Assembly (NCBI GenBank): GCA_037441705.1
Contig: JBBIRR010000030.1
Span: 1 to 54,158, forward strand
Length of the DNA stretch: 54,158 bases
Direction: 5' to 3'
Origin: Ignavibacteriales bacterium
GTDB lineage: Bacteria; Bacteroidota; Ignavibacteria; UBA10030; UBA6906
This document shows positions 1 to 54,158 of the stretch, piece after piece (the stretch's first letter is position 1; each line of letters opens with the position of its first letter). Below the pieces are notes generated by a model. It was not told where the DNA came from. It worked only from the letters and a program-made list of their open reading frames with translations, and did not search any database. A program made the position numbers and the translations under genes.

Positions 1-27
1 TCTGTGAAAAATATCCAGAACCAAGCC

Positions 28-227
28 GTAGGGCGAAACTCAGTTTCGCCACCGTAGGCTTTGAAAACAACGTTGTGGCAAAGTAGCGAATCGGAGATTC
101 GCGCTGCAGGCTGTTGCGCGAAACTCAGTTTCGCCACGTGAGGCTTTGAAAACAACGTTGTGGCAAAGTAGCGAATCGGGAGATTCGCGCTACAGGCGCG
201 GAAACGAATCGGAGATTTGCGCTACAG
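28..227. repeat. REP-like palindrome cluster: two ~85-bp-period tandem units plus a partial third
   Basis: GCGAAACTCAGTTTCGCC...GGCTTTGAAAACAACGTTGTGGCAAAGTAGCGAATCGG(G)AGATTCGCGCT(G/A)CAGG occurs at 33-110 and 118-196, with a partial copy at 205-227. The hairpins are tagged by GTAG/CTAC. Confidence 0.85.
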
Positions 228-252
228 ATGCGCGCTCCGCGACGCTCAGCAG

Positions 253-1881
253 TCATTTCACGTAGAGGAGTCGCCTTACGGCGTGGCCGTGCTTGCGAGA
301 AGAGAGCCTGTAGAAATATGTGCCGCCTGCCAGATTGTGGGCTTCGAACGGAAGCCGGTACGTTTGATCTGCCGATGCCTCTCCATCAAACAGCGTTTGT
401 ACCTGCCTGCCGACGACATCGAACAGGCTGAGCGTAACGACATCTGTTTGCGGCACGCGGAACTCGATCATCGTCCGCGAGTTGAACGGGTTCGGATAGT
501 TTTGGGAGAGGAAAAAAGTCGCCGGCTGCGTAACGGGCACGGTGGTTACGATTCGTACTTGAATAGGCTCGGTAAAATGCGGCGTCCCGTCGAGATCAAC
601 TTGTTTCAGTCTGTACTCGACAATGGGACCGGATGAGACTGCATCGGCGTAGCGATAGTGATGAGGTTCAAGCGTTGTACCGTGTCCGGGGACAAACGAT
701 CCTTCGATTGTATGCCACTCCACCTGCCCGATAATCCGGCGTTCTACATAAAAGCCGTAGTTGTTGAGTTCGCTGATCGTGCCCCATTGCAGCACAACGC
801 TATCGGCGGTTGCATTGAGCGAGCCGGTGAAGTATGTGAGCTGAATCGGAACGATCGTCCGCTCGAAGACGAACTGTGCGGCAACGGGGATGTGATCGGA
901 TGCGGCGTGCAGCGCGTTGGCAACGCTATCAGGCACCGCAGTGTTGGGCAGGCGATTGATGGAGTCGTTGAAATGATTGCCGTCGTTTCCGTAGGCTGTG
1001 TAGGACGAAGTGATGATGCGAGAACTCATGGTGTTTGATGTGAGAATCATGTCGAAGCGATCATCCATGCCGCCCGTTGAGCCGCCGCCGAAGGATCGCA
1101 CACGCGGCGATTGCGTATGATAAGACGCGAACCCGGAGTTCGCATTCCATGTGCCCACCAGATTCAACGGATCGAATGCCTGTCCCGACGGAGTGACCCC
1201 CGCACTTACCAGCTTTTGAAACGCCGGCTCGCTGCTGGAGTAAATGTTGAAATCTCCCATGATAAGAAAAGAACTTCCCGCAGGAAGAGAATCGAGGTGG
1301 TTGCGCAGAATAGTTGCCTCCTGAAGTCGTGCCTGCTCATTGGTGCTGCCCGAACTTGCCTTGAGATGCACGGAGTAGATATAGAGGTGTTGGGTAGAGT
1401 TGATGGGCCGAACCACATACTCTGCGATGTCGCGCAGCGCTGTGGGCAGATAATTGGCGGAGACGAATTCCCACTTCCCGACCTTGTAGAACAGTCCGTT
1501 GTCGCTATCGGGCCCGTCATTGAACGGCGCCGCAGCGTAGAGGCCCGGGGTGTAGGCATTCAGGACGTCAGCGAGGAATTCGCTTTGACCCGCGGCGCTT
1601 ACCAATTCCTGCACGACGAGCAAATCCGGCGAGAGCGTATGAATCACCTTCCGAAACTCCGGATTGCGGATGGCGGAAGTTGCTCCGGGATAGTTCAGGA
1701 TGTTGTACGTGGCAATGCGCAGAGTGTCAAAACTCTGTCCGCGCCCTCCGGTGGGAAGGAGAAGGGTGAGAAGCGTCAGCCGGGCTATAACTGCCGAAAC
1801 CCGCTTGCGCGCTACAGCGTGTGACGGCTTACGGAACGGAACCGAAAGAATAGCGACCCCCATCTGTTGCATCTTGGGCAA
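253..1881 (-). CDS. Secreted endonuclease/exonuclease/phosphatase (EEP) family protein with type IX secretion C-terminal sorting domain
   Basis: EEP motifs ATYNILN, VVQE, VHLKA, MGDFN, RFDMI and ASDHIPV; C-terminal QNYPNPFN...GTYFYRL; hydrophobic N-terminal segment. True start may be downstream. Confidence 0.85.
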   Translation of the reverse strand: MPKMQQMGVAILSVPFRKPSHAVARKRVSAVIARLTLLTLLLPTGGRGQSFDTLRIATYNILNYPGATSAIRNPEFRKVIHTLSPDLLVVQELVSAAGQSEFLADVLNAYTPGLYAAAPFNDGPDSDNGLFYKVGKWEFVSANYLPTALRDIAEYVVRPINSTQHLYIYSVHLKASSGSTNEQARLQEATILRNHLDSLPAGSSFLIMGDFNIYSSSEPAFQKLVSAGVTPSGQAFDPLNLVGTWNANSGFASYHTQSPRVRSFGGGSTGGMDDRFDMILTSNTMSSRIITSSYTAYGNDGNHFNDSINRLPNTAVPDSVANALHAASDHIPVAAQFVFERTIVPIQLTYFTGSLNATADSVVLQWGTISELNNYGFYVERRIIGQVEWHTIEGSFVPGHGTTLEPHHYRYADAVSSGPIVEYRLKQVDLDGTPHFTEPIQVRIVTTVPVTQPATFFLSQNYPNPFNSRTMIEFRVPQTDVVTLSLFDVVGRQVQTLFDGEASADQTYRLPFEAHNLAGGTYFYRLSSRKHGHAVRRLLYVK

Positions 1882-2035
1882 GAGTATAAGGAAACTGCAC
1901 TCAAGATGCTACAAGCAGTTGGAAACGGAAACGCTGTACGCCACGTGACGTCGGGTTTCTGTGCGTGAACTCACGGACGAGGTTCGGTCCCGTCGCGCGA
2001 GTACAGGCTGAGGGAATCCGGCCTGTGAGGAAAGC

Positions 2036-2293
2036 TCAGTTCATCCTGTCCTGCAGGGACTCGCGTCGCCCCGGTTCGTGCATGTGTTCGAGGAACATGC
2101 TGCGGAGCGTGCGGTACTCGCGGTAGAGATTGATGCAATACTCGCGCAGCAATTCCAGCTCATCTTGCTCCGACAGGTCGTCGATGGACACCTGGCGTCG
2201 CCCATCACGGCGCTGAAGTTCTTTCAGCTTGGAGACGACGAGAGCATTCAGATGTGGATCAAGATTGTTCAGATTGCGGAGGTAGTCTCCCAT
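2036..2293 (-). CDS. Hypothetical 85-aa helical protein
   Basis: ATG at 2293 preceded by GAGG. MGDYLRNL...QDRMN has protein-like charged, helical composition. The upstream extension in the ORF track looks non-coding. Confidence 0.65.
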   Translation of the reverse strand: MGDYLRNLNNLDPHLNALVVSKLKELQRRDGRRQVSIDDLSEQDELELLREYCINLYREYRTLRSMFLEHMHEPGRRESLQDRMN

Positions 2294-2570
2294 ATGAACC
2301 CTCACTACAGAGTATGTGAATGTTAGTTGCGTGAAGTTCCGGGACGGAACTTGAGGAATGAGAAGTGGGGGACTCGTGCACACCCCGCGTGGGAAATGTG
2401 TGACGCAATATACTACGCAATACATCGCGTGGATGTAACGTCGCGCAAGGACTTTCTGTTTTGTGCGATTCACGCGAATTGCGCGGAACGGGCAGGCACA
2501 ACAGTAACGATGAGGGAGATGGGAGACAGTGGAGCCATCGAGGGGACGGATGGCTCCGTTGTGAGATCGC

Positions 2571-3035
2571 TTACGGATGCAGGGAAGCGTGTCCCATGGT
2601 GCGTAAGTCTGCGCCGCCGAGTTGGTGCGGGCCGGAGCTTTCCTGCTGTTCGAGTCGCTTCAGAATCTTCCAGATGGTTCGCTCGGAGATCTTGATGTTG
2701 TGCTTCTCTTGCAGGATTGCCTTCAATCGCCGCTGGCCGAAGCCGGTCTGTTCCTTCAGCCGCTTCAACAGCTGCACGCTCGATTCCGGTGTTGCACTGG
2801 GGAAGTGATGCGGCCGTCGCGACTGATCCACCAGACTCTTCGTGTCGCCGCCTGATTGGCGGTACCGTTTCAGCCACTTGTAGAACGTCTTGCGGCTGAT
2901 GCCGAACCGTCGGCATACCTCCTGTGCGCTGCCGGTTTCCTCATAGCAGATCATCCACGCAAGACGTGGATGCAACGAAGAGGAGTGCTGCTCGCCGCCG
3001 GGCTGTCCGGGCGTCGTGGGATTGTCTTTCACCAT
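2571..3035 (-). CDS. Helix-turn-helix protein resembling the N-terminal DNA-binding part of IS481-family transposases (no DDE core)
   Basis: CRRFGISRKTFYKWLKRY...LVDQSRRPHH...GFGQRRL...ISERTIWKILKR pattern; the ORF ends before any integrase domain. Confidence 0.75.
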   Translation of the reverse strand: MVKDNPTTPGQPGGEQHSSSLHPRLAWMICYEETGSAQEVCRRFGISRKTFYKWLKRYRQSGGDTKSLVDQSRRPHHFPSATPESSVQLLKRLKEQTGFGQRRLKAILQEKHNIKISERTIWKILKRLEQQESSGPHQLGGADLRTMGHASLHP

Positions 3036-3403
3036 ACGTCTCTCATGTAGCGTTATGATTGTTGAATAGTTAGTTTGTTCTGCTTCGCAGCAGAGAGGCT
3101 GACTTCAGGGTGCTTGGGGGATCGAGGGGATGGACACATGAGCTAACGGCCTCACGTCGCGCCTCACGGCCAACCATTATTCATGCAATATGCCAGCGTT
3201 ACTCTTCACCACTTTGTCTGCTGCACATGCCTTGGCAACGATGAATTTCAACGAGATGACTTGTGGAAATATGAGGGCCGACGAGAGACGATCTCCATAC
3301 TACATTTGTCTTTGTAGATTTTACACGGGCGCGAGACTGGAAGGGAAGGATCGTTTGAGGTTCTGATGGGACGCGCGAGCGCGCGGCGCGTGAGTTTTTC
3401 AGC

Positions 3404-3434
3404 TTGCTTCTAAGAATTGTCGCGGCTATCTTTG
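3404..3434 (+). promoter_or_regulatory. Putative primary-sigma promoter
   Basis: TTGCTT-17 bp-TATCTTTG upstream of the phosphatase gene. Confidence 0.55.
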
Positions 3435-3551
3435 CGGCTACCGGAATGCCATTGCCTGCTGGGCACCGAAACCCCATCTCGGAAACAGCGTCCCGTTGAC
3501 AGCCGTACGCATTCAATCAAACACATATCCCACATCGAACGAGGTGACGTT

Positions 3552-4070
3552 ATGACGTGCCGATCTTTCCACGCGGCGGTTGCAGGCATTGCGGCATGGG
3601 CCGGATGCGTGCTCGGGACGGGCTGCTGCTCGTCAACGGTGACAACGATAGTGATTGTTCGGCACGCCGAACGATTGAACAACACCGACGCTACGCCGCT
3701 TTCCCCGGCGGGCTTCCAGCGTGCACGCGCACTCCGACATGTGCTTGATTCGGCGGGCATTCAGGCAATCTTTGTGTCGGACAAATTGCGCTCACGTCAA
3801 ACGGCTGACTCGCTGCGTATTGCGCACTCGCTTCCGCAAGTTCAGATACCGAAGGACAGTATTAGCCGGCTGGTGGATTCCCTGCAGGGCCGCAGCGGTC
3901 AGCGATTGCTCGTCGTCGGGCATTCGGATACCGTCCCGCAAATCATCGCGGCGTACGGTCTCGAACCGCCGGCAATTGCCGAGACGGAGTTCGACAAGAT
4001 GTTTATCCTTACCGTGCGGCAGCGTGCGACACGACTGCTTCGCTTGCAATACGGCGCGCCGTCGCGGTAG
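3552..4070 (+). CDS. Histidine phosphatase superfamily protein, probably exported or a lipoprotein
   Basis: VIVRHAE motif, LSPAGFQRA, LVVGHSDT; ATG at 3552 after GAGGTG; hydrophobic N-terminus with LGTGC. Confidence 0.8.
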   Translation: MTCRSFHAAVAGIAAWAGCVLGTGCCSSTVTTIVIVRHAERLNNTDATPLSPAGFQRARALRHVLDSAGIQAIFVSDKLRSRQTADSLRIAHSLPQVQIPKDSISRLVDSLQGRSGQRLLVVGHSDTVPQIIAAYGLEPPAIAETEFDKMFILTVRQRATRLLRLQYGAPSR

Positions 4071-4122
4071 ATGAAGGGATAGGCTATAGATGTGAGGCGG
4101 GGAATTTTGTTGCCCGAAGTGA

Positions 4123-4151
4123 TTGCATTCGGGTCGGTGGTTTTCTATATT
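4123..4151 (+). promoter_or_regulatory. Putative tRNA promoter
   Basis: TTGCAT-17 bp-TATATT ending 18 bp before the tRNA. Confidence 0.65.
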
Positions 4152-4169
4152 GTGGCGCAGCAAAAAAAT

Positions 4170-4257
4170 GGAGAGGTGTCCGAGTGGTTGAAGGAGCCGG
4201 TCTCGAAAACCGGTATACCCTTTACGGGTATCGTGGGTTCGAATCCCACCCTCTCCG
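4170..4257 (+). tRNA. tRNA-Ser(CGA)
   Basis: Acceptor stem GGAGAGG/CCTCTCC with G discriminator; anticodon arm CCGGT-CTCGAAA-ACCGG; long variable arm ATACCC-TTTAC-GGGTAT; T loop GGTTCGAATCC. CCA not encoded. Confidence 0.97.
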
Positions 4258-4267
4258 CACCACCTTC

Positions 4268-4328
4268 AAAAAAAGGAAGTCCACGGCAACTCCCAAGGCT
4301 TGCGACCTTGGGATTCGATAGTGGTTTC
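4268..4328 (-). terminator. Probable intrinsic terminator of the trehalose operon (possibly bidirectional)
   Basis: TCCCAAGG/CCTTGGGA stem (4291-4313) inside a longer imperfect stem, followed on the minus strand by T7. Confidence 0.55.
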
Positions 4329-4381
4329 GCTGCGGCTGCGTGCGACCGGGGCTCACCAACGACAACCTCAGGAGTGTGCGT

Positions 4382-4687
4382 TCACCCCGAGTGCCGCTCT
4401 TCCTTGTATGCGTCCACTCCTGCTTTCACCGCATCTTTCAGCCGCTCTTCTTCTGCGACGATGCGCTGCTTGGTCTCTTCCACGGCAGTGGCGACTTTGG
4501 CTTTGGCGCGCTCGATCGCCGTCTCCGCATCAGTGAGCAGCTTGTTCGTCTTCTCCCGGAGATTGCTGCGAAGTTCCCTGCCGCTCTTGGGTGCATAGAG
4601 AAGCGCAATCGCAGCGCCGATGATTCCGCCGACGAGTGTTCCGGTAACCAATCCCTTGACCATTGCTGTTTTCTCGTTGTCCGTCAT
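4382..4687 (-). CDS. YtxH-domain general stress protein
   Basis: GGIIGAAIALLYAPKSGRELR signature followed by a coiled coil; GGAGG RBS. Confidence 0.9.
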   Translation of the reverse strand: MTDNEKTAMVKGLVTGTLVGGIIGAAIALLYAPKSGRELRSNLREKTNKLLTDAETAIERAKAKVATAVEETKQRIVAEEERLKDAVKAGVDAYKEERHSG

Positions 4688-4688
4688 G

Positions 4689-6959
4689 TCAACCTCCCTC
4701 AGTTGTTGAGTTGGCTAAGATTCCCGGTAAGCTTTTCGCGAGCATGTCGAGCAACCGCAGCACCTCGCGTGTGTTTTTCAGATTGAAGCGTGCCCGCGTG
4801 TTGGCTATGCCGACGCGGATGGAATATGCCCACGGCGGCAGCACATTGAACAGGTCCTCATCTGTTGCGTCATCACCAATGGAAAGGATGAAATCGGGCT
4901 TCTCTCGCTCGATGAGGTACTGCGCCGCGGTTCCTTTGGTGATGCCTGCGGGTTTCACCTCGATCACCTTATGCCCGCGCAGCACTTGAATTTCGATATT
5001 TGCGGTGAAGCTTACAAGATGGTCGAACAATTCGCTGGCCAGCCGCTGCGCATGCTCGGGATCGGCTAAGCGGTAATGCCAGGCAACGGCATAGTCCTTC
5101 TCCTCCACCATGGCACCCGGAAGGCGATCGGCATACAGTTGCAAGATGGGAAGGATCTGTGACTTCCATTCGCTGGTTTGCTGCCTGAACATTCTCCACA
5201 CGCTGCCTCTCTCCCGAATCCAGCTGCCATGTTCTGCTACCAGTGTGGCATCGAGCTGCCCGAACCACTCGTTGAGTGTGCCGTGGTCGCGCCCGCTGAT
5301 GATGACGAGACTGTTGGCCGGGTGCTCGGCAAGCTGAGCAAGAAGTCGCGGCAGGTCTGCCGACGGGACGGCGAGCGACGGCTTTCGCACGATGGGGGTA
5401 AGCGTGCCGTCATAGTCGAGCAACAGGAGCCGACGCGTGCTTCGTTCAAAATCCTCGAGCAGCCGCTGCTTCTCTGCATGGGAGAGAAGGCGGGCGGCGA
5501 AGCGTTCCTGACTCTGGCCTGCGGCGATGAGTTCATGCAAAAAGTCCTGCGCCCACCGCACCACGTTGTAGCGGCGCAGACGCTGCTGCATAATCGCGTT
5601 GCGTTTCTTCTGCTCCTCGATCGGCATGTCGAGCGCCTCGCGCAGCGCTTCGGCAATTTCTTCTCGGTTGTTGGGGTTGATAATGACCGCCTCGCCGAGT
5701 TCTTTCGCTGCGCCCGCCATTTCGCTCAGAATGAGTACGCCCGTCTGATCTTCACGCGAAGCAATGTATTCCTTTGCGACCAGGTTCATCCCATCCCGCA
5801 GCGGCGTAACAAGGGCGACGTCACTCAGACTATACATCGAGACCAGCGCAGGGAACGGAACATGCCGATACTGATACACCACGGGCGTCCAGTCAATCCG
5901 CCCGAACCGCCCGTTGATCCTTCCCACCATCTCCTCGATCTGCTTCTTCATCAAGTCGTAATGCTCCACGCCGATGCGCGACGGAACGACGACCATGATG
6001 AGCTTTACCGTTCCATGATAGCGAGGATATTTCTCCAGAAGGCCCTCGAAGCCTTCAAGACGCTTCAGAATGCCTTTCGTGTAATCGAGTCGGTCAACCG
6101 ACAGGATGATGCGAACGTTCCGGAGCGACGACGTGATTGCCTCGCGTTCTTTCTGCACTTCATCGCTGTGCACGGCGCGGGCAAACTTTTCAAAATCAAT
6201 ACCCATCGGAAACGTATCGGCTTTGACAAACCACTCGGGCGTGACAATCAGTCCCATGTTATGTTCGTAGCCGAGAATGCGAAGCACACACTGGAGAAAG
6301 TGTTGTGTGTACTCATACGCATGAAACCCCACAAGGTCTGCCCCCACCAGCCCCTCCAGGATTTCGCGCCGCCACGAGCCGGGCAGCAGCCGGAACACTT
6401 CGAACGAAGGAAACGGAATGTGCAGGAAGAAACCGATGGGTGTGGTGGGGAATCGCATTCTGAGCATCTGGGGCAGCAACATGAGGTGATAATCATGAAC
6501 CCAGACGAGGTCTCCGGGTCCGATGATCTCCGCCAGCGCAGTCGCGAAGCGCTCGTTCACGTGTTTGTACTGCTGCCAGTATTCTTCTTCGTACACGGCA
6601 TACGAGGGAAAGTAGTGAAACAGCGGCCAGATGGTTTTGTTACAGAAGCCGAGGTAGAACCGATCCATTTCCTGTTCGGTGAGGTAGACCGGAACGGCGC
6701 TAAACTCTTTCAGCGCCCGTTCGGTGAGGATGGGCTTCATGTCATCGTCGAGGCTGCTGCCGGGCCATCCCACCCACAGGCAACTGTCGATCGGCGATGA
6801 CTCCCGAGAGATGCCGGCGAGCGCGGCGGCCATTCCCGTTGCAAGTCCCCCTGCACTGGGCTTGAAGACGATTTCGCCGTTCTCGAACTGGACGTTGAAC
6901 GGTAACCGGTTCGACACGACGACCAACCGCCGCGCGGATTTCTGCTTGCCCTTTGTCAT
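4689..6959 (-). CDS. otsAB: Bifunctional trehalose-6-phosphate synthase/phosphatase (OtsA-OtsB fusion)
   Basis: GT20 motifs [30 protein letters not shown] and [10 protein letters not shown]; HAD motif LLDYDGTL and [10 protein letters not shown]. Confidence 0.95.
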
Positions 6960-8173
6960 AAGTACACGATGTCGTCTTTGTCGTACAACGAAAGGAACAA
7001 CAGAAGATAATCCTTGATATGTCGTGTGATGAGAAAATTGTTTTTGATATGTTCTCGTCCGTTGATGCCAAGTCGGCGTGCGTACTCCGGCTCATGCAGC
7101 AGTTGTTTGATCCAATACGCCGTCCCTTCGATGGAGTGTGTGAGGATACCCGAGTATTTGTGCGTGATCTGCAGCGGAATGCCCCCGACCGCTCCGGCGA
7201 TGGTCGGCCTGGCCTTCCACAGCGCCTCGGAAACCGTGAGGCCAAAACCCTCTTTCAACGATTTCTGCAGGATGATTGTGGACCCTCGCTGCAAGGCGTT
7301 GATCTCGATATCGCTCGACGGCGGAAGAAAGAGAACATGAACATCGGGGTCCTTATCCGCCTCGGCCCTCACCTGTTCCATGATCATCGGGCCTTCCGGA
7401 TCGTCCGTGGCGCCGCCGCCGGCCAGCACCAATTGCAGATCCACATACTTCTTCACCAGCTTGTATGCTTTGATGACGCCGATGGGGTCTTTGAGATAGT
7501 CGAATCGAGAAATTTGCGTGACCACCGGACGCGAACGATCAATGCCGAATCGCTCGAAGATGGCGTGGACGGTTTCTTCGGGGAGTTCCTTATTCTTGTC
7601 GCTCAGCGGATCAATGGATGGTGAAATCAACACCTGCGGGATGGGAAGCTTGCGGGCGAATGCCGGAGCAGAAAACACCGCGGCATCGTAGAGGGCGATA
7701 TACTTCCGCAAGAAGCGCCAGATGGTTGGATCGGGTTTCGAAAAATCAATGTGGCAGCGCCAGACCCAGTTGCCTCCAACGGATTGCCGGCGTTCGACCA
7801 GCGCGATAGGCTGCGGGTCGTGAACGAACACGATGTCGCCGAAGCTCATCTCGTCAGCATTCTGCCGGTTGACTTCCAGGAACGATTCGTACTCCTCGTC
7901 ACTGACCTGAACGGGCACGCCGTGTAAGCCGTTATGAAACTTCTTCGTGGTGATGAAGAAACGTTCGTTGCCCTTGATGACATCCCACCGGGCTTCAACG
8001 CCAAGCTGCTTCAACAGCGGAATCATGCGTGTTAGGATTTCCGCAACGCCCCCTCCTACGGCGGTGGAGTTGATATTCTGAATCACTTTGCCGTGCAGAT
8101 GGTCGGCCAGCATCCGGAGCTCATCAACCGTAGCCTGTCCGGTGATCGGTATGTAGTCTTCAATGCGAATCAT
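6956..8173 (-). CDS. treT: TreT-like trehalose glycosyltransferring synthase (GT4)
   Basis: NSTAVGGGVAEIL, HDPQP, WRCHID, PSIDPLSDKN, ISRFDYLKDP and EGFGLTVSEALWK motifs. Confidence 0.88.
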   Translation of the reverse strand: MIRIEDYIPITGQATVDELRMLADHLHGKVIQNINSTAVGGGVAEILTRMIPLLKQLGVEARWDVIKGNERFFITTKKFHNGLHGVPVQVSDEEYESFLEVNRQNADEMSFGDIVFVHDPQPIALVERRQSVGGNWVWRCHIDFSKPDPTIWRFLRKYIALYDAAVFSAPAFARKLPIPQVLISPSIDPLSDKNKELPEETVHAIFERFGIDRSRPVVTQISRFDYLKDPIGVIKAYKLVKKYVDLQLVLAGGGATDDPEGPMIMEQVRAEADKDPDVHVLFLPPSSDIEINALQRGSTIILQKSLKEGFGLTVSEALWKARPTIAGAVGGIPLQITHKYSGILTHSIEGTAYWIKQLLHEPEYARRLGINGREHIKNNFLITRHIKDYLLLFLSLYDKDDIVYL

Positions 8174-8801
8174 ACGGTTTCGTCATGACCAGAATGCGTT
8201 TACGTAAACCCTCGAGCGTATGCGTGTAGGGATCGAGTCGTCGAAGCTGATCGGCAAGCGCGGCCAGTCCGCCGTCGTCGAACCACCGTGAAAAGTCGTT
8301 CTCGCCAAAGCCGAGCCGGAGCTTGGCGTCAAAGATGTGGTAGTAGAGTGAATTCACGCTCACGCGAGCGAGAACGTCCCGAAACTCGCGTACGTTATGG
8401 GCAACGTAGGGCGTGGGCAGAACGAACGTGCGGCATGCCATGAAGTGGAACTCCTCACCGGGAGGGCACTCCTGATCGCGGTCGTTCTGCGCGAGGTACT
8501 CCTCGAAAATGCCGATGAAGCGACGGCGCAACTCATCAATGCTGCCGAACTGGATAATGTCGATACTGGAGAGCTTCTCGCCCAGAGCATCGTTATTGAG
8601 AATCTCCGTCGTCCAGTGCGCAAAGTCGTTTGGCGGTTCCGGCGAAAGATAGTGATGCTGCTGCAGAAAACGATGCGTGTGATAGTAGATGGATGAATCG
8701 GGAACGGCTCGGATTCCTTCGAGCAATCCGGCGACGTTCTTCGCCTTCATTCCCAGCAGGAGTGTTTGGTCGACTTTTGTGTGAAAGTAAAACGGCTCCA
8801 C
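8160..8801 (-). CDS. DUF5752-like protein (TreT-associated, two internal repeats)
   Basis: Duplicated F.F...S(I/L)YYH...NDF(A/S).W unit; overlaps the start of treT. Confidence 0.8.
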   Translation of the reverse strand: MEPFYFHTKVDQTLLLGMKAKNVAGLLEGIRAVPDSSIYYHTHRFLQQHHYLSPEPPNDFAHWTTEILNNDALGEKLSSIDIIQFGSIDELRRRFIGIFEEYLAQNDRDQECPPGEEFHFMACRTFVLPTPYVAHNVREFRDVLARVSVNSLYYHIFDAKLRLGFGENDFSRWFDDGGLAALADQLRRLDPYTHTLEGLRKRILVMTKPYDSH

Positions 8802-8804
8802 GGG

Positions 8805-9902
8805 TCAGTCTCCTCGGACATATGCCGTCGCTTGAACTCCACGGCGCGGATTGTCCATCGCGTTGACAAGGTGAAGTGTTCGCGTCGGATAGGCAAATTC
8901 GATTCCTTCAGCCCCGAAGCGGCGATAGATTTCCAGGTTGATTGCTTGCTGAATGTCCATATACGTGTTGAAGTCGGGTGAGGTAACGTAATAGACACAC
9001 TCGAGCAGAAGCGCTGAATCGGTGAATTCCTTGAAGTGCACACGGTCTAACCGTGCGCCGTGCTGGGCGACAACGATATCCCGGATGATCTCCACGGCGC
9101 GCTGGAGTTTTTCGTGCGGTGTTTGGTACGTAACGCCGACGGAGAAGACGACCCGCCGCTCATACATCCTCTTGAAGTTGCGCACACGGCTGTTCAGCAG
9201 GTCTGCATTGGAAAAGACGATCTGCTCGCCCGAGAGGCTGCGGAGACGCGTCGTTTTGAGTCCGATCCTCTCAACCGTTCCGAGATACTCATTCACAATG
9301 ATGAAATCACCGATAACAAAGGGCTTGTCAAGAACGATCGAAAGTGAAGCGAAGAGGTCGCCGAGGATGTTCTGCAGAGCCAGGGCGACCGCGATGCCGC
9401 CGATGCCAAGCCCGGTCACCAGCGCCGTGATGTCGAATCCGAGATTGTCCAGGGCCAGCAGCAGGATGATGGACCACAGGACAAGCCTGCCCACAAAGTT
9501 CAGGGCGGAAAGCGTAGTGGCACTTGCAGCATCCTCTTCCATTCGCTGCTGCGTTACTCGCCCTAACCAGAAGCTGAGGGCACAGCTTGCCCAGATGCCG
9601 CCTTGAACAAGAAGGGCAAGAACGAAGGCTGCGTCTGCAAGACGTTGAACGGGGGCGGCGAGCGTCAGGGCCGTCAGTGCGGGTTGAAGAGCAAGAAGGA
9701 GCAGAAACCAACTGCGCGTCTTCCGCAGAACGGCGACGATCAGGTCGTCGAGATTCGTCGCTGTTCGTTCAGCAAGTTTGGAGAGACGATGGCTGAGAAA
9801 TCGCAGGAGAATTTTCAGTCCGACAAAGCATGCGGCGAAAATGCCGAGTGCCGAGAGCCACCCGGTAACGCTGTTGCCGAAGAAAATCTGATCGAGGATC
9901 AT
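8805..9902 (-). CDS. mscS: Small-conductance mechanosensitive channel
   Basis: GLGIGGIAVALALQNILGDLFAS, DKPFVIGD, IGLKTTRLR and GIEFAYP motifs. Confidence 0.93.
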   Translation of the reverse strand: MILDQIFFGNSVTGWLSALGIFAACFVGLKILLRFLSHRLSKLAERTATNLDDLIVAVLRKTRSWFLLLLALQPALTALTLAAPVQRLADAAFVLALLVQGGIWASCALSFWLGRVTQQRMEEDAASATTLSALNFVGRLVLWSIILLLALDNLGFDITALVTGLGIGGIAVALALQNILGDLFASLSIVLDKPFVIGDFIIVNEYLGTVERIGLKTTRLRSLSGEQIVFSNADLLNSRVRNFKRMYERRVVFSVGVTYQTPHEKLQRAVEIIRDIVVAQHGARLDRVHFKEFTDSALLLECVYYVTSPDFNTYMDIQQAINLEIYRRFGAEGIEFAYPTRTLHLVNAMDNPRRGVQATAYVRGD

Positions 9903-10124
9903 GTTACTCGTCTCGCATTGGTTGATTAGCCGATGAGCAGTCCACCCTCAGCTCAGCACAGTGCTGAAGGATGTAGGCAAAGGAATATGGTGCTGCGGCG
10001 CGATTGGGAAACAGGAGAACGAATGAGAGTGCGAGCTGAGCCGCAGCGTCTCTGCGCGAGCCTGCTTGCTTCAGTTCCACAATCACCGCATGATCTCCCT
10101 TCTGCAGGCTCGACATCTACTTAC

Positions 10125-10152
10125 AGTATAACATCTCTCCAACAACATGCAA
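10125..10152 (-). promoter_or_regulatory. Putative promoter of the mscS-trehalose operon
   Basis: Minus strand TTGCAT-16 bp-TATACT with a TG extended -10. Confidence 0.5.
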
Positions 10153-10182
10153 GCATTCGGGAAGTTTTTCTTCGCGGCGGAC

Positions 10183-10212
10183 TTGACAGCTTCCCGCAGC
10201 GGTGTCTATATT
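10183..10212 (+). promoter_or_regulatory. Putative promoter of the trpG/pabA-aroF ORF
   Basis: TTGACA-18 bp-TATATT. Confidence 0.6.
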
Positions 10213-10249
10213 GGGGAAGCTCAATTTTCGTCGGCAGGATGACTCAACG

Positions 10250-11926
10250 ATGATCCTGATCCTCGACAACTACGATTCGTTTACCTACAACCTTGTGCAG
10301 TTGGTGCAGAAGCAGGTTCAGCGCGTCGGTGAGGAAGTGGTTGTGAAGCGCAATGACGAAATCTCTGTTGCCGCGCTTGAGCAGCTCAACCCGCGTGGCA
10401 TTCTCTTGTCTCCCGGTCCGGGGAGACCGGAGCAGGCGGGCATTTGTATGGATGTCGTTCGGCGCTTCGGCCAAAGAATTCCCATTCTCGGCGTTTGTCT
10501 GGGTCATCAGGCCATCGGTGCGGCGTTTGGCGCACGCATCGTCCGAGCGGCTGAGTTGATGCACGGAAGAACTTCGTGGATTAGACATTGCGGGACGTCA
10601 ATCTTCGTCGGCGTAAGAAATCCGTTCGCTGCCACGCGCTATCACTCGCTGATGATCGCGCCGGAGAGTTTGCCGGACGACTTCGAGGTTCTTGCTCGCA
10701 CAGACGATGGAGTAATCATGAGTATCCGCCACAAAAACCTTCCGCTTGTCGGCGTGCAATTTCATCCGGAATCCATCCTGACCGAGGATGGCGAGCAAAT
10801 CCTTTGCAACTGGCTTAGCATGCAAGAATCACGCAGAAACACTATATTGAGACATAAAGTAACGACCTTCCGTACAAAATCTTCCGGAGTGTATATGTTC
10901 ATCGTTATGAAGCCCGACGCGACACGCGAGGACGTCCAGCGTGTGATGGACAAAGTCGTCTCGCTGGGCTACGTTCCGCACGAGGTGCCGGGCCTCCAGC
11001 GAACGGGCATTGCCGTCACGGGCAATCGCAACAAAATCAATCCAGAGCTGTTCTCCATCATGTCCGGCGTGGAGGACGCGATTCCCATTACGAGACCGTA
11101 CAAACTTGTCGGGCGGGAAGTGAAGCCGGAGAATTCGGAGATCGACGTTGACGGAGAAATCATCGGGGGGAAAGAGCTGGCGATCATTGCGGGCCCGTGC
11201 TCGGTGGAGAATTGGGATCAGTTGATAACAACGGCCGAGGCGGTGAAAGATGCCGGAGCAAAGTTCTTGCGCGGAGGAGCCTATAAGCCGCGGACGTCGC
11301 CCTATGCGTTCCAGGGCATGAAAGAAGAGGGCCTTGCCCTGCTGCGCGAGGCGAAAGAACGAACGGGTCTGAAAATCGTTACCGAGGCGAAGGACATCGG
11401 CACGCTTCCCGCCGTGGCGGAGGTGGCAGACGTGATCCAGATTGGGGCCCGAAACATGCAGAACTATTCCTTACTCGAAGCAGTCGGCGAGATTCGCAAA
11501 CCGGTGCTGCTCAAGCGCGGGATTTCAGCGACGATCGAGGAACTGCTGATGTCGGCGGAGTACATTCTTGCCCGAGGCAATCGGCAGGTGATTCTCTGTG
11601 AACGCGGGATACGAACGTTCGAGCCATACACGCGCAACACGCTCGACCTCAATGCCATTCCGGTCGTCAAGAAACTCTCGCACCTTCCCATCATCGTTGA
11701 TCCGAGCCACGGCATCGGCATGTGGGATGGCGTGGCGGCGATGGCGCTGGCAGGCATCGCTGCCGGTGCCGACGGCGTAATGATCGAAGTTCACCCCAAT
11801 CCTGAGATGGCTCTCTCGGATGGCGCACAGGCGCTGAAGCCTGCTCGCTTTCGCGATTTGATGGAACGGCTGCGCATGGTTGCTGCGGCCGTGGATCGAA
11901 GTGTCGGCGTGGAGCTGACGCAATAG
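10250..11926 (+). CDS. In-frame fusion of glutamine amidotransferase (TrpG/PabA) and type I-beta DAHP synthase (second start at 10895)
   Basis: N-part: [38 protein letters not shown]-part: MFIVMK regulatory domain, [42 protein letters not shown]. No stop codon between the two. Confidence 0.9.
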
Positions 11927-11938
11927 AATGCCGCGGAA

Positions 11939-11978
11939 GTCCGGCGTGTCGCTTCCCACCGTATGCGAAACGCCGGAC
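11939..11978. terminator. Hairpin between convergent genes
   Basis: GTCCGGCGTgTCGC...GCGAaACGCCGGAC stem. Confidence 0.55.
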
Positions 11979-11991
11979 CCTGCAGCTTTGC

Positions 11992-12390
11992 TTAGACGAC
12001 CGTCCAGTTGACCGTTACCACGAAGGGCTTGCCCGTCCGGACGAATGTTCCGTAGAACTTCAGCACCCACTGCTGACCCGCGTCAATACCGGTGTATTCA
12101 TTCAACTGAATGCTCTGTCCCTTCGGAAAAACACGCGCGGGATTTGGGTTGGTGATCACGTCGTTGAATTGCTGCGCCGGAAAGCTGAGTTCCACCTTTG
12201 TGAGCATCACGTCCTCGCTCGGTACCGCAACGAAGATCATCCCTTGCGAACCGGACTCCAGGTGCATCGTGAATGTCACCGTCGGCTCCTGTGTGCCGGG
12301 GTTGGCTTGCAACGGGTTCGAGTTTTTCTTGCTGCATCCGCTGATGACAAGCGCGCCCGCAAGAACCATAAGCACCAGTAGCTGCTTCAT
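11992..12390 (-). CDS. Hypothetical lipoprotein
   Basis: MKQLLVLMVLAGALVISGC lipobox; AAGGAG RBS; beta-rich mature domain. Confidence 0.8.
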   Translation of the reverse strand: MKQLLVLMVLAGALVISGCSKKNSNPLQANPGTQEPTVTFTMHLESGSQGMIFVAVPSEDVMLTKVELSFPAQQFNDVITNPNPARVFPKGQSIQLNEYTGIDAGQQWVLKFYGTFVRTGKPFVVTVNWTVV

Positions 12391-12649
12391 ATGATGTTTC
12401 TCCTTCCTTGAGGATTGTTTATGGGTGATTGGGTGCGCGATGGTACGTCGCGTCGCATCCAACGGTTACGCCCGACTTCCTACATCATGATGTGGGCAAG
12501 AGAAAGCTGGCCATTGCGTTGCACTCAAAAGCGTGGTGTTCACTTTCGGTTCACGATTCCGATGCGAGCTGCACATGGAATCTCTCGCTCAATTTTCGTA
12601 GCTTGAGTATACCTGAGAATTCAATCATCACTACATTTCACGCTATTCC

Positions 12650-14098
12650 GTGTCGACAGTTCGTGTTCGGTTTGCTCCCAGTCCAACAGGATACTTGCAT
12701 GTAGGAGGATTGAGGACAGCGCTGTACAATTATCTCTTTGCAAGAAAGAATGCGGGGACGTTCATTCTTCGGATCGAGGATACCGATCAAACGCGCTACG
12801 TGCCCGACGCCGAGCAGAAGCTCTTGGACATCATCCGGTGGTCGGGGCTGACGTACGACGAAGGGCCTGATGTGGGCGGACCGAAAGGCCCTTACAGGCA
12901 ATCCGACCGCACGGAGATCTATCGAATGTATGCTCAGAAACTTCTCGACGAGGGGAAAGCGTACTACGCCTTCGAGACACCCGAAGAGCTGGAAGCAATG
13001 CGGGCTGAGCAGGAGAGACGAGGTCTTTCGACGAAGTATGATCGGAGGGCACTGAAGCTTAGCGCCGATGAGGTGCGGGCAAAGTTGGAAGCGGGCGTGC
13101 CCCAAGTGATTCGCCTGAAAGTCCCCGACAATGTCACGATCACGTTCACGGATATCGTGCGCGGCCCGGTGGAGTTCTCCAGCGATCAACTCGATGATCA
13201 AGTGTTGATCAAATCCGACGGCTTCCCGACGTATCACCTCGCGAACGTTGTGGATGATCATTTGATGGAAATCTCTCATGTCATTCGGGGTGAAGAGTGG
13301 CTCCCCAGCACACCGAAGCATGTGCTGCTCTACGAGTATTTCGGTTGGACGATGCCGCAGTTTGCGCATCTTCCACTGCTGCTGAACCCGGATAAGTCCA
13401 AGCTAAGCAAGCGGCAGGGCGATGTTGCGGTGGAGGACTACAAGGAAAAAGGCTACTTGCCGGAGGCGCTCATCAATTTCGTGGCGCTGTTAGGATGGAA
13501 TCCCGGAGACGAACGAGAGCTGTTTACGCTTCAGGAATTGGTGCAGGAGTTTTCGCTCGAGCGCGTTGGCAAGTCGGGCGCGGTCTTCAATGTCGAGAAG
13601 TTGAACTGGATGAACGCCGAACACTTGCGCAGGAAGGCCTCGAGCGAGATACTGCCGATGCTCAAGGAGGAACTCGCGCGCTCGCGGTTCAGCGATCGGA
13701 ATTTTGCGGACGAGTATCTCCTGATGGTGATTGACGCAATGCGCGAGCGGATAAGTTTTGTTAGAGATATCCTCGAGAAAAGTCCCTACTTTTTCGAAGC
13801 GCCGTCGTCGTATGACGCGGACGTGCTGAAGAAGCGCTGGAAGAAAGAAACCGCCGCGCATCTTACTGTGCTGCGCGACGCGTTCATGAAGTTGAATCAT
13901 CCGACGCGCGAGCAGTACGAGGCGGTGCTGCACGCGACCGCGCAGCAGTTAGGCATCGGCAACGGGCAGTTGATTCATCCGCTCCGTCTCGCCGTCTCGG
14001 GCGTGGGGGCAGGACCGGGCGTGTTCGACCTTGTCGCCATTCTGGGGAAAGAGGAAACAATTCGACGATTGACAACGGCCATCACAAAACTTTCATGA
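12650..14098 (+). CDS. gltX: Glutamate--tRNA ligase
   Basis: [29 protein letters not shown] and KLSKR motifs. Confidence 0.98.
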
Positions 14099-15819
14099 CA
14101 GTGGACGACACATCAGGCACAACAATGGAGAAGTCCGGCACCGGGCAAGCCGTACGGACCAATTTTATCCGCGAGATCATTGATGAGGATTTGAGAACGA
14201 ACAAGTACGGTGGGAGAGTACACACGCGCTTTCCTCCGGAGCCCAACGGCTACCTCCACATCGGTCACGCAAAATCCATCTGCCTGAACTTCGGCATCGC
14301 GCGCGACTACAACGGCAAATGCAACCTCCGCTTCGACGATACCAATCCGACGAAGGAAGAAGTTGAATATGTCGAAGCGATCAAGCGCGATGTCCGCTGG
14401 TTGGGGTTCGATTGGGAGGACCGTGAGTACTACGCATCGGACTACTTCGAGCAGCTGTATGAGTACGCCGTCCAGCTGATCAAGAAAGGGAAGGCGTACG
14501 TGTGCGATCTTTCGGCCGATCAGATTCGGGAGTACCGCGGAACACCAACCCAGCCCGGGAAAGAAAGTCCGTACAGGAACCGTTCGGTGGAAGAAAATCT
14601 CGACCTGTTCCGCAGAATGCGGGACGGCGAGTTTCCCGACGGCTCACGGACGCTGCGTGCGAAGATCGACATGGCCTCGCCGAACTTCAACCTGCGCGAT
14701 CCGGTCATGTATCGCATCCTGCGCGCCGAGCATCATCGTACCGGCAACAGGTGGTGCATCTACCCCACGTACGACTGGGCGCACGGCCAGTGCGATTCGA
14801 TCGAAGGCATTACCCATTCCATCTGCACGCTCGAATTCGAGATTCACCGCCCGTTGTACGATTGGTTCCTGGATGCGCTGGAAATCCATCATCCGCAGCA
14901 GATCGAATTCGCGCGCTTGAACCTGAGCTATACCGTCATGAGCAAACGGCGGCTGTTGGAGTTGGTAGAAGACGGGATCGTGACGGGATGGGACGATCCA
15001 CGCATGCCCACGATTTCCGGACTGCGGCGGCGCGGCTACACGCCGGAGTCCATTCGTACGTTTGCCGAGCGCATCGGCGTCTCCAAGCGCGAATACATAC
15101 AGGACGTGACGGTGCTCGAGGACTGCCTGCGGGATGATCTCAACAAACGGGCGCCGCGTGTGATGGCAGTGCTGCGTCCGCTCAGGCTCGTCATCGAAAA
15201 TTATCCTGAGGGGCAGGTCGAAGAACTGGAGGCCGTCAACAATCCCGAAGATCCCTCGATGGGGACGCGCAAGATTCCGTTTTCACGCACGCTCTACATC
15301 GAGCGCGATGACTTTCTCGAACATCCCCCCAAAAAATACTTCCGCCTCTCGCCGGGGGCCGAAGTTCGTTTGCGGTACGCGTACATCATCAAATGTGTGG
15401 GAATGGTGAAGGATGAGAAGACGGGAGAGATTGTAGAAATCCGCTGCACATACGATCCGGCGACGCGCAGCGGGATGCCGCAGAGCGCGCGCAAAGTGAA
15501 AGGGACGATCCATTGGGTGTCCGCCCCGCATGCTCTTCCTGCCGAAGCGCGGCTGTACGATCGCCTGTTTACAGTTGAAGAACCGGCCGGCGAGAACTGG
15601 AAAGAGTTCATCAACCCCAATTCGCTGCAGGTCATCTCTTCATGTAAGGTCGAGCCGAGTCTCGCACAGGCGAAACCGCAAGATCGTTTCCAGTTCGAAC
15701 GCCTTGGCTACTTCTGTGTTGACGACGACTCGAGGCCGGGAGCGTTGGTGTTCAATCGTGCTGTAACGCTGCGCGACACATGGGCGAAAATCCAACACGG
15801 AGCAGCTCCGCTCGTTTGA
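14095..15819 (+). CDS. glnS: Glutamine--tRNA ligase
   Basis: [36 protein letters not shown] and FQFERLGYF motifs. Confidence 0.98.
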
Positions 15820-15844
15820 TTCTCGCTCAATCAATCTCTATCTT
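15816..15844 (+). promoter_or_regulatory. Putative folB promoter
   Basis: TTGATT-17 bp-TATCTT. Confidence 0.5.
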
Positions 15845-15862
15845 GATGGTGCCATCTGCCGC

Positions 15863-16231
15863 ATGAAACACCTGGACGTTATCCGCATCAAGAACGCTGT
15901 CTTCTATGCCTATCACGGCGCCATCGAGGACGAGCAGAACCTCGGCGGCAAGTTCGAGTTCGATGTGGATTTGTATTGCGACCTCTCGGCGGCGGCCGAA
16001 AGCGACTCGCTTGCCAAGACGGTTGACTACGAGAAGGTGTACGCCTTCATCCGGCAGTCGGTACTCCATAAGAAGTACTATCTGTTAGAAGCGCTGGCGT
16101 ACACGATTGGGAAGGGGTTGTTAGGGGAGTTCGCGGCGTTGGAAAAAGTGGTCGTTCGGGTTCGCAAGATTCATCCTCCGGTGAAAGGGGTGATTGACCA
16201 CGTAGAAGTCGAGATTGCGCAGCAGCGATGA
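15863..16231 (+). CDS. folB: Dihydroneopterin aldolase
   Basis: FYAYHG...E, TVDYEKV, LLEALA and VRKIHPP motifs. Confidence 0.95.
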   Translation: MKHLDVIRIKNAVFYAYHGAIEDEQNLGGKFEFDVDLYCDLSAAAESDSLAKTVDYEKVYAFIRQSVLHKKYYLLEALAYTIGKGLLGEFAALEKVVVRVRKIHPPVKGVIDHVEVEIAQQR

Positions 16232-16734
16232 AGACCTACAGCGTGTATCTCGGCCTCGGCTCGAACATCGGCGAGCGGCACGCGTACCTCAACGCGGCGG
16301 CTGCGGCAATCAAGCACATCGCCGGGGTGAAGGTCATCGGGGCTTCTTCTGTTTACGAGTCCGATCCCGTCGGAAAAAGAGATCAGCCGAAGTTCTTGAA
16401 CGCGGTGCTCGAACTCGAGACGTCGCTGCTTCCTCCGGCGCTGCTGAGTGAGTTGAAGGCCGTTGAACAGGCGGTAGGCAGGACAATGACGGAGCGCTGG
16501 GGGCCGCGAGAAATTGATATTGACATTCTGCTCTATGATGGGCTTGTGCACGAGGATGCAGCGCTGCGCGTGCCGCACAGCGAGATGGAGAAAAGGAAGT
16601 TTGTCCTCATTCCGCTGCGCGAAATTGCCCCCGATGTCGTTCATCCTATCTCGGGCCTGACCGCAACGGAGATGGCACGCGCGTGTCGGGATACGACGAA
16701 GGTTGTCAAAACCTCGTTCTCAATCTTTGTCTAA
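16228..16734 (+). CDS. folK: 2-amino-4-hydroxy-6-hydroxymethyldihydropteridine diphosphokinase
   Basis: LGLGSNIG, FLNAV, RWGPREIDIDIL and VPH...RKFVLIPL motifs. Confidence 0.96.
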   Translation: MKTYSVYLGLGSNIGERHAYLNAAAAAIKHIAGVKVIGASSVYESDPVGKRDQPKFLNAVLELETSLLPPALLSELKAVEQAVGRTMTERWGPREIDIDILLYDGLVHEDAALRVPHSEMEKRKFVLIPLREIAPDVVHPISGLTATEMARACRDTTKVVKTSFSIFV

Positions 16735-16762
16735 TTTACAGTCGCAGTCAACAGGAGCGTAC

Positions 16763-17449
16763 TTGTCCACCCGAAAGCAGGAATCTCTCGAAGAGTTAAT
16801 ACAACAATCCGAACTGCGGTACATTGCCATTGAAGGGGTGATCGGGGCGGGAAAGACAACGCTGGCAACCATGTTAGGTGAGTTACTCGATGCAAAAGTG
16901 GTGCTTGAACGGTTCGAGGAGAATCCCTTCTTGAAGGATTTCTATAAGGACCCCGACCGCTATGCATTTCAAACACAAATCTTCTTCCTGTTGACGCGAT
17001 ACAAACAACAACGAGAACTCGGGCAGGCAGATCTCTTCCATCGGTTTCTGGTGACCGACTACATTTTTGAGAAGGACAAGATCTTTGCCTACCTCAACTT
17101 GCAAGATGAAGAATTGAAGCTCTACGAGACGCTCGTCAGCAGCATTCAGCACAACATCACGAACCCGGACCTTGTCGTGTACCTGCAATCGAGCGTACCT
17201 CGTCTCATGGAGAATATCCGACGGCGGGGGAGAGACTTCGAGGCGAACATGCAGGAGAGTTACATCAAAGACCTGAACGAGGCGTATAATTACTTTTTCT
17301 TCCGCTACCGCACGACACCATTGCTGATTGTCAACGCAACGGAGATTGATTTCGTCTCCAATCGTGAACATTTTGAAGATCTCGTGCGCGCCATCCTTCG
17401 TCCGACGCATAGTGCCGTAGAGTATTACAACCCTGTTGTTCAAAAGTGA
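16763..17449 (+). CDS. Deoxynucleoside kinase
   Basis: IAIEGVIGAGKTT P-loop, ENPFL..FY, AFQTQIFFL, PDLVVYLQ; TTG start after GGAG chosen. Confidence 0.92.
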   Translation: MSTRKQESLEELIQQSELRYIAIEGVIGAGKTTLATMLGELLDAKVVLERFEENPFLKDFYKDPDRYAFQTQIFFLLTRYKQQRELGQADLFHRFLVTDYIFEKDKIFAYLNLQDEELKLYETLVSSIQHNITNPDLVVYLQSSVPRLMENIRRRGRDFEANMQESYIKDLNEAYNYFFFRYRTTPLLIVNATEIDFVSNREHFEDLVRAILRPTHSAVEYYNPVVQK

Positions 17450-17469
17450 GAGTGAGAAAGGAATCCGCG

Positions 17470-17682
17470 ATGCTGTTGCGTCTTCTCCTATTCGTCGTCG
17501 TTGCATGGCTTGTCGGCAAGATTCTGAGAATCCTGTACGTTGCGCTCACGGGGCCGCACAGCGCGCCGCGTGAAAAGTACGGCGTCGGTTCGTCGGCACA
17601 GCAGCCGCCGGCGATGGAGTTCAAGGATGTTCAGGACGCAGAGTTCGAAGAAATCCCCGACACGAAGAAAACGCCGAAGTAA
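17470..17682 (+). CDS. Small single-pass membrane protein
   Basis: N-terminal TM segment and C-terminal DVQDAEFEEI motif; AAAGGA RBS. Confidence 0.75.
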   Translation: MLLRLLLFVVVAWLVGKILRILYVALTGPHSAPREKYGVGSSAQQPPAMEFKDVQDAEFEEIPDTKKTPK

Positions 17683-17696
17683 GAGCCGCTGCCCCA

Positions 17697-18818
17697 TTGC
17701 TGCATTCATTCGAACGGACATTCAAGCGTTTTGCCTCTCTTCTCCTCCGATTCCTTCTCGGCTCACGCCCCATCCGCATCGTTCCCGACGCTACCTTTGC
17801 ACGCATCCTCGTTGTGCGTCAGCACAATCAGCTGGGGGACATGCTGTGCGCAGTTCCGTTGCTGCGCGCGCTGCGGACGAAGTTTCCGTCTGCCTACATC
17901 GCGTTGATCGCAAGTCCGGTCAACTACGACGTGATGCTGCACCTGCAGTACATCAACACAGTGGTGGAGTTCGACAAGCGCGAGTTTCTCGGCCGCGGCC
18001 TCAAGGGTATGCAAGCGCTTTTTCGGTTTATCAGAAATCTGCGACGTGAAAACTTCGACCTCGCGATCGTTCCTTCAACGGTTTCGGTCTCCTTTACAAG
18101 CGACCTGATCGCACGGCTTTCGGGAGCACGCATACGCATCGGAGTGAGCCGGCTCGACGGAAAGGAAACCCTCTCGGCATTTTGCTTCAATGTGCCTGTG
18201 GAGTTAGCGTGGGGTTCGAGTTCTACCCGACATCAAACGCTTCGTAACTTCGATATAGCCAGGCCCTTGGGTTTGAACCAACCTCCTCTGAATCCGGAAA
18301 TCACCCTGAATGAGGATGAGAAAAAAGTAGCTAATGAATTAAAAAATAAGAAGATACAAACGGGCAAGCGAATCGTTGTCTACCATCCCGGGGCAGGCAA
18401 GGTTCCCAACCGCTGGGCTGCCGAACGTTTCGCCCACGTTGCAAATGTTTTGGCCGAAACTTTCGATGTGAATACGCAGATTATCGAGGGGCCGATGGAC
18501 GCGATTCCTGCTTCCGAAATGCTCCGCCATCTTGCCGCTCCGTTTGAGTTGATTACGGGAAAAAAGATTCGTGAGGTGGCGACGATACTCTCTGCCGCCG
18601 ACTTGGTGATTACCAACGATACGGGAATCATGCATGTGGCAGCAGGCGTGGGGGTTCCGGTGTTGTCGCTTTTCGGTCCGACGGACCCGGCACAGTGGGC
18701 ACCCATTGGTCGGCAGCATCGTTTTCTGAAAGGGAAGGATGGCGACATCAACACCATAACTGTTGATGAAGTGATACGGTGTGCTGCAGAAATGCTCTCG
18801 AAGCAAGACAACGGTTGA
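17697..18818 (+). CDS. Glycosyltransferase family 9 (LPS heptosyltransferase-like)
   Basis: QLGDML, HPGAG...RW and ITNDTGIMHVAAGVG.P.LSLFGPT motifs. Confidence 0.92.
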   Translation: MLHSFERTFKRFASLLLRFLLGSRPIRIVPDATFARILVVRQHNQLGDMLCAVPLLRALRTKFPSAYIALIASPVNYDVMLHLQYINTVVEFDKREFLGRGLKGMQALFRFIRNLRRENFDLAIVPSTVSVSFTSDLIARLSGARIRIGVSRLDGKETLSAFCFNVPVELAWGSSSTRHQTLRNFDIARPLGLNQPPLNPEITLNEDEKKVANELKNKKIQTGKRIVVYHPGAGKVPNRWAAERFAHVANVLAETFDVNTQIIEGPMDAIPASEMLRHLAAPFELITGKKIREVATILSAADLVITNDTGIMHVAAGVGVPVLSLFGPTDPAQWAPIGRQHRFLKGKDGDINTITVDEVIRCAAEMLSKQDNG

Positions 18819-18868
18819 GTTTGCAGCAATGAAGTTTTAGATTGATAGTGAAAAGGAGGTGAGACCTC

Positions 18869-19810
18869 ATGATCGGAGCGCCGGAAGTTGAGATTGACTA
18901 TCGCGAAGAAGTGCTGCGCTTGAAGAAGGAGATGAACGCAGTTCTTCTCGCGCATTACTATCAGGAAGGGGAGATTCAGGATATTGCGGACTTCGTCGGC
19001 GACAGCCTCGAGCTGGCGCGTCGTGCGGCGGAAACATCGGCGGATGTGATCGTCTTCTCCGGCGTTCATTTCATGGCAGAGACCGCGAAGATTCTCAATC
19101 CGACCAAACAGGTTTTGCTGCCCGACCTGAATGCCGGTTGCTCGCTCGCTGAAGGCTGCCCGGCTCCGGCGTTCAAAGCATTTCGCGCAGCACATCCCAA
19201 TCATGTTTCCATTACCTACATCAATTGCTCGGCTGAGGTCAAAGCTGCCAGCGACATCATCTGCACTTCCAGCAACGCCGAAAAAATTATCAGCCAGATT
19301 CCTCCGGACAAGCCGATCTTCTTTGCGCCGGACAGGAATCTCGGCAGGTATCTTATCAAGAAGACCGGCAGAGAGATGCTTTTGTGGGAAGGTTCCTGCA
19401 TTGTGCATGAGGTGTTCAGTCTCCGGAAAATCATGCAACTGCAGCTCGAACATCCCGATGCGGAACTCATTGCGCATCCCGAATGCGAAGAGCCGATTCT
19501 GCAGCGGGCGAACTTCATCGGCTCGACGAGCATGTTGTTGAAGTACGTGCAGACGAGTCCGCGGAAGAAGTTCATCGTTGCCACGGAGTCCGGCATTCTC
19601 CATCAGATGCGCAAGCGGGCGCCCGAAAAGGAATTGATTCCGGCGCCGCCCGATACCAATTGCGCATGCAACGATTGCCCGTACATGAAACTCAACACGA
19701 TGGAAAAACTCTACCTCTGCATGAAAAACCGTTCACCTGAGATCACTCTCGATCCTGCCATTATGGAGAAGGCGTTGATACCGATCCAGCGAATGCTGGC
19801 GATGAGTTGA
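18869..19810 (+). CDS. nadA: Quinolinate synthase
   Basis: [39 protein letters not shown] and CPYMK motifs; AAGGAGGT RBS. Confidence 0.97.
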
Positions 19811-19841
19811 TTGTGCCTCTCCCCATACTTTTCTATATTTG
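19811..19841 (+). promoter_or_regulatory. Putative asnS promoter
   Basis: TTGTGC-17 bp-TATATTTG. Confidence 0.55.
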
Positions 19842-19876
19842 TCCATCTATTCATTACACGCGAGCAAGTACGAGCT

Positions 19877-21175
19877 ATGGCGTCACAATACTATGTTGAG
19901 GATCTGGCGAAGTACGTCGGGCAGGAGGTAACGCTCCAGGGCTGGCTGTACAACAAGCGGTCGAGCGGAAAGATCAAATTTCCCATTCTGCGTGACGGGA
20001 CGGGGATCGTCCAGGGCGTTGTGGTGAAAGGCCAGGTCCGTGACGACGTGTTTCAGCGTGTTGATGAGCTGACGCAGGAGTCCTCGTTCATCATGAAGGG
20101 CAGAGTGCGCAAGGAGGATCGTGCGCCCGGCGGCTATGAGCTGGATGTGACGGACATTCAAATCATTTCCATCGCAAAGGACTATCCCATTACGCCGAAG
20201 GAACATGGTGTCGAGTTTCTCATGGATCGTCGGCACTTGTGGTTACGCTCCAGCCGGCAGCACGCCATTCTTCGCATTCGCCACCAGATTATCAGGGCCA
20301 TTCGGGAGTTTTTTGATAACCGCGGGTTCGTGCTTGTAGATTCTCCGATCTTCACGCCGGCTGCATGCGAAGGGACCTCGACGCTGTTTGAAACCGACTA
20401 CTTCGATCTGGGCAAAGCCTACCTCACACAATCGGGCCAGCTCTACGCCGAAGCGGCGGCGATGGCGTTCGGCAAGGTGTACACGTTCGGGCCGACGTTC
20501 CGCGCCGAGAAATCGAAAACCCGTCGCCATCTTACCGAGTTCTGGATGGTGGAGCCGGAAGTGGCATTCAACGATCTGAATGACAACATGGATCTGGCAG
20601 AGGAGTTTCTGATCTACATCGTTCAGTCCGTCCTCACGCATCGCCAGAAGGAACTGCAGGTCTTGGAGCGCAACACGTCATACTTAGAGAAGGTGCAAAA
20701 GCCGCTGCCGCGCATCACGTATGATGAGGCGGTAGAAATTCTCCGCAAGAAGGGCATCCCTTTCGAGTACGGCAACGATCTCGGCGGGACGGATGAGACG
20801 GTGGTGTCGGAGCAATTCGATCGTCCGGTGATGGTGCATCATTATCCTGCGGCGGTGAAAGCGTTCTACATGAAGCGCGACCCGCAGAACCCCGATCTGG
20901 CTCTCGCCGTGGATGTGCTGGCGCCGGAAGGCTATGGTGAAATCATCGGCGGCAGTCAGCGTGAAGATGATTACGAGACCCTGCTGCAGCGCATCAAGGA
21001 ACACAACCTTCCGCAGGACGCATTCGAATGGTACCTTGACCTGCGGCGGTATGGCACCGTGCCGCATTCGGGTTTCGGCCTTGGTGTCGAGCGCACCGTC
21101 TCATGGATTTGCGGTCTCGATCATGTTCGCGAAACGATTCCGTTTGCACGAATGATTTACCGGCTCACTCCATAA
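19877..21175 (+). CDS. asnS: Asparagine--tRNA ligase
   Basis: [42 protein letters not shown] and [11 protein letters not shown] motifs; ATG at 19877. Confidence 0.97.
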
Positions 21176-21187
21176 TTCTGATCACGC

Positions 21188-22090
21188 ATGCTCAGGGTGT
21201 CTGCTCTGCGGAAGGACTTTGCCACCGTTCGTGCGGTTGACGGTGTGTCGTTCGACGTGCGCCGGGGAGAGATCTTTGGGCTGCTGGGCCGCAACGGCGC
21301 CGGCAAAACCACGACCATCCGCATGGTGCTGAACATCCTCAAGCCCGACGCGGGAGAAGTCTTCTTCGACGGTCGGCCGTTCTCCGACGCAACGCGTAAT
21401 CTCGTCGGCTATGTGCCGGAAGAGCGCGGATTGTATCGCAAGAGCAAACTGCTTGATACGATTCTCTATTTTGCCGGTCTGCGCGGAATGATGCCTTCCC
21501 GAGCGCGTGCGGAAGCGCAGCGATGGCTGGATCGCTTCTCGCTCACTCCATATGCGCATAGAAAGGTGGAGGAGCTTTCGAAAGGCAATCAGCAGAAGGT
21601 ACAGTTCATCGTCTCGATCATTCATGATCCACCCCTTGTTGTGTTAGACGAGCCGTTCTCCGGTCTGGATCCCGTCAACCAGATTCTTCTCAAAGATATT
21701 CTCCTCGAGCTGAAGCAGCGCGGCAAAGCAATCATCTTTTCCACACATCAAATGGACCAGGCGGAGAGGTTGAGCGACCTGCTCTGCCTCATCGAGCAGG
21801 GCCGCGTTGTCCTCAGCGGCACCATCCGTGACGTCAAGCGGCGGTATGGGAGAAATTGGATCCATCTCGAGTATGAGGGCGACGGCACATTTCTTCCTAT
21901 GCTGCCGGGTGTGAGGAGTGCCCAGCTCTACGAGAACTCCGCCGAAGTACAACTGGACGACGATGCCGATCCGCAGGCAATACTTGCACACATCGTCGGG
22001 AGGTTGGAGATTCGCAAGTTCGAACTGCGCGAGCCGTCGCTTCACTCCATTTTCCTTCATGCCGTTGGTCAGCAGGAGACGGCCGCATGA
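21188..22090 (+). CDS. ABC-2 transporter ATP-binding subunit (NatA/YhaQ-like)
   Basis: GRNGAGKTT, PEERGLY, LSKGNQQK, LDEPFSGLDP and C-terminal EPSLHSIF. Confidence 0.92.
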   Translation: MLRVSALRKDFATVRAVDGVSFDVRRGEIFGLLGRNGAGKTTTIRMVLNILKPDAGEVFFDGRPFSDATRNLVGYVPEERGLYRKSKLLDTILYFAGLRGMMPSRARAEAQRWLDRFSLTPYAHRKVEELSKGNQQKVQFIVSIIHDPPLVVLDEPFSGLDPVNQILLKDILLELKQRGKAIIFSTHQMDQAERLSDLLCLIEQGRVVLSGTIRDVKRRYGRNWIHLEYEGDGTFLPMLPGVRSAQLYENSAEVQLDDDADPQAILAHIVGRLEIRKFELREPSLHSIFLHAVGQQETAA

Positions 22091-23334
22091 ACAAAACGTT
22101 CGTCGTGGCACGATGGGAGTATCTCGAAAAGGTGAAGAGCAAGGCGTTCCTCATCGGCTTGTTCCTCACGCCCATGATCATGATTGGGATGGGAGTTCTC
22201 CCCGGCCTGCTTGCAGAAAAAGAAGATGAGGAAACGAAAGTGATCGGCGTGATTGATGTCCGAGGCGAGATTGCACCGCTCTTGACCAAACGCATGGAGC
22301 GCTACAAACTGAGCAACGGACAGCCGAACTATCTCTTGCTTCCGGTTCGTGCAACAGCCGCCGACATCGCAGCGTCTGTTCGTGAAGCGGACGAGCGCGT
22401 CGAACGAGGAGAGTTCGATGGGTACATCGTTCTGAATGCACCCGAGGCCCCCGACACGGTGATCAGATACTTCTCGAAGGGTGCAGGCGACCTTCGACTC
22501 ATCGGGAGATTGGAAGAAAATATCCAGGCGATTTACTGGGAGCGCACGCTGATCGCTCGCGGGATCGATCCGGGAATCGTCTCTGCAATGAAACCGCGTG
22601 TAGAGGTGAAGTCGGTAAAGATCGGCCCGACGGGCGAGCGAGAAGAGACAAATTTCTTGAAGACCTTCTTCTCCGCCTACGTTTTTATCATGGCGATGTT
22701 TTTTCTCATCTTCACCTCAGGTCAGCTGCTGGTCCGCAGCGTGCTGGAGGAAAAATCCAATCGCATTATCGAAGTGCTCGTGTCCTCCTGCACGCCATCG
22801 GAGTTGATGGCGGGGAAGGTGTTAGGGCTGAGCGCAATGGGCTTGACACAAGTAGGATTCTGGGCAATTGTTGCGTTGGCCATCTTTGCCCGCGTGGGGA
22901 CGGACGTGCTGCCGCCCGTCGAGCAACTGCTGTTGATGGTGGTGTACTTTGTTCTCGGTTACCTGTTCTATTCAGCTATCTTCATCGCGTTCGGCTCGCC
23001 GGTGACGACGGAACAGGAGGCGCAGCAATTGAACGGTTACCTGGTGCTGTTTGTCATTCTGCCGGTGGCGCTCGTACTGCCGGTCATGCAGCATCCGGAC
23101 GCCGGTTGGGTGAAAGTGTTGACGTTCATTCCTCTTCTCACGCCGACGTTCATGGCGCTGCGTATCCCTGTGCAGATGCCGTCAGCGGCCGAGATTGTCG
23201 GCTCGGTGGTTCTGCTCGCGGTATTCACGTACGTGATGATGATTGTTGCAGGAAGGATCTTTCGGGTTGCGATCCTGGCAACGGGCAAACGGCCGTCGCT
23301 GGCGGAGCTTGTACGTTGGGTGAAGGAAGGATGA
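22087..23334 (+). CDS. ABC-2 transporter permease (NatB/YhaP-like)
   Basis: EEKSNRIIEVLVSS...LMAGKVLG motif, large periplasmic loop, multiple TM segments. Confidence 0.9.
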   Translation: MNKTFVVARWEYLEKVKSKAFLIGLFLTPMIMIGMGVLPGLLAEKEDEETKVIGVIDVRGEIAPLLTKRMERYKLSNGQPNYLLLPVRATAADIAASVREADERVERGEFDGYIVLNAPEAPDTVIRYFSKGAGDLRLIGRLEENIQAIYWERTLIARGIDPGIVSAMKPRVEVKSVKIGPTGEREETNFLKTFFSAYVFIMAMFFLIFTSGQLLVRSVLEEKSNRIIEVLVSSCTPSELMAGKVLGLSAMGLTQVGFWAIVALAIFARVGTDVLPPVEQLLLMVVYFVLGYLFYSAIFIAFGSPVTTEQEAQQLNGYLVLFVILPVALVLPVMQHPDAGWVKVLTFIPLLTPTFMALRIPVQMPSAAEIVGSVVLLAVFTYVMMIVAGRIFRVAILATGKRPSLAELVRWVKEG

Positions 23335-23373
23335 CGATGTAGACGACAAGACGAACGAAAGGAGAATCATCAC

Positions 23374-23898
23374 ATGACACATACTCTGCCCAAAGCACCA
23401 CGGCGAGCGTTCCACGTGCTGCCGGTGCTCATGGCCCTCGCCTGGATTACCAGCGCCGCGTCTTCGCAGGTGGTGATGCCCTCGGGCCAGACGACGACCA
23501 TCCGGCAACACGTGTTCGGTCTCGGATTTTTCGGTGGTGCCTCCGGTGGGCTGGGCCTCAGCTTCCGGCATCACCTTCCCTCTCCGCTCAGCTATCAGAT
23601 TACCGGCGGCATCATCAAGGTCAGCGACAAGCTCCGCTCGGATATTGGCATAGAGGTGCACTATGATCTAGCTCGCAGCAGCGGCGCACGATTCTTTGTC
23701 GCGGGAGGATTTGCGTATTACTATTCGGGGAAGGACGGTAATGAAATGAAATCTCCCACGCGCGCCGGCCTCGGCTTGGGCGGGGAGTGGGTGATGAGCA
23801 GCGGCTTGCACTTCCTCGCCGAGGGTATGTTTACATTCTTCAGCGATGGAACCATCTTTCCGCTGCCGCAGGTGGGGTTCTACTATTATTTCAATTGA
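23374..23898 (+). CDS. Putative small outer-membrane beta-barrel protein
   Basis: Signal peptide, alternating G/aromatic strands, C-terminal GFYYYFN; AAGGAG RBS. Confidence 0.7.
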   Translation: MTHTLPKAPRRAFHVLPVLMALAWITSAASSQVVMPSGQTTTIRQHVFGLGFFGGASGGLGLSFRHHLPSPLSYQITGGIIKVSDKLRSDIGIEVHYDLARSSGARFFVAGGFAYYYSGKDGNEMKSPTRAGLGLGGEWVMSSGLHFLAEGMFTFFSDGTIFPLPQVGFYYYFN

Positions 23899-24127
23899 TG
23901 GGGAATCGGTCGCGGGTCTTTTGCCGTCCTCGCTGGTGAAGGCCGCCGCACCGCTGCAGGAACAACGAAACGCGTTTCGACCTGATCGTCTCAGCAATTC
24001 TTACGAACAGTGTCCAGCCATTCTCCAACTGCGGACACGCAACATCGCTTACGTCCCGCCTTTCCGATCAGCCGCGCGGTTGATCAAACATCAATCGTAA
24101 CGATGATGCTCTCCGTTTCATCGCTCG

Positions 24128-24158
24128 TTGCTTCTCTACGGATTTTGTTATACTTTTG
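24128..24158 (+). promoter_or_regulatory. Putative promoter of the nuoJ-mrp operon
   Basis: TTGCTT-17 bp-TACTTTTG directly ahead of nuoJ. Confidence 0.55.
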
Positions 24159-24202
24159 TGTTGTTCGTTCTACTCTGATTGGCCACCAATCATTCGACAC
24201 TC

Positions 24203-24718
24203 GTGACTGTTGAACTCATTTTGTTTTATCTCTTCGGCTCTGTCGCCATCGGCACCGCGCTGGCAATGATTCTTCAACGCAATCCCGTTGTCAGTGCGCT
24301 TCTTCTGGTTGGCAACTTTTTCTGCATAGCCGGCTTGTACCTGCTTCTGCAGCAACAGTTTCTTGCCGTCATTCAGATCGTCGTCTACACGGGCGCCATC
24401 ATGGTGCTCGTCATTTTCGTCATCATGCTGTTGAACCTTGGTGATGAGCAGCGTCTGATGGAGCGCATTAATTTCTGGCAGTCGATCGGCGTAGCCTTGG
24501 TCGTCGGCTTTCTTGCGGAGATGGTGTACATCCTGATGTTTCGCGGCCGCTCAGGAGCGCACACTGCGGTACATCCCGAAGCGGGCAGTTTGGGTACCGT
24601 TGAGGCCATTGGCAACGCGCTCTTCACGCGTTTTCTCCTGCCCTTCGAGGTGACGTCGCTGCTGTTGCTGGTTGCCATCGTCGGCGCCGTGATTCTGGCA
24701 AAGCGACGAGTTCAGTAA
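24203..24718 (+). CDS. nuoJ: NADH-quinone oxidoreductase subunit J
   Basis: [26 protein letters not shown] and [17 protein letters not shown] motifs; start GTG 24203 or TTG 24179. Confidence 0.95.
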
Positions 24719-24732
24719 GAAAGGAAGCGGCA

Positions 24733-25038
24733 ATGTCCATTGACCTCTATAGCTATCTCGGTCTTAGCGCCATGCTCTTCGCAATCGGCGTGGTGGGTGT
24801 GCTGGTCCGACGCAATGTGATCATCCTGTTCATGTGCATCGAACTGATGCTGAACTCCGTGAACCTCACACTTGCAGCATTCTCATCCTATCTGGGCGAC
24901 CAAACCGGCCAGGTCCTGGTCTTTTTTGTGATGGCCGTTGCCGCCGCAGAAGCAGCGGTCGGTCTGGCCATCGTCATTTCGCTCTTCCGCAACAAGCAGA
25001 CCGTCAACATCGACGAGATCAACATCCTGAAATGGTGA
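24733..25038 (+). CDS. nuoK: NADH-quinone oxidoreductase subunit K
   Basis: [11 protein letters not shown] and [12 protein letters not shown] motifs. Confidence 0.97.
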
Positions 25039-25209
25039 TGGCCGGAACAACTCAACGCCGAAGCTTTCAGTCTCAAGGAAATCTCGATCAGCGACACGTC
25101 TCGGTGACGCCCCCATCGCGGAGTTTACGATTACGCATTTCTTTGAGCATTGGACATTTGATTTTCTTTGAACCTTGAACCCTAAGCTCTAACCCGGAAC
25201 GTAGCCACG

Positions 25210-27144
25210 ATGCCTTATCAACTTATTGGTATAGCAGTTTTTCTTCCGCTCGCCGGTTTCCTCCTCAACGGCTTGCTCGGCTCGAAGATCAAGTCCGAGC
25301 GGGTCATTGGTATCGTGGGGAGTGCCACGGTGGGCATCAGCTTCGTCATCGCCTGCGCGATGTTCGTTGCATTGCTCGGCTCGCCGGCGGACGAACGGTC
25401 GCACACGGTGGAATACTTTCGCTGGATTGCCGCAGGAAACCTGAGTGCCAGCTTCAGCTATCAGATCGATCAGCTCTCGATCGTCATGATGCTGATTGTT
25501 ACGGGCGTTGGATTCCTCATCCACGTCTACTCGATCGGATACATGCACGGCGATCCTGGATTCTGGCGCTTCTTCGCCTACCTCAACCTTTTCATCTTCG
25601 CCATGTTGAATCTGATCATGGCGGACAACTTTCTGCTGCTCTTCCTCGGCTGGGAGGGAGTCGGGCTGTGTTCGTACCTGCTCATCGGCTTCTGGTACGA
25701 GAGAAAGTTCGATAAAGGAACGACGGGCGATGCAGCAAAGAAAGCCTTCATCGTAAATCGCATCGGCGATTTCGGATTTCTCGTCGGCATGTTTCTCATC
25801 TTCGAGACGTTTGGCACGCTGACATTCAAAGATGTGTTTACTCAAGCTTCTGCGCTCAGCGTCGGCGATACAACCGTCATGTGGATCACCCTGGCACTGT
25901 TTCTTGGCGCCACCGGCAAGTCCGCGCAGATTCCACTCTTCGTCTGGCTTCCCGATGCAATGGCAGGCCCCACACCCGTCTCGGCGCTCATTCACGCCGC
26001 AACAATGGTTACCGCGGGCGTGTACATGGTCGCGCGATGTGCGGTGCTCTATGCTCTCGCCCCCACCACGATGATGGTTGTCGCCGTCGTCGGTGTGTTA
26101 ACGGCACTCCTTGCCGCCAGTATCGGACTTGTTCAGAACGACATCAAGAAGGTGCTGGCGTATTCGACCGTCAGCCAGCTCGGTTACATGTTTCTGGGTC
26201 TCGGGGTCGGCGCGTTCGCTGCAGGAATTTTTCATGTGCTGACGCATGCCTTCTTCAAGGCGCTGCTATTTTTGGGTTCAGGCGCGGTCATCCATGCCCT
26301 GCACGAGGAACAGGATATTCAGAAGATGGGCGGACTGAAAAAGTATATGCCGATTACCTACTGGACGTTCTTCCTCGCCATGTTGGCGATTGCCGGCATC
26401 TTTCCGTTCTCCGGATTCTTCAGCAAAGATGAAATCCTGTGGAAGACATTTTCGAGCGGGCAATACGTTCTGTGGGCGATGGGCCTGTTCGGCGCAGCGC
26501 TCACGGCGTTCTACATGGCACGCCTGACAACATTGACGTTCGAGGGGACCGAGCGGTTCGATCATCATCACGTTCATCCGCATGAAGCGCCCAAAACGAT
26601 GAGCATTCCGCTCATCATTCTGGCAGTTCTCTCCGTCTTCGGTGGATTCGTTGGGGTGCCTCACAGCCTCGGCGGAAACAACGCGATCGAACACTGGCTC
26701 GATCCCGTGTTTGAAAAAGCCAACAGCAAGCTCCTCCTAACCTCCCACGGGGAAGGCGCCATCGAGTATCTGTTGATGATTCTCTCGGTCGGCGTGGGGC
26801 TTGGTGGCATCTGGTTGGCGAGAACGTGGTATCTGAGCAAGAGGGAAGTCCCCGACAGTCTTGCTGCGCGTTACCGCGGCGCATACAATCTTCTTCTGCA
26901 AAAATATAAAGTGGATGAACTGTATGAGGCCGTTGTCGTAACGCCGCTCCACAAGACCTCCGAACTCTTCCTGTGGAAGATTTTCGATGTGAGAATTATC
27001 GACGGCATCGTCAACGGCGTTCCGAAGATCATCGCCTGGTTCAGCAGCATTGGTCGGAAGGTTCAAACCGGTGTCGCACAGAGTTATGTGTTCGTGTTTG
27101 TGTTGGGCGTGGTGATTATCCTCGGCTGGCTTGCCGCCGGATAG
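25210..27144 (+). CDS. nuoL: NADH-quinone oxidoreductase subunit L
   Basis: IHVYSIGYM, GWEGVGLCSYLLIGFW, NRIGD, GKSAQIPLFVWLPDAMAGPTPVSALIHAATMV; C-terminal lateral helix with D..IIDG.VNG. Confidence 0.97.
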   Translation: MPYQLIGIAVFLPLAGFLLNGLLGSKIKSERVIGIVGSATVGISFVIACAMFVALLGSPADERSHTVEYFRWIAAGNLSASFSYQIDQLSIVMMLIVTGVGFLIHVYSIGYMHGDPGFWRFFAYLNLFIFAMLNLIMADNFLLLFLGWEGVGLCSYLLIGFWYERKFDKGTTGDAAKKAFIVNRIGDFGFLVGMFLIFETFGTLTFKDVFTQASALSVGDTTVMWITLALFLGATGKSAQIPLFVWLPDAMAGPTPVSALIHAATMVTAGVYMVARCAVLYALAPTTMMVVAVVGVLTALLAASIGLVQNDIKKVLAYSTVSQLGYMFLGLGVGAFAAGIFHVLTHAFFKALLFLGSGAVIHALHEEQDIQKMGGLKKYMPITYWTFFLAMLAIAGIFPFSGFFSKDEILWKTFSSGQYVLWAMGLFGAALTAFYMARLTTLTFEGTERFDHHHVHPHEAPKTMSIPLIILAVLSVFGGFVGVPHSLGGNNAIEHWLDPVFEKANSKLLLTSHGEGAIEYLLMILSVGVGLGGIWLARTWYLSKREVPDSLAARYRGAYNLLLQKYKVDELYEAVVVTPLHKTSELFLWKIFDVRIIDGIVNGVPKIIAWFSSIGRKVQTGVAQSYVFVFVLGVVIILGWLAAG

Positions 27145-27181
27145 TCCTCGAATCATCAATCGTGAAAACGAACCTCGTGTC

Positions 27182-28750
27182 ATGAACGAATCACTCATCC
27201 TTTCTGCAATTCTCTTCATCCCACTGGTTGGCGCCGTGGCCGTTGCTCTTGTGCGCGAGGAGGCTGCGACGCTGATCAAAACGCTGGGCATTGTGTTCTC
27301 AACAGCAGCATTCGCGCTCTCCGTGTGGCTGTTCCTGGCGTTCGATGGCGCAAATCCGGACATGCAATTTGTGGAGAAGTACGACTGGATTCCCTCGCTC
27401 AACATCTCGTACCATCTCGGCATCGACGGTATGGCGTTGCTGCTGGTGGTGCTGACAACGTTCCTGACGCCGATCTCGCTTCTTGCATCATGGGATTCCA
27501 TCGAACGGAAGCTCAAGGGCTTCGTCGTTTCCATGCTCGTTCTTGAAGTCGGGACGCTCGGCGTGTTCATGGCGCTCGACTTGTTCCTGTTCTATGTCTT
27601 CTGGGAAGCGATGCTGATTCCGATGTACTTCATCATCGGCATCTGGGGCGGACAGGAGCGCATCTATGCCGCCGTGAAATTCTTTCTCTACACGATGTTC
27701 GGCAGCCTGTTGATGCTCGTTGCGATTCTCTGGCTGGGCTACTACGCCAGCACCCAACCGGGCGGTGCCTTCACCACGAATCTGCTCGCGTTGTACAAGA
27801 TCGCGCCGGCGATCCCTCTGGACATTCAGAAGTGGATGTTCCTCGCGTTTGCACTCAGCTTCTGCATCAAGGTGCCGCTCTTTCCGCTGCACACGTGGTT
27901 GCCCGATGCACACGTGCAAGCCCCAACGGCCGGTTCGGTGATTCTTGCCGGCGTGCTGCTGAAGATGGGAACGTACGGTCTGGTGCGCTTCTGTCTGCCG
28001 CTGTTTCCGTATGCGACGTTCGAGTACATGCCCTACATCGCGGCGCTCGCTGTTGTCGGCATTGTGTACGGCGCGCTGGTATCCATCGTCCAGCCCGACC
28101 TCAAGAAGCTTGTCGCCTACTCTTCCGTTTCGCATCTCGGCTTCGTCGTGTTGGGTATCTTTGCCCTCAATGTGGAGGGTTTGCAGGGAGGCATTATTCA
28201 AATGATCAATCACGGCCTTTCGACCGGGGCGTTGTTTCTTCTGGTCGGCATGATCTACGATCGTCGCCACACGCGCATGATTGCCGACTTTGGTGGCCTG
28301 GCGCGCGTGGTGCCGGTCTATGCTGCCTTCTTCATGATCATCATGCTCTCATCGGTTGGCCTTCCGGGGTTGAACGGTTTTGTGGGTGAGTTTCTTATCC
28401 TTCTCGGCGCGTTCAAATCGCAGCTGCTTGCCAGCCACTGGTATGCCATTGTCGGTGCAACCGGGGTCATCTTTGCTGCCGTGTATCTGCTGTGGAGTTA
28501 CCAGCGCGTGTTTTTTGGAAAAATGGAGAATCCTGCAAATCAGGCACTCAAGGACCTGAATCTTCGAGAGTGGGTTGTGCTGGTGCCGGTGGTTGTGATG
28601 GTGGTGTGGATTGGATTGTATCCGAGCACGTTCATGGAGAAGACCGAAGCCTCCACGAAGCAGCTCGTGCAGATGCTGTATGATGCTCGACGCGGCGTCC
28701 ACTTCGGCCCGGCACAGCATGCCGTCTCGTCTCCCGCCGAGGTCCGATGA
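27182..28750 (+). CDS. nuoM: NADH-quinone oxidoreductase subunit M
   Basis: FYVFWEAMLIPMY, AAVKFFLYT, KVPLFPLHTWLPDAHVQAPT and GLPGLNGFVGEF motifs. Confidence 0.96.
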   Translation: MNESLILSAILFIPLVGAVAVALVREEAATLIKTLGIVFSTAAFALSVWLFLAFDGANPDMQFVEKYDWIPSLNISYHLGIDGMALLLVVLTTFLTPISLLASWDSIERKLKGFVVSMLVLEVGTLGVFMALDLFLFYVFWEAMLIPMYFIIGIWGGQERIYAAVKFFLYTMFGSLLMLVAILWLGYYASTQPGGAFTTNLLALYKIAPAIPLDIQKWMFLAFALSFCIKVPLFPLHTWLPDAHVQAPTAGSVILAGVLLKMGTYGLVRFCLPLFPYATFEYMPYIAALAVVGIVYGALVSIVQPDLKKLVAYSSVSHLGFVVLGIFALNVEGLQGGIIQMINHGLSTGALFLLVGMIYDRRHTRMIADFGGLARVVPVYAAFFMIIMLSSVGLPGLNGFVGEFLILLGAFKSQLLASHWYAIVGATGVIFAAVYLLWSYQRVFFGKMENPANQALKDLNLREWVVLVPVVVMVVWIGLYPSTFMEKTEASTKQLVQMLYDARRGVHFGPAQHAVSSPAEVR

Positions 28751-30243
28751 TGCGTTTACTGCGTCGGGTCTCCTCGATCATACTGCTTGTGTTGTTGGCT
28801 CTCCCCGCGTACGCGGACGAACCGGGTCATGCTGTGGCCGTCAACCCGTTGATGATTCTTCCGTTCGGCATGCTGCTGCTTGCCATCGCGATCATGCCGT
28901 TCATCAACCGGCGCTGGTGGGAACACAACTATCCGTATGTGGCGGTTGGTTTTGCCCTGGTGACCATTTCCTATTACCTCTTTTGGTTGAACAACCCCGC
29001 GCGCCTGTTGCACACGGGATTCGAATACGTGAGCTTCTTTGCGTTGATCGGTTCGTTGTTTGTTGTGGCAGGAGGGATTCACATTCGCATTCGCGGGAAG
29101 TCAACACCGCTGCGCAATGTATTTCTGCTGGCGATCGGTGCGGTGATCTCCAATATCGTCGGGACGACCGGCGCGTCGATGATTCTCATCCGTCCATTCA
29201 TTCGTGTCAATCGGTATCGCATCAAGCCGTTCCACATCGTGTTCTTCATCTTTGTGGTCAGCAACATGGGCGGCGCCCTCACGCCGATCGGCGACCCGCC
29301 GTTGTTTCTGGGCTACTTGAAGGGCATCCCATTTTTTTGGATTGCAGAAACTGTGTGGTTCAAATGGTTATTTGCCATGACGTTGATTCTGGGAGTGTTC
29401 TATGTGTTGGATGTTGTTTCGTACCGCAGGCTTGCTGAGGATGTTCGGCGCACTCTTGCCGCACAACATGAGGAAGGGGAGGTGAGTGGCGCACAGAATG
29501 TGTTTTTCCTCGCAGTGATTCTGATTGCCGTCTTCATCACCAACCCGCCGTTTCTGCGCGAAGCATTGATGGCGCTTGCGGCGGCGGGTTCGTATCTTAC
29601 CACCAAACACGAAATCCACAAGAAAAACGAGTTCAACTTTCTTCCCATCAAAGAAGTGGCGGTGCTCTTCTTCGGCATCTTTGCGACGATGATTCCTGCG
29701 CTTGATTGGCTCGCGCTGAACGCTTCGGCCCTCGGCATTCGTACACCGGGACAGTTCTTCTGGAGTACGGGCGCGCTCTCGGCATTTCTTGACAACGCGC
29801 CGACCTATCTTAATTTCCTGAGCGCTGCTACGGGTCTGTGCGTTTCGCCCGACGTTACGAAACAATTGATCGGACTCGTGCGCAACCACGGCGTGGACCT
29901 TGCTCTGGTCTCAGGTCCGCATGCGGTGGAAATCAAAACCGCTTTCGCTGCTCTTCTGAAATACCATTTCCACATTGTCGAGGCAGGTTCGATCACGCCC
30001 GACTTTGCCAATGCAGCGTATCTGATTGCCAACCACAGCAAGTTTGTGCAAGCCATATCGCTCGGTGCGGTGTTCTTCGGTGCGATGACCTACATCGGCA
30101 ACGGTCCGAATTTCATGGTCAAGTCCATCGCCGAGCAGTCGGGAGTGCACTGCCCGACCTTCTTCGGGTATGTGTTCAAATACTCTCTTCCGGTGCTGTT
30201 GCCTGTGTTTACCGTGGTCTGGCTCCTGTTCTTTTTTGGGTAG
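28747..30243 (+). CDS. Putative sodium:proton antiporter (ion-transporter superfamily)
   Basis: GTTGASM, SNMGGALTPIGDPPLFLG, LDNAPTY and MTYIGNGPNFMVK motifs; many TM segments. Confidence 0.85.
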   Translation: MMRLLRRVSSIILLVLLALPAYADEPGHAVAVNPLMILPFGMLLLAIAIMPFINRRWWEHNYPYVAVGFALVTISYYLFWLNNPARLLHTGFEYVSFFALIGSLFVVAGGIHIRIRGKSTPLRNVFLLAIGAVISNIVGTTGASMILIRPFIRVNRYRIKPFHIVFFIFVVSNMGGALTPIGDPPLFLGYLKGIPFFWIAETVWFKWLFAMTLILGVFYVLDVVSYRRLAEDVRRTLAAQHEEGEVSGAQNVFFLAVILIAVFITNPPFLREALMALAAAGSYLTTKHEIHKKNEFNFLPIKEVAVLFFGIFATMIPALDWLALNASALGIRTPGQFFWSTGALSAFLDNAPTYLNFLSAATGLCVSPDVTKQLIGLVRNHGVDLALVSGPHAVEIKTAFAALLKYHFHIVEAGSITPDFANAAYLIANHSKFVQAISLGAVFFGAMTYIGNGPNFMVKSIAEQSGVHCPTFFGYVFKYSLPVLLPVFTVVWLLFFFG

Positions 30244-30272
30244 ATGTTTCACGAGTTCGTTTGAGTGCGCTC

Positions 30273-30866
30273 ATGGCCGTTCAGAAAGACGTCCTGACAC
30301 GCTATGGAAAGCGCGTGCACACCTGGCGCGGCATCGCGTTACAGGGTCTCACACTCATGGCAGTGTGGCTTGTGCTCAGCGGGCGATTCGATTTCTTCCA
30401 CGTTGGCGCCGGCGCAGTCTCTGTTGCTGTGGTGCTGTGGATGAATAGAAGAGTCATGTCGCTTCAGTTCTTTCACGACGATGTCTCCGAATGGGAGCAA
30501 CTTCGTTTCGAGCATCTCCTCCGATTTGTCCCCTGGCTTGTCTGGGAAATTGTTGAAGGTAGTCTGCAGGTTGCCTCCGCCGTCCTTCACCCAAAAATGC
30601 CGATCGAGCCTGTGCTGCTTCGCTTCCGCGTGAAACTGCCCACCGTTGGGGCAAAGGTGTTATTGGGAAACGTCATCACCCTCACGCCCGGCACGGTCAC
30701 TCTCGGCATCGAGGATGACGAGTTCCTCATTCATGCGTTGCGTCAAAGCTCCGCCGGCAGCATCATTGATGGGACGATGCCGAGATGGATCGCCCAACTG
30801 ATTGACGAAGAAGGAGAAAACCTTGTTTCCGACGTGCGGGTCATCGGTTCAAGCGCGGAGGTGTAG
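30273..30866 (+). CDS. mrpE: Mrp/Mnh antiporter subunit E (MbhA-like)
   Basis: WLVLSG and NVITLTPGTVT...IHAL motifs; ATG at 30273 within the ORF-track frame. Confidence 0.92.
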   Translation: MAVQKDVLTRYGKRVHTWRGIALQGLTLMAVWLVLSGRFDFFHVGAGAVSVAVVLWMNRRVMSLQFFHDDVSEWEQLRFEHLLRFVPWLVWEIVEGSLQVASAVLHPKMPIEPVLLRFRVKLPTVGAKVLLGNVITLTPGTVTLGIEDDEFLIHALRQSSAGSIIDGTMPRWIAQLIDEEGENLVSDVRVIGSSAEV

Positions 30867-31136
30867 ATGCAAGACATTCTTGTCTCTGTAACAATTCTTC
30901 TTGCCTTCATAATCATCATCCCCTTTTATCGGGTTTTGAAAGGTCCAACGCCGTTCGATCGCTTATTGGGAGTCGGCGCTATCGGGACGAAGACCCTCGT
31001 GCTCATCTGTCTCATTGGGTATGTGTACGGAAGGATTGATATGTTCGTGGATATTGCCCTCGCCTACGCCGTCTTGAACTTCATGAGCGTGTTGGCGATC
31101 GCAAAGTACTTCCGAAGTTTTCGGAGGAGGGTGTGA
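30867..31136 (+). CDS. mrpF: Mrp subunit F (MbhB-like)
   Basis: RVLKGPTPFDR and DIALAYAVLNF motifs. Confidence 0.93.
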   Translation: MQDILVSVTILLAFIIIIPFYRVLKGPTPFDRLLGVGAIGTKTLVLICLIGYVYGRIDMFVDIALAYAVLNFMSVLAIAKYFRSFRRRV

Positions 31137-31486
31137 TGACACTCTGGGACGGAGTTGCGGTAGCAATGATGTTGGCGGGGGCGTTCTTCCTTCTGGTGGC
31201 AGGGATTGGCATCGTCCGGTTTCCCGATTTCTACACTCGCATTCATGCGATGGGGAAGGGAGACACGCTCGGTATTATCCTCGTCCTTTTGGGTTTGTGG
31301 GTCTACGAAGGATTTACACTCGTCGGCGTAAAGCTTCTGTTGGCGTTGGTGTTTGTTGCACTCACCAATCCGGTAGCAACCCACGCCCTTGCGCGTTCAG
31401 CGCTTCGGTATGGCCTCAAACCGCTCCTGAAGCAAGACAGGGAAAAGGCTGAGTTTTCTCCAGAACCCAATGCACCGAGAACTTGA
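31133..31486 (+). CDS. mrpG: Mrp subunit G (MbhC-like)
   Basis: RFPDFYTRIHA..KGDTLG and TNPVATHALAR motifs. Confidence 0.94.
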   Translation: MMTLWDGVAVAMMLAGAFFLLVAGIGIVRFPDFYTRIHAMGKGDTLGIILVLLGLWVYEGFTLVGVKLLLALVFVALTNPVATHALARSALRYGLKPLLKQDREKAEFSPEPNAPRT

Positions 31487-31715
31487 ACTCATATTGCTTG
31501 CCCTCATGCTTGCGACGGCGATCATCGCCTTGCAGGTGCGAGACCTCTTGGCTGCTGTGGTCACCCTCGGCGTCTTCAGTTTTCTGTGTGCCTTGCTGTT
31601 CGTCGTGATGGGGGCTGTTGATGTAGCATTCACAGAAGCTGTTGTGGGGGCAGGCATTACAACGGTATTGTTTGTTGTCGCGCTGTACCATTCAACACGG
31701 GAGAGTGAGGATTGA
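31470..31715 (+). CDS. Mrp subunit, DUF4040/MbhD-like (split MrpA C-terminal part)
   Basis: RDLLAAV and GAVDVAFTEAVVGAG motifs. Confidence 0.9.
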   Translation: MHRELELILLALMLATAIIALQVRDLLAAVVTLGVFSFLCALLFVVMGAVDVAFTEAVVGAGITTVLFVVALYHSTRESED

Positions 31716-32008
31716 GAAAACTGGGGTTCGCAACGCTTCTGTCGTTCTGGATGTTGCTGATCTACGCATCATTCGGTTTGCCGCGCCGCGGTGACCCGAG
31801 CGCTCCGGCGCACCGACTTGCGTCGCCGGACGGCTCACCGGTTGCTTCTTCATACTACATCCGCAACGCCGAACGCGATGCAGCGACGCCGAACATCGTT
31901 ACCGCGATTCTCGGCGACTATCGCAGCTACGACACACTCGGTGAAGTGGTGGTCGTGCTTACGGCGGGACTCTGCTGCGCCCTTATCCTAAGGAGGCGGC
32001 TGTCATGA
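31712..32008 (+). CDS. Mrp subunit, MbhE-like (split MrpA/B part)
   Basis: PNIVTAILGDYRSYDTLGEVVV motif. Confidence 0.9.
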   Translation: MRKLGFATLLSFWMLLIYASFGLPRRGDPSAPAHRLASPDGSPVASSYYIRNAERDAATPNIVTAILGDYRSYDTLGEVVVVLTAGLCCALILRRRLS

Positions 32009-32448
32009 CGCACTTGTCTGGAAGCCCGATCATCGTTGCTATTGGCAGACTCATCGCGCCGTTCATTCAGGTGTTCGGGCTGTATGTGATCTTTCACGGT
32101 CACTACGGTCCTGGTGGCGGCTTCCAGGGCGGCGCAATGCTTGCTGCGAGTTTCCTGCTGATGCGCTTATGTGTCGGTGAAGATGCATCGCAGCTTCTGT
32201 TTCCACGTACACTCGGAACGTCGATCGGTATTCTGGGCGCGTGCGTTTTCTGTCTGGTAGGACTGATGGTGATGTTCTTCGGAGGCGAGTTCCTGAACTA
32301 CGGCTTTCTGCCGCTTGAAGGAATTCCTTCAGCAGATCTTCGATCAATGGGCATTCTGTTCGTCGAGGTCGCTATCGGCATTGCGGTCGCGGCGACGTTG
32401 GTGGCAATCTTTGATGATCTCCTTGTCAATGGAGGGGATGATGGCTGA
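32005..32448 (+). CDS. mrpB: Mrp subunit B (MnhB/MbhF-like)
   Basis: FHGHYGPGGGFQGG and EVAIGIAV motifs. Confidence 0.92.
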   Translation: MTHLSGSPIIVAIGRLIAPFIQVFGLYVIFHGHYGPGGGFQGGAMLAASFLLMRLCVGEDASQLLFPRTLGTSIGILGACVFCLVGLMVMFFGGEFLNYGFLPLEGIPSADLRSMGILFVEVAIGIAVAATLVAIFDDLLVNGGDDG

Positions 32449-32809
32449 GCTGGTGCTATCGTCCTCCGCCTATTGGTGGATCTTCACGCTGACAGTTGTG
32501 GGACTGTACGGCATGTTGATGAAAAAGAACCTGGTGAAGAAGCTCATCGGCCTGACGATCTTCCAGACCTCGATCATCATATTCTTTGTTGCATCAGCAT
32601 CCAAGGTGCAGGCAACCATCCCCGTTGTTGATCCACGCTTCGGCACCGACGATCCGACCCGCTACATCAATCCACTCCCGCACACACTCATGCTGACTGC
32701 GATTGTGGTCGGTGTCGCCACGGTCGGCCTTGCATTTGCCCTCCTGGTAAGCATTTACCGCCGCTACCGTACGCTGAATGAACCACATCTTCTCGAACGC
32801 ATGCAATGA
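32441..32809 (+). CDS. mrpC: Mrp subunit C (MbhG-like)
   Basis: NLVKKLIGL and NPLPHTLMLTAIVVG motifs; ATG after GGAGGGG. Confidence 0.93.
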   Translation: MAELVLSSSAYWWIFTLTVVGLYGMLMKKNLVKKLIGLTIFQTSIIIFFVASASKVQATIPVVDPRFGTDDPTRYINPLPHTLMLTAIVVGVATVGLAFALLVSIYRRYRTLNEPHLLERMQ

Positions 32810-34317
32810 CTGGTCGGCATCTTCCTATACTCATCCCGCTCGTCCTCCTGCTCGGCGCGATGCTGACAAGTATCGTCGGCGCGTGGAGGCAACGCGTTGC
32901 CTACTACGTCTCTCTGCTGGCTCTCGCGTGTGCGTTCCTCCTTGCCGTGCTGGGATTGCAGAAGGTGATTGTCGGCGGAACGATATCGTACCATGTGGGA
33001 GGGTGGCCGCCGCCCATCGGCATCGAATACGTGCTTGATCCGCTTGCTGCGTTCATGCTGGTGGTTATTCTCGGTGTTGGAACGCTCGTGTTCATCCACG
33101 CGCGCGAGCCGGTGGAAGCCGAACTGCGCGAGCGGCCGGCGTTGTTCTTCGCCGTTGCTCTGTTGCTGCTGACAGGCTTTAGCGGCATTGTGCTGACGGG
33201 TGACCTCTTCAACCTTTACGTGTTCTTGGAGATCAGCGCCCTTGCCGGTTATGCGCTGGTTGCCGTGGGCGAGAAGGCCGCACCGGTTGCCGCTTTTCGG
33301 TATTTGCTGGTGGGCACCATTGGCGCCTCGTTCTTTCTGTTAGGGGTCGGTTTCCTGTATGTGATGGCGGGTTCTCTCAACATCGTCGACCTTGCGCGGA
33401 TCCTTCCCGCGCTTTCGTCCGAACCGGTTGTCATCATCGGACTCGTTCTGATGGTGATAGGCCTGGCGGTGAAGATGGCATTGTTTCCGTTGCATAGCTG
33501 GCAGCCCGATGCGTACACGTATGCGCCTACGGCCGGTACCGCGTTGCTTGCGCCCATCAGCGCAAAAGTCGGAGCGTATGTGCTTCTGCGCGTCCTGTTT
33601 TTTCTCTTCGAGCCGTCGCTCGTTCGCTCGTCGCTTCCCGTGGCGGATGTGCTCGGATGGCTTTCTCTGGGCGGCATCCTGTTCGGTTCCATCATGGCCA
33701 TTGCTCAGAATGAACTCAAACGTATGCTTGCTTACAGCAGCGTCGCACAAATCGGCTACATTGCTTTGGGAGTCAGTTTTGCCAATCCTCTCGGCTTCGT
33801 GGGCGCGGTCCTGCATGTGCTTAACCATGCGCTCATGAAGGGTAACCTTTTTCTTGTGGCGGGGAACCTGCGCGTGCGCATCGGTCATTCCGTCATTCCT
33901 CAGTTCGACGACTCGCTCCGCCGCGCCATGCCGTGGACGATGGCTGCATTTGCCGTATCGGCGCTCTCAATGGTTGGCATTCCTCCGCTCGCCGGTTTCT
34001 TCAGCAAATGGTATCTTGTGCTGGGAGGGTTGGAACGAAAGAATTGGATTGCCGTCGGCGTTATACTCCTGAGCAGCTTACTCAATGCGGTGTACTTCTT
34101 CCGTGTGCTGGAAAAAGTATATCTTCGGCCGCTGACTCCGGCGTTGACCGAATCTCGCAGTGTGAATCCTCGTTCGATAGAATGGGCAGAGAAGGAAGCA
34201 ACGCTTCCTATGCTGCTTCCGACAGTTATCATCGCCGCTGCACTGGTCGTACTGGGATTGTTCAACGTCTGGATTGTGGACGAGCTCATCGTCCGCATGC
34301 TTCCATCAGGTTTATGA
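32806..34317 (+). CDS. mrpD: Mrp subunit D family protein, copy 1
   Basis: GGWPPPIGIE, TGDLFNLYVFLEI, KMALFPLHSWQPDAY and GIPPLAGFFSKW motifs. Confidence 0.93.
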   Translation: MTGRHLPILIPLVLLLGAMLTSIVGAWRQRVAYYVSLLALACAFLLAVLGLQKVIVGGTISYHVGGWPPPIGIEYVLDPLAAFMLVVILGVGTLVFIHAREPVEAELRERPALFFAVALLLLTGFSGIVLTGDLFNLYVFLEISALAGYALVAVGEKAAPVAAFRYLLVGTIGASFFLLGVGFLYVMAGSLNIVDLARILPALSSEPVVIIGLVLMVIGLAVKMALFPLHSWQPDAYTYAPTAGTALLAPISAKVGAYVLLRVLFFLFEPSLVRSSLPVADVLGWLSLGGILFGSIMAIAQNELKRMLAYSSVAQIGYIALGVSFANPLGFVGAVLHVLNHALMKGNLFLVAGNLRVRIGHSVIPQFDDSLRRAMPWTMAAFAVSALSMVGIPPLAGFFSKWYLVLGGLERKNWIAVGVILLSSLLNAVYFFRVLEKVYLRPLTPALTESRSVNPRSIEWAEKEATLPMLLPTVIIAAALVVLGLFNVWIVDELIVRMLPSGL

Positions 34318-34330
34318 ACGCAGGGAGGGA

Positions 34331-35827
34331 ATGATGTCGGATGCTTATCTCTCGAGCGTTCCCCTTTACGCTGTCGCGATTTCGCTCGTGGTCGTTCCTC
34401 TCATTCTTGTCAGCGGCCGATGGCCCAATGTGCGGGAGGGGTGGACTGTTGCAGCATCGCTCGTCAAGTTTGCTTTGGTCCTCACACTTGTACCCGATGC
34501 CCTCGCGAACAGAACAGCGTACATCGAGTTGGTGGAGATTTCACCGAACATCAATCTTGCTCTCAGGGCCGATCCGCTCGGTGTCTTCTTCGCGCTCATT
34601 GCCTCGGGGCTCTGGGTCTTCACGTCGTTCTACTCCATCGGGTACGTGCGGGGGTTGGACGAGCACAAACAGACACGCTACTTTGCAAGTTTCGCCGTCT
34701 GTCTTTCCGCGACCGTCGGTATAGCCTTCGCAGCGAATATTCTGACGTTTCTTATCTTTTATGAAATCCTCACCATCGCAACTTACCCGCTTGTCATCCA
34801 CAAGGAAACGCCGGAGGCGATCAGCGCAGGGCGAAAGTACTTAACGTACACACTCACTGCAGGCGTCGTGTTGATTGCCGCGACTGCCCTGACATATCAG
34901 CTTGCGGGGAGATTGGACTTTGTGCCGGGCGGCTTGCTGGGAAACGTTGTTGCATCCGGGCGCACGATGACAGTCCTGTTTTTGCTCTACCTTGGCGGTG
35001 TCGGTGTGAAGGCGGCCATCATGCCGCTGCATAGCTGGCTGCCGACCGCGATGGCAGCGCCGACACCCGTGAGCGCACTCCTGCACGCCGTCGCTGTCGT
35101 CAAGTCGGGAGTCTTTGGGGTAATGCGAGTGGTCGGATTCGTCTTTGGACCTGGCGTGATGCGGTCTTTCTATCTGAACGACGTTCTTCTGGCGCTTGCT
35201 GCGACGACCATTCTTATCGCTTCACTCCTTGCCATGCGTGAAGACAATCTCAAGCGCCGGCTTGCGTACTCCACTGTGGGGCATCTCTCCTACATCGTGC
35301 TCGGAGCGGCGTTGCTTTCTCCCATCAGCTTCGCAGGCGGTTTGATGCACATCGCTACACACGCAACGATGAAGATCACGCTGTTCTTCTGTGCCGGCGC
35401 CATCTACGTGGCTCACCACAAAGAACACGTGAGTGAGTTGGACGGTATCGGCAACGCCATGCCGTGGACGATGGCTGCTTTCACCGTTGCTGCGCTCGGC
35501 CTTGCGGGCATTCCGCCGATCAACGGCTTCGTGAGTAAGTGGCTGCTTGGCACAGGCGCATGGGAAACCGGGGACATTCTGGCACTGGGAATTCTTCTGG
35601 TCAGTGGGTTGCTGAATGCAGGCTATCTCTTTCCCATCATCCATCGAGCATTCTTCCGTCAGTCGCGTCGGTTCGAACGATATAGTGAAGCTTCGGTTCT
35701 GATGGTTGTTCCAATTGTGATGGCCGCGCTCCTTTCGTTGCTGTTCGGACTGTGGCCCAATGTGTTTGTCAACTTCTACGACCTCTCCGTCATTGTTTCG
35801 CGCAGCGTATTCGGAGGCGTTCCGTGA
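34331..35827 (+). CDS. Mrp subunit D family protein, copy 2
   Basis: FYEILT..TYPLV.H, KAAIMPLHSWLPTAMAAPTPVSALLHAVAVVK and GIPPINGFVSKW motifs; ATG after GGAGGG. Confidence 0.9.
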   Translation: MMSDAYLSSVPLYAVAISLVVVPLILVSGRWPNVREGWTVAASLVKFALVLTLVPDALANRTAYIELVEISPNINLALRADPLGVFFALIASGLWVFTSFYSIGYVRGLDEHKQTRYFASFAVCLSATVGIAFAANILTFLIFYEILTIATYPLVIHKETPEAISAGRKYLTYTLTAGVVLIAATALTYQLAGRLDFVPGGLLGNVVASGRTMTVLFLLYLGGVGVKAAIMPLHSWLPTAMAAPTPVSALLHAVAVVKSGVFGVMRVVGFVFGPGVMRSFYLNDVLLALAATTILIASLLAMREDNLKRRLAYSTVGHLSYIVLGAALLSPISFAGGLMHIATHATMKITLFFCAGAIYVAHHKEHVSELDGIGNAMPWTMAAFTVAALGLAGIPPINGFVSKWLLGTGAWETGDILALGILLVSGLLNAGYLFPIIHRAFFRQSRRFERYSEASVLMVVPIVMAALLSLLFGLWPNVFVNFYDLSVIVSRSVFGGVP

Positions 35828-36048
35828 ATCGCCTGCATTGGACAGGACTGGTGTTCGTACTGGCCGTATCGGTCGCCGCCGACCTGGCCGCGTCATCCCA
35901 CGCGCAAGATACGACACACTGGTGGAGCAGCATTCCGTCTTTCTATGCGTTGTTCGGACTGCTGGGCTGCATCGTGATCATTCTCTTTGCAAAAGTCATC
36001 GGCAAACTTTTCTTGCTGAAGAGAGAGGACTACTATGATGCAGGCTGA
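35824..36048 (+). CDS. Small two-TM Mrp-associated protein
   Basis: GTG start overlaps the upstream stop; IPSFYALFGLLGC..II..AK...L.KREDYY; overlaps the next start. Confidence 0.8.
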   Translation: MNRLHWTGLVFVLAVSVAADLAASSHAQDTTHWWSSIPSFYALFGLLGCIVIILFAKVIGKLFLLKREDYYDAG

Positions 36049-37798
36049 GATTCTTCTCCCACCCGCTGCTATTCTGCTTGCCGGGTCACTTCTTCTGCCG
36101 CTACTGCCGCGCCGCATTCGGGCGAGCGCGTTCCTGGTTTTTCCACTCGTTGCGCTCGCCATCGTGCTGACCCTGCCCGATGGTGCAACCCTGCGGGTGA
36201 ATTTCCTTGATTACAGTCTTGCCGTACTCAAGGTGGATCAACTGAGTCGTGTGTTCGCAACCGTTTTTGGCATGATCGCATTCGCCGGAGGTATCTACGC
36301 ATTCCACCTACGGGATACGGGGCAGCAGGTTGCCGCATTGGTGTATGCAGGCAGTTCGCTTGGTGTCACGTTTGCCGGCGACTACCTGACGTTGATTGTG
36401 TTTTGGGAGTTGATGGCAGTCTCCTCGACATATCTCGTCTGGGCGCGCGGAACGGACGATGCGCATCGAGCGGGTATGCGCTACCTGTACGTGCATCTGT
36501 TTGGTGGAAGCATGCTGCTGGCCGGAATTCTGCTGACGCTTGCCGAAACAGGAACGCTCGGTATCGTTGCGCTCGCTCCCAATCAGTCGGCTGCCTCGTG
36601 GCTTATCCTGGCGGGCGTTGCGCTGAACGCTGCTGTCCCGCCGTTAAACGCCTGGCTTCCCGATGCGTATCCGCGCGCGACCGTGACAGGCGCAGTGTTC
36701 CTGAGCGCGTTCACCACAAAGACTGCTGTGTACGTTCTTGCACGGGTTTTTCCCGGCTGGGAGATCCTTCTTGTCCTCGGTGTGATGATGACGCTGTACG
36801 GGGTGGTGTTTGCCGTTCTCTCCAACGACATTCGCGGCATTCTTGCCTACCACATCATCAGTCAAGTGGGGTTCATGGTGGCGGGCGTCGGGATTGGAAC
36901 GGCATTGTCGCTCAATGGCAGTGTCGCTCACGCCTTCAGCCACATTCTTTACAAAGCTCTTCTGTTCATGGGTGCCGGCGTTGTTCTGCACACTACCGGC
37001 ACAACAAAGCTGACGGAGCTTGGCGGTTTGCTGCGTGATATGCCTTCAACGTTCTGGCTGTACATGGTGGGGGCGTTCTCGATTTCCGGAGTACCCCTGT
37101 TCAACGGATTCATCAGCAAGTCCATGGTCGTCAGCGCAGCGGGCGAAGCGCACTACGAGCTTGCCTATCTGCTTTTGCATCTTGCGTCGGTCGGTACATT
37201 CCTCAGCATTGCGCTGAAGCTCCCGGCAGGCACATGGTTCGGCGAGAGGAAAAGTCTCGTTTCGTCTCGACCACCAAAGAATATGATTATTGGGATGGGA
37301 GTTCTCGCGACTCTGTGCATTGTGTACGGCGTGGTGCCCTCGCTGCTGTACCGGCAGCTTCCATACGCTGCCGCGTACGAGCCGTACACGGTTGCTCACG
37401 TCAATGAAGCAGTGCAGATGCTGCTGCTCACCTTTGTTGCGTTCTGGTTTCTCAGAGCCAAGCTCGCGCCCGAACCCACGATGACGCTGGACACCGACTG
37501 GTTCTACAGAATGCCTTCTCGTCTGGTCAAATCGGTGGTTGTTGATGGCGTGGGGAGAGTGTTCGACGGGGCGGAAGAGATTGTAAAACACGGCGTACAT
37601 CTCGTCGCGCGAGTCTCACGAAATCCTCTCATCGTTCTTCACATGATGCGGGGTGAAACCTCAAGGAACGCCGCATGGAATCCCGGCTACGACCCTGACG
37701 CTGCGCGGCTGCCTCTTGGCCTGTTGCTCGGGCTTGTGCTGCTCTGTGCTGTGGGAATCTCCGTGATCAGCATCCTCTGGTTACTGCCCCCGACATAG
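36035..37798 (+). CDS. Mrp subunit D/A-like protein, copy 3, with C-terminal lateral-helix-like extension
   Basis: VFWELMA, NAAVPPLNAWLPDAYP, SAFTTK, GVPLFNGFISK; tail DTDWFYR-amphipathic segment-terminal TM. Confidence 0.9.
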   Translation: MMQAEILLPPAAILLAGSLLLPLLPRRIRASAFLVFPLVALAIVLTLPDGATLRVNFLDYSLAVLKVDQLSRVFATVFGMIAFAGGIYAFHLRDTGQQVAALVYAGSSLGVTFAGDYLTLIVFWELMAVSSTYLVWARGTDDAHRAGMRYLYVHLFGGSMLLAGILLTLAETGTLGIVALAPNQSAASWLILAGVALNAAVPPLNAWLPDAYPRATVTGAVFLSAFTTKTAVYVLARVFPGWEILLVLGVMMTLYGVVFAVLSNDIRGILAYHIISQVGFMVAGVGIGTALSLNGSVAHAFSHILYKALLFMGAGVVLHTTGTTKLTELGGLLRDMPSTFWLYMVGAFSISGVPLFNGFISKSMVVSAAGEAHYELAYLLLHLASVGTFLSIALKLPAGTWFGERKSLVSSRPPKNMIIGMGVLATLCIVYGVVPSLLYRQLPYAAAYEPYTVAHVNEAVQMLLLTFVAFWFLRAKLAPEPTMTLDTDWFYRMPSRLVKSVVVDGVGRVFDGAEEIVKHGVHLVARVSRNPLIVLHMMRGETSRNAAWNPGYDPDAARLPLGLLLGLVLLCAVGISVISILWLLPPT

Positions 37799-37930
37799 AC
37801 GATGGGAGCAATCCCGACGATCAGGTCGTGCACAGAACAATGCTCAACGATCAGGCAAGACCTTCTGCTTTGACCTGAACCAGTGCTTCGAACGGTGCCC
37901 AATGGTTTCACCAACGACAACACAACGACT

Positions 37931-39025
37931 ATGACGCTCGAGGTGGTTGTACAGTTCGCGGGCGGATTGGTCCTCCTGATCGCCGGGGGCGAGCTGCTCG
38001 TACGCGGCGCATCGCGTCTTGCAGAGCTCGTTGGGCTATCGCCGCTGGTGATTGGTTTGACCGTTGTTGCCTTTGGAACGAGTTCGCCCGAGGTGGCGGT
38101 GAGTCTACAGTCCTCACTGGCAGGCGAGGCGGATATCGCTGTCGGCAACGTCGTCGGCAGCAACATCTTCAATATTCTCTTCATCCTCGGACTGTCGTCG
38201 CTGATTCTTCCGCTTGCGGTAGCGCGCCGGGTGATTCGCTCGGAAGGGCCGGTCATGATCGGCGTGTCGTTTCTGTTCTGGCTTCTCGCACTCGATGGGC
38301 AGATGAGCCGGTTGGAGGCGCTGATGTTTGTAGCAGGGATCGTTTTCTACACGGGACTACTTGCGCGTCAGAGTCGCAAGGAGACCGCTGCAGCGCGCAA
38401 CGAGGGTGATAGAGTCTTGGTTGAGGGAAAGAAGAAAACAGCACGCAGCCTTTTCCTCTATGGTGTGTTTGTGGTTGGTGGACTCTTGCTTCTGGTTGTC
38501 GGTTCGCACTGGCTTGTGGAATCCGCAGTGGCGATATCGAGACTTTTTGGTGTAGATGAATTGGTGATCGGCTTGACGGTTGTTGCTGCCGGCACATCGC
38601 TGCCCGAAGTGGCGACGTCTGTTGTCGCAGCCATGAAGGGTGAACGTGACATTGCCGTGGGCAATGTTATCGGAAGCAATGTGTTCAATATTCTTTGCGT
38701 GATTGGATTGGCTGGGGTAGTGAGTCCATCCGGAATCAACGTCGCTGCGGCGGCGTTGCATTTTGACATTCCGATCATGGTTGCAACGGCCGTTGCCTGT
38801 CTGCCGATCTTCGTGTCGGGGAATCGAATTTCCCGATGGGAGGGTGCGCTCTTCCTGTTCTACTACGTTGCCTACACCGTGTTCCTCGTGCTCGACGCCA
38901 AGGACCATCATGCGATCCCTGTCTTCAGTTCGGTGATGATGTGGTTCGTCATTCCCCTCACAGTCCTGACGCTTGCGATTGTGGCTCTCCGCGAGTGGCG
39001 TAATCGCACAGGAGTCTCGGCGTAG
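37931..39025 (+). CDS. Calcium/sodium antiporter (CaCA family, YrbG-like)
   Basis: Duplicated alpha repeats GTSSPE/GTSLPE and GNVVGSNIFN/GNVIGSNVFN. Confidence 0.94.
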   Translation: MTLEVVVQFAGGLVLLIAGGELLVRGASRLAELVGLSPLVIGLTVVAFGTSSPEVAVSLQSSLAGEADIAVGNVVGSNIFNILFILGLSSLILPLAVARRVIRSEGPVMIGVSFLFWLLALDGQMSRLEALMFVAGIVFYTGLLARQSRKETAAARNEGDRVLVEGKKKTARSLFLYGVFVVGGLLLLVVGSHWLVESAVAISRLFGVDELVIGLTVVAAGTSLPEVATSVVAAMKGERDIAVGNVIGSNVFNILCVIGLAGVVSPSGINVAAAALHFDIPIMVATAVACLPIFVSGNRISRWEGALFLFYYVAYTVFLVLDAKDHHAIPVFSSVMMWFVIPLTVLTLAIVALREWRNRTGVSA

Positions 39026-39070
39026 CCTCGATGGCTCGCGACAACGACCGGGCTTTGGCGGGAGTGGTTC

Positions 39071-39408
39071 TGGATGGTTCGCGCTTGGAAGACAGCGCTC
39101 AAGCATGACGGTGTTGGGAACCGAAATCTGCGGGTTGGGAAATTGTGTGCAACGATTGTGTAGGGACACAGCTCCGCCGTGTTCGAATGCGAGGAATGAT
39201 GAATGCTGAGTTGCCGATGCGCGGCGTGTGCACGCCCACAGCAGGACATGCCGGAGGCATGTCCCTACAAACATGTTCGCCGGTGTGGATGCTTCGCGCT
39301 TGGAAAGCGGCGCTCAGGTGACAGTATAAGCAAGCACAGTCTGCAAGTTGCGCACTCGTGCGGTCACGGAGTAACCTGGTGACATAGCCCGACCTTTCAA
39401 GGTTGGGA
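39071..39408. repeat. REP-like elements: two direct TGGATG.TTCGCGCTTGGAA...GCGCTCA..TGAC copies around a GTAGGGACA...TGTCCCTAC inverted pair
   Basis: Direct copies at 39071-39109 and 39286-39323; inverted pair at 39159-39269; further hairpin at 39385-39408. Confidence 0.75.
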
Positions 39409-39511
39409 TACAAATTATACGCATCCACACACCCGTCGCATCGCAACGGAATGAAAAACTTGCTGAGCAGAAGAGAAACGCCGAACGAAGTGTCAAGGCG
39501 GCATGCCAAAA

Positions 39512-39692
39512 TAGGTCGCCCCTACGGGGCTTACGTTCTTTTGGCATTGTCAGTGCTACAAACCGGTCGTCCCTACGGGACTGCCTCCACGAACGCGCGA
39601 GACTTTGAGGCGCACCATCCGCTCCGTAGGAGCGGCGCTGTTTGTAGGGCTCCACGGCAAACACATCGCGCAAGCCCCATCGGGGCGACCTA
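39512..39692. repeat. Nested palindromic element (REPIN/MITE-like, non-coding)
   Basis: Outer inverted repeat at 39512-39532 / 39672-39692 (19 of 21 match); inner inverted repeat at 39556-39581 / 39621-39647. Confidence 0.8.
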
Positions 39693-39708
39693 ATCATGTT
39701 CCGGTCCG

Positions 39709-40073
39709 TGAATCCTGAATCCTGCATCTTGCATCCTGAAGCCTGAACCCTGAACCCCGATCCTCAAACCTCAAACCTCAAACCTCGACCTCGAACCGAC
39801 CCCGTGCCTCTGCACGCTCGCGTTCCCGCCCCTTCCGTCACGGCACTGGATGAATGCGCATAAGCCGTGACGTCCAGACGCTCGCGTCATTCTGAGCCTC
39901 GCTTCTCAGAGACGAAGAATCCAGACGAGAATCACCCTGAATCCTACATCTTGCATCTTTCATCCTGAAGCCTGAACCTTGAACCTCAAACCTCGAACCA
40001 ACCCGCGCCTCGGCACGCTCGCGTTCCCGCCCTTCCGTCACGGCACAAGGTTACGCGCATAAGCCGTGACGTC
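39709..40073. repeat. Two direct copies of a heptamer array plus hairpin module
   Basis: (TGAATCC/TGCATCT/TGAACCC/TCAAACC)n followed by GCACGCTCGCGTTCCCGCCC..TTCCGTCACGGCAC...GCGCATAAGCCGTGACGTC, at 39709-39874 and 39936-40073. Confidence 0.85.
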
Positions 40074-40104
40074 TGGGCCTTGTGTCACCCGAGCGCGGAC
40101 TGGC

Positions 40105-41580
40105 CTACAAACGACGCTGACCTGCTGCCTCTGAAAAAATTCTGTGGACTTCAGGTAAGTCAGTTTTCTTCACGATGACCAACAACGTATCTCCTTCCTC
40201 GAGAATCGTGCTGCCGCTGGGCACGATGAACTGTTCGCCGCGACCGATGAGCGCGATGAGCGATTGCTCGGGCAAGCCCAGCTCGATGATCGTCTTGCCC
40301 GCCACGGCGGAGCCGCGCGGCACGCTGAGGTCCACAAGTTCGGTGTCGGCGCCGGCGGCGGGCACGGACTCAATGGGGTAGCGGAGCCTTGGCAGCGGAG
40401 GCGCGTCGACGCGCAGCAGGCGCGCAACGGAAGGAATGGACCAGCCTTGCAGAAGTGCCGACGTGAGGACGATGAAGAATACGGTGTTGAAGATGATGCC
40501 CGCGTTGCTGACGTTGGCAAGCAGCGGGAACGTGGCAAGAATAATCGGCGCGGCGCCGCGCAATCCCACCCAACTGATGAACAGCTTCTCACGCCAATTG
40601 TATTCCTTTGGAAGAAGCGAAAGAAAAACGCTCGCCGGGCGTGCTGCGAACATCAAGAACAGAGAAATCAAAATTCCCGGAACCAGAATTGCCACAACCT
40701 CCGATGGATTGACGAACAAACCGAGCGTGACGAACATCCCGATCTGGCTGAGCCAGGCAAGGCCGTCGAAAAAACGAAGGAGGCTTCGCTTCTGCACCAC
40801 GGTGCTGTTGCCCAGGTAGATTCCCGCGATATACACCGCGAGAAATCCGCTTCCGTTTGCCAGCGTGGTGATGCTGTAGATGAAGGCGGCGGATGCCAGC
40901 GTGAACACAGAATAGATGCCCTCATACGAGAATTTCAGGTGATTGATCGTCCACACGAGAAGATTGCCGAAGAGATAACCGAGGGTCAATCCGATGCCCA
41001 TCTGAAGGATGAATTGGATGATGAGACCGAATCCCGACGAAAGACTACCGGTGATCAAACCAATCATCCCTATCGTAAGAAACACGGCCATGGGGTCATT
41101 GCTACCGGATTCCAATTCTAACAGCGGCTTGAGTGGATGACGGAGATGGACATTCTTGGAACGCAGCACGGAGAAGACTGCAGCAGCATCGGTTGATGAG
41201 ATAACGGCCCCGACGAGCATTCCCTCTAACATTGAGAAGTCCAGGACGAGTGTGACGAACGCACCGACCGCGGCGGCAGTGAGCACGACGCCGAGTGTTG
41301 CCAGCCGAAACGCCTGTCCCGCGACGGGCCGCACATCATGCCAGTTGGTATCCAATCCCCCCGAAAACAAAATGAGCACGAGAGCGATAACGCCGACGGA
41401 TTGCGCCAGGCCCGTGTCCGAGAAATGAATGCCGCCCGGTCCCTCGCTGCCCGCCAGCATGCCGACGGCAAGGAAGAGCAGCAGCGTTGGGACGCCGAGG
41501 TTGTGTGTGGCTCGAGCAATCGCCACACTTCCTAAGATGAGCGTCGAGACGACTAAGAGGATGTATTCGATACCGATCAT
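40105..41580 (-). CDS. cvrA: Potassium/proton antiporter (CvrA/NhaP2) with C-terminal RCK_C domain
   Basis: GMLAGSEGPGGI, SSTDAAAVFSVLR, LELESGSNDPMA and WVGLRGAAPI motifs; TrkA-C-like tail; ATG at 41580. Confidence 0.93.
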   Translation of the reverse strand: MIGIEYILLVVSTLILGSVAIARATHNLGVPTLLLFLAVGMLAGSEGPGGIHFSDTGLAQSVGVIALVLILFSGGLDTNWHDVRPVAGQAFRLATLGVVLTAAAVGAFVTLVLDFSMLEGMLVGAVISSTDAAAVFSVLRSKNVHLRHPLKPLLELESGSNDPMAVFLTIGMIGLITGSLSSGFGLIIQFILQMGIGLTLGYLFGNLLVWTINHLKFSYEGIYSVFTLASAAFIYSITTLANGSGFLAVYIAGIYLGNSTVVQKRSLLRFFDGLAWLSQIGMFVTLGLFVNPSEVVAILVPGILISLFLMFAARPASVFLSLLPKEYNWREKLFISWVGLRGAAPIILATFPLLANVSNAGIIFNTVFFIVLTSALLQGWSIPSVARLLRVDAPPLPRLRYPIESVPAAGADTELVDLSVPRGSAVAGKTIIELGLPEQSLIALIGRGEQFIVPSGSTILEEGDTLLVIVKKTDLPEVHRIFSEAAGQRRL

Positions 41581-42800
41581 TGCAGAGACCGTGTTCGTTG
41601 TGCTGCAGCAAGCGCCGGAAGGGCAACAAGCGAAAGCAGACTCATCCCGATGAACGCGGCAGGATAGCCGAAACCTCCGACGAGCCTGCCAATGAGCAGC
41701 GCCGACCAGGATTCGCACAGATTCGTCGCCCCCATGAACGCGCTGAACTGTGTTGCAGCAAGATGCGGTTCGGTAATCTCCATGAAGAACGCATACGAAG
41801 CCGCGGTGAACAGACCGATCCCAAAGTACATGAGCGCGAGCATCGGCAGCAGCATGTGTTGTCGTTCGTCATGATACAGATCCGTCAAGCCGATTGCTGC
41901 GACGACCACAACAATGAGGACGATGAACAGCATGACGGCTGTGTGTTTGTTCAGCTTGTCCGCGATAATGCCTCCTAACAGTGAGCCCACCATCATTGCC
42001 AGCACGGCCGGGAAACCGAAGAACAGGCCGACGGTTTCGGCGGAGAATCCTCTATCGACGAGAAAAGGACCGGCTACGGCGCCGGCTCCCTCGTACGCCG
42101 CCCCGGCGAAAAGCGCGACGACGAATCCCAACCGGGTCGTGCGGTCCTTCGCAACGTTTTTGAGTCGCGCTGCGAACTCATGCAGGCGTTGTTGTTTCTT
42201 CTCACCGTTCGCTCTGAACTGAGGTTGAATTGCAGAACGAGCCAGGAGCAGCGCTGACGAGAGGATGGCTGCAATCAGCAGCGCCAGCACCGCACGCGGA
42301 TCGATGCGGGCGATGACCACGAGGGAGACGCCGCCGAAGAGCGCACGGCCGAGCAGCATTCCCGCCTGCATCCAGCCGTTGATTCTACCGCGTTCTTGTG
42401 AAGGAATGATGTGAATGGCCAGCGCATCGATTGCCACATCCTGTGTCGCCGCCGCAACAGAGTGGAGAAGCAGACAGGCGGCGACGACAGGGAATGCAAC
42501 AGCGTCGGTGACAAAGAACAGCGGTACGATGCAGAGTGCCATGCCGAACTGTGCGGTGAACACCCAGTGCTTCAAAGTCCATCGCTCGCCCGAAAATAAA
42601 TCCACCAGTGGAGCCCACAGAAACTTGAGCGTCCACGGAAAGACAAGAGCTGATGTGAGCAGCGTAATCTGCTCGATGGGAATTCCCTGCAGGCGAAGCT
42701 GCGCGGGCAGCGCCCACCAGATGAACCCGATCGGTGCGCCCTCGCTGAAGTACAGTGCAGCGAAGAGCATTCGCTGCTTCCACAACCTCGAGCGATTCAC
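41577..42800 (-). CDS. MFS transporter, AmpG/PAT-like
   Basis: LYFSEGAPIG, PWTLKFLWAPLVD and AATQDVAIDALA motifs; about 12 TM segments. Confidence 0.88.
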   Translation of the reverse strand: MNRSRLWKQRMLFAALYFSEGAPIGFIWWALPAQLRLQGIPIEQITLLTSALVFPWTLKFLWAPLVDLFSGERWTLKHWVFTAQFGMALCIVPLFFVTDAVAFPVVAACLLLHSVAAATQDVAIDALAIHIIPSQERGRINGWMQAGMLLGRALFGGVSLVVIARIDPRAVLALLIAAILSSALLLARSAIQPQFRANGEKKQQRLHEFAARLKNVAKDRTTRLGFVVALFAGAAYEGAGAVAGPFLVDRGFSAETVGLFFGFPAVLAMMVGSLLGGIIADKLNKHTAVMLFIVLIVVVVAAIGLTDLYHDERQHMLLPMLALMYFGIGLFTAASYAFFMEITEPHLAATQFSAFMGATNLCESWSALLIGRLVGGFGYPAAFIGMSLLSLVALPALAAAQRTRSLQ

Positions 42801-44356
42801 GCGTGCGAGTGGTTCGCTTTGGTTTTCTTCAACCGCACTTCATACAGGTCCGTACGGCGGTCGTACCAATTCAGGACGTTGCCTGTCTGTCGGTGGCGCT
42901 TGAGGAGCTCCAGATCGACGTCATCCACAATCACCGTTTCGATGTTCGGCGTACACTCGGCGCTGATCGCGTCGCGCGAAAAGGGAATATCGGCCGGCGT
43001 GTATATGCCCGACTGCGCGTACTGAACGTCCATGTTTTCGACCGACGGGAGATTCCCGACCGTACCGGCGATGACGGCATAGACGTGGTTCTCGATGCAG
43101 CGCGCCTGAGCACAGTAGCGCACACGCAAATAGGCGTAACGCTCATCCGTGTTGAAAGGAACGAAGATAATCTGCGCTCCCTTCTCCACGGCGATGCGGG
43201 AGACTTCGGGAAACTCGATGTCGTAGCACACCTGAATGTTGATCTTGCCTTTGTCCGTTTCGAACACCTCGATGCTGTTTCCCGGCTCGACGCCCCACCA
43301 GTGTTTTTCGTTCGGGGTGATGTGAAGCTTGTATTGCTTGCCGATTCCGCCGTTTCGCTTGAACAGATGCGCAACGTTGTAGAGATGATCATCTTCCACA
43401 ACGAAATGTGAGCCGCCGATGATATGGACGTCGTACTTGATCGCAAGACGGGAAAACAATTCGAGGTACTGCGGAGTGAACTCTGCCAGCTTCCGCACTG
43501 CAATCCCCGGTCGTTCGGAGCGGATGAACGAGAGCAGTTGGGTGGTGATCAATTCGGGGAAGAGAACGAAATCCGACTTGTAGTCCGCAGCGACGTCCAC
43601 AAAGTATTCCACCTGCCGTGCAAATTCATCGAAGTTCTTGATCTCTCGCATCTGATACTGCACGGCACAGATACGGACGGATTTGTAGGGAACGAACTTC
43701 TTTGACGTGTCGGGCTGATAGTCGAGATTCGACCACTCCAACAGCGTCGCGTAGCCGTCGGATTCTTTATCGGATGTCAGGTACGACTTGATGAGGCGCT
43801 TCAGGACAAAGCCGTTGGAGAGTTGTGTGGTGAGGACCGGATCCACAAGAGCTTTCTTCATGACTTTATCAACGTACTCGCGCGCCGACATCTGATCCTT
43901 GTATTTTGCGTACCCCGGAATGCGACCGCCGAGGACGATGCGCATGAGGTTCATCTCCTGTGCGAGACGCTTGCGGGCGTCGTACAGCCGGCGTGCCAGA
44001 CGCATGCCGCGAAAGTCCGGGTCAACCATGATCTCGATGCCGTACAGCGTGTTGCCTTCCGGATTGTGGTTGCGGATGAACCCGCCGTCGGAGATCTGAC
44101 GCCAATCGTGCGTCTCGCCGTACATGGCAAAGTCGAGGACGAGACTGCTCGACGATGCCACGATCTTGCCTTCGTATTCGATGCAAATTTGCCCCTGGGG
44201 AAAAATGTTTAGCTGGCTCTGCAGTTGCTCGCGTGTCCACGGTTTCATGCCGGGGAAACACTTCTCCTGCAGGGCAACGATTTGCTCGTAATCCTCCATA
44301 CGGATATTGCGGACGATGATCTTCTGATCGAGGGTCGTCGGATCGAGGGACTTCAT
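42797..44356 (-). CDS. Bifunctional GNAT acetyltransferase / carbon-nitrogen hydrolase
   Basis: GNAT motif A VDPDFRGMRLARRLY; nitrilase triad FPE, QYKLH, VCYDIEFPE; ATG at 44356 after AGGT. Confidence 0.92.
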   Translation of the reverse strand: MKSLDPTTLDQKIIVRNIRMEDYEQIVALQEKCFPGMKPWTREQLQSQLNIFPQGQICIEYEGKIVASSSSLVLDFAMYGETHDWRQISDGGFIRNHNPEGNTLYGIEIMVDPDFRGMRLARRLYDARKRLAQEMNLMRIVLGGRIPGYAKYKDQMSAREYVDKVMKKALVDPVLTTQLSNGFVLKRLIKSYLTSDKESDGYATLLEWSNLDYQPDTSKKFVPYKSVRICAVQYQMREIKNFDEFARQVEYFVDVAADYKSDFVLFPELITTQLLSFIRSERPGIAVRKLAEFTPQYLELFSRLAIKYDVHIIGGSHFVVEDDHLYNVAHLFKRNGGIGKQYKLHITPNEKHWWGVEPGNSIEVFETDKGKINIQVCYDIEFPEVSRIAVEKGAQIIFVPFNTDERYAYLRVRYCAQARCIENHVYAVIAGTVGNLPSVENMDVQYAQSGIYTPADIPFSRDAISAECTPNIETVIVDDVDLELLKRHRQTGNVLNWYDRRTDLYEVRLKKTKANHSHA

Positions 44357-44454
44357 AGGGCACCTGTGTGTAAAAGCTGGACGGAAACGCATCGGGATGC
44401 GCCGCCGGCGGTGCACGCACGACCGGCGACGCTTTTTCCGATGTTGGCCTGTGT

Positions 44455-44583
44455 TTAGAAAACACCAATTACTTGAAGGAGAAGGAACAGTACCCCCCCG
44501 CCGATGATGGCGACAAGGATCTTGAACTGGATGGGAAAGCCGGCTTCCTGCTCCTTCCTTGGTTCTCGCTCGTGCGTGGTCAT
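44455..44583 (-). CDS. Unannotated 42-aa single-TM protein
   Basis: GAGGAGG RBS 6 nt before ATG; MTTHEREPRKEQEAGFPIQFKILVAIIGGGVLFLLLQVIGVF followed by TAA. Confidence 0.7.
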   Translation of the reverse strand: MTTHEREPRKEQEAGFPIQFKILVAIIGGGVLFLLLQVIGVF

Positions 44584-44656
44584 TGGTTTCCTCCTCTGCA
44601 ATGACGATCAAAAAATCCTCACAACCGAAAGGGATCTTCCGGCGCGAGCGTACTTG

Positions 44657-45019
44657 CTAACCAATCGTCATGTGCAGCGGCGGAGGACGAGAATACAACG
44701 GGGGTGGCAGATCCGCCTCCGGGATGGTTTCCCGCACAAGAAGCGGAACGAACGCAACATCTGCCGCTCGCACGTGTCGTTCGGCGACCACCGCATCATG
44801 CGGCGGCAGCTCGATTTGTTTCGTCAGCGGAAGGTGGCGGCGCGCAACCACGTACGATGCACCGCTGATCGGCTTTGTGGTTTTTGCCGACGTGATTCGC
44901 TGGGGTTTGGCGCCGGGGAAAATGATGCGCGCCCAGGCCTCCAACGGTTCGGCAAGGCTGACCGATCCGTAGCAGAACGCCAGCAGAAGAACAGCGATAT
45001 GTGAGGCACGTGCCGGCAC
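44657..45019 (-). CDS. Hypothetical protein with N-terminal signal-like segment and C-terminal SRPPP (candidate arrest/leader peptide)
   Basis: HIAVLLLAFCYGSVSLA; ends LPPPLYSRPPPLHMTIG; GTG start without a clear RBS. Confidence 0.55.
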   Translation of the reverse strand: MPARASHIAVLLLAFCYGSVSLAEPLEAWARIIFPGAKPQRITSAKTTKPISGASYVVARRHLPLTKQIELPPHDAVVAERHVRAADVAFVPLLVRETIPEADLPPPLYSRPPPLHMTIG

Positions 45020-45164
45020 GCCGCGATGAGAATGTTTTCTACAAGTAGGTAGCTAATTGGGTAGAAAGATGCAACCACGCGGCGGCGGACCGCGCGTCTT
45101 GCGAACCTGAAAGAAATATCATATATAGTAACGAAACGTACACCATCACGATACGGAGGGACCC

Positions 45165-47633
45165 ATGAAACGCGCGGCACTCGCACTCGTTGTTCTGCTC
45201 ACTCACCTCGCAGTCGCACAAGACCTGTTCATTCCCGACAATCCATATGACCAAGCCGATGAAGCTGTCAAACGTCAGAACGCGTTCAATCGTGAACGGT
45301 GGTTTTACGAGCAGCGGATGTATCCCAACAACTACCTTCCCGATGATGCCTACGCCAGGGCACTTCGCCAGCGGGATGAGTTGAGGAGTCGGCAGGGATT
45401 CTTTGCAAACAACGTCACCTGGACGAACATCGGTCCGACACCGGGCTTTTATTTTTCCTATGGCAACATCTCGTCTCGCATCACGACGATTGCCTATGAT
45501 CCTCAAAACCCCAACATCGTCTATCTCGGCGCGGCGTTCGGCGGCGTGTGGAAAAGCACGGACGCCGGGTTGACGTGGACTGCGAAGACGCACGATGAGG
45601 CATCGCTTTCATCCGGGGCGCTGGCCATCGATCCGACCAACACGAACATCATCTACTACGGAACGGGAGAGGCGACCTACTCGGGCGCGTCGTACTACGG
45701 TCGGGGACTTCTCAAGTCCACCGATGGCGGCAATACATGGACGAACTACACTTCGGGGCTTCCGTCGCTTTCGTACTTCTCGCGGTTGGTCATCAGACCC
45801 AACGTTCCGAACCAGCTCCTCGCCGCGTTGGGCAACAGAACAAGCTTAGGGGTTTCGGGCGGATTGTATCGAAGTACCGATGGGGGCGTGAGCTGGACGC
45901 AGCTTTTGAACGGGCGCGCCGATGATGTCGTGTTCACGCCCAGCGGCGATACGGCCTATGCCGTCGGCAGCGGCATCGGCTATCGCATGTCGATTGATGG
46001 CGGGCAGACATTCACGTCCGTGAGTGCGCTGACGATGCAGACGCGAAATCACCTTGCCATTGCTCGGTCATCTCCCAACATTATTTACTCCGCGCATCAC
46101 TCCAGCAGCATCGGGATTCACATTTACAAGTCAACGGACTTTGGGATGACGTTCACGCGTGTCGCCAGCAGTGTCAACTTCAACGGTTCGCAGGCATGGT
46201 ACGATTTTTACATCCACGTGAATCCGTTCGATCCCAACTACGTTTATGTCGGTTCGATTGATATCTGGCGTTCCACCGACGGGGGGAATAGTTTTACGAA
46301 CATTACCAACGGCTACAGCGGCGGCAGCGTGCATGTGGATCAGCACAACGTTGCCTTCCATCCCACCGATGCCAATCAGATGTTTTGTGTGAACGACGGC
46401 GGCGTGTGGCGTTCGAGCGATCGCGGATCGAGCTGGCAGAACCTCAACTCAACGCTGACGCTCACGCAGTTCTACCGCATCGCTTCCGATCCTTCCAACT
46501 GGCAGCATATCGCCGGCGGCACACAGGATAACGGCACGCAGCGCACACTCGGCAGCATCAACTGGACTGCTGCATTCGGCGGCGATGGGGGAGAGGTCTG
46601 CTTCCATCCTCAAAACCCCATGACGATTTTGGGCGAGACCCAAAACAACGGCGTCTATCGCTCACTCAACGGCGGAGCCAACTGGTCATCGGCCACGTCG
46701 GGCTTGAGCGGCTCCGGGGCATGGGTTGGGCCGATCATCGCCCATCCGGATTCGGACGGCATCTTCTACACGGCGCGGCAGCAGGTGTTCAAGACGACAA
46801 ACTCCGCCGCCTCGTGGTTTCCCATCTCCAGCGGCACAAGCGGGACGATTCGTGAGATGGCCATCAGCCGATCCAACCCGAGTGTCATCTACGCTACCTC
46901 CGGCGGACAAATCTATCGTTCGACGAACGGCGGCGTGACGTTCGTGGGCGTCTTCAGCGGCTTACCCACCAACATCATCACCAGCGTTGCCGTCCATCCC
47001 GATTCGGAAGATGTCGTGTTGGTGACCTACTCGGGCTTCGGTACCGGCAAAGTGTATCGCACCACCAACGGCGGAACAAGCTGGACGAACATTACGGGCA
47101 ATCTGCCGGATTCTCCCGCGAATGATGTTCTGATCTATTATCCCGGTTTCGCTACGAGCACGTACTTAGTGGCAACAGACGTCGGCGTGTTCATCTCCAA
47201 CAATTATGGACAGAGCTGGACCGAGCTTGCCGATGGCCTCCCGAACACCGTCGCCATCAGTCTCGACTACAATCTTGCCGGAAACAAAATCCGCATCGGA
47301 ACGCATGGCCGGGGCGTATATGAAACAAGCCTCGTCACCGGAGTGATTGATTATAATGGCTCGAAGCCCAATTCGTTTGTCCTCTACCAGAATTATCCCA
47401 ATCCATTCAACCCCACAACACACATCCGCTACGCGCTGCCTGAAGCAAGCCACGTGCAACTTGTTGTGCACGATGCGCTCGGACGAGAAGTAGAACGGTT
47501 GGTGGATCAGACGCAAGCGCCGGGAACGTACACGGCGATGTGGGACGCGCGCACGCATGCAAGCGGCGTGTACTTCTACCGACTCACAGCAGGAACGCAT
47601 TCGGAGACGAAGAAGCTTCTCCTTGTGAGATGA
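45165..47633 (+). CDS. Secreted BNR/Asp-box beta-propeller protein (GH74/Vps10-like) with type IX sorting domain
   Basis: Signal peptide; about 10 (K/R)S(T/S)(D/N)xGxxW repeats; QNYPNPFNP...ASGVYFYRL; GGAGG RBS. Confidence 0.9.
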   Translation: MKRAALALVVLLTHLAVAQDLFIPDNPYDQADEAVKRQNAFNRERWFYEQRMYPNNYLPDDAYARALRQRDELRSRQGFFANNVTWTNIGPTPGFYFSYGNISSRITTIAYDPQNPNIVYLGAAFGGVWKSTDAGLTWTAKTHDEASLSSGALAIDPTNTNIIYYGTGEATYSGASYYGRGLLKSTDGGNTWTNYTSGLPSLSYFSRLVIRPNVPNQLLAALGNRTSLGVSGGLYRSTDGGVSWTQLLNGRADDVVFTPSGDTAYAVGSGIGYRMSIDGGQTFTSVSALTMQTRNHLAIARSSPNIIYSAHHSSSIGIHIYKSTDFGMTFTRVASSVNFNGSQAWYDFYIHVNPFDPNYVYVGSIDIWRSTDGGNSFTNITNGYSGGSVHVDQHNVAFHPTDANQMFCVNDGGVWRSSDRGSSWQNLNSTLTLTQFYRIASDPSNWQHIAGGTQDNGTQRTLGSINWTAAFGGDGGEVCFHPQNPMTILGETQNNGVYRSLNGGANWSSATSGLSGSGAWVGPIIAHPDSDGIFYTARQQVFKTTNSAASWFPISSGTSGTIREMAISRSNPSVIYATSGGQIYRSTNGGVTFVGVFSGLPTNIITSVAVHPDSEDVVLVTYSGFGTGKVYRTTNGGTSWTNITGNLPDSPANDVLIYYPGFATSTYLVATDVGVFISNNYGQSWTELADGLPNTVAISLDYNLAGNKIRIGTHGRGVYETSLVTGVIDYNGSKPNSFVLYQNYPNPFNPTTHIRYALPEASHVQLVVHDALGREVERLVDQTQAPGTYTAMWDARTHASGVYFYRLTAGTHSETKKLLLVR

Positions 47634-47688
47634 GGGAGAGGACGATGAACGCGGGATTGTAGATTTTCGATTGTGGATTCTGGATGTA

Positions 47689-47733
47689 CGATGAAGCCCA
47701 TCCGCGTTTCCTGGATGGGCTTCGTCGCTTTTT
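47689..47733 (+). terminator. Intrinsic terminator
   Basis: GAAGCCCATCC/GGATGGGCTTC stem followed by a T-run. Confidence 0.8.
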
Positions 47734-47815
47734 CGTATTCATGAAGAGAGATTACCAGCGTGTAAGAAAATTCAACACCTCCTTCACCGGTTAGAAAAAT
47801 TTTCTGTTCCGTGCC

Positions 47816-47846
47816 TTGATACTAAAACGCATCTCACGTATATTTG
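47816..47846 (+). promoter_or_regulatory. Putative promoter of the act operon
   Basis: TTGATA-17 bp-TATATTTG. Confidence 0.6.
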
Positions 47847-47991
47847 TGCTCGTTGCGAGATGATTCCCGCTTGTCCTGTCTGCTGACCTTCGCGAAGCGA
47901 TCATCGGCAACGCGACGACTGTTCATTCACAATCGGCTTTCGCTCAGCACACTCACATTTCCGGAACATGACGAAAGGACTGTACAGGTAG

Positions 47992-48648
47992 ATGGCCCAG
48001 ATCTTTCATCCCAGCATGAGAGTGATTTCTCGGGCCAGCATCGTTGCGGTAGTTCTTGTGGCCGGGTTTGTGGGTTGGGTGTGTTGGGACCTGTATCGTT
48101 CGGGGTACTTTACGGACGTGAACGTTCCCATCGAGCAGCCGATTCCCTTCAGTCACGAACACCACGTGAACGGGCTTGGCATCAGCTGCGGCTATTGCCA
48201 CACGACGGCCGAGAAAGCGGCCTTTGCCGGCATCCCCGCGACGCACACCTGCATGACCTGTCACTCGCAGATCTGGACCGGGGCGCCGATGCTGGAGCCT
48301 GTACGCGCAAGCTACCGAACGCAGAGACCCCTTGAGTGGGTGCGCGTTCACGACCTGCCGGACTTCGCTTACTTCAATCACAGCATTCACGTCAACAAAG
48401 GCATGGCGTGCCAGGTGTGTCACGGTAACGTCAACACCATGCCGTTGACCTGGAGAGCCAACCCGATGCACATGTCGTGGTGCCTCGACTGCCACCGCGC
48501 GCCCGAGAAGTATATCCGCCCGGTGGAAGAAATCTACAACTTCGACTACAAGCCTCCGAAAGACCAGATTGCCTTCGGGAAAGAATTGGTGAAGAAGTAC
48601 AACGTGCAAGTGAAGCAACTTACGGATTGTTCGATCTGCCACAGATGA
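47992..48648 (+). CDS. actA: Alternative complex III pentaheme cytochrome c
   Basis: Five CxxCH motifs, QPIPFSH and VHDLPDFAYFNHS. Confidence 0.95.
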   Translation: MAQIFHPSMRVISRASIVAVVLVAGFVGWVCWDLYRSGYFTDVNVPIEQPIPFSHEHHVNGLGISCGYCHTTAEKAAFAGIPATHTCMTCHSQIWTGAPMLEPVRASYRTQRPLEWVRVHDLPDFAYFNHSIHVNKGMACQVCHGNVNTMPLTWRANPMHMSWCLDCHRAPEKYIRPVEEIYNFDYKPPKDQIAFGKELVKKYNVQVKQLTDCSICHR

Positions 48649-48766
48649 ATGATATGGTCAATCCCAAATCTCAAGCGACAGGCTCCAAACAAATTCCAGG
48701 TGATCAAGGTTGATGATCAGGAGATTGCAGATCGGGCGTCCGAAAAGGAAAGTCTATTAACGCAAA

Positions 48767-51763
48767 ATGCAGAAGCCGTCTGTTGTTAACATAGATGAGG
48801 TAAGAGCAAAACTCGCCGCCAAGAACGGCAGGGAGTACTGGAGGAGTCTCGACGAGATTGCCGAGACCGAGGAGTTCAAAGAGTTCCTCGAGCGAGAGTT
48901 CCCGCGTGAGGCTTCAACGTGGGGAGAGGGCTTCAGCCGTCGAGAGTTCCTGAAGGTCATGGGCGCTTCACTGTCCTTGGCCGGGTTGACGGCGTGCGTG
49001 AAGCAGCCTGAAGAAAAAATCGTACCCTACGTGAAACCTCCGGAATTGGTGGTGCCGGGCAAGCCGCTGAAGTACGCGACGGCTTTCGTGTTGGGAGGCT
49101 ATGCACAAGGCGTGCTTGCAACGAGCCACATGGGTCGTCCGACCCACATTCAAGGAAACCCCGATCATCCTGCAAGTCTTGGCGCAGTAGACATCTTTGC
49201 CGCGGCTTCCATTCTCAACCTCTATGATCCCGACCGCTCGCAAGTCGTTCTCTCGAAAGGCGTGGTGAGCAGTTGGGAGAAGTTCCTTCAGTCTGTGCGG
49301 CCGCAGGTAGAGGCGCAGCGCGCACTCAAAGGTGCAGGGATTCGGATTCTTACCGAAAACATTACGTCCCCGACACTCATCTCACAGATTCAAACCATTC
49401 TTGCAGCATTTCCCGAAGCAAAGTGGCATCAGTACGAGCCGTGCGGCCTCGACGCTGTGCGCGAGGGTATGACGATGCTCTTCGGCGAAGAGGTGATGCC
49501 GCGCTATCGGTTTGATTTGGCCGACGTGGTCCTTTCGCTGGACGCCGATTTTCTGGGCAGCGGGCCGGGGAGCGTTCGCTACGCGCATGACTTTGCGGAC
49601 AGGCGTCGGGTGAGCGGAACGAACGTTCACATGAATCGCCTCTACGCAGCCGAGAGTACGCCCACGATTACCGGCGGTATGGCAGATCATCGCTTCCGGA
49701 TGAAGGCGAGCGAGATAGAGAGCTTTGCCCGTGCCGTTGCGGCACAACTTGGCGTGCCGGGGGTTTCGGCCGCCGCGTCGCCGGTAGATGAGAAGACGCT
49801 TGCTGCCGTCGTCAGGGATTTGCAGACGCATCGCAGCGCAAGCGTTGTGGTTGCCGGCACCCACCAACCGCCGCTCGTGCATGCTCTCGCCCATGCAATG
49901 AACGTCGTGTTGGGAAATGTCAACCGCACCGTGGAATACACGGAGCCTGTTGAAGGGAAGGGGACGCATCATCTCCGATCGCTGCAAGCTCTTGCCGAAG
50001 ACATCGGACGTGGGTCGGTGGATATGCTGCTGATTCTTGGCGGCAACCCGGTGTACACTGCGCCCGCGGACATGCGCTTCGCCGAGTTGCTGTCGCGGGT
50101 GAAGTTCAGTGTGCATCTCGGTTCGTACGATGACGAGACGAGCGAACGCTGCACATGGCACATTCCCGAGTCGCATTATCTCGAAACGTGGAGCGATGCG
50201 CGCGCGTTCGACGGCACCGCCACGATCATGCAGCCGCTCATCCTTCCGCTCTATGCTACGAAGTCCGCGCATGAAATGCTGGATGAAGTTTTCGGCGAGG
50301 CACGAACCGGCGAAGCCATCGTCAAGGGGTATTGGAAGACGAACGCACCGGAAGGGAGTTTCGATAGCTGGTGGAGAAGTTGCTTGCACGACGGCGTTGT
50401 GCCCGACACCCAGCTCCAACCAAAGTCGGTGGTGATGAAGCCGGTGCAATGGAAGTTTTCCTCTGCGTCTTCGTCAGGGATAGAGATCACGTTCCGCCCC
50501 GATCCATCTATCCACGATGGCCGGTTTGCAAATAACGGCTGGCTGCAGGAACTGCCGAAGCAGGTCACCCGACTGACATGGGACAACGTCGCGCTGATGA
50601 GTCCCTCCACAATGCAGAAGTTCGACTTGCGCAACGGCGATATGGTGGAAGTGATGTATGATGGTGCAGTGGTGCAGCTTCCTGCGTGGACTCTCCCCGG
50701 TCATCCCGATGAGGCCGTGACAATTCACCTCGGGTACGGAAGAACACGGGCGGGACGCGTGGGCAGCGGCATCGGCGCGAACGCCTACGCTCTTCGCTCC
50801 TCGCATGCACTCTGGTTCGGTGCCGGCGCACAAATCACAAGAACAGGAGAGTGGTACCGCGTTGCTTCGACACAGGAACACTGGAGCATGGAAGGGCGCC
50901 CGATTGTTCGTGAAGCGACAGTAGAGGAGTATCGTGCCCAGCCCGACTTCGCCAAGCACATGGCCCACCGGCCAACGGAAAAGGAATCGTTCTATCCGCC
51001 CTTTGCATACGACGGCTATGCATGGGGAATGACGATCGACCTGAACGCCTGCACCGGCTGTAACGCGTGCATGATTGCCTGTCAGTCGGAGAACAACATT
51101 CCGGTTGTCGGCAAGAAGCAGGTAGAACGTGGTCGCGAAATGCATTGGATTCGCGTCGATCGGTATTATGTGGGGAATGATCTCGATAACCCCGAGATGG
51201 CGATGATGCCTGTCGCCTGTCATCACTGCGAGAATGCCCCGTGCGAACCTGTCTGCCCCGTTGCAGCAACCACGCACGATCACGAGGGCTTGAACGTGAT
51301 GACGTACAACCGCTGCGTCGGGACGCGCTACTGCTCCAACAACTGTCCGTACAAGGTTCGCCGCTACAACTACTTGCAGTATTCGGACACGGAAACAAAA
51401 TCCCTTCAGCTTCTGCACAACCCCGATGTCACCGTCCGCAATCGCGGCGTGATGGAGAAATGCACGTACTGCGTGCAGCGCATCAGCGCCGCGCGTATTG
51501 AAGCGAAGAAGGAAAACCGTCCCATTCAGGATGGAGAGATCGTGACCGCCTGCCAGGCGGCCTGCCCGGCGCAAGCAATAACCTTCGGTGATATCAATGA
51601 CAAGAACTCGAAAGTCTCGAAGATGAAGGCGGAGCCGAGGGACTATGAACTTCTTGCAGAGTTGAACACGAAGCCGCGCACATCGTATCTCGCAAAGCTC
51701 CGCAATCCGAATCCGGAGATTGCGCCTGCGCATCATGCACAAACAACCGACCATCACGGATAG
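48767..51763 (+). CDS. actB: Alternative complex III subunit B (molybdopterin-oxidoreductase-like plus Fe-S domains)
   Basis: YWRSL, Tat motif SRREFLK with LTAC; Cys clusters CTGCNACMIAC, CHHCENAPCEPVCP, CVGTRYCSNNCP and CTYC. Confidence 0.95.
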   Translation: MQKPSVVNIDEVRAKLAAKNGREYWRSLDEIAETEEFKEFLEREFPREASTWGEGFSRREFLKVMGASLSLAGLTACVKQPEEKIVPYVKPPELVVPGKPLKYATAFVLGGYAQGVLATSHMGRPTHIQGNPDHPASLGAVDIFAAASILNLYDPDRSQVVLSKGVVSSWEKFLQSVRPQVEAQRALKGAGIRILTENITSPTLISQIQTILAAFPEAKWHQYEPCGLDAVREGMTMLFGEEVMPRYRFDLADVVLSLDADFLGSGPGSVRYAHDFADRRRVSGTNVHMNRLYAAESTPTITGGMADHRFRMKASEIESFARAVAAQLGVPGVSAAASPVDEKTLAAVVRDLQTHRSASVVVAGTHQPPLVHALAHAMNVVLGNVNRTVEYTEPVEGKGTHHLRSLQALAEDIGRGSVDMLLILGGNPVYTAPADMRFAELLSRVKFSVHLGSYDDETSERCTWHIPESHYLETWSDARAFDGTATIMQPLILPLYATKSAHEMLDEVFGEARTGEAIVKGYWKTNAPEGSFDSWWRSCLHDGVVPDTQLQPKSVVMKPVQWKFSSASSSGIEITFRPDPSIHDGRFANNGWLQELPKQVTRLTWDNVALMSPSTMQKFDLRNGDMVEVMYDGAVVQLPAWTLPGHPDEAVTIHLGYGRTRAGRVGSGIGANAYALRSSHALWFGAGAQITRTGEWYRVASTQEHWSMEGRPIVREATVEEYRAQPDFAKHMAHRPTEKESFYPPFAYDGYAWGMTIDLNACTGCNACMIACQSENNIPVVGKKQVERGREMHWIRVDRYYVGNDLDNPEMAMMPVACHHCENAPCEPVCPVAATTHDHEGLNVMTYNRCVGTRYCSNNCPYKVRRYNYLQYSDTETKSLQLLHNPDVTVRNRGVMEKCTYCVQRISAARIEAKKENRPIQDGEIVTACQAACPAQAITFGDINDKNSKVSKMKAEPRDYELLAELNTKPRTSYLAKLRNPNPEIAPAHHAQTTDHHG

Positions 51764-51768
51764 CAACT

Positions 51769-53163
51769 TTGGCCGAGCATCAACATATCGCAACGCTGCC
51801 GCGTCCGGAGCCGCTTGTGGCTCCGCACGAAACCTACGGCTCCATCACCGATAAGATCGCCGGCGACGTCCTGTACACGAAGACGCCCAAGGCGATGATG
51901 GTGACGCTTGCGATCACGTCGGGACTTCTTCTGGTGTTTGTCCTTGCGGTCGGCGCCGTGCTGCTGTTCGGCCCCGGTGTGTGGGGCAACAACAATCCCG
52001 TCGGCTGGGCTTTCGAGATCACCAACTTCGTCTGGTGGGTCGGTATCGGTCACGCGGGCACGCTCATTTCTGCAATTCTCCTGCTGCTGCATCAACACTG
52101 GCGCAACGCCATCAACCGCTTTGCTGAGGCGATGACGTTGTTTGCTGTGGCATGCGCGGGACTTTTCCCGGCACTGCACACGGGCCGTCAGTGGCTCGAC
52201 TATTGGCTGCTTCCGTATCCGAACACGATGGGCATGTGGGTCAACTTCCGCAGTCCGCTGATCTGGGACGTGTTCGCCGTAACGACGTATCTCACCGTCT
52301 CGTTCATGTTTTGGTTCGTCGGACTCATTCCCGATCTGGCGGCAATGCGTGACCGCGCGAAGAAACACTGGCAAAAAGTGATCTATGGAATCCTTGCGAT
52401 GGGCTGGCGCGGTTCGGCGCATCACTGGCATCGGTATGAGATGTCGTACCTGCTGCTGGCCGGACTGGCGACGCCGCTTGTCGTTTCGGTTCACTCGGTT
52501 GTGAGTTTCGACTTTGCGGTGAGTTTGATTCCCGGCTGGCATGCAACGATCTTTCCGCCCTACTTTGTTGCGGGCGCCATCTACTCCGGGTTCGCCATGG
52601 TCCTCACGTTGATGATTCCGGCACGACGATGGTACAAGCTCGAATCATTCATCACCGACCGCCACCTCGACTACATGGCAAAGGTGATGTTAGCGACGGG
52701 CCTCATCGTGTTTTATGGCTACCTGATGGAGTTGTTCTTCGCCTACTACAGCGGCAGCCTGTACGAGCGCTTCATGATGTACAATCGGATTTTCGGCCCG
52801 TACTGGTGGTCATACTGGGTGTTGATCTTCTGTAACGGCTTGACACCACAATTGTTGTGGTTCAAGAAAGTGAGGACGAATGTGCCACTGCTGTTTGTCA
52901 TCTCACTCATCGTCAATGTCGGCATGTGGCTCGAGCGCTTCGTGATTGTGGTAACGAGTTTGCATCGGGATTTTCTGCCGTCATCGTGGGACATGTTTCG
53001 GCCGACGATCTGGGATTGGAGTTTGTATCTCGGCACGATCGGTTTCTTCGTATGGCTGATTTACGTCTTCGTTCGTATGATGCCGATGATTTCGATCTTT
53101 GAAATCAAACACCTGCTGCCGTGGCGCGGCAGGAGGATCGATACCAGCGCTGATGCCGCATGA
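51769..53163 (+). CDS. actC: Alternative complex III quinol-binding subunit (NrfD family)
   Basis: NFVWWVGIGHAGTLISA, NRFAEAMT, NFRSPLIWD and PGWHATIFPPYF motifs. Confidence 0.96.
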   Translation: MAEHQHIATLPRPEPLVAPHETYGSITDKIAGDVLYTKTPKAMMVTLAITSGLLLVFVLAVGAVLLFGPGVWGNNNPVGWAFEITNFVWWVGIGHAGTLISAILLLLHQHWRNAINRFAEAMTLFAVACAGLFPALHTGRQWLDYWLLPYPNTMGMWVNFRSPLIWDVFAVTTYLTVSFMFWFVGLIPDLAAMRDRAKKHWQKVIYGILAMGWRGSAHHWHRYEMSYLLLAGLATPLVVSVHSVVSFDFAVSLIPGWHATIFPPYFVAGAIYSGFAMVLTLMIPARRWYKLESFITDRHLDYMAKVMLATGLIVFYGYLMELFFAYYSGSLYERFMMYNRIFGPYWWSYWVLIFCNGLTPQLLWFKKVRTNVPLLFVISLIVNVGMWLERFVIVVTSLHRDFLPSSWDMFRPTIWDWSLYLGTIGFFVWLIYVFVRMMPMISIFEIKHLLPWRGRRIDTSADAA

Positions 53164-53236
53164 GACGATGGAAGTGCCCGAAAAACAGTGCTCGGGGTCT
53201 TAGCCCGAACAACAACAGGAACCTGATATTCATCAA

Positions 53237-53821
53237 ATGAACTTCTTCATCAAACGTCCCGACATCTATGGTCTGATGGCAGAGTTCGACGCGCCGGAGA
53301 AGTTGCTTGCGGCGGCGGAGCGCGCGAAGAAGGCAGGCTACCACGACATGGATGCCTTCACGCCTTTTCCGATGGAAGAACTGACGGATGCGCTCGGCAT
53401 ACGGCACACGAAGCTGCCGCTGTTTGTTCTTTGCTGCGGCCTCACGGGCATGCTTGTGGGATTCTTCTTTCAGTACTGGGTGCACGTCATCGAGTATCCG
53501 TTGAACATCGGCGGGCGCCCGCTCAATAGCTGGCCGCAGTGGATTCCGGTGACGTTTGAGCTGACGATTCTGTTTTCGGCGTTCGGCGCGGTGGTCGGAA
53601 TGATTTTCCGCAACGGATTGCCGCGGCCGGTGCATCCTGTTTTCAATGTTGATCGCTTCGAGTTGGCCACGAAGGACAAGTTCTTCCTCTGTATCGAGGC
53701 AATCGACCCCAAGTTCGATAAGGAAAAGACGCGGAAGTTTCTTGAGAGTCTCAAGCCCGACCATATTTTTGTGGTGGATCACGTCCACACCAAAGACCCA
53801 TATCATCAGGATGAAGACTGA
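53237..53821 (+). CDS. actD: Alternative complex III subunit D (DUF3341)
   Basis: GLMAEF, DAFTPFP, YPLNIGGRP and PVTFELTIL motifs. Confidence 0.93.
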   Translation: MNFFIKRPDIYGLMAEFDAPEKLLAAAERAKKAGYHDMDAFTPFPMEELTDALGIRHTKLPLFVLCCGLTGMLVGFFFQYWVHVIEYPLNIGGRPLNSWPQWIPVTFELTILFSAFGAVVGMIFRNGLPRPVHPVFNVDRFELATKDKFFLCIEAIDPKFDKEKTRKFLESLKPDHIFVVDHVHTKDPYHQDED

Positions 53822-53824
53822 GTG

Positions 53825-54158
53825 ATGAGACTGTTCGCGTTGATAGCCCTTGTCGTCTTCGGCCTGATGTTCGGGGGCTGTCATGATATGTGGGATACAG
53901 GCCGAGTCAAGCCGTTCGAGCCCGCGGCGTTCTTCGCCGATGGATCATCGGCTCGACCTGTTCCGGAAGGAACCGTTGCTCGTAGCGAGAGTGTGCGGCC
54001 GGATCTGCTGCACACCGGCAGAGTTGATGGCCGGTTGGCCGATCTGTTTCCGTATGCGATTACGGACAGCATCATGCGCCGTGGACGGGATCGGTACACA
54101 ACCTTCTGTACGCCGTGTCACGGCAGGCTGGGAGATGGTGGGGGAATGATTGTGCAGC
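53825..54158 (+). CDS. actE: Alternative complex III monoheme cytochrome c lipoprotein (partial, runs off the window)
   Basis: Read by hand: MRLFALIALVVFGLMFGGC...FFADGSSARPVPEGTVAR...FCTPCHGRLGDGGG. Confidence 0.9.
   Translation, partial: MRLFALIALVVFGLMFGGCHDMWDTGRVKPFEPAAFFADGSSARPVPEGTVARSESVRPDLLHTGRVDGRLADLFPYAITDSIMRRGRDRYTTFCTPCHGRLGDGGGMIVQ

What the first reader, a model, noticed from the sequence alone, without database searches (positions are those of the whole stretch)
24128..39025. Complex I membrane-arm genes nuoJKLM, without nuoN, run straight into a Na+/H+ antiporter and a full Mrp system
Seen: 17 same-strand genes starting at nuoJ with its own promoter candidate. The order is nuoJ-K-L-M, then (ATGA overlap) a single-subunit antiporter, then after 29 bp mrpE-F-G-(MbhD)-(MbhE)-B-C-D-D-small-D, then a CaCA exchanger. 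No nuoN, nuoA/H/I/B/C/D or hydrogenase gene is in the window, and I saw no terminator between the nuo and mrp parts. Known: nuoN normally follows nuoM; NuoL/M/N and NuoK are homologous to MrpA/D and MrpC; archaeal MBH/MBS join a redox module to an Mrp-type Na+ module. Inference: a co-expressed and possibly physically linked complex I-Mrp system converting respiratory H+ pumping to Na+ motive force, with five antiporter-like subunits in one unit. An MrpD might stand in for NuoN.
Basis: partly seen in the sequence, partly recalled or inferred. Interest (0 to 1): 0.8.

Follow-up and report, generated by a model that had tools for sequence, protein, structure and literature searches.

The report
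Complex I operon carrying Mrp antiporter genes
In this bacterium the genes for the far end of respiratory complex I run straight into three kinds of sodium or calcium exchanger genes, and the usual last complex I gene, nuoN, is missing from its normal place, most likely because it lies elsewhere in the genome.

Summary
The gene order is real. It reads nuoJ-K-L-M, an NhaD/NhaE-like antiporter, a complete 12-gene Mrp set with three antiporter-like subunits, then a CaCA exchanger. All 17 genes are on one strand, with overlaps or gaps of at most 29 nt from nuoL to D3.

Relatives show what is unusual. In 24 of 80 related loci nhaD is linked to nuo genes. In 18 of those nuoN follows nhaD directly, and none of the 80 carries mrp genes. 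So the Mrp+CaCA block sits where nuoN normally is. No nuoN remnant exists on this 54-kb contig.

The physical-hybrid reading is not supported:
- The Mrp set is self-sufficient, with its own NuoK-like MrpC and an MrpA/NuoL-like subunit carrying a lateral helix.
- D1 lies outside the NuoN family.
- Two relatives also lack nuoN after nhaD and have no Mrp there.
- NuoJ/K/L/M are not unusually diverged.

The nhaD-nuoN junction recruits antiporters repeatedly. Two relatives have a CPA exchanger there. At least four other assemblies hold nhaD and this Mrp type on one contig.

Best reading: antiporters co-expressed with complex I, nuoN encoded elsewhere. This is a new variant of the Rhodothermus-type operon, of moderate interest.

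The parts
24151..24158 (+). promoter candidate: TAnnTTTG, recalled as the Bacteroidota-type -7 element
   Evidence: It is the only intergenic + strand match in 23300-39100 and lies 20 nt before the nuoJ start. The strict two-element pattern did not match here. Unverified.
24179..24718 (+). nuoJ
   Evidence: PF00499, 139 bits. 38-67% identical to the relatives' NuoJ.
24733..25038 (+). nuoK
   Evidence: PF00420; NF004320, 125 bits, cut-off 57.
25039..25209 (+). 171-nt nuoK-nuoL spacer
   Evidence: No Rfam hit. Its fold is no better than shuffled sequence, z = +1.5. In L006 the same junction is 8 nt, and 7-78 nt (or an overlap) in most other relatives by stop-to-stop ORFs.
25210..27144 (+). nuoL, 644 aa, with C-terminal lateral-helix region and terminal TM
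   Evidence: TIGR01974, 768 bits, cut-off 407.5. Aligns over its full length (641-646 aa) to the NuoL of L006, L003 and L016 with no extension.
27131..28750 (+). nuoM
   Evidence: TIGR01972, 637 bits, cut-off 263.8.
28747..30243 (+). NhaD/NhaE-like single-subunit antiporter of the IT superfamily (PF16980)
   Evidence: PF16980, 453 bits. Source names are 'sodium:proton antiporter' and 'NhaD/arsenite permease-like'. ATGA overlap with nuoM.
30273..30866 (+). mrpE
   Evidence: PF01899, 101 bits. 29 nt after the nhaD stop.
30867..31136 (+). mrpF
   Evidence: PF04066, 51 bits.
31133..31486 (+). mrpG
   Evidence: PF03334; TIGR01300, 92 bits, cut-off 63.1.
31470..31715 (+). MbhD-like: a piece of the MrpA C-terminal domain
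   Evidence: PF13244, 76 bits. Aligns to residues ~600-700 of the MrpA models.
31712..32008 (+). MbhE-like: a piece of the MrpA C-terminal domain
   Evidence: PF20501, 40 bits. Aligns to residues ~710-790 of the MrpA models.
32005..32448 (+). mrpB
   Evidence: PF04039, 85 bits.
32441..32809 (+). mrpC, the NuoK homologue
   Evidence: PF00420, 71.5 bits. Best NCBIfam hits are the MrpC models NF005621 and NF005624.
32806..34317 (+). D1, an MrpD/MbsH-type antiporter-like subunit
   Evidence: Best NCBIfam hit is PRK12662 MrpD at 367 bits. The NuoN model TIGR01770 gives 236 bits, under its cut-off of 332.6. Best PDB match is MbsH 6u8y_H at 227 bits, then MbhH and MrpD. It forms a clade sister to NuoN but separate from it. 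TM5 Glu and TM7, TM8 and TM12 Lys are all present.
34331..35827 (+). D2, second antiporter-like subunit
   Evidence: PRK07234 at 570 bits and PRK08375 at 561 bits, both 'MrpD' models and both under their cut-offs. Best PDB match is MbhH 6cfw_H at 156 bits. The charged residues are present. It is a long branch of uncertain place in the tree.
35824..36048 (+). candidate 74-aa small membrane protein; replaces the 92-aa frame 35760-36038
   Evidence: GTGA overlap with the D2 stop, a 14-nt overlap with the D3 start, and two hydrophobic stretches. No Pfam family. Atlas nearest clusters are ~70-aa hypothetical proteins scoring 0.90-0.92, which is a lead only.
36035..37798 (+). D3, an MrpA-N/NuoL-type antiporter-like subunit with lateral helix and anchor TM
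   Evidence: NF009310 (PRK12668), 708 bits, cut-off 564. AF2 model has pLDDT 92.8, with a helix at 488-529 (+531-538) and a TM at 561-583. Best Foldseek matches are MrpA 7qru_A and 6z16_A, then Nqo12/NuoL. The TM7 Lys is replaced by Asn.
37883..39025 (+). CaCA (YrbG-type Ca2+/Na+) exchanger
   Evidence: PF01699, 224 bits; TIGR00367, 278 bits, cut-off 179.65. Lies 84-132 nt after D3.

Best explanation
This is the distal membrane-arm operon of complex I as found in Rhodothermus-like, Ignavibacteriota and Bacteroidota bacteria (nuoJKLM-nhaD-nuoN). In this lineage a complete Mbh/Mbs-style Mrp antiporter set and a CaCA exchanger occupy the position of nuoN.

The Mrp set has three antiporter-like subunits. 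Its parts are the E-F-G sodium module, MbhD/MbhE/B/C, D1, D2, a small protein, and D3 with a lateral helix.

Proposed mechanism (inferred):
- The array is read largely as one unit from the nuoJ promoter.
- Complex I and three classes of secondary exchanger are therefore made together.
- Complex I builds the proton motive force.
- NhaD/E-like and Mrp use that force to expel Na+.
- The resulting Na+ gradient drives Ca2+/Na+ exchange.
- Complex I and Mrp are separate complexes.
- NuoN, which complex I still needs, is encoded elsewhere in the genome.

Shown: gene content, order and spacing; the normal nuoN position in relatives; the self-sufficiency of the Mrp set.
Inferred: co-transcription, ion specificities, and the location of nuoN.
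For: 1. Gene identities and tight spacing. No internal terminator or RNA element.
2. In 24 of 80 loci fetched with the NhaD alignment, nhaD is nuo-linked. In 18 of them an antiporter-like ORF follows nhaD directly. It was confirmed as NuoN (TIGR01770, 422-458 bits, cut-off 332.6) in 4 of the 5 tested; the fifth is truncated.
3. Upstream synteny (AsnRS, ABC ATPase, ABC-2 permease, nuoJKLM, nhaD) is shared with these relatives. The nuo part is therefore native, and the difference begins exactly after nhaD.
4. The junction is a repeated insertion site for antiporters. L027 and L067 carry a PF00999 Na+/H+ exchanger between nhaD and nuoN.
5. nuoN can be absent from this locus without any Mrp. In L005 and L039 nhaD is the last gene, followed by cytochrome bd oxidase genes on the other strand.
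6. The Mrp set lacks nothing. It has MrpC, the MrpA C-terminal pieces, MrpB, E, F, G, an MrpD-type D1, and an MrpA-N-type D3 with a 42-51-residue lateral helix and anchor TM.
7. NuoJ/K/L/M are intact. Their mean identities to 13 relatives (50.3, 75.0, 65.4, 65.7%) fall within the relatives' own ranges.
8. Composition is uniform across the junction: GC3 0.59-0.74, tetranucleotide r 0.88-0.92.
9. NhaD hits and D1 hits share contig lengths in four other assemblies (9756, 17800, 43315, 196878). This argues against misassembly. Two of those contigs also hold a NuoN hit.
10. The window also encodes trehalose synthesis genes, MscS and an NhaP/Kef-type exchanger, which fits a salt-adapted organism.
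Against: - No nuoN was seen for this organism. The window seems to be the whole contig, so 'elsewhere' is an assumption.
- Ten NhaD hits are at least 76% identical to the window's. Seven of them lie on contigs of 9.7 kb or more other than 43315, and none of those seven contig lengths appears among the top 120 NuoN hits. Only 43315 does. This is weak evidence because the lists are truncated.
- Co-transcription is not shown. The 171-nt nuoK-nuoL gap and the 84-132-nt D3-CaCA gap could hold signals that my scans do not model.
- Ion specificity of every transporter is inferred from family names only.
- D1 belongs to the clade closest to NuoN, and NuoN has been reported to rescue a B. subtilis mrpD deletion under some conditions (PMC4938563, introduction passage seen). 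Exchangeability is therefore not absurd.
Confidence: 0.6

Rival explanations
1. Hybrid machine: with nuoN gone, the MrpD/MbsH-type D1 (or the whole Mrp module) docks onto NuoM and NuoJ/K in place of NuoN. The result would be a complex I whose distal arm is joined to a Na+-translocating Mrp module.
For: - The mrp block sits exactly where 18 of the 24 nuo-linked relatives have nuoN.
- D1's family is the sister clade of NuoN and keeps all four canonical charged residues.
- MrpD-like subunits replacing NuoL ('Green' complex I) and extra pump subunits ('2M') are described (bioRxiv 10.1101/2021.11.15.468770, passages seen).
- NuoN could rescue a B. subtilis mrpD deletion under some circumstances (PMC4938563, passage seen).
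- Most window-clade contigs show no NuoN hit.
Against: - The Mrp block has its own NuoK-like MrpC, MbhD/E/B and a lateral-helix subunit D3, so it needs no Nuo partner.
- D1 is below the NuoN cut-off.
- NuoJ/K/L/M show no extra divergence, as a changed partner would predict.
- NuoL is not lengthened compared with relatives.
- L005 and L039 lack nuoN at the locus without any Mrp.
- Two related contigs carry NhaD, this Mrp type and NuoN together.
Confidence: 0.07
2. Mere adjacency: the mrp-CaCA block is an independently transcribed ion-homeostasis operon that landed next to the nuo operon, with no regulatory or functional tie to complex I.
For: - 0 of 80 related loci have mrp genes near nhaD.
- 116 of 120 D1 homologues share no contig length with the NhaD hits, so this Mrp type is usually found elsewhere.
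- My promoter scans cover only two consensus types.
Against: - Only 29 nt separate nhaD from mrpE, with no hairpin or promoter-like motif.
- Antiporter genes recur at this junction in independent lineages: NhaD in 24 loci, a CPA exchanger in 2, and Mrp in at least 4 other contigs.
- The D1 tree order matches the NhaD identity order for the co-located contigs, which suggests the linkage is inherited.
Confidence: 0.2
3. Degenerating complex I: nuoN was deleted when the mrp block arrived, and nuoJKLM are remnants of a complex that no longer works.
For: - No nuoN on the contig and no remnant.
- No other nuo genes in the window.
Against: - nuoJ, K, L and M are full length, score far above the family cut-offs, and are as conserved as in relatives that keep nuoN.
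- nhaD-mrp co-location is shared by contigs whose proteins are only 64-81% identical to the window's. The arrangement is therefore old, and unselected genes would have decayed.
- nuoA-I are also outside the locus in all relatives.
Confidence: 0.08
4. Assembly artefact: the nhaD-mrpE junction is a chimeric join in a metagenome assembly.
For: The window appears to be a metagenome-type contig, and no read data could be examined.
Against: - Composition is uniform across the junction.
- Four other assemblies from three different sources have NhaD and D1 homologues on contigs of identical length, with identities falling in parallel.
Confidence: 0.03

Closest known systems
Rhodothermus marinus complex I operon nqoB (nqo10-nqo14 with an embedded Na+/H+ antiporter gene, later classed NhaE). 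Melo et al. 2005 BBA is recalled only and was not seen. The antiporter paper appears as reference 51 of PMC9408914, with the describing passage seen.
   Same: The distal-arm genes nuoJKLM carry a single-subunit IT-superfamily Na+/H+ antiporter gene inside the operon. nuoA-I lie elsewhere. The same layout occurs in 24 of 80 related loci.
   Different: Here nuoN does not follow. An Mrp set plus a CaCA exchanger follows instead.
Mrp (CPA3) antiporters, especially irregular 'group 3' clusters and the Mrp-like membrane modules of archaeal MBH and MBS
   Same: All Mrp functions are present (E, F, G, A-C-terminal pieces, B, C, D, A-N-like). The order E-F-G-MbhD-MbhE-B-C-D mirrors MbhA-H. D1 is closest to MbsH and D3 to MbsH' by sequence, and D3 is closest to MrpA by fold. 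Group 3 clusters with irregular order and duplicated mrpD are described (PMC5703873, passages seen).
   Different: There are three antiporter-like subunits instead of two. MrpA is split into at least three genes. An extra 74-aa ORF is present. TM7 Lys is replaced by Asn in D3. There is no hydrogenase or sulfane-reductase module. The cluster is placed inside a nuo operon.
'Green' and '2M' complex I variants (MrpD-like subunits replacing NuoL, or an extra NuoM), as summarised in bioRxiv 10.1101/2021.11.15.468770 (passages seen)
   Same: Complex I genes and MrpD-like genes share one gene cluster, and there are more than three antiporter-like subunits in one array.
   Different: Those clusters carry only the MrpD-like pump subunits and a lengthened lateral helix. 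Here the whole Mrp set is present, NuoL is not lengthened, and the missing subunit is NuoN rather than NuoL.

Membership tests
Complex I distal-arm operon of the nuoJKLM-nhaD-nuoN type | nuoJ, nuoK, nuoL, nuoM in this order on one strand | tested here: met
   Pfam and NCBIfam. Same order in 20 related loci, plus L002 where nuoM is split over two frames, and L009 where nuoN lies between nuoM and nhaD.
Complex I distal-arm operon of the nuoJKLM-nhaD-nuoN type | NhaD/NhaE-like antiporter gene directly after nuoM | tested here: met
   PF16980 protein with an ATGA overlap. 42-67% identical to the nuo-linked copies in relatives.
Complex I distal-arm operon of the nuoJKLM-nhaD-nuoN type | nuoN (TIGR01770) closes the operon | tested here: not met
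   No window protein reaches the TIGR01770 cut-off; D1 scores 236 against 332.6. tblastn with relatives' NuoN finds only paralogues.
Complex I distal-arm operon of the nuoJKLM-nhaD-nuoN type | nuoA-I and nuoN present elsewhere in the genome, giving a complete complex I | not testable with these tools
   The window appears to be the whole contig.
Mrp (CPA3) multisubunit antiporter | MrpE, MrpF, MrpG | tested here: met
   PF01899, PF04066, PF03334.
Mrp (CPA3) multisubunit antiporter | MrpB, MrpC and the MrpA C-terminal domain | tested here: met
   PF04039, PF00420 (best NCBIfam hits are MrpC models), PF13244 and PF20501. These align to the C-terminal part of the MrpA models.
Mrp (CPA3) multisubunit antiporter | MrpD-type and MrpA-N-type antiporter-like subunits, the latter with a lateral helix | tested here: met
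   D1 is closest to MbsH, MbhH and MrpD. D3 reaches NF009310 above its cut-off. Its AF2 model has a lateral helix plus anchor TM, and its best folds are MrpA.
Mrp (CPA3) multisubunit antiporter | Na+(K+)/H+ antiport activity | not testable with these tools
   Needs expression in an antiporter-deficient host or vesicle assays.
MBH/MBS-type respiratory complex | Redox module (NuoB/C/D/H/I homologues, NiFe-hydrogenase-like) encoded with the Mrp-like module | tested here: not met
   None among 47 main and 53 leftover ORFs.
'Green' / '2M' complex I with MrpD-like pump subunits | MrpD-like genes without the other Mrp subunits, and a lengthened lateral helix in NuoL or MrpD | tested here: not met
   The full Mrp set is present. 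NuoL is 644 aa and aligns end to end with relatives' NuoL. The feature list is taken from passages of bioRxiv 10.1101/2021.11.15.468770.

The most novel reading that the evidence does not exclude
In this lineage NuoN has been given up. The MrpD/MbsH-type subunit D1, with the Mrp sodium module behind it, joins NuoM and NuoJ/K. This would create a complex I whose proton-pumping arm is physically fused to a Na+/H+ exchanging Mrp module: a bacterial, NADH- or ferredoxin-driven counterpart of the MBH/MBS architecture with five antiporter-like subunits.
Probability: 0.06. Interest if true: 0.85.

Novelty: new variant of a known kind. Interest (0 to 1): 0.4.

Why it matters
It is still debated whether complex I handles sodium. 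For Rhodothermus marinus, proton export with sodium import has been proposed (PMC3464577 and PMC5662883, passages seen).

- NhaD/E-like in 24 of 80 loci.
- A CPA exchanger in 2 loci.
- A full Mrp plus CaCA in this window, and Mrp in at least four other assemblies.

That recurrent linkage is comparative evidence that sodium cycling and complex I activity are tied together in these organisms. It also points to concrete strains and loci in which the tie can be tested.

If the rarer reading were true, with Mrp replacing NuoN, it would be a living intermediate between Mrp antiporters and complex I.

Tried and rejected
The order of nhaD, nuoN and mrp on contigs 9756, 17800, 43315 and 196878 therefore stays unknown.
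- The strict Bacteroidota two-element promoter pattern gave one match, inside D1 on the minus strand, and none before nuoJ.
- The sigma-70 scan found 2 sites where 7.1 were expected, both on the minus strand.
- Terminator-like hits were 35 against 21 expected. All hits inside the array lie within T-rich membrane-protein genes.
- Rfam found nothing, and the nuoK-nuoL spacer does not fold better than shuffles.
- The 92-aa 'small' ORF was rejected as a likely wrong frame. For the 74-aa alternative, Pfam gave only sub-threshold noise and the Atlas gave only unnamed ~70-aa clusters.
- Complex prediction was not run. D1 is a homologue of NuoN, so a pass would come from likeness to solved structures and a miss would not count.
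- The careful tree search did not finish, so the quick tree is reported. D2 is a long branch of uncertain place.
- Literature searches listed no paper describing a nuoJKLM-nhaD-mrp array. These were keyword searches of an open-access library and do not show the array is unpublished. Melo et al. 2005 is not in the library. Supplements were not consulted.

Full report
**What is there.** The order is nuoJ (24179-24718), nuoK (24733-25038), nuoL (25210-27144), nuoM (27131-28750), then a 498-aa PF16980/CitMHS_2 transporter (28747-30243). Public sources call that transporter a sodium:proton antiporter or NhaD/arsenite-permease-like.

Next come mrpE, mrpF, mrpG, an MbhD-like and an MbhE-like piece of MrpA, mrpB and mrpC. 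Three PF00361 antiporter-like proteins follow: D1 (32806-34317), D2 (34331-35827) and D3 (36035-37798). A CaCA exchanger (37883-39025) closes the array.

- nuoM and the antiporter gene overlap by ATGA, and mrpE starts 29 nt after the antiporter's stop.
- Every junction from nuoL to D3 is an overlap or at most 29 nt.
- The larger gaps are nuoK-nuoL (171 nt) and D3-CaCA (84-132 nt).
- No Rfam family matches the region, and the 171-nt spacer is not structured.
- Terminator-like hits inside the array all lie within T-rich membrane-protein genes.
- The only intergenic + strand TAnnTTTG lies 20 nt before nuoJ. I recall that motif as the Bacteroidota -7 element. The stricter two-element pattern does not match there.

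**Two corrections.**
- The 92-aa 'small' frame is arginine-rich and has no hydrophobic segment. A 74-aa ORF in another frame (35824-36048) is the better candidate. It has a GTGA overlap with D2's stop and two hydrophobic stretches. It has no known family.
- No other nuo gene and no hydrogenase gene is present, among 47 main ORFs and 53 leftover ORFs of 70 aa or more.

**The organism.** The window carries T9SS sorting domains, an alternative complex III cluster, trehalose synthesis genes, MscS and an NhaP/Kef-type exchanger. Its closest relatives among fetched loci are MAGs labelled Ignavibacteriota, Bacteroidota, Chitinophagales and Kryptonium. The window's own proteins are listed with a longest contig of 54158, which equals the window length. 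The window is therefore probably the whole contig.

**What relatives have at this place.** I aligned 20 NhaD-like proteins and scanned the genome collection, keeping 80 loci at 43-67% identity. Each locus was labelled by phmmer with the window's proteins.

- 22 loci have nuoM-type genes beside nhaD. Two more (L011, L035) begin at nhaD and have an antiporter-like ORF next. That makes 24 of 80 nuo-linked loci.
- Up to twelve of these also share the upstream genes AsnRS, ABC ATPase and ABC-2 permease (AsnRS in 15 loci, the ATPase in 11). The nuo part of the window is therefore native.
- In 18 loci a ~475-aa antiporter-like ORF follows nhaD directly.
- I tested five of these ORFs. Four reach the NuoN model TIGR01770 at 422-458 bits (cut-off 332.6). 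The fifth is truncated and scores 293.
- In L009 the order is nuoJKLM-nuoN-nhaD.
- In L027 and L067 a PF00999 Na+/H+ exchanger of 458 or 463 aa sits between nhaD and nuoN.
- In L005 and L039 nhaD is the last gene, and cytochrome bd oxidase genes follow on the other strand. No nuoN lies within 10 kb downstream. L053 also has none.
- None of the 80 loci has any hit to mrpE, F, G, MbhD, MbhE, mrpB, mrpC or the CaCA gene, and none has a strong D1-D3 hit. 45 of the loci extend at least 8 kb downstream.

The Mrp+CaCA block therefore occupies the position that nuoN normally holds. Of eight relatives' NuoN sent to tblastn, results were printed for two. They gave only paralogue-level matches, the best being D1 at 33% identity and 156 bits, and no remnant.

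**Is the junction real and shared?** Composition is uniform across it. GC is 0.49-0.60 per gene, GC3 is 0.59-0.74, and tetranucleotide correlations between the nuo block, the mrp block and the flanks are 0.88-0.92.

The protein searches print the longest contig for each hit. Among 120 NhaD hits and 120 D1 hits, four contig lengths besides the window's own coincide: 9756, 17800, 43315 and 196878. In each pair the source label is the same and the identities fall in parallel (NhaD 81/80/77/69%, D1 77/72/64/63%). The D1 tree places these hits in the same order.

I take this as evidence that nhaD and this Mrp type share a contig in at least four other assemblies. The linkage would then be inherited rather than an assembly error.

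Two of these contigs (43315 and 196878) also match a NuoN hit. Some relatives therefore have nhaD, nuoN and mrp together.

Ten NhaD hits are at least 76% identical to the window's. Only the 43315 contig appears in the NuoN list. Over all 120 NhaD hits, 36 contig lengths recur there. The lists are truncated, so this is only a hint that the window's nearest relatives also lack nuoN at the locus.

**What the Mrp block is.**
- D1 is closest to MbsH (6u8y_H, 227 bits), then MbhH and MrpD.
- D2 is closest to MbhH.
- D3 is closest by sequence to MbsH' (6u8y_X), and it reaches NF009310 above its cut-off.
- D3 has many relatives: 25188 at E of 0.001 or better.
- An AF2 model of D3 built on 55 sequences has pLDDT 92.8. 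It shows a long helix at 488-529 (continuing 531-538) followed by a terminal TM at 561-583.
- Its best fold matches are MrpA of Bacillus pseudofirmus and Anoxybacillus, then Nqo12/NuoL.

D3 is therefore the lateral-helix subunit. [quoted passage not shown] I did not measure how many subunits D3's helix can span.

An alignment with the window's NuoL and NuoM and relatives' NuoN shows the TM5 Glu, TM8 Lys and TM12 Lys in D1, D2 and D3. The TM7 Lys is present in D1 and D2 but is Asn in D3. The helix labels are from memory.

With MrpC (the NuoK homologue), MbhD/MbhE/MrpB and MrpE-G, the block encodes everything a Mrp complex needs. It has three pump-like subunits instead of two. Irregular 'group 3' mrp clusters with duplicated mrpD are known (PMC5703873, passages seen).

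**Does an MrpD replace NuoN?**

Evidence against:
- D1 is below the NuoN cut-off. In a quick tree it forms its own family, sister to NuoN with SH-aLRT 95 but separated by long stems.
- The Mrp block is self-sufficient.
- NuoL aligns end to end with relatives' NuoL.
- NuoJ/K/L/M are no more diverged from 13 relatives than those relatives are from each other. The window's means are 50.3, 75.0, 65.4 and 65.7%. The relatives' ranges are 48.5-54.6, 71.3-77.6, 61.0-66.2 and 62.1-65.9%.
- L005 and L039 show that nuoN can be missing from this locus without any Mrp.

Evidence for:
- The exact positional replacement.
- The kinship of MrpD and NuoN.
- The report that NuoN could rescue a B. subtilis mrpD deletion under some circumstances (PMC4938563, abstract and introduction passages seen).
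- The precedent of MrpD-like subunits replacing NuoL in 'Green' complex I (bioRxiv 10.1101/2021.11.15.468770, passages seen).

I put the hybrid at about 6-7%.

**Most likely mechanism.** The array is a complex I distal-arm operon that has accumulated cation/proton exchangers. An embedded antiporter gene in the nqo10-14 operon of Rhodothermus marinus is known to me from Melo et al. 2005. That paper is recalled only and is not in the library. The R. marinus antiporter was later proposed as the NhaE family (PMC9408914, passage seen).

For R. marinus complex I, proton export together with sodium import has been proposed (PMC3464577 and PMC5662883, passages seen). Under that view, or simply under salt stress, making Na+ extruders together with the proton pump makes sense. 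Complex I builds the proton motive force, the NhaD/E-like protein and Mrp spend part of it to expel Na+, and CaCA uses the Na+ gradient. These steps are inferred from family membership and gene layout. None was measured.

**Verdict.** The co-expression idea is plausible and gains support from the recurrent recruitment of antiporters at this junction. The physical-hybrid idea is not supported but is not excluded, because nuoN of this organism was not found. I rate it a new variant of a known kind of operon, with interest 0.4.

Noticed in passing
L027:11444-12820 and L067:4127-5518: In two relatives a CPA-type Na+/H+ exchanger (PF00999, 458 and 463 aa) is inserted between nhaD and nuoN. This is a second, independent antiporter recruitment at the same junction.
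   Followed up: partly
L005:9980-14652 and L039:10001-14622: nuoJKLM-nhaD ends without nuoN. Cytochrome bd oxidase subunits I and II follow on the opposite strand in L005 (Pfam). L039 has ORFs of matching size and layout that were not scanned.
   Followed up: partly
L053:8448-11266: A nuoM-like gene split over two frames sits directly before nhaD. No nuoJ, nuoK or nuoL hit occurs in the 8.4 kb upstream.
   Followed up: no
window 25039-25209: The 171-nt nuoK-nuoL spacer is far longer than in L006, where the same junction is 8 nt by stop-to-stop ORFs. It has no Rfam hit and no stable fold.
   Followed up: partly
window 35760-36048: Two overlapping small ORFs lie between D2 and D3. The 92-aa frame looks spurious. 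The 74-aa frame (35824-36048) looks like a small two-segment membrane protein with no family.
   Followed up: partly
window 4689-9902 (minus strand): An osmoprotection cluster: a fused trehalose-6-phosphate synthase/phosphatase, a TreT-type trehalose synthase, DUF5752 and an MscS-type channel.
   Followed up: no
window 10202-11926: One 574-aa ORF joins a class-I glutamine amidotransferase domain to a DAHP synthase with its ferredoxin-like domain. This is an unusual fusion.
   Followed up: no
window 12650-15819: GluRS-type and GlnRS-type class I synthetase genes lie back to back with a 4-nt overlap.
   Followed up: no
window 40105-41718 (minus strand): A further cation/proton exchanger (PF00999 with a TrkA_C domain) converges on the array. 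This window therefore encodes exchangers of four classes: NhaD-like, Mrp, CaCA and CPA.
   Followed up: no
window 39026-40104: About 1.1 kb holds no recognisable gene; eight ORFs of 70-149 aa overlapping this stretch have no Pfam hit. Terminator-like hairpins occur on both strands at 39518-39530 and 39619-39635.
   Followed up: no
window 47992-54158: An alternative complex III cluster: a multihaem cytochrome c, a 998-aa Fe-S/molybdopterin-like subunit, an NrfD-like subunit and ActD. It runs to the end of the contig.
   Followed up: no
window 23374-23898: A 174-aa protein with no family, a signal-peptide-like start and a Gly/aromatic-rich body lies between the ABC-2 permease and nuoJ. It is conserved at the same place in L002 and L003.
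   Followed up: no
window 2571-3035 (minus strand): A 154-aa protein made only of transposase-type helix-turn-helix domains, possibly the N-terminal part of an insertion-sequence transposase.
   Followed up: no
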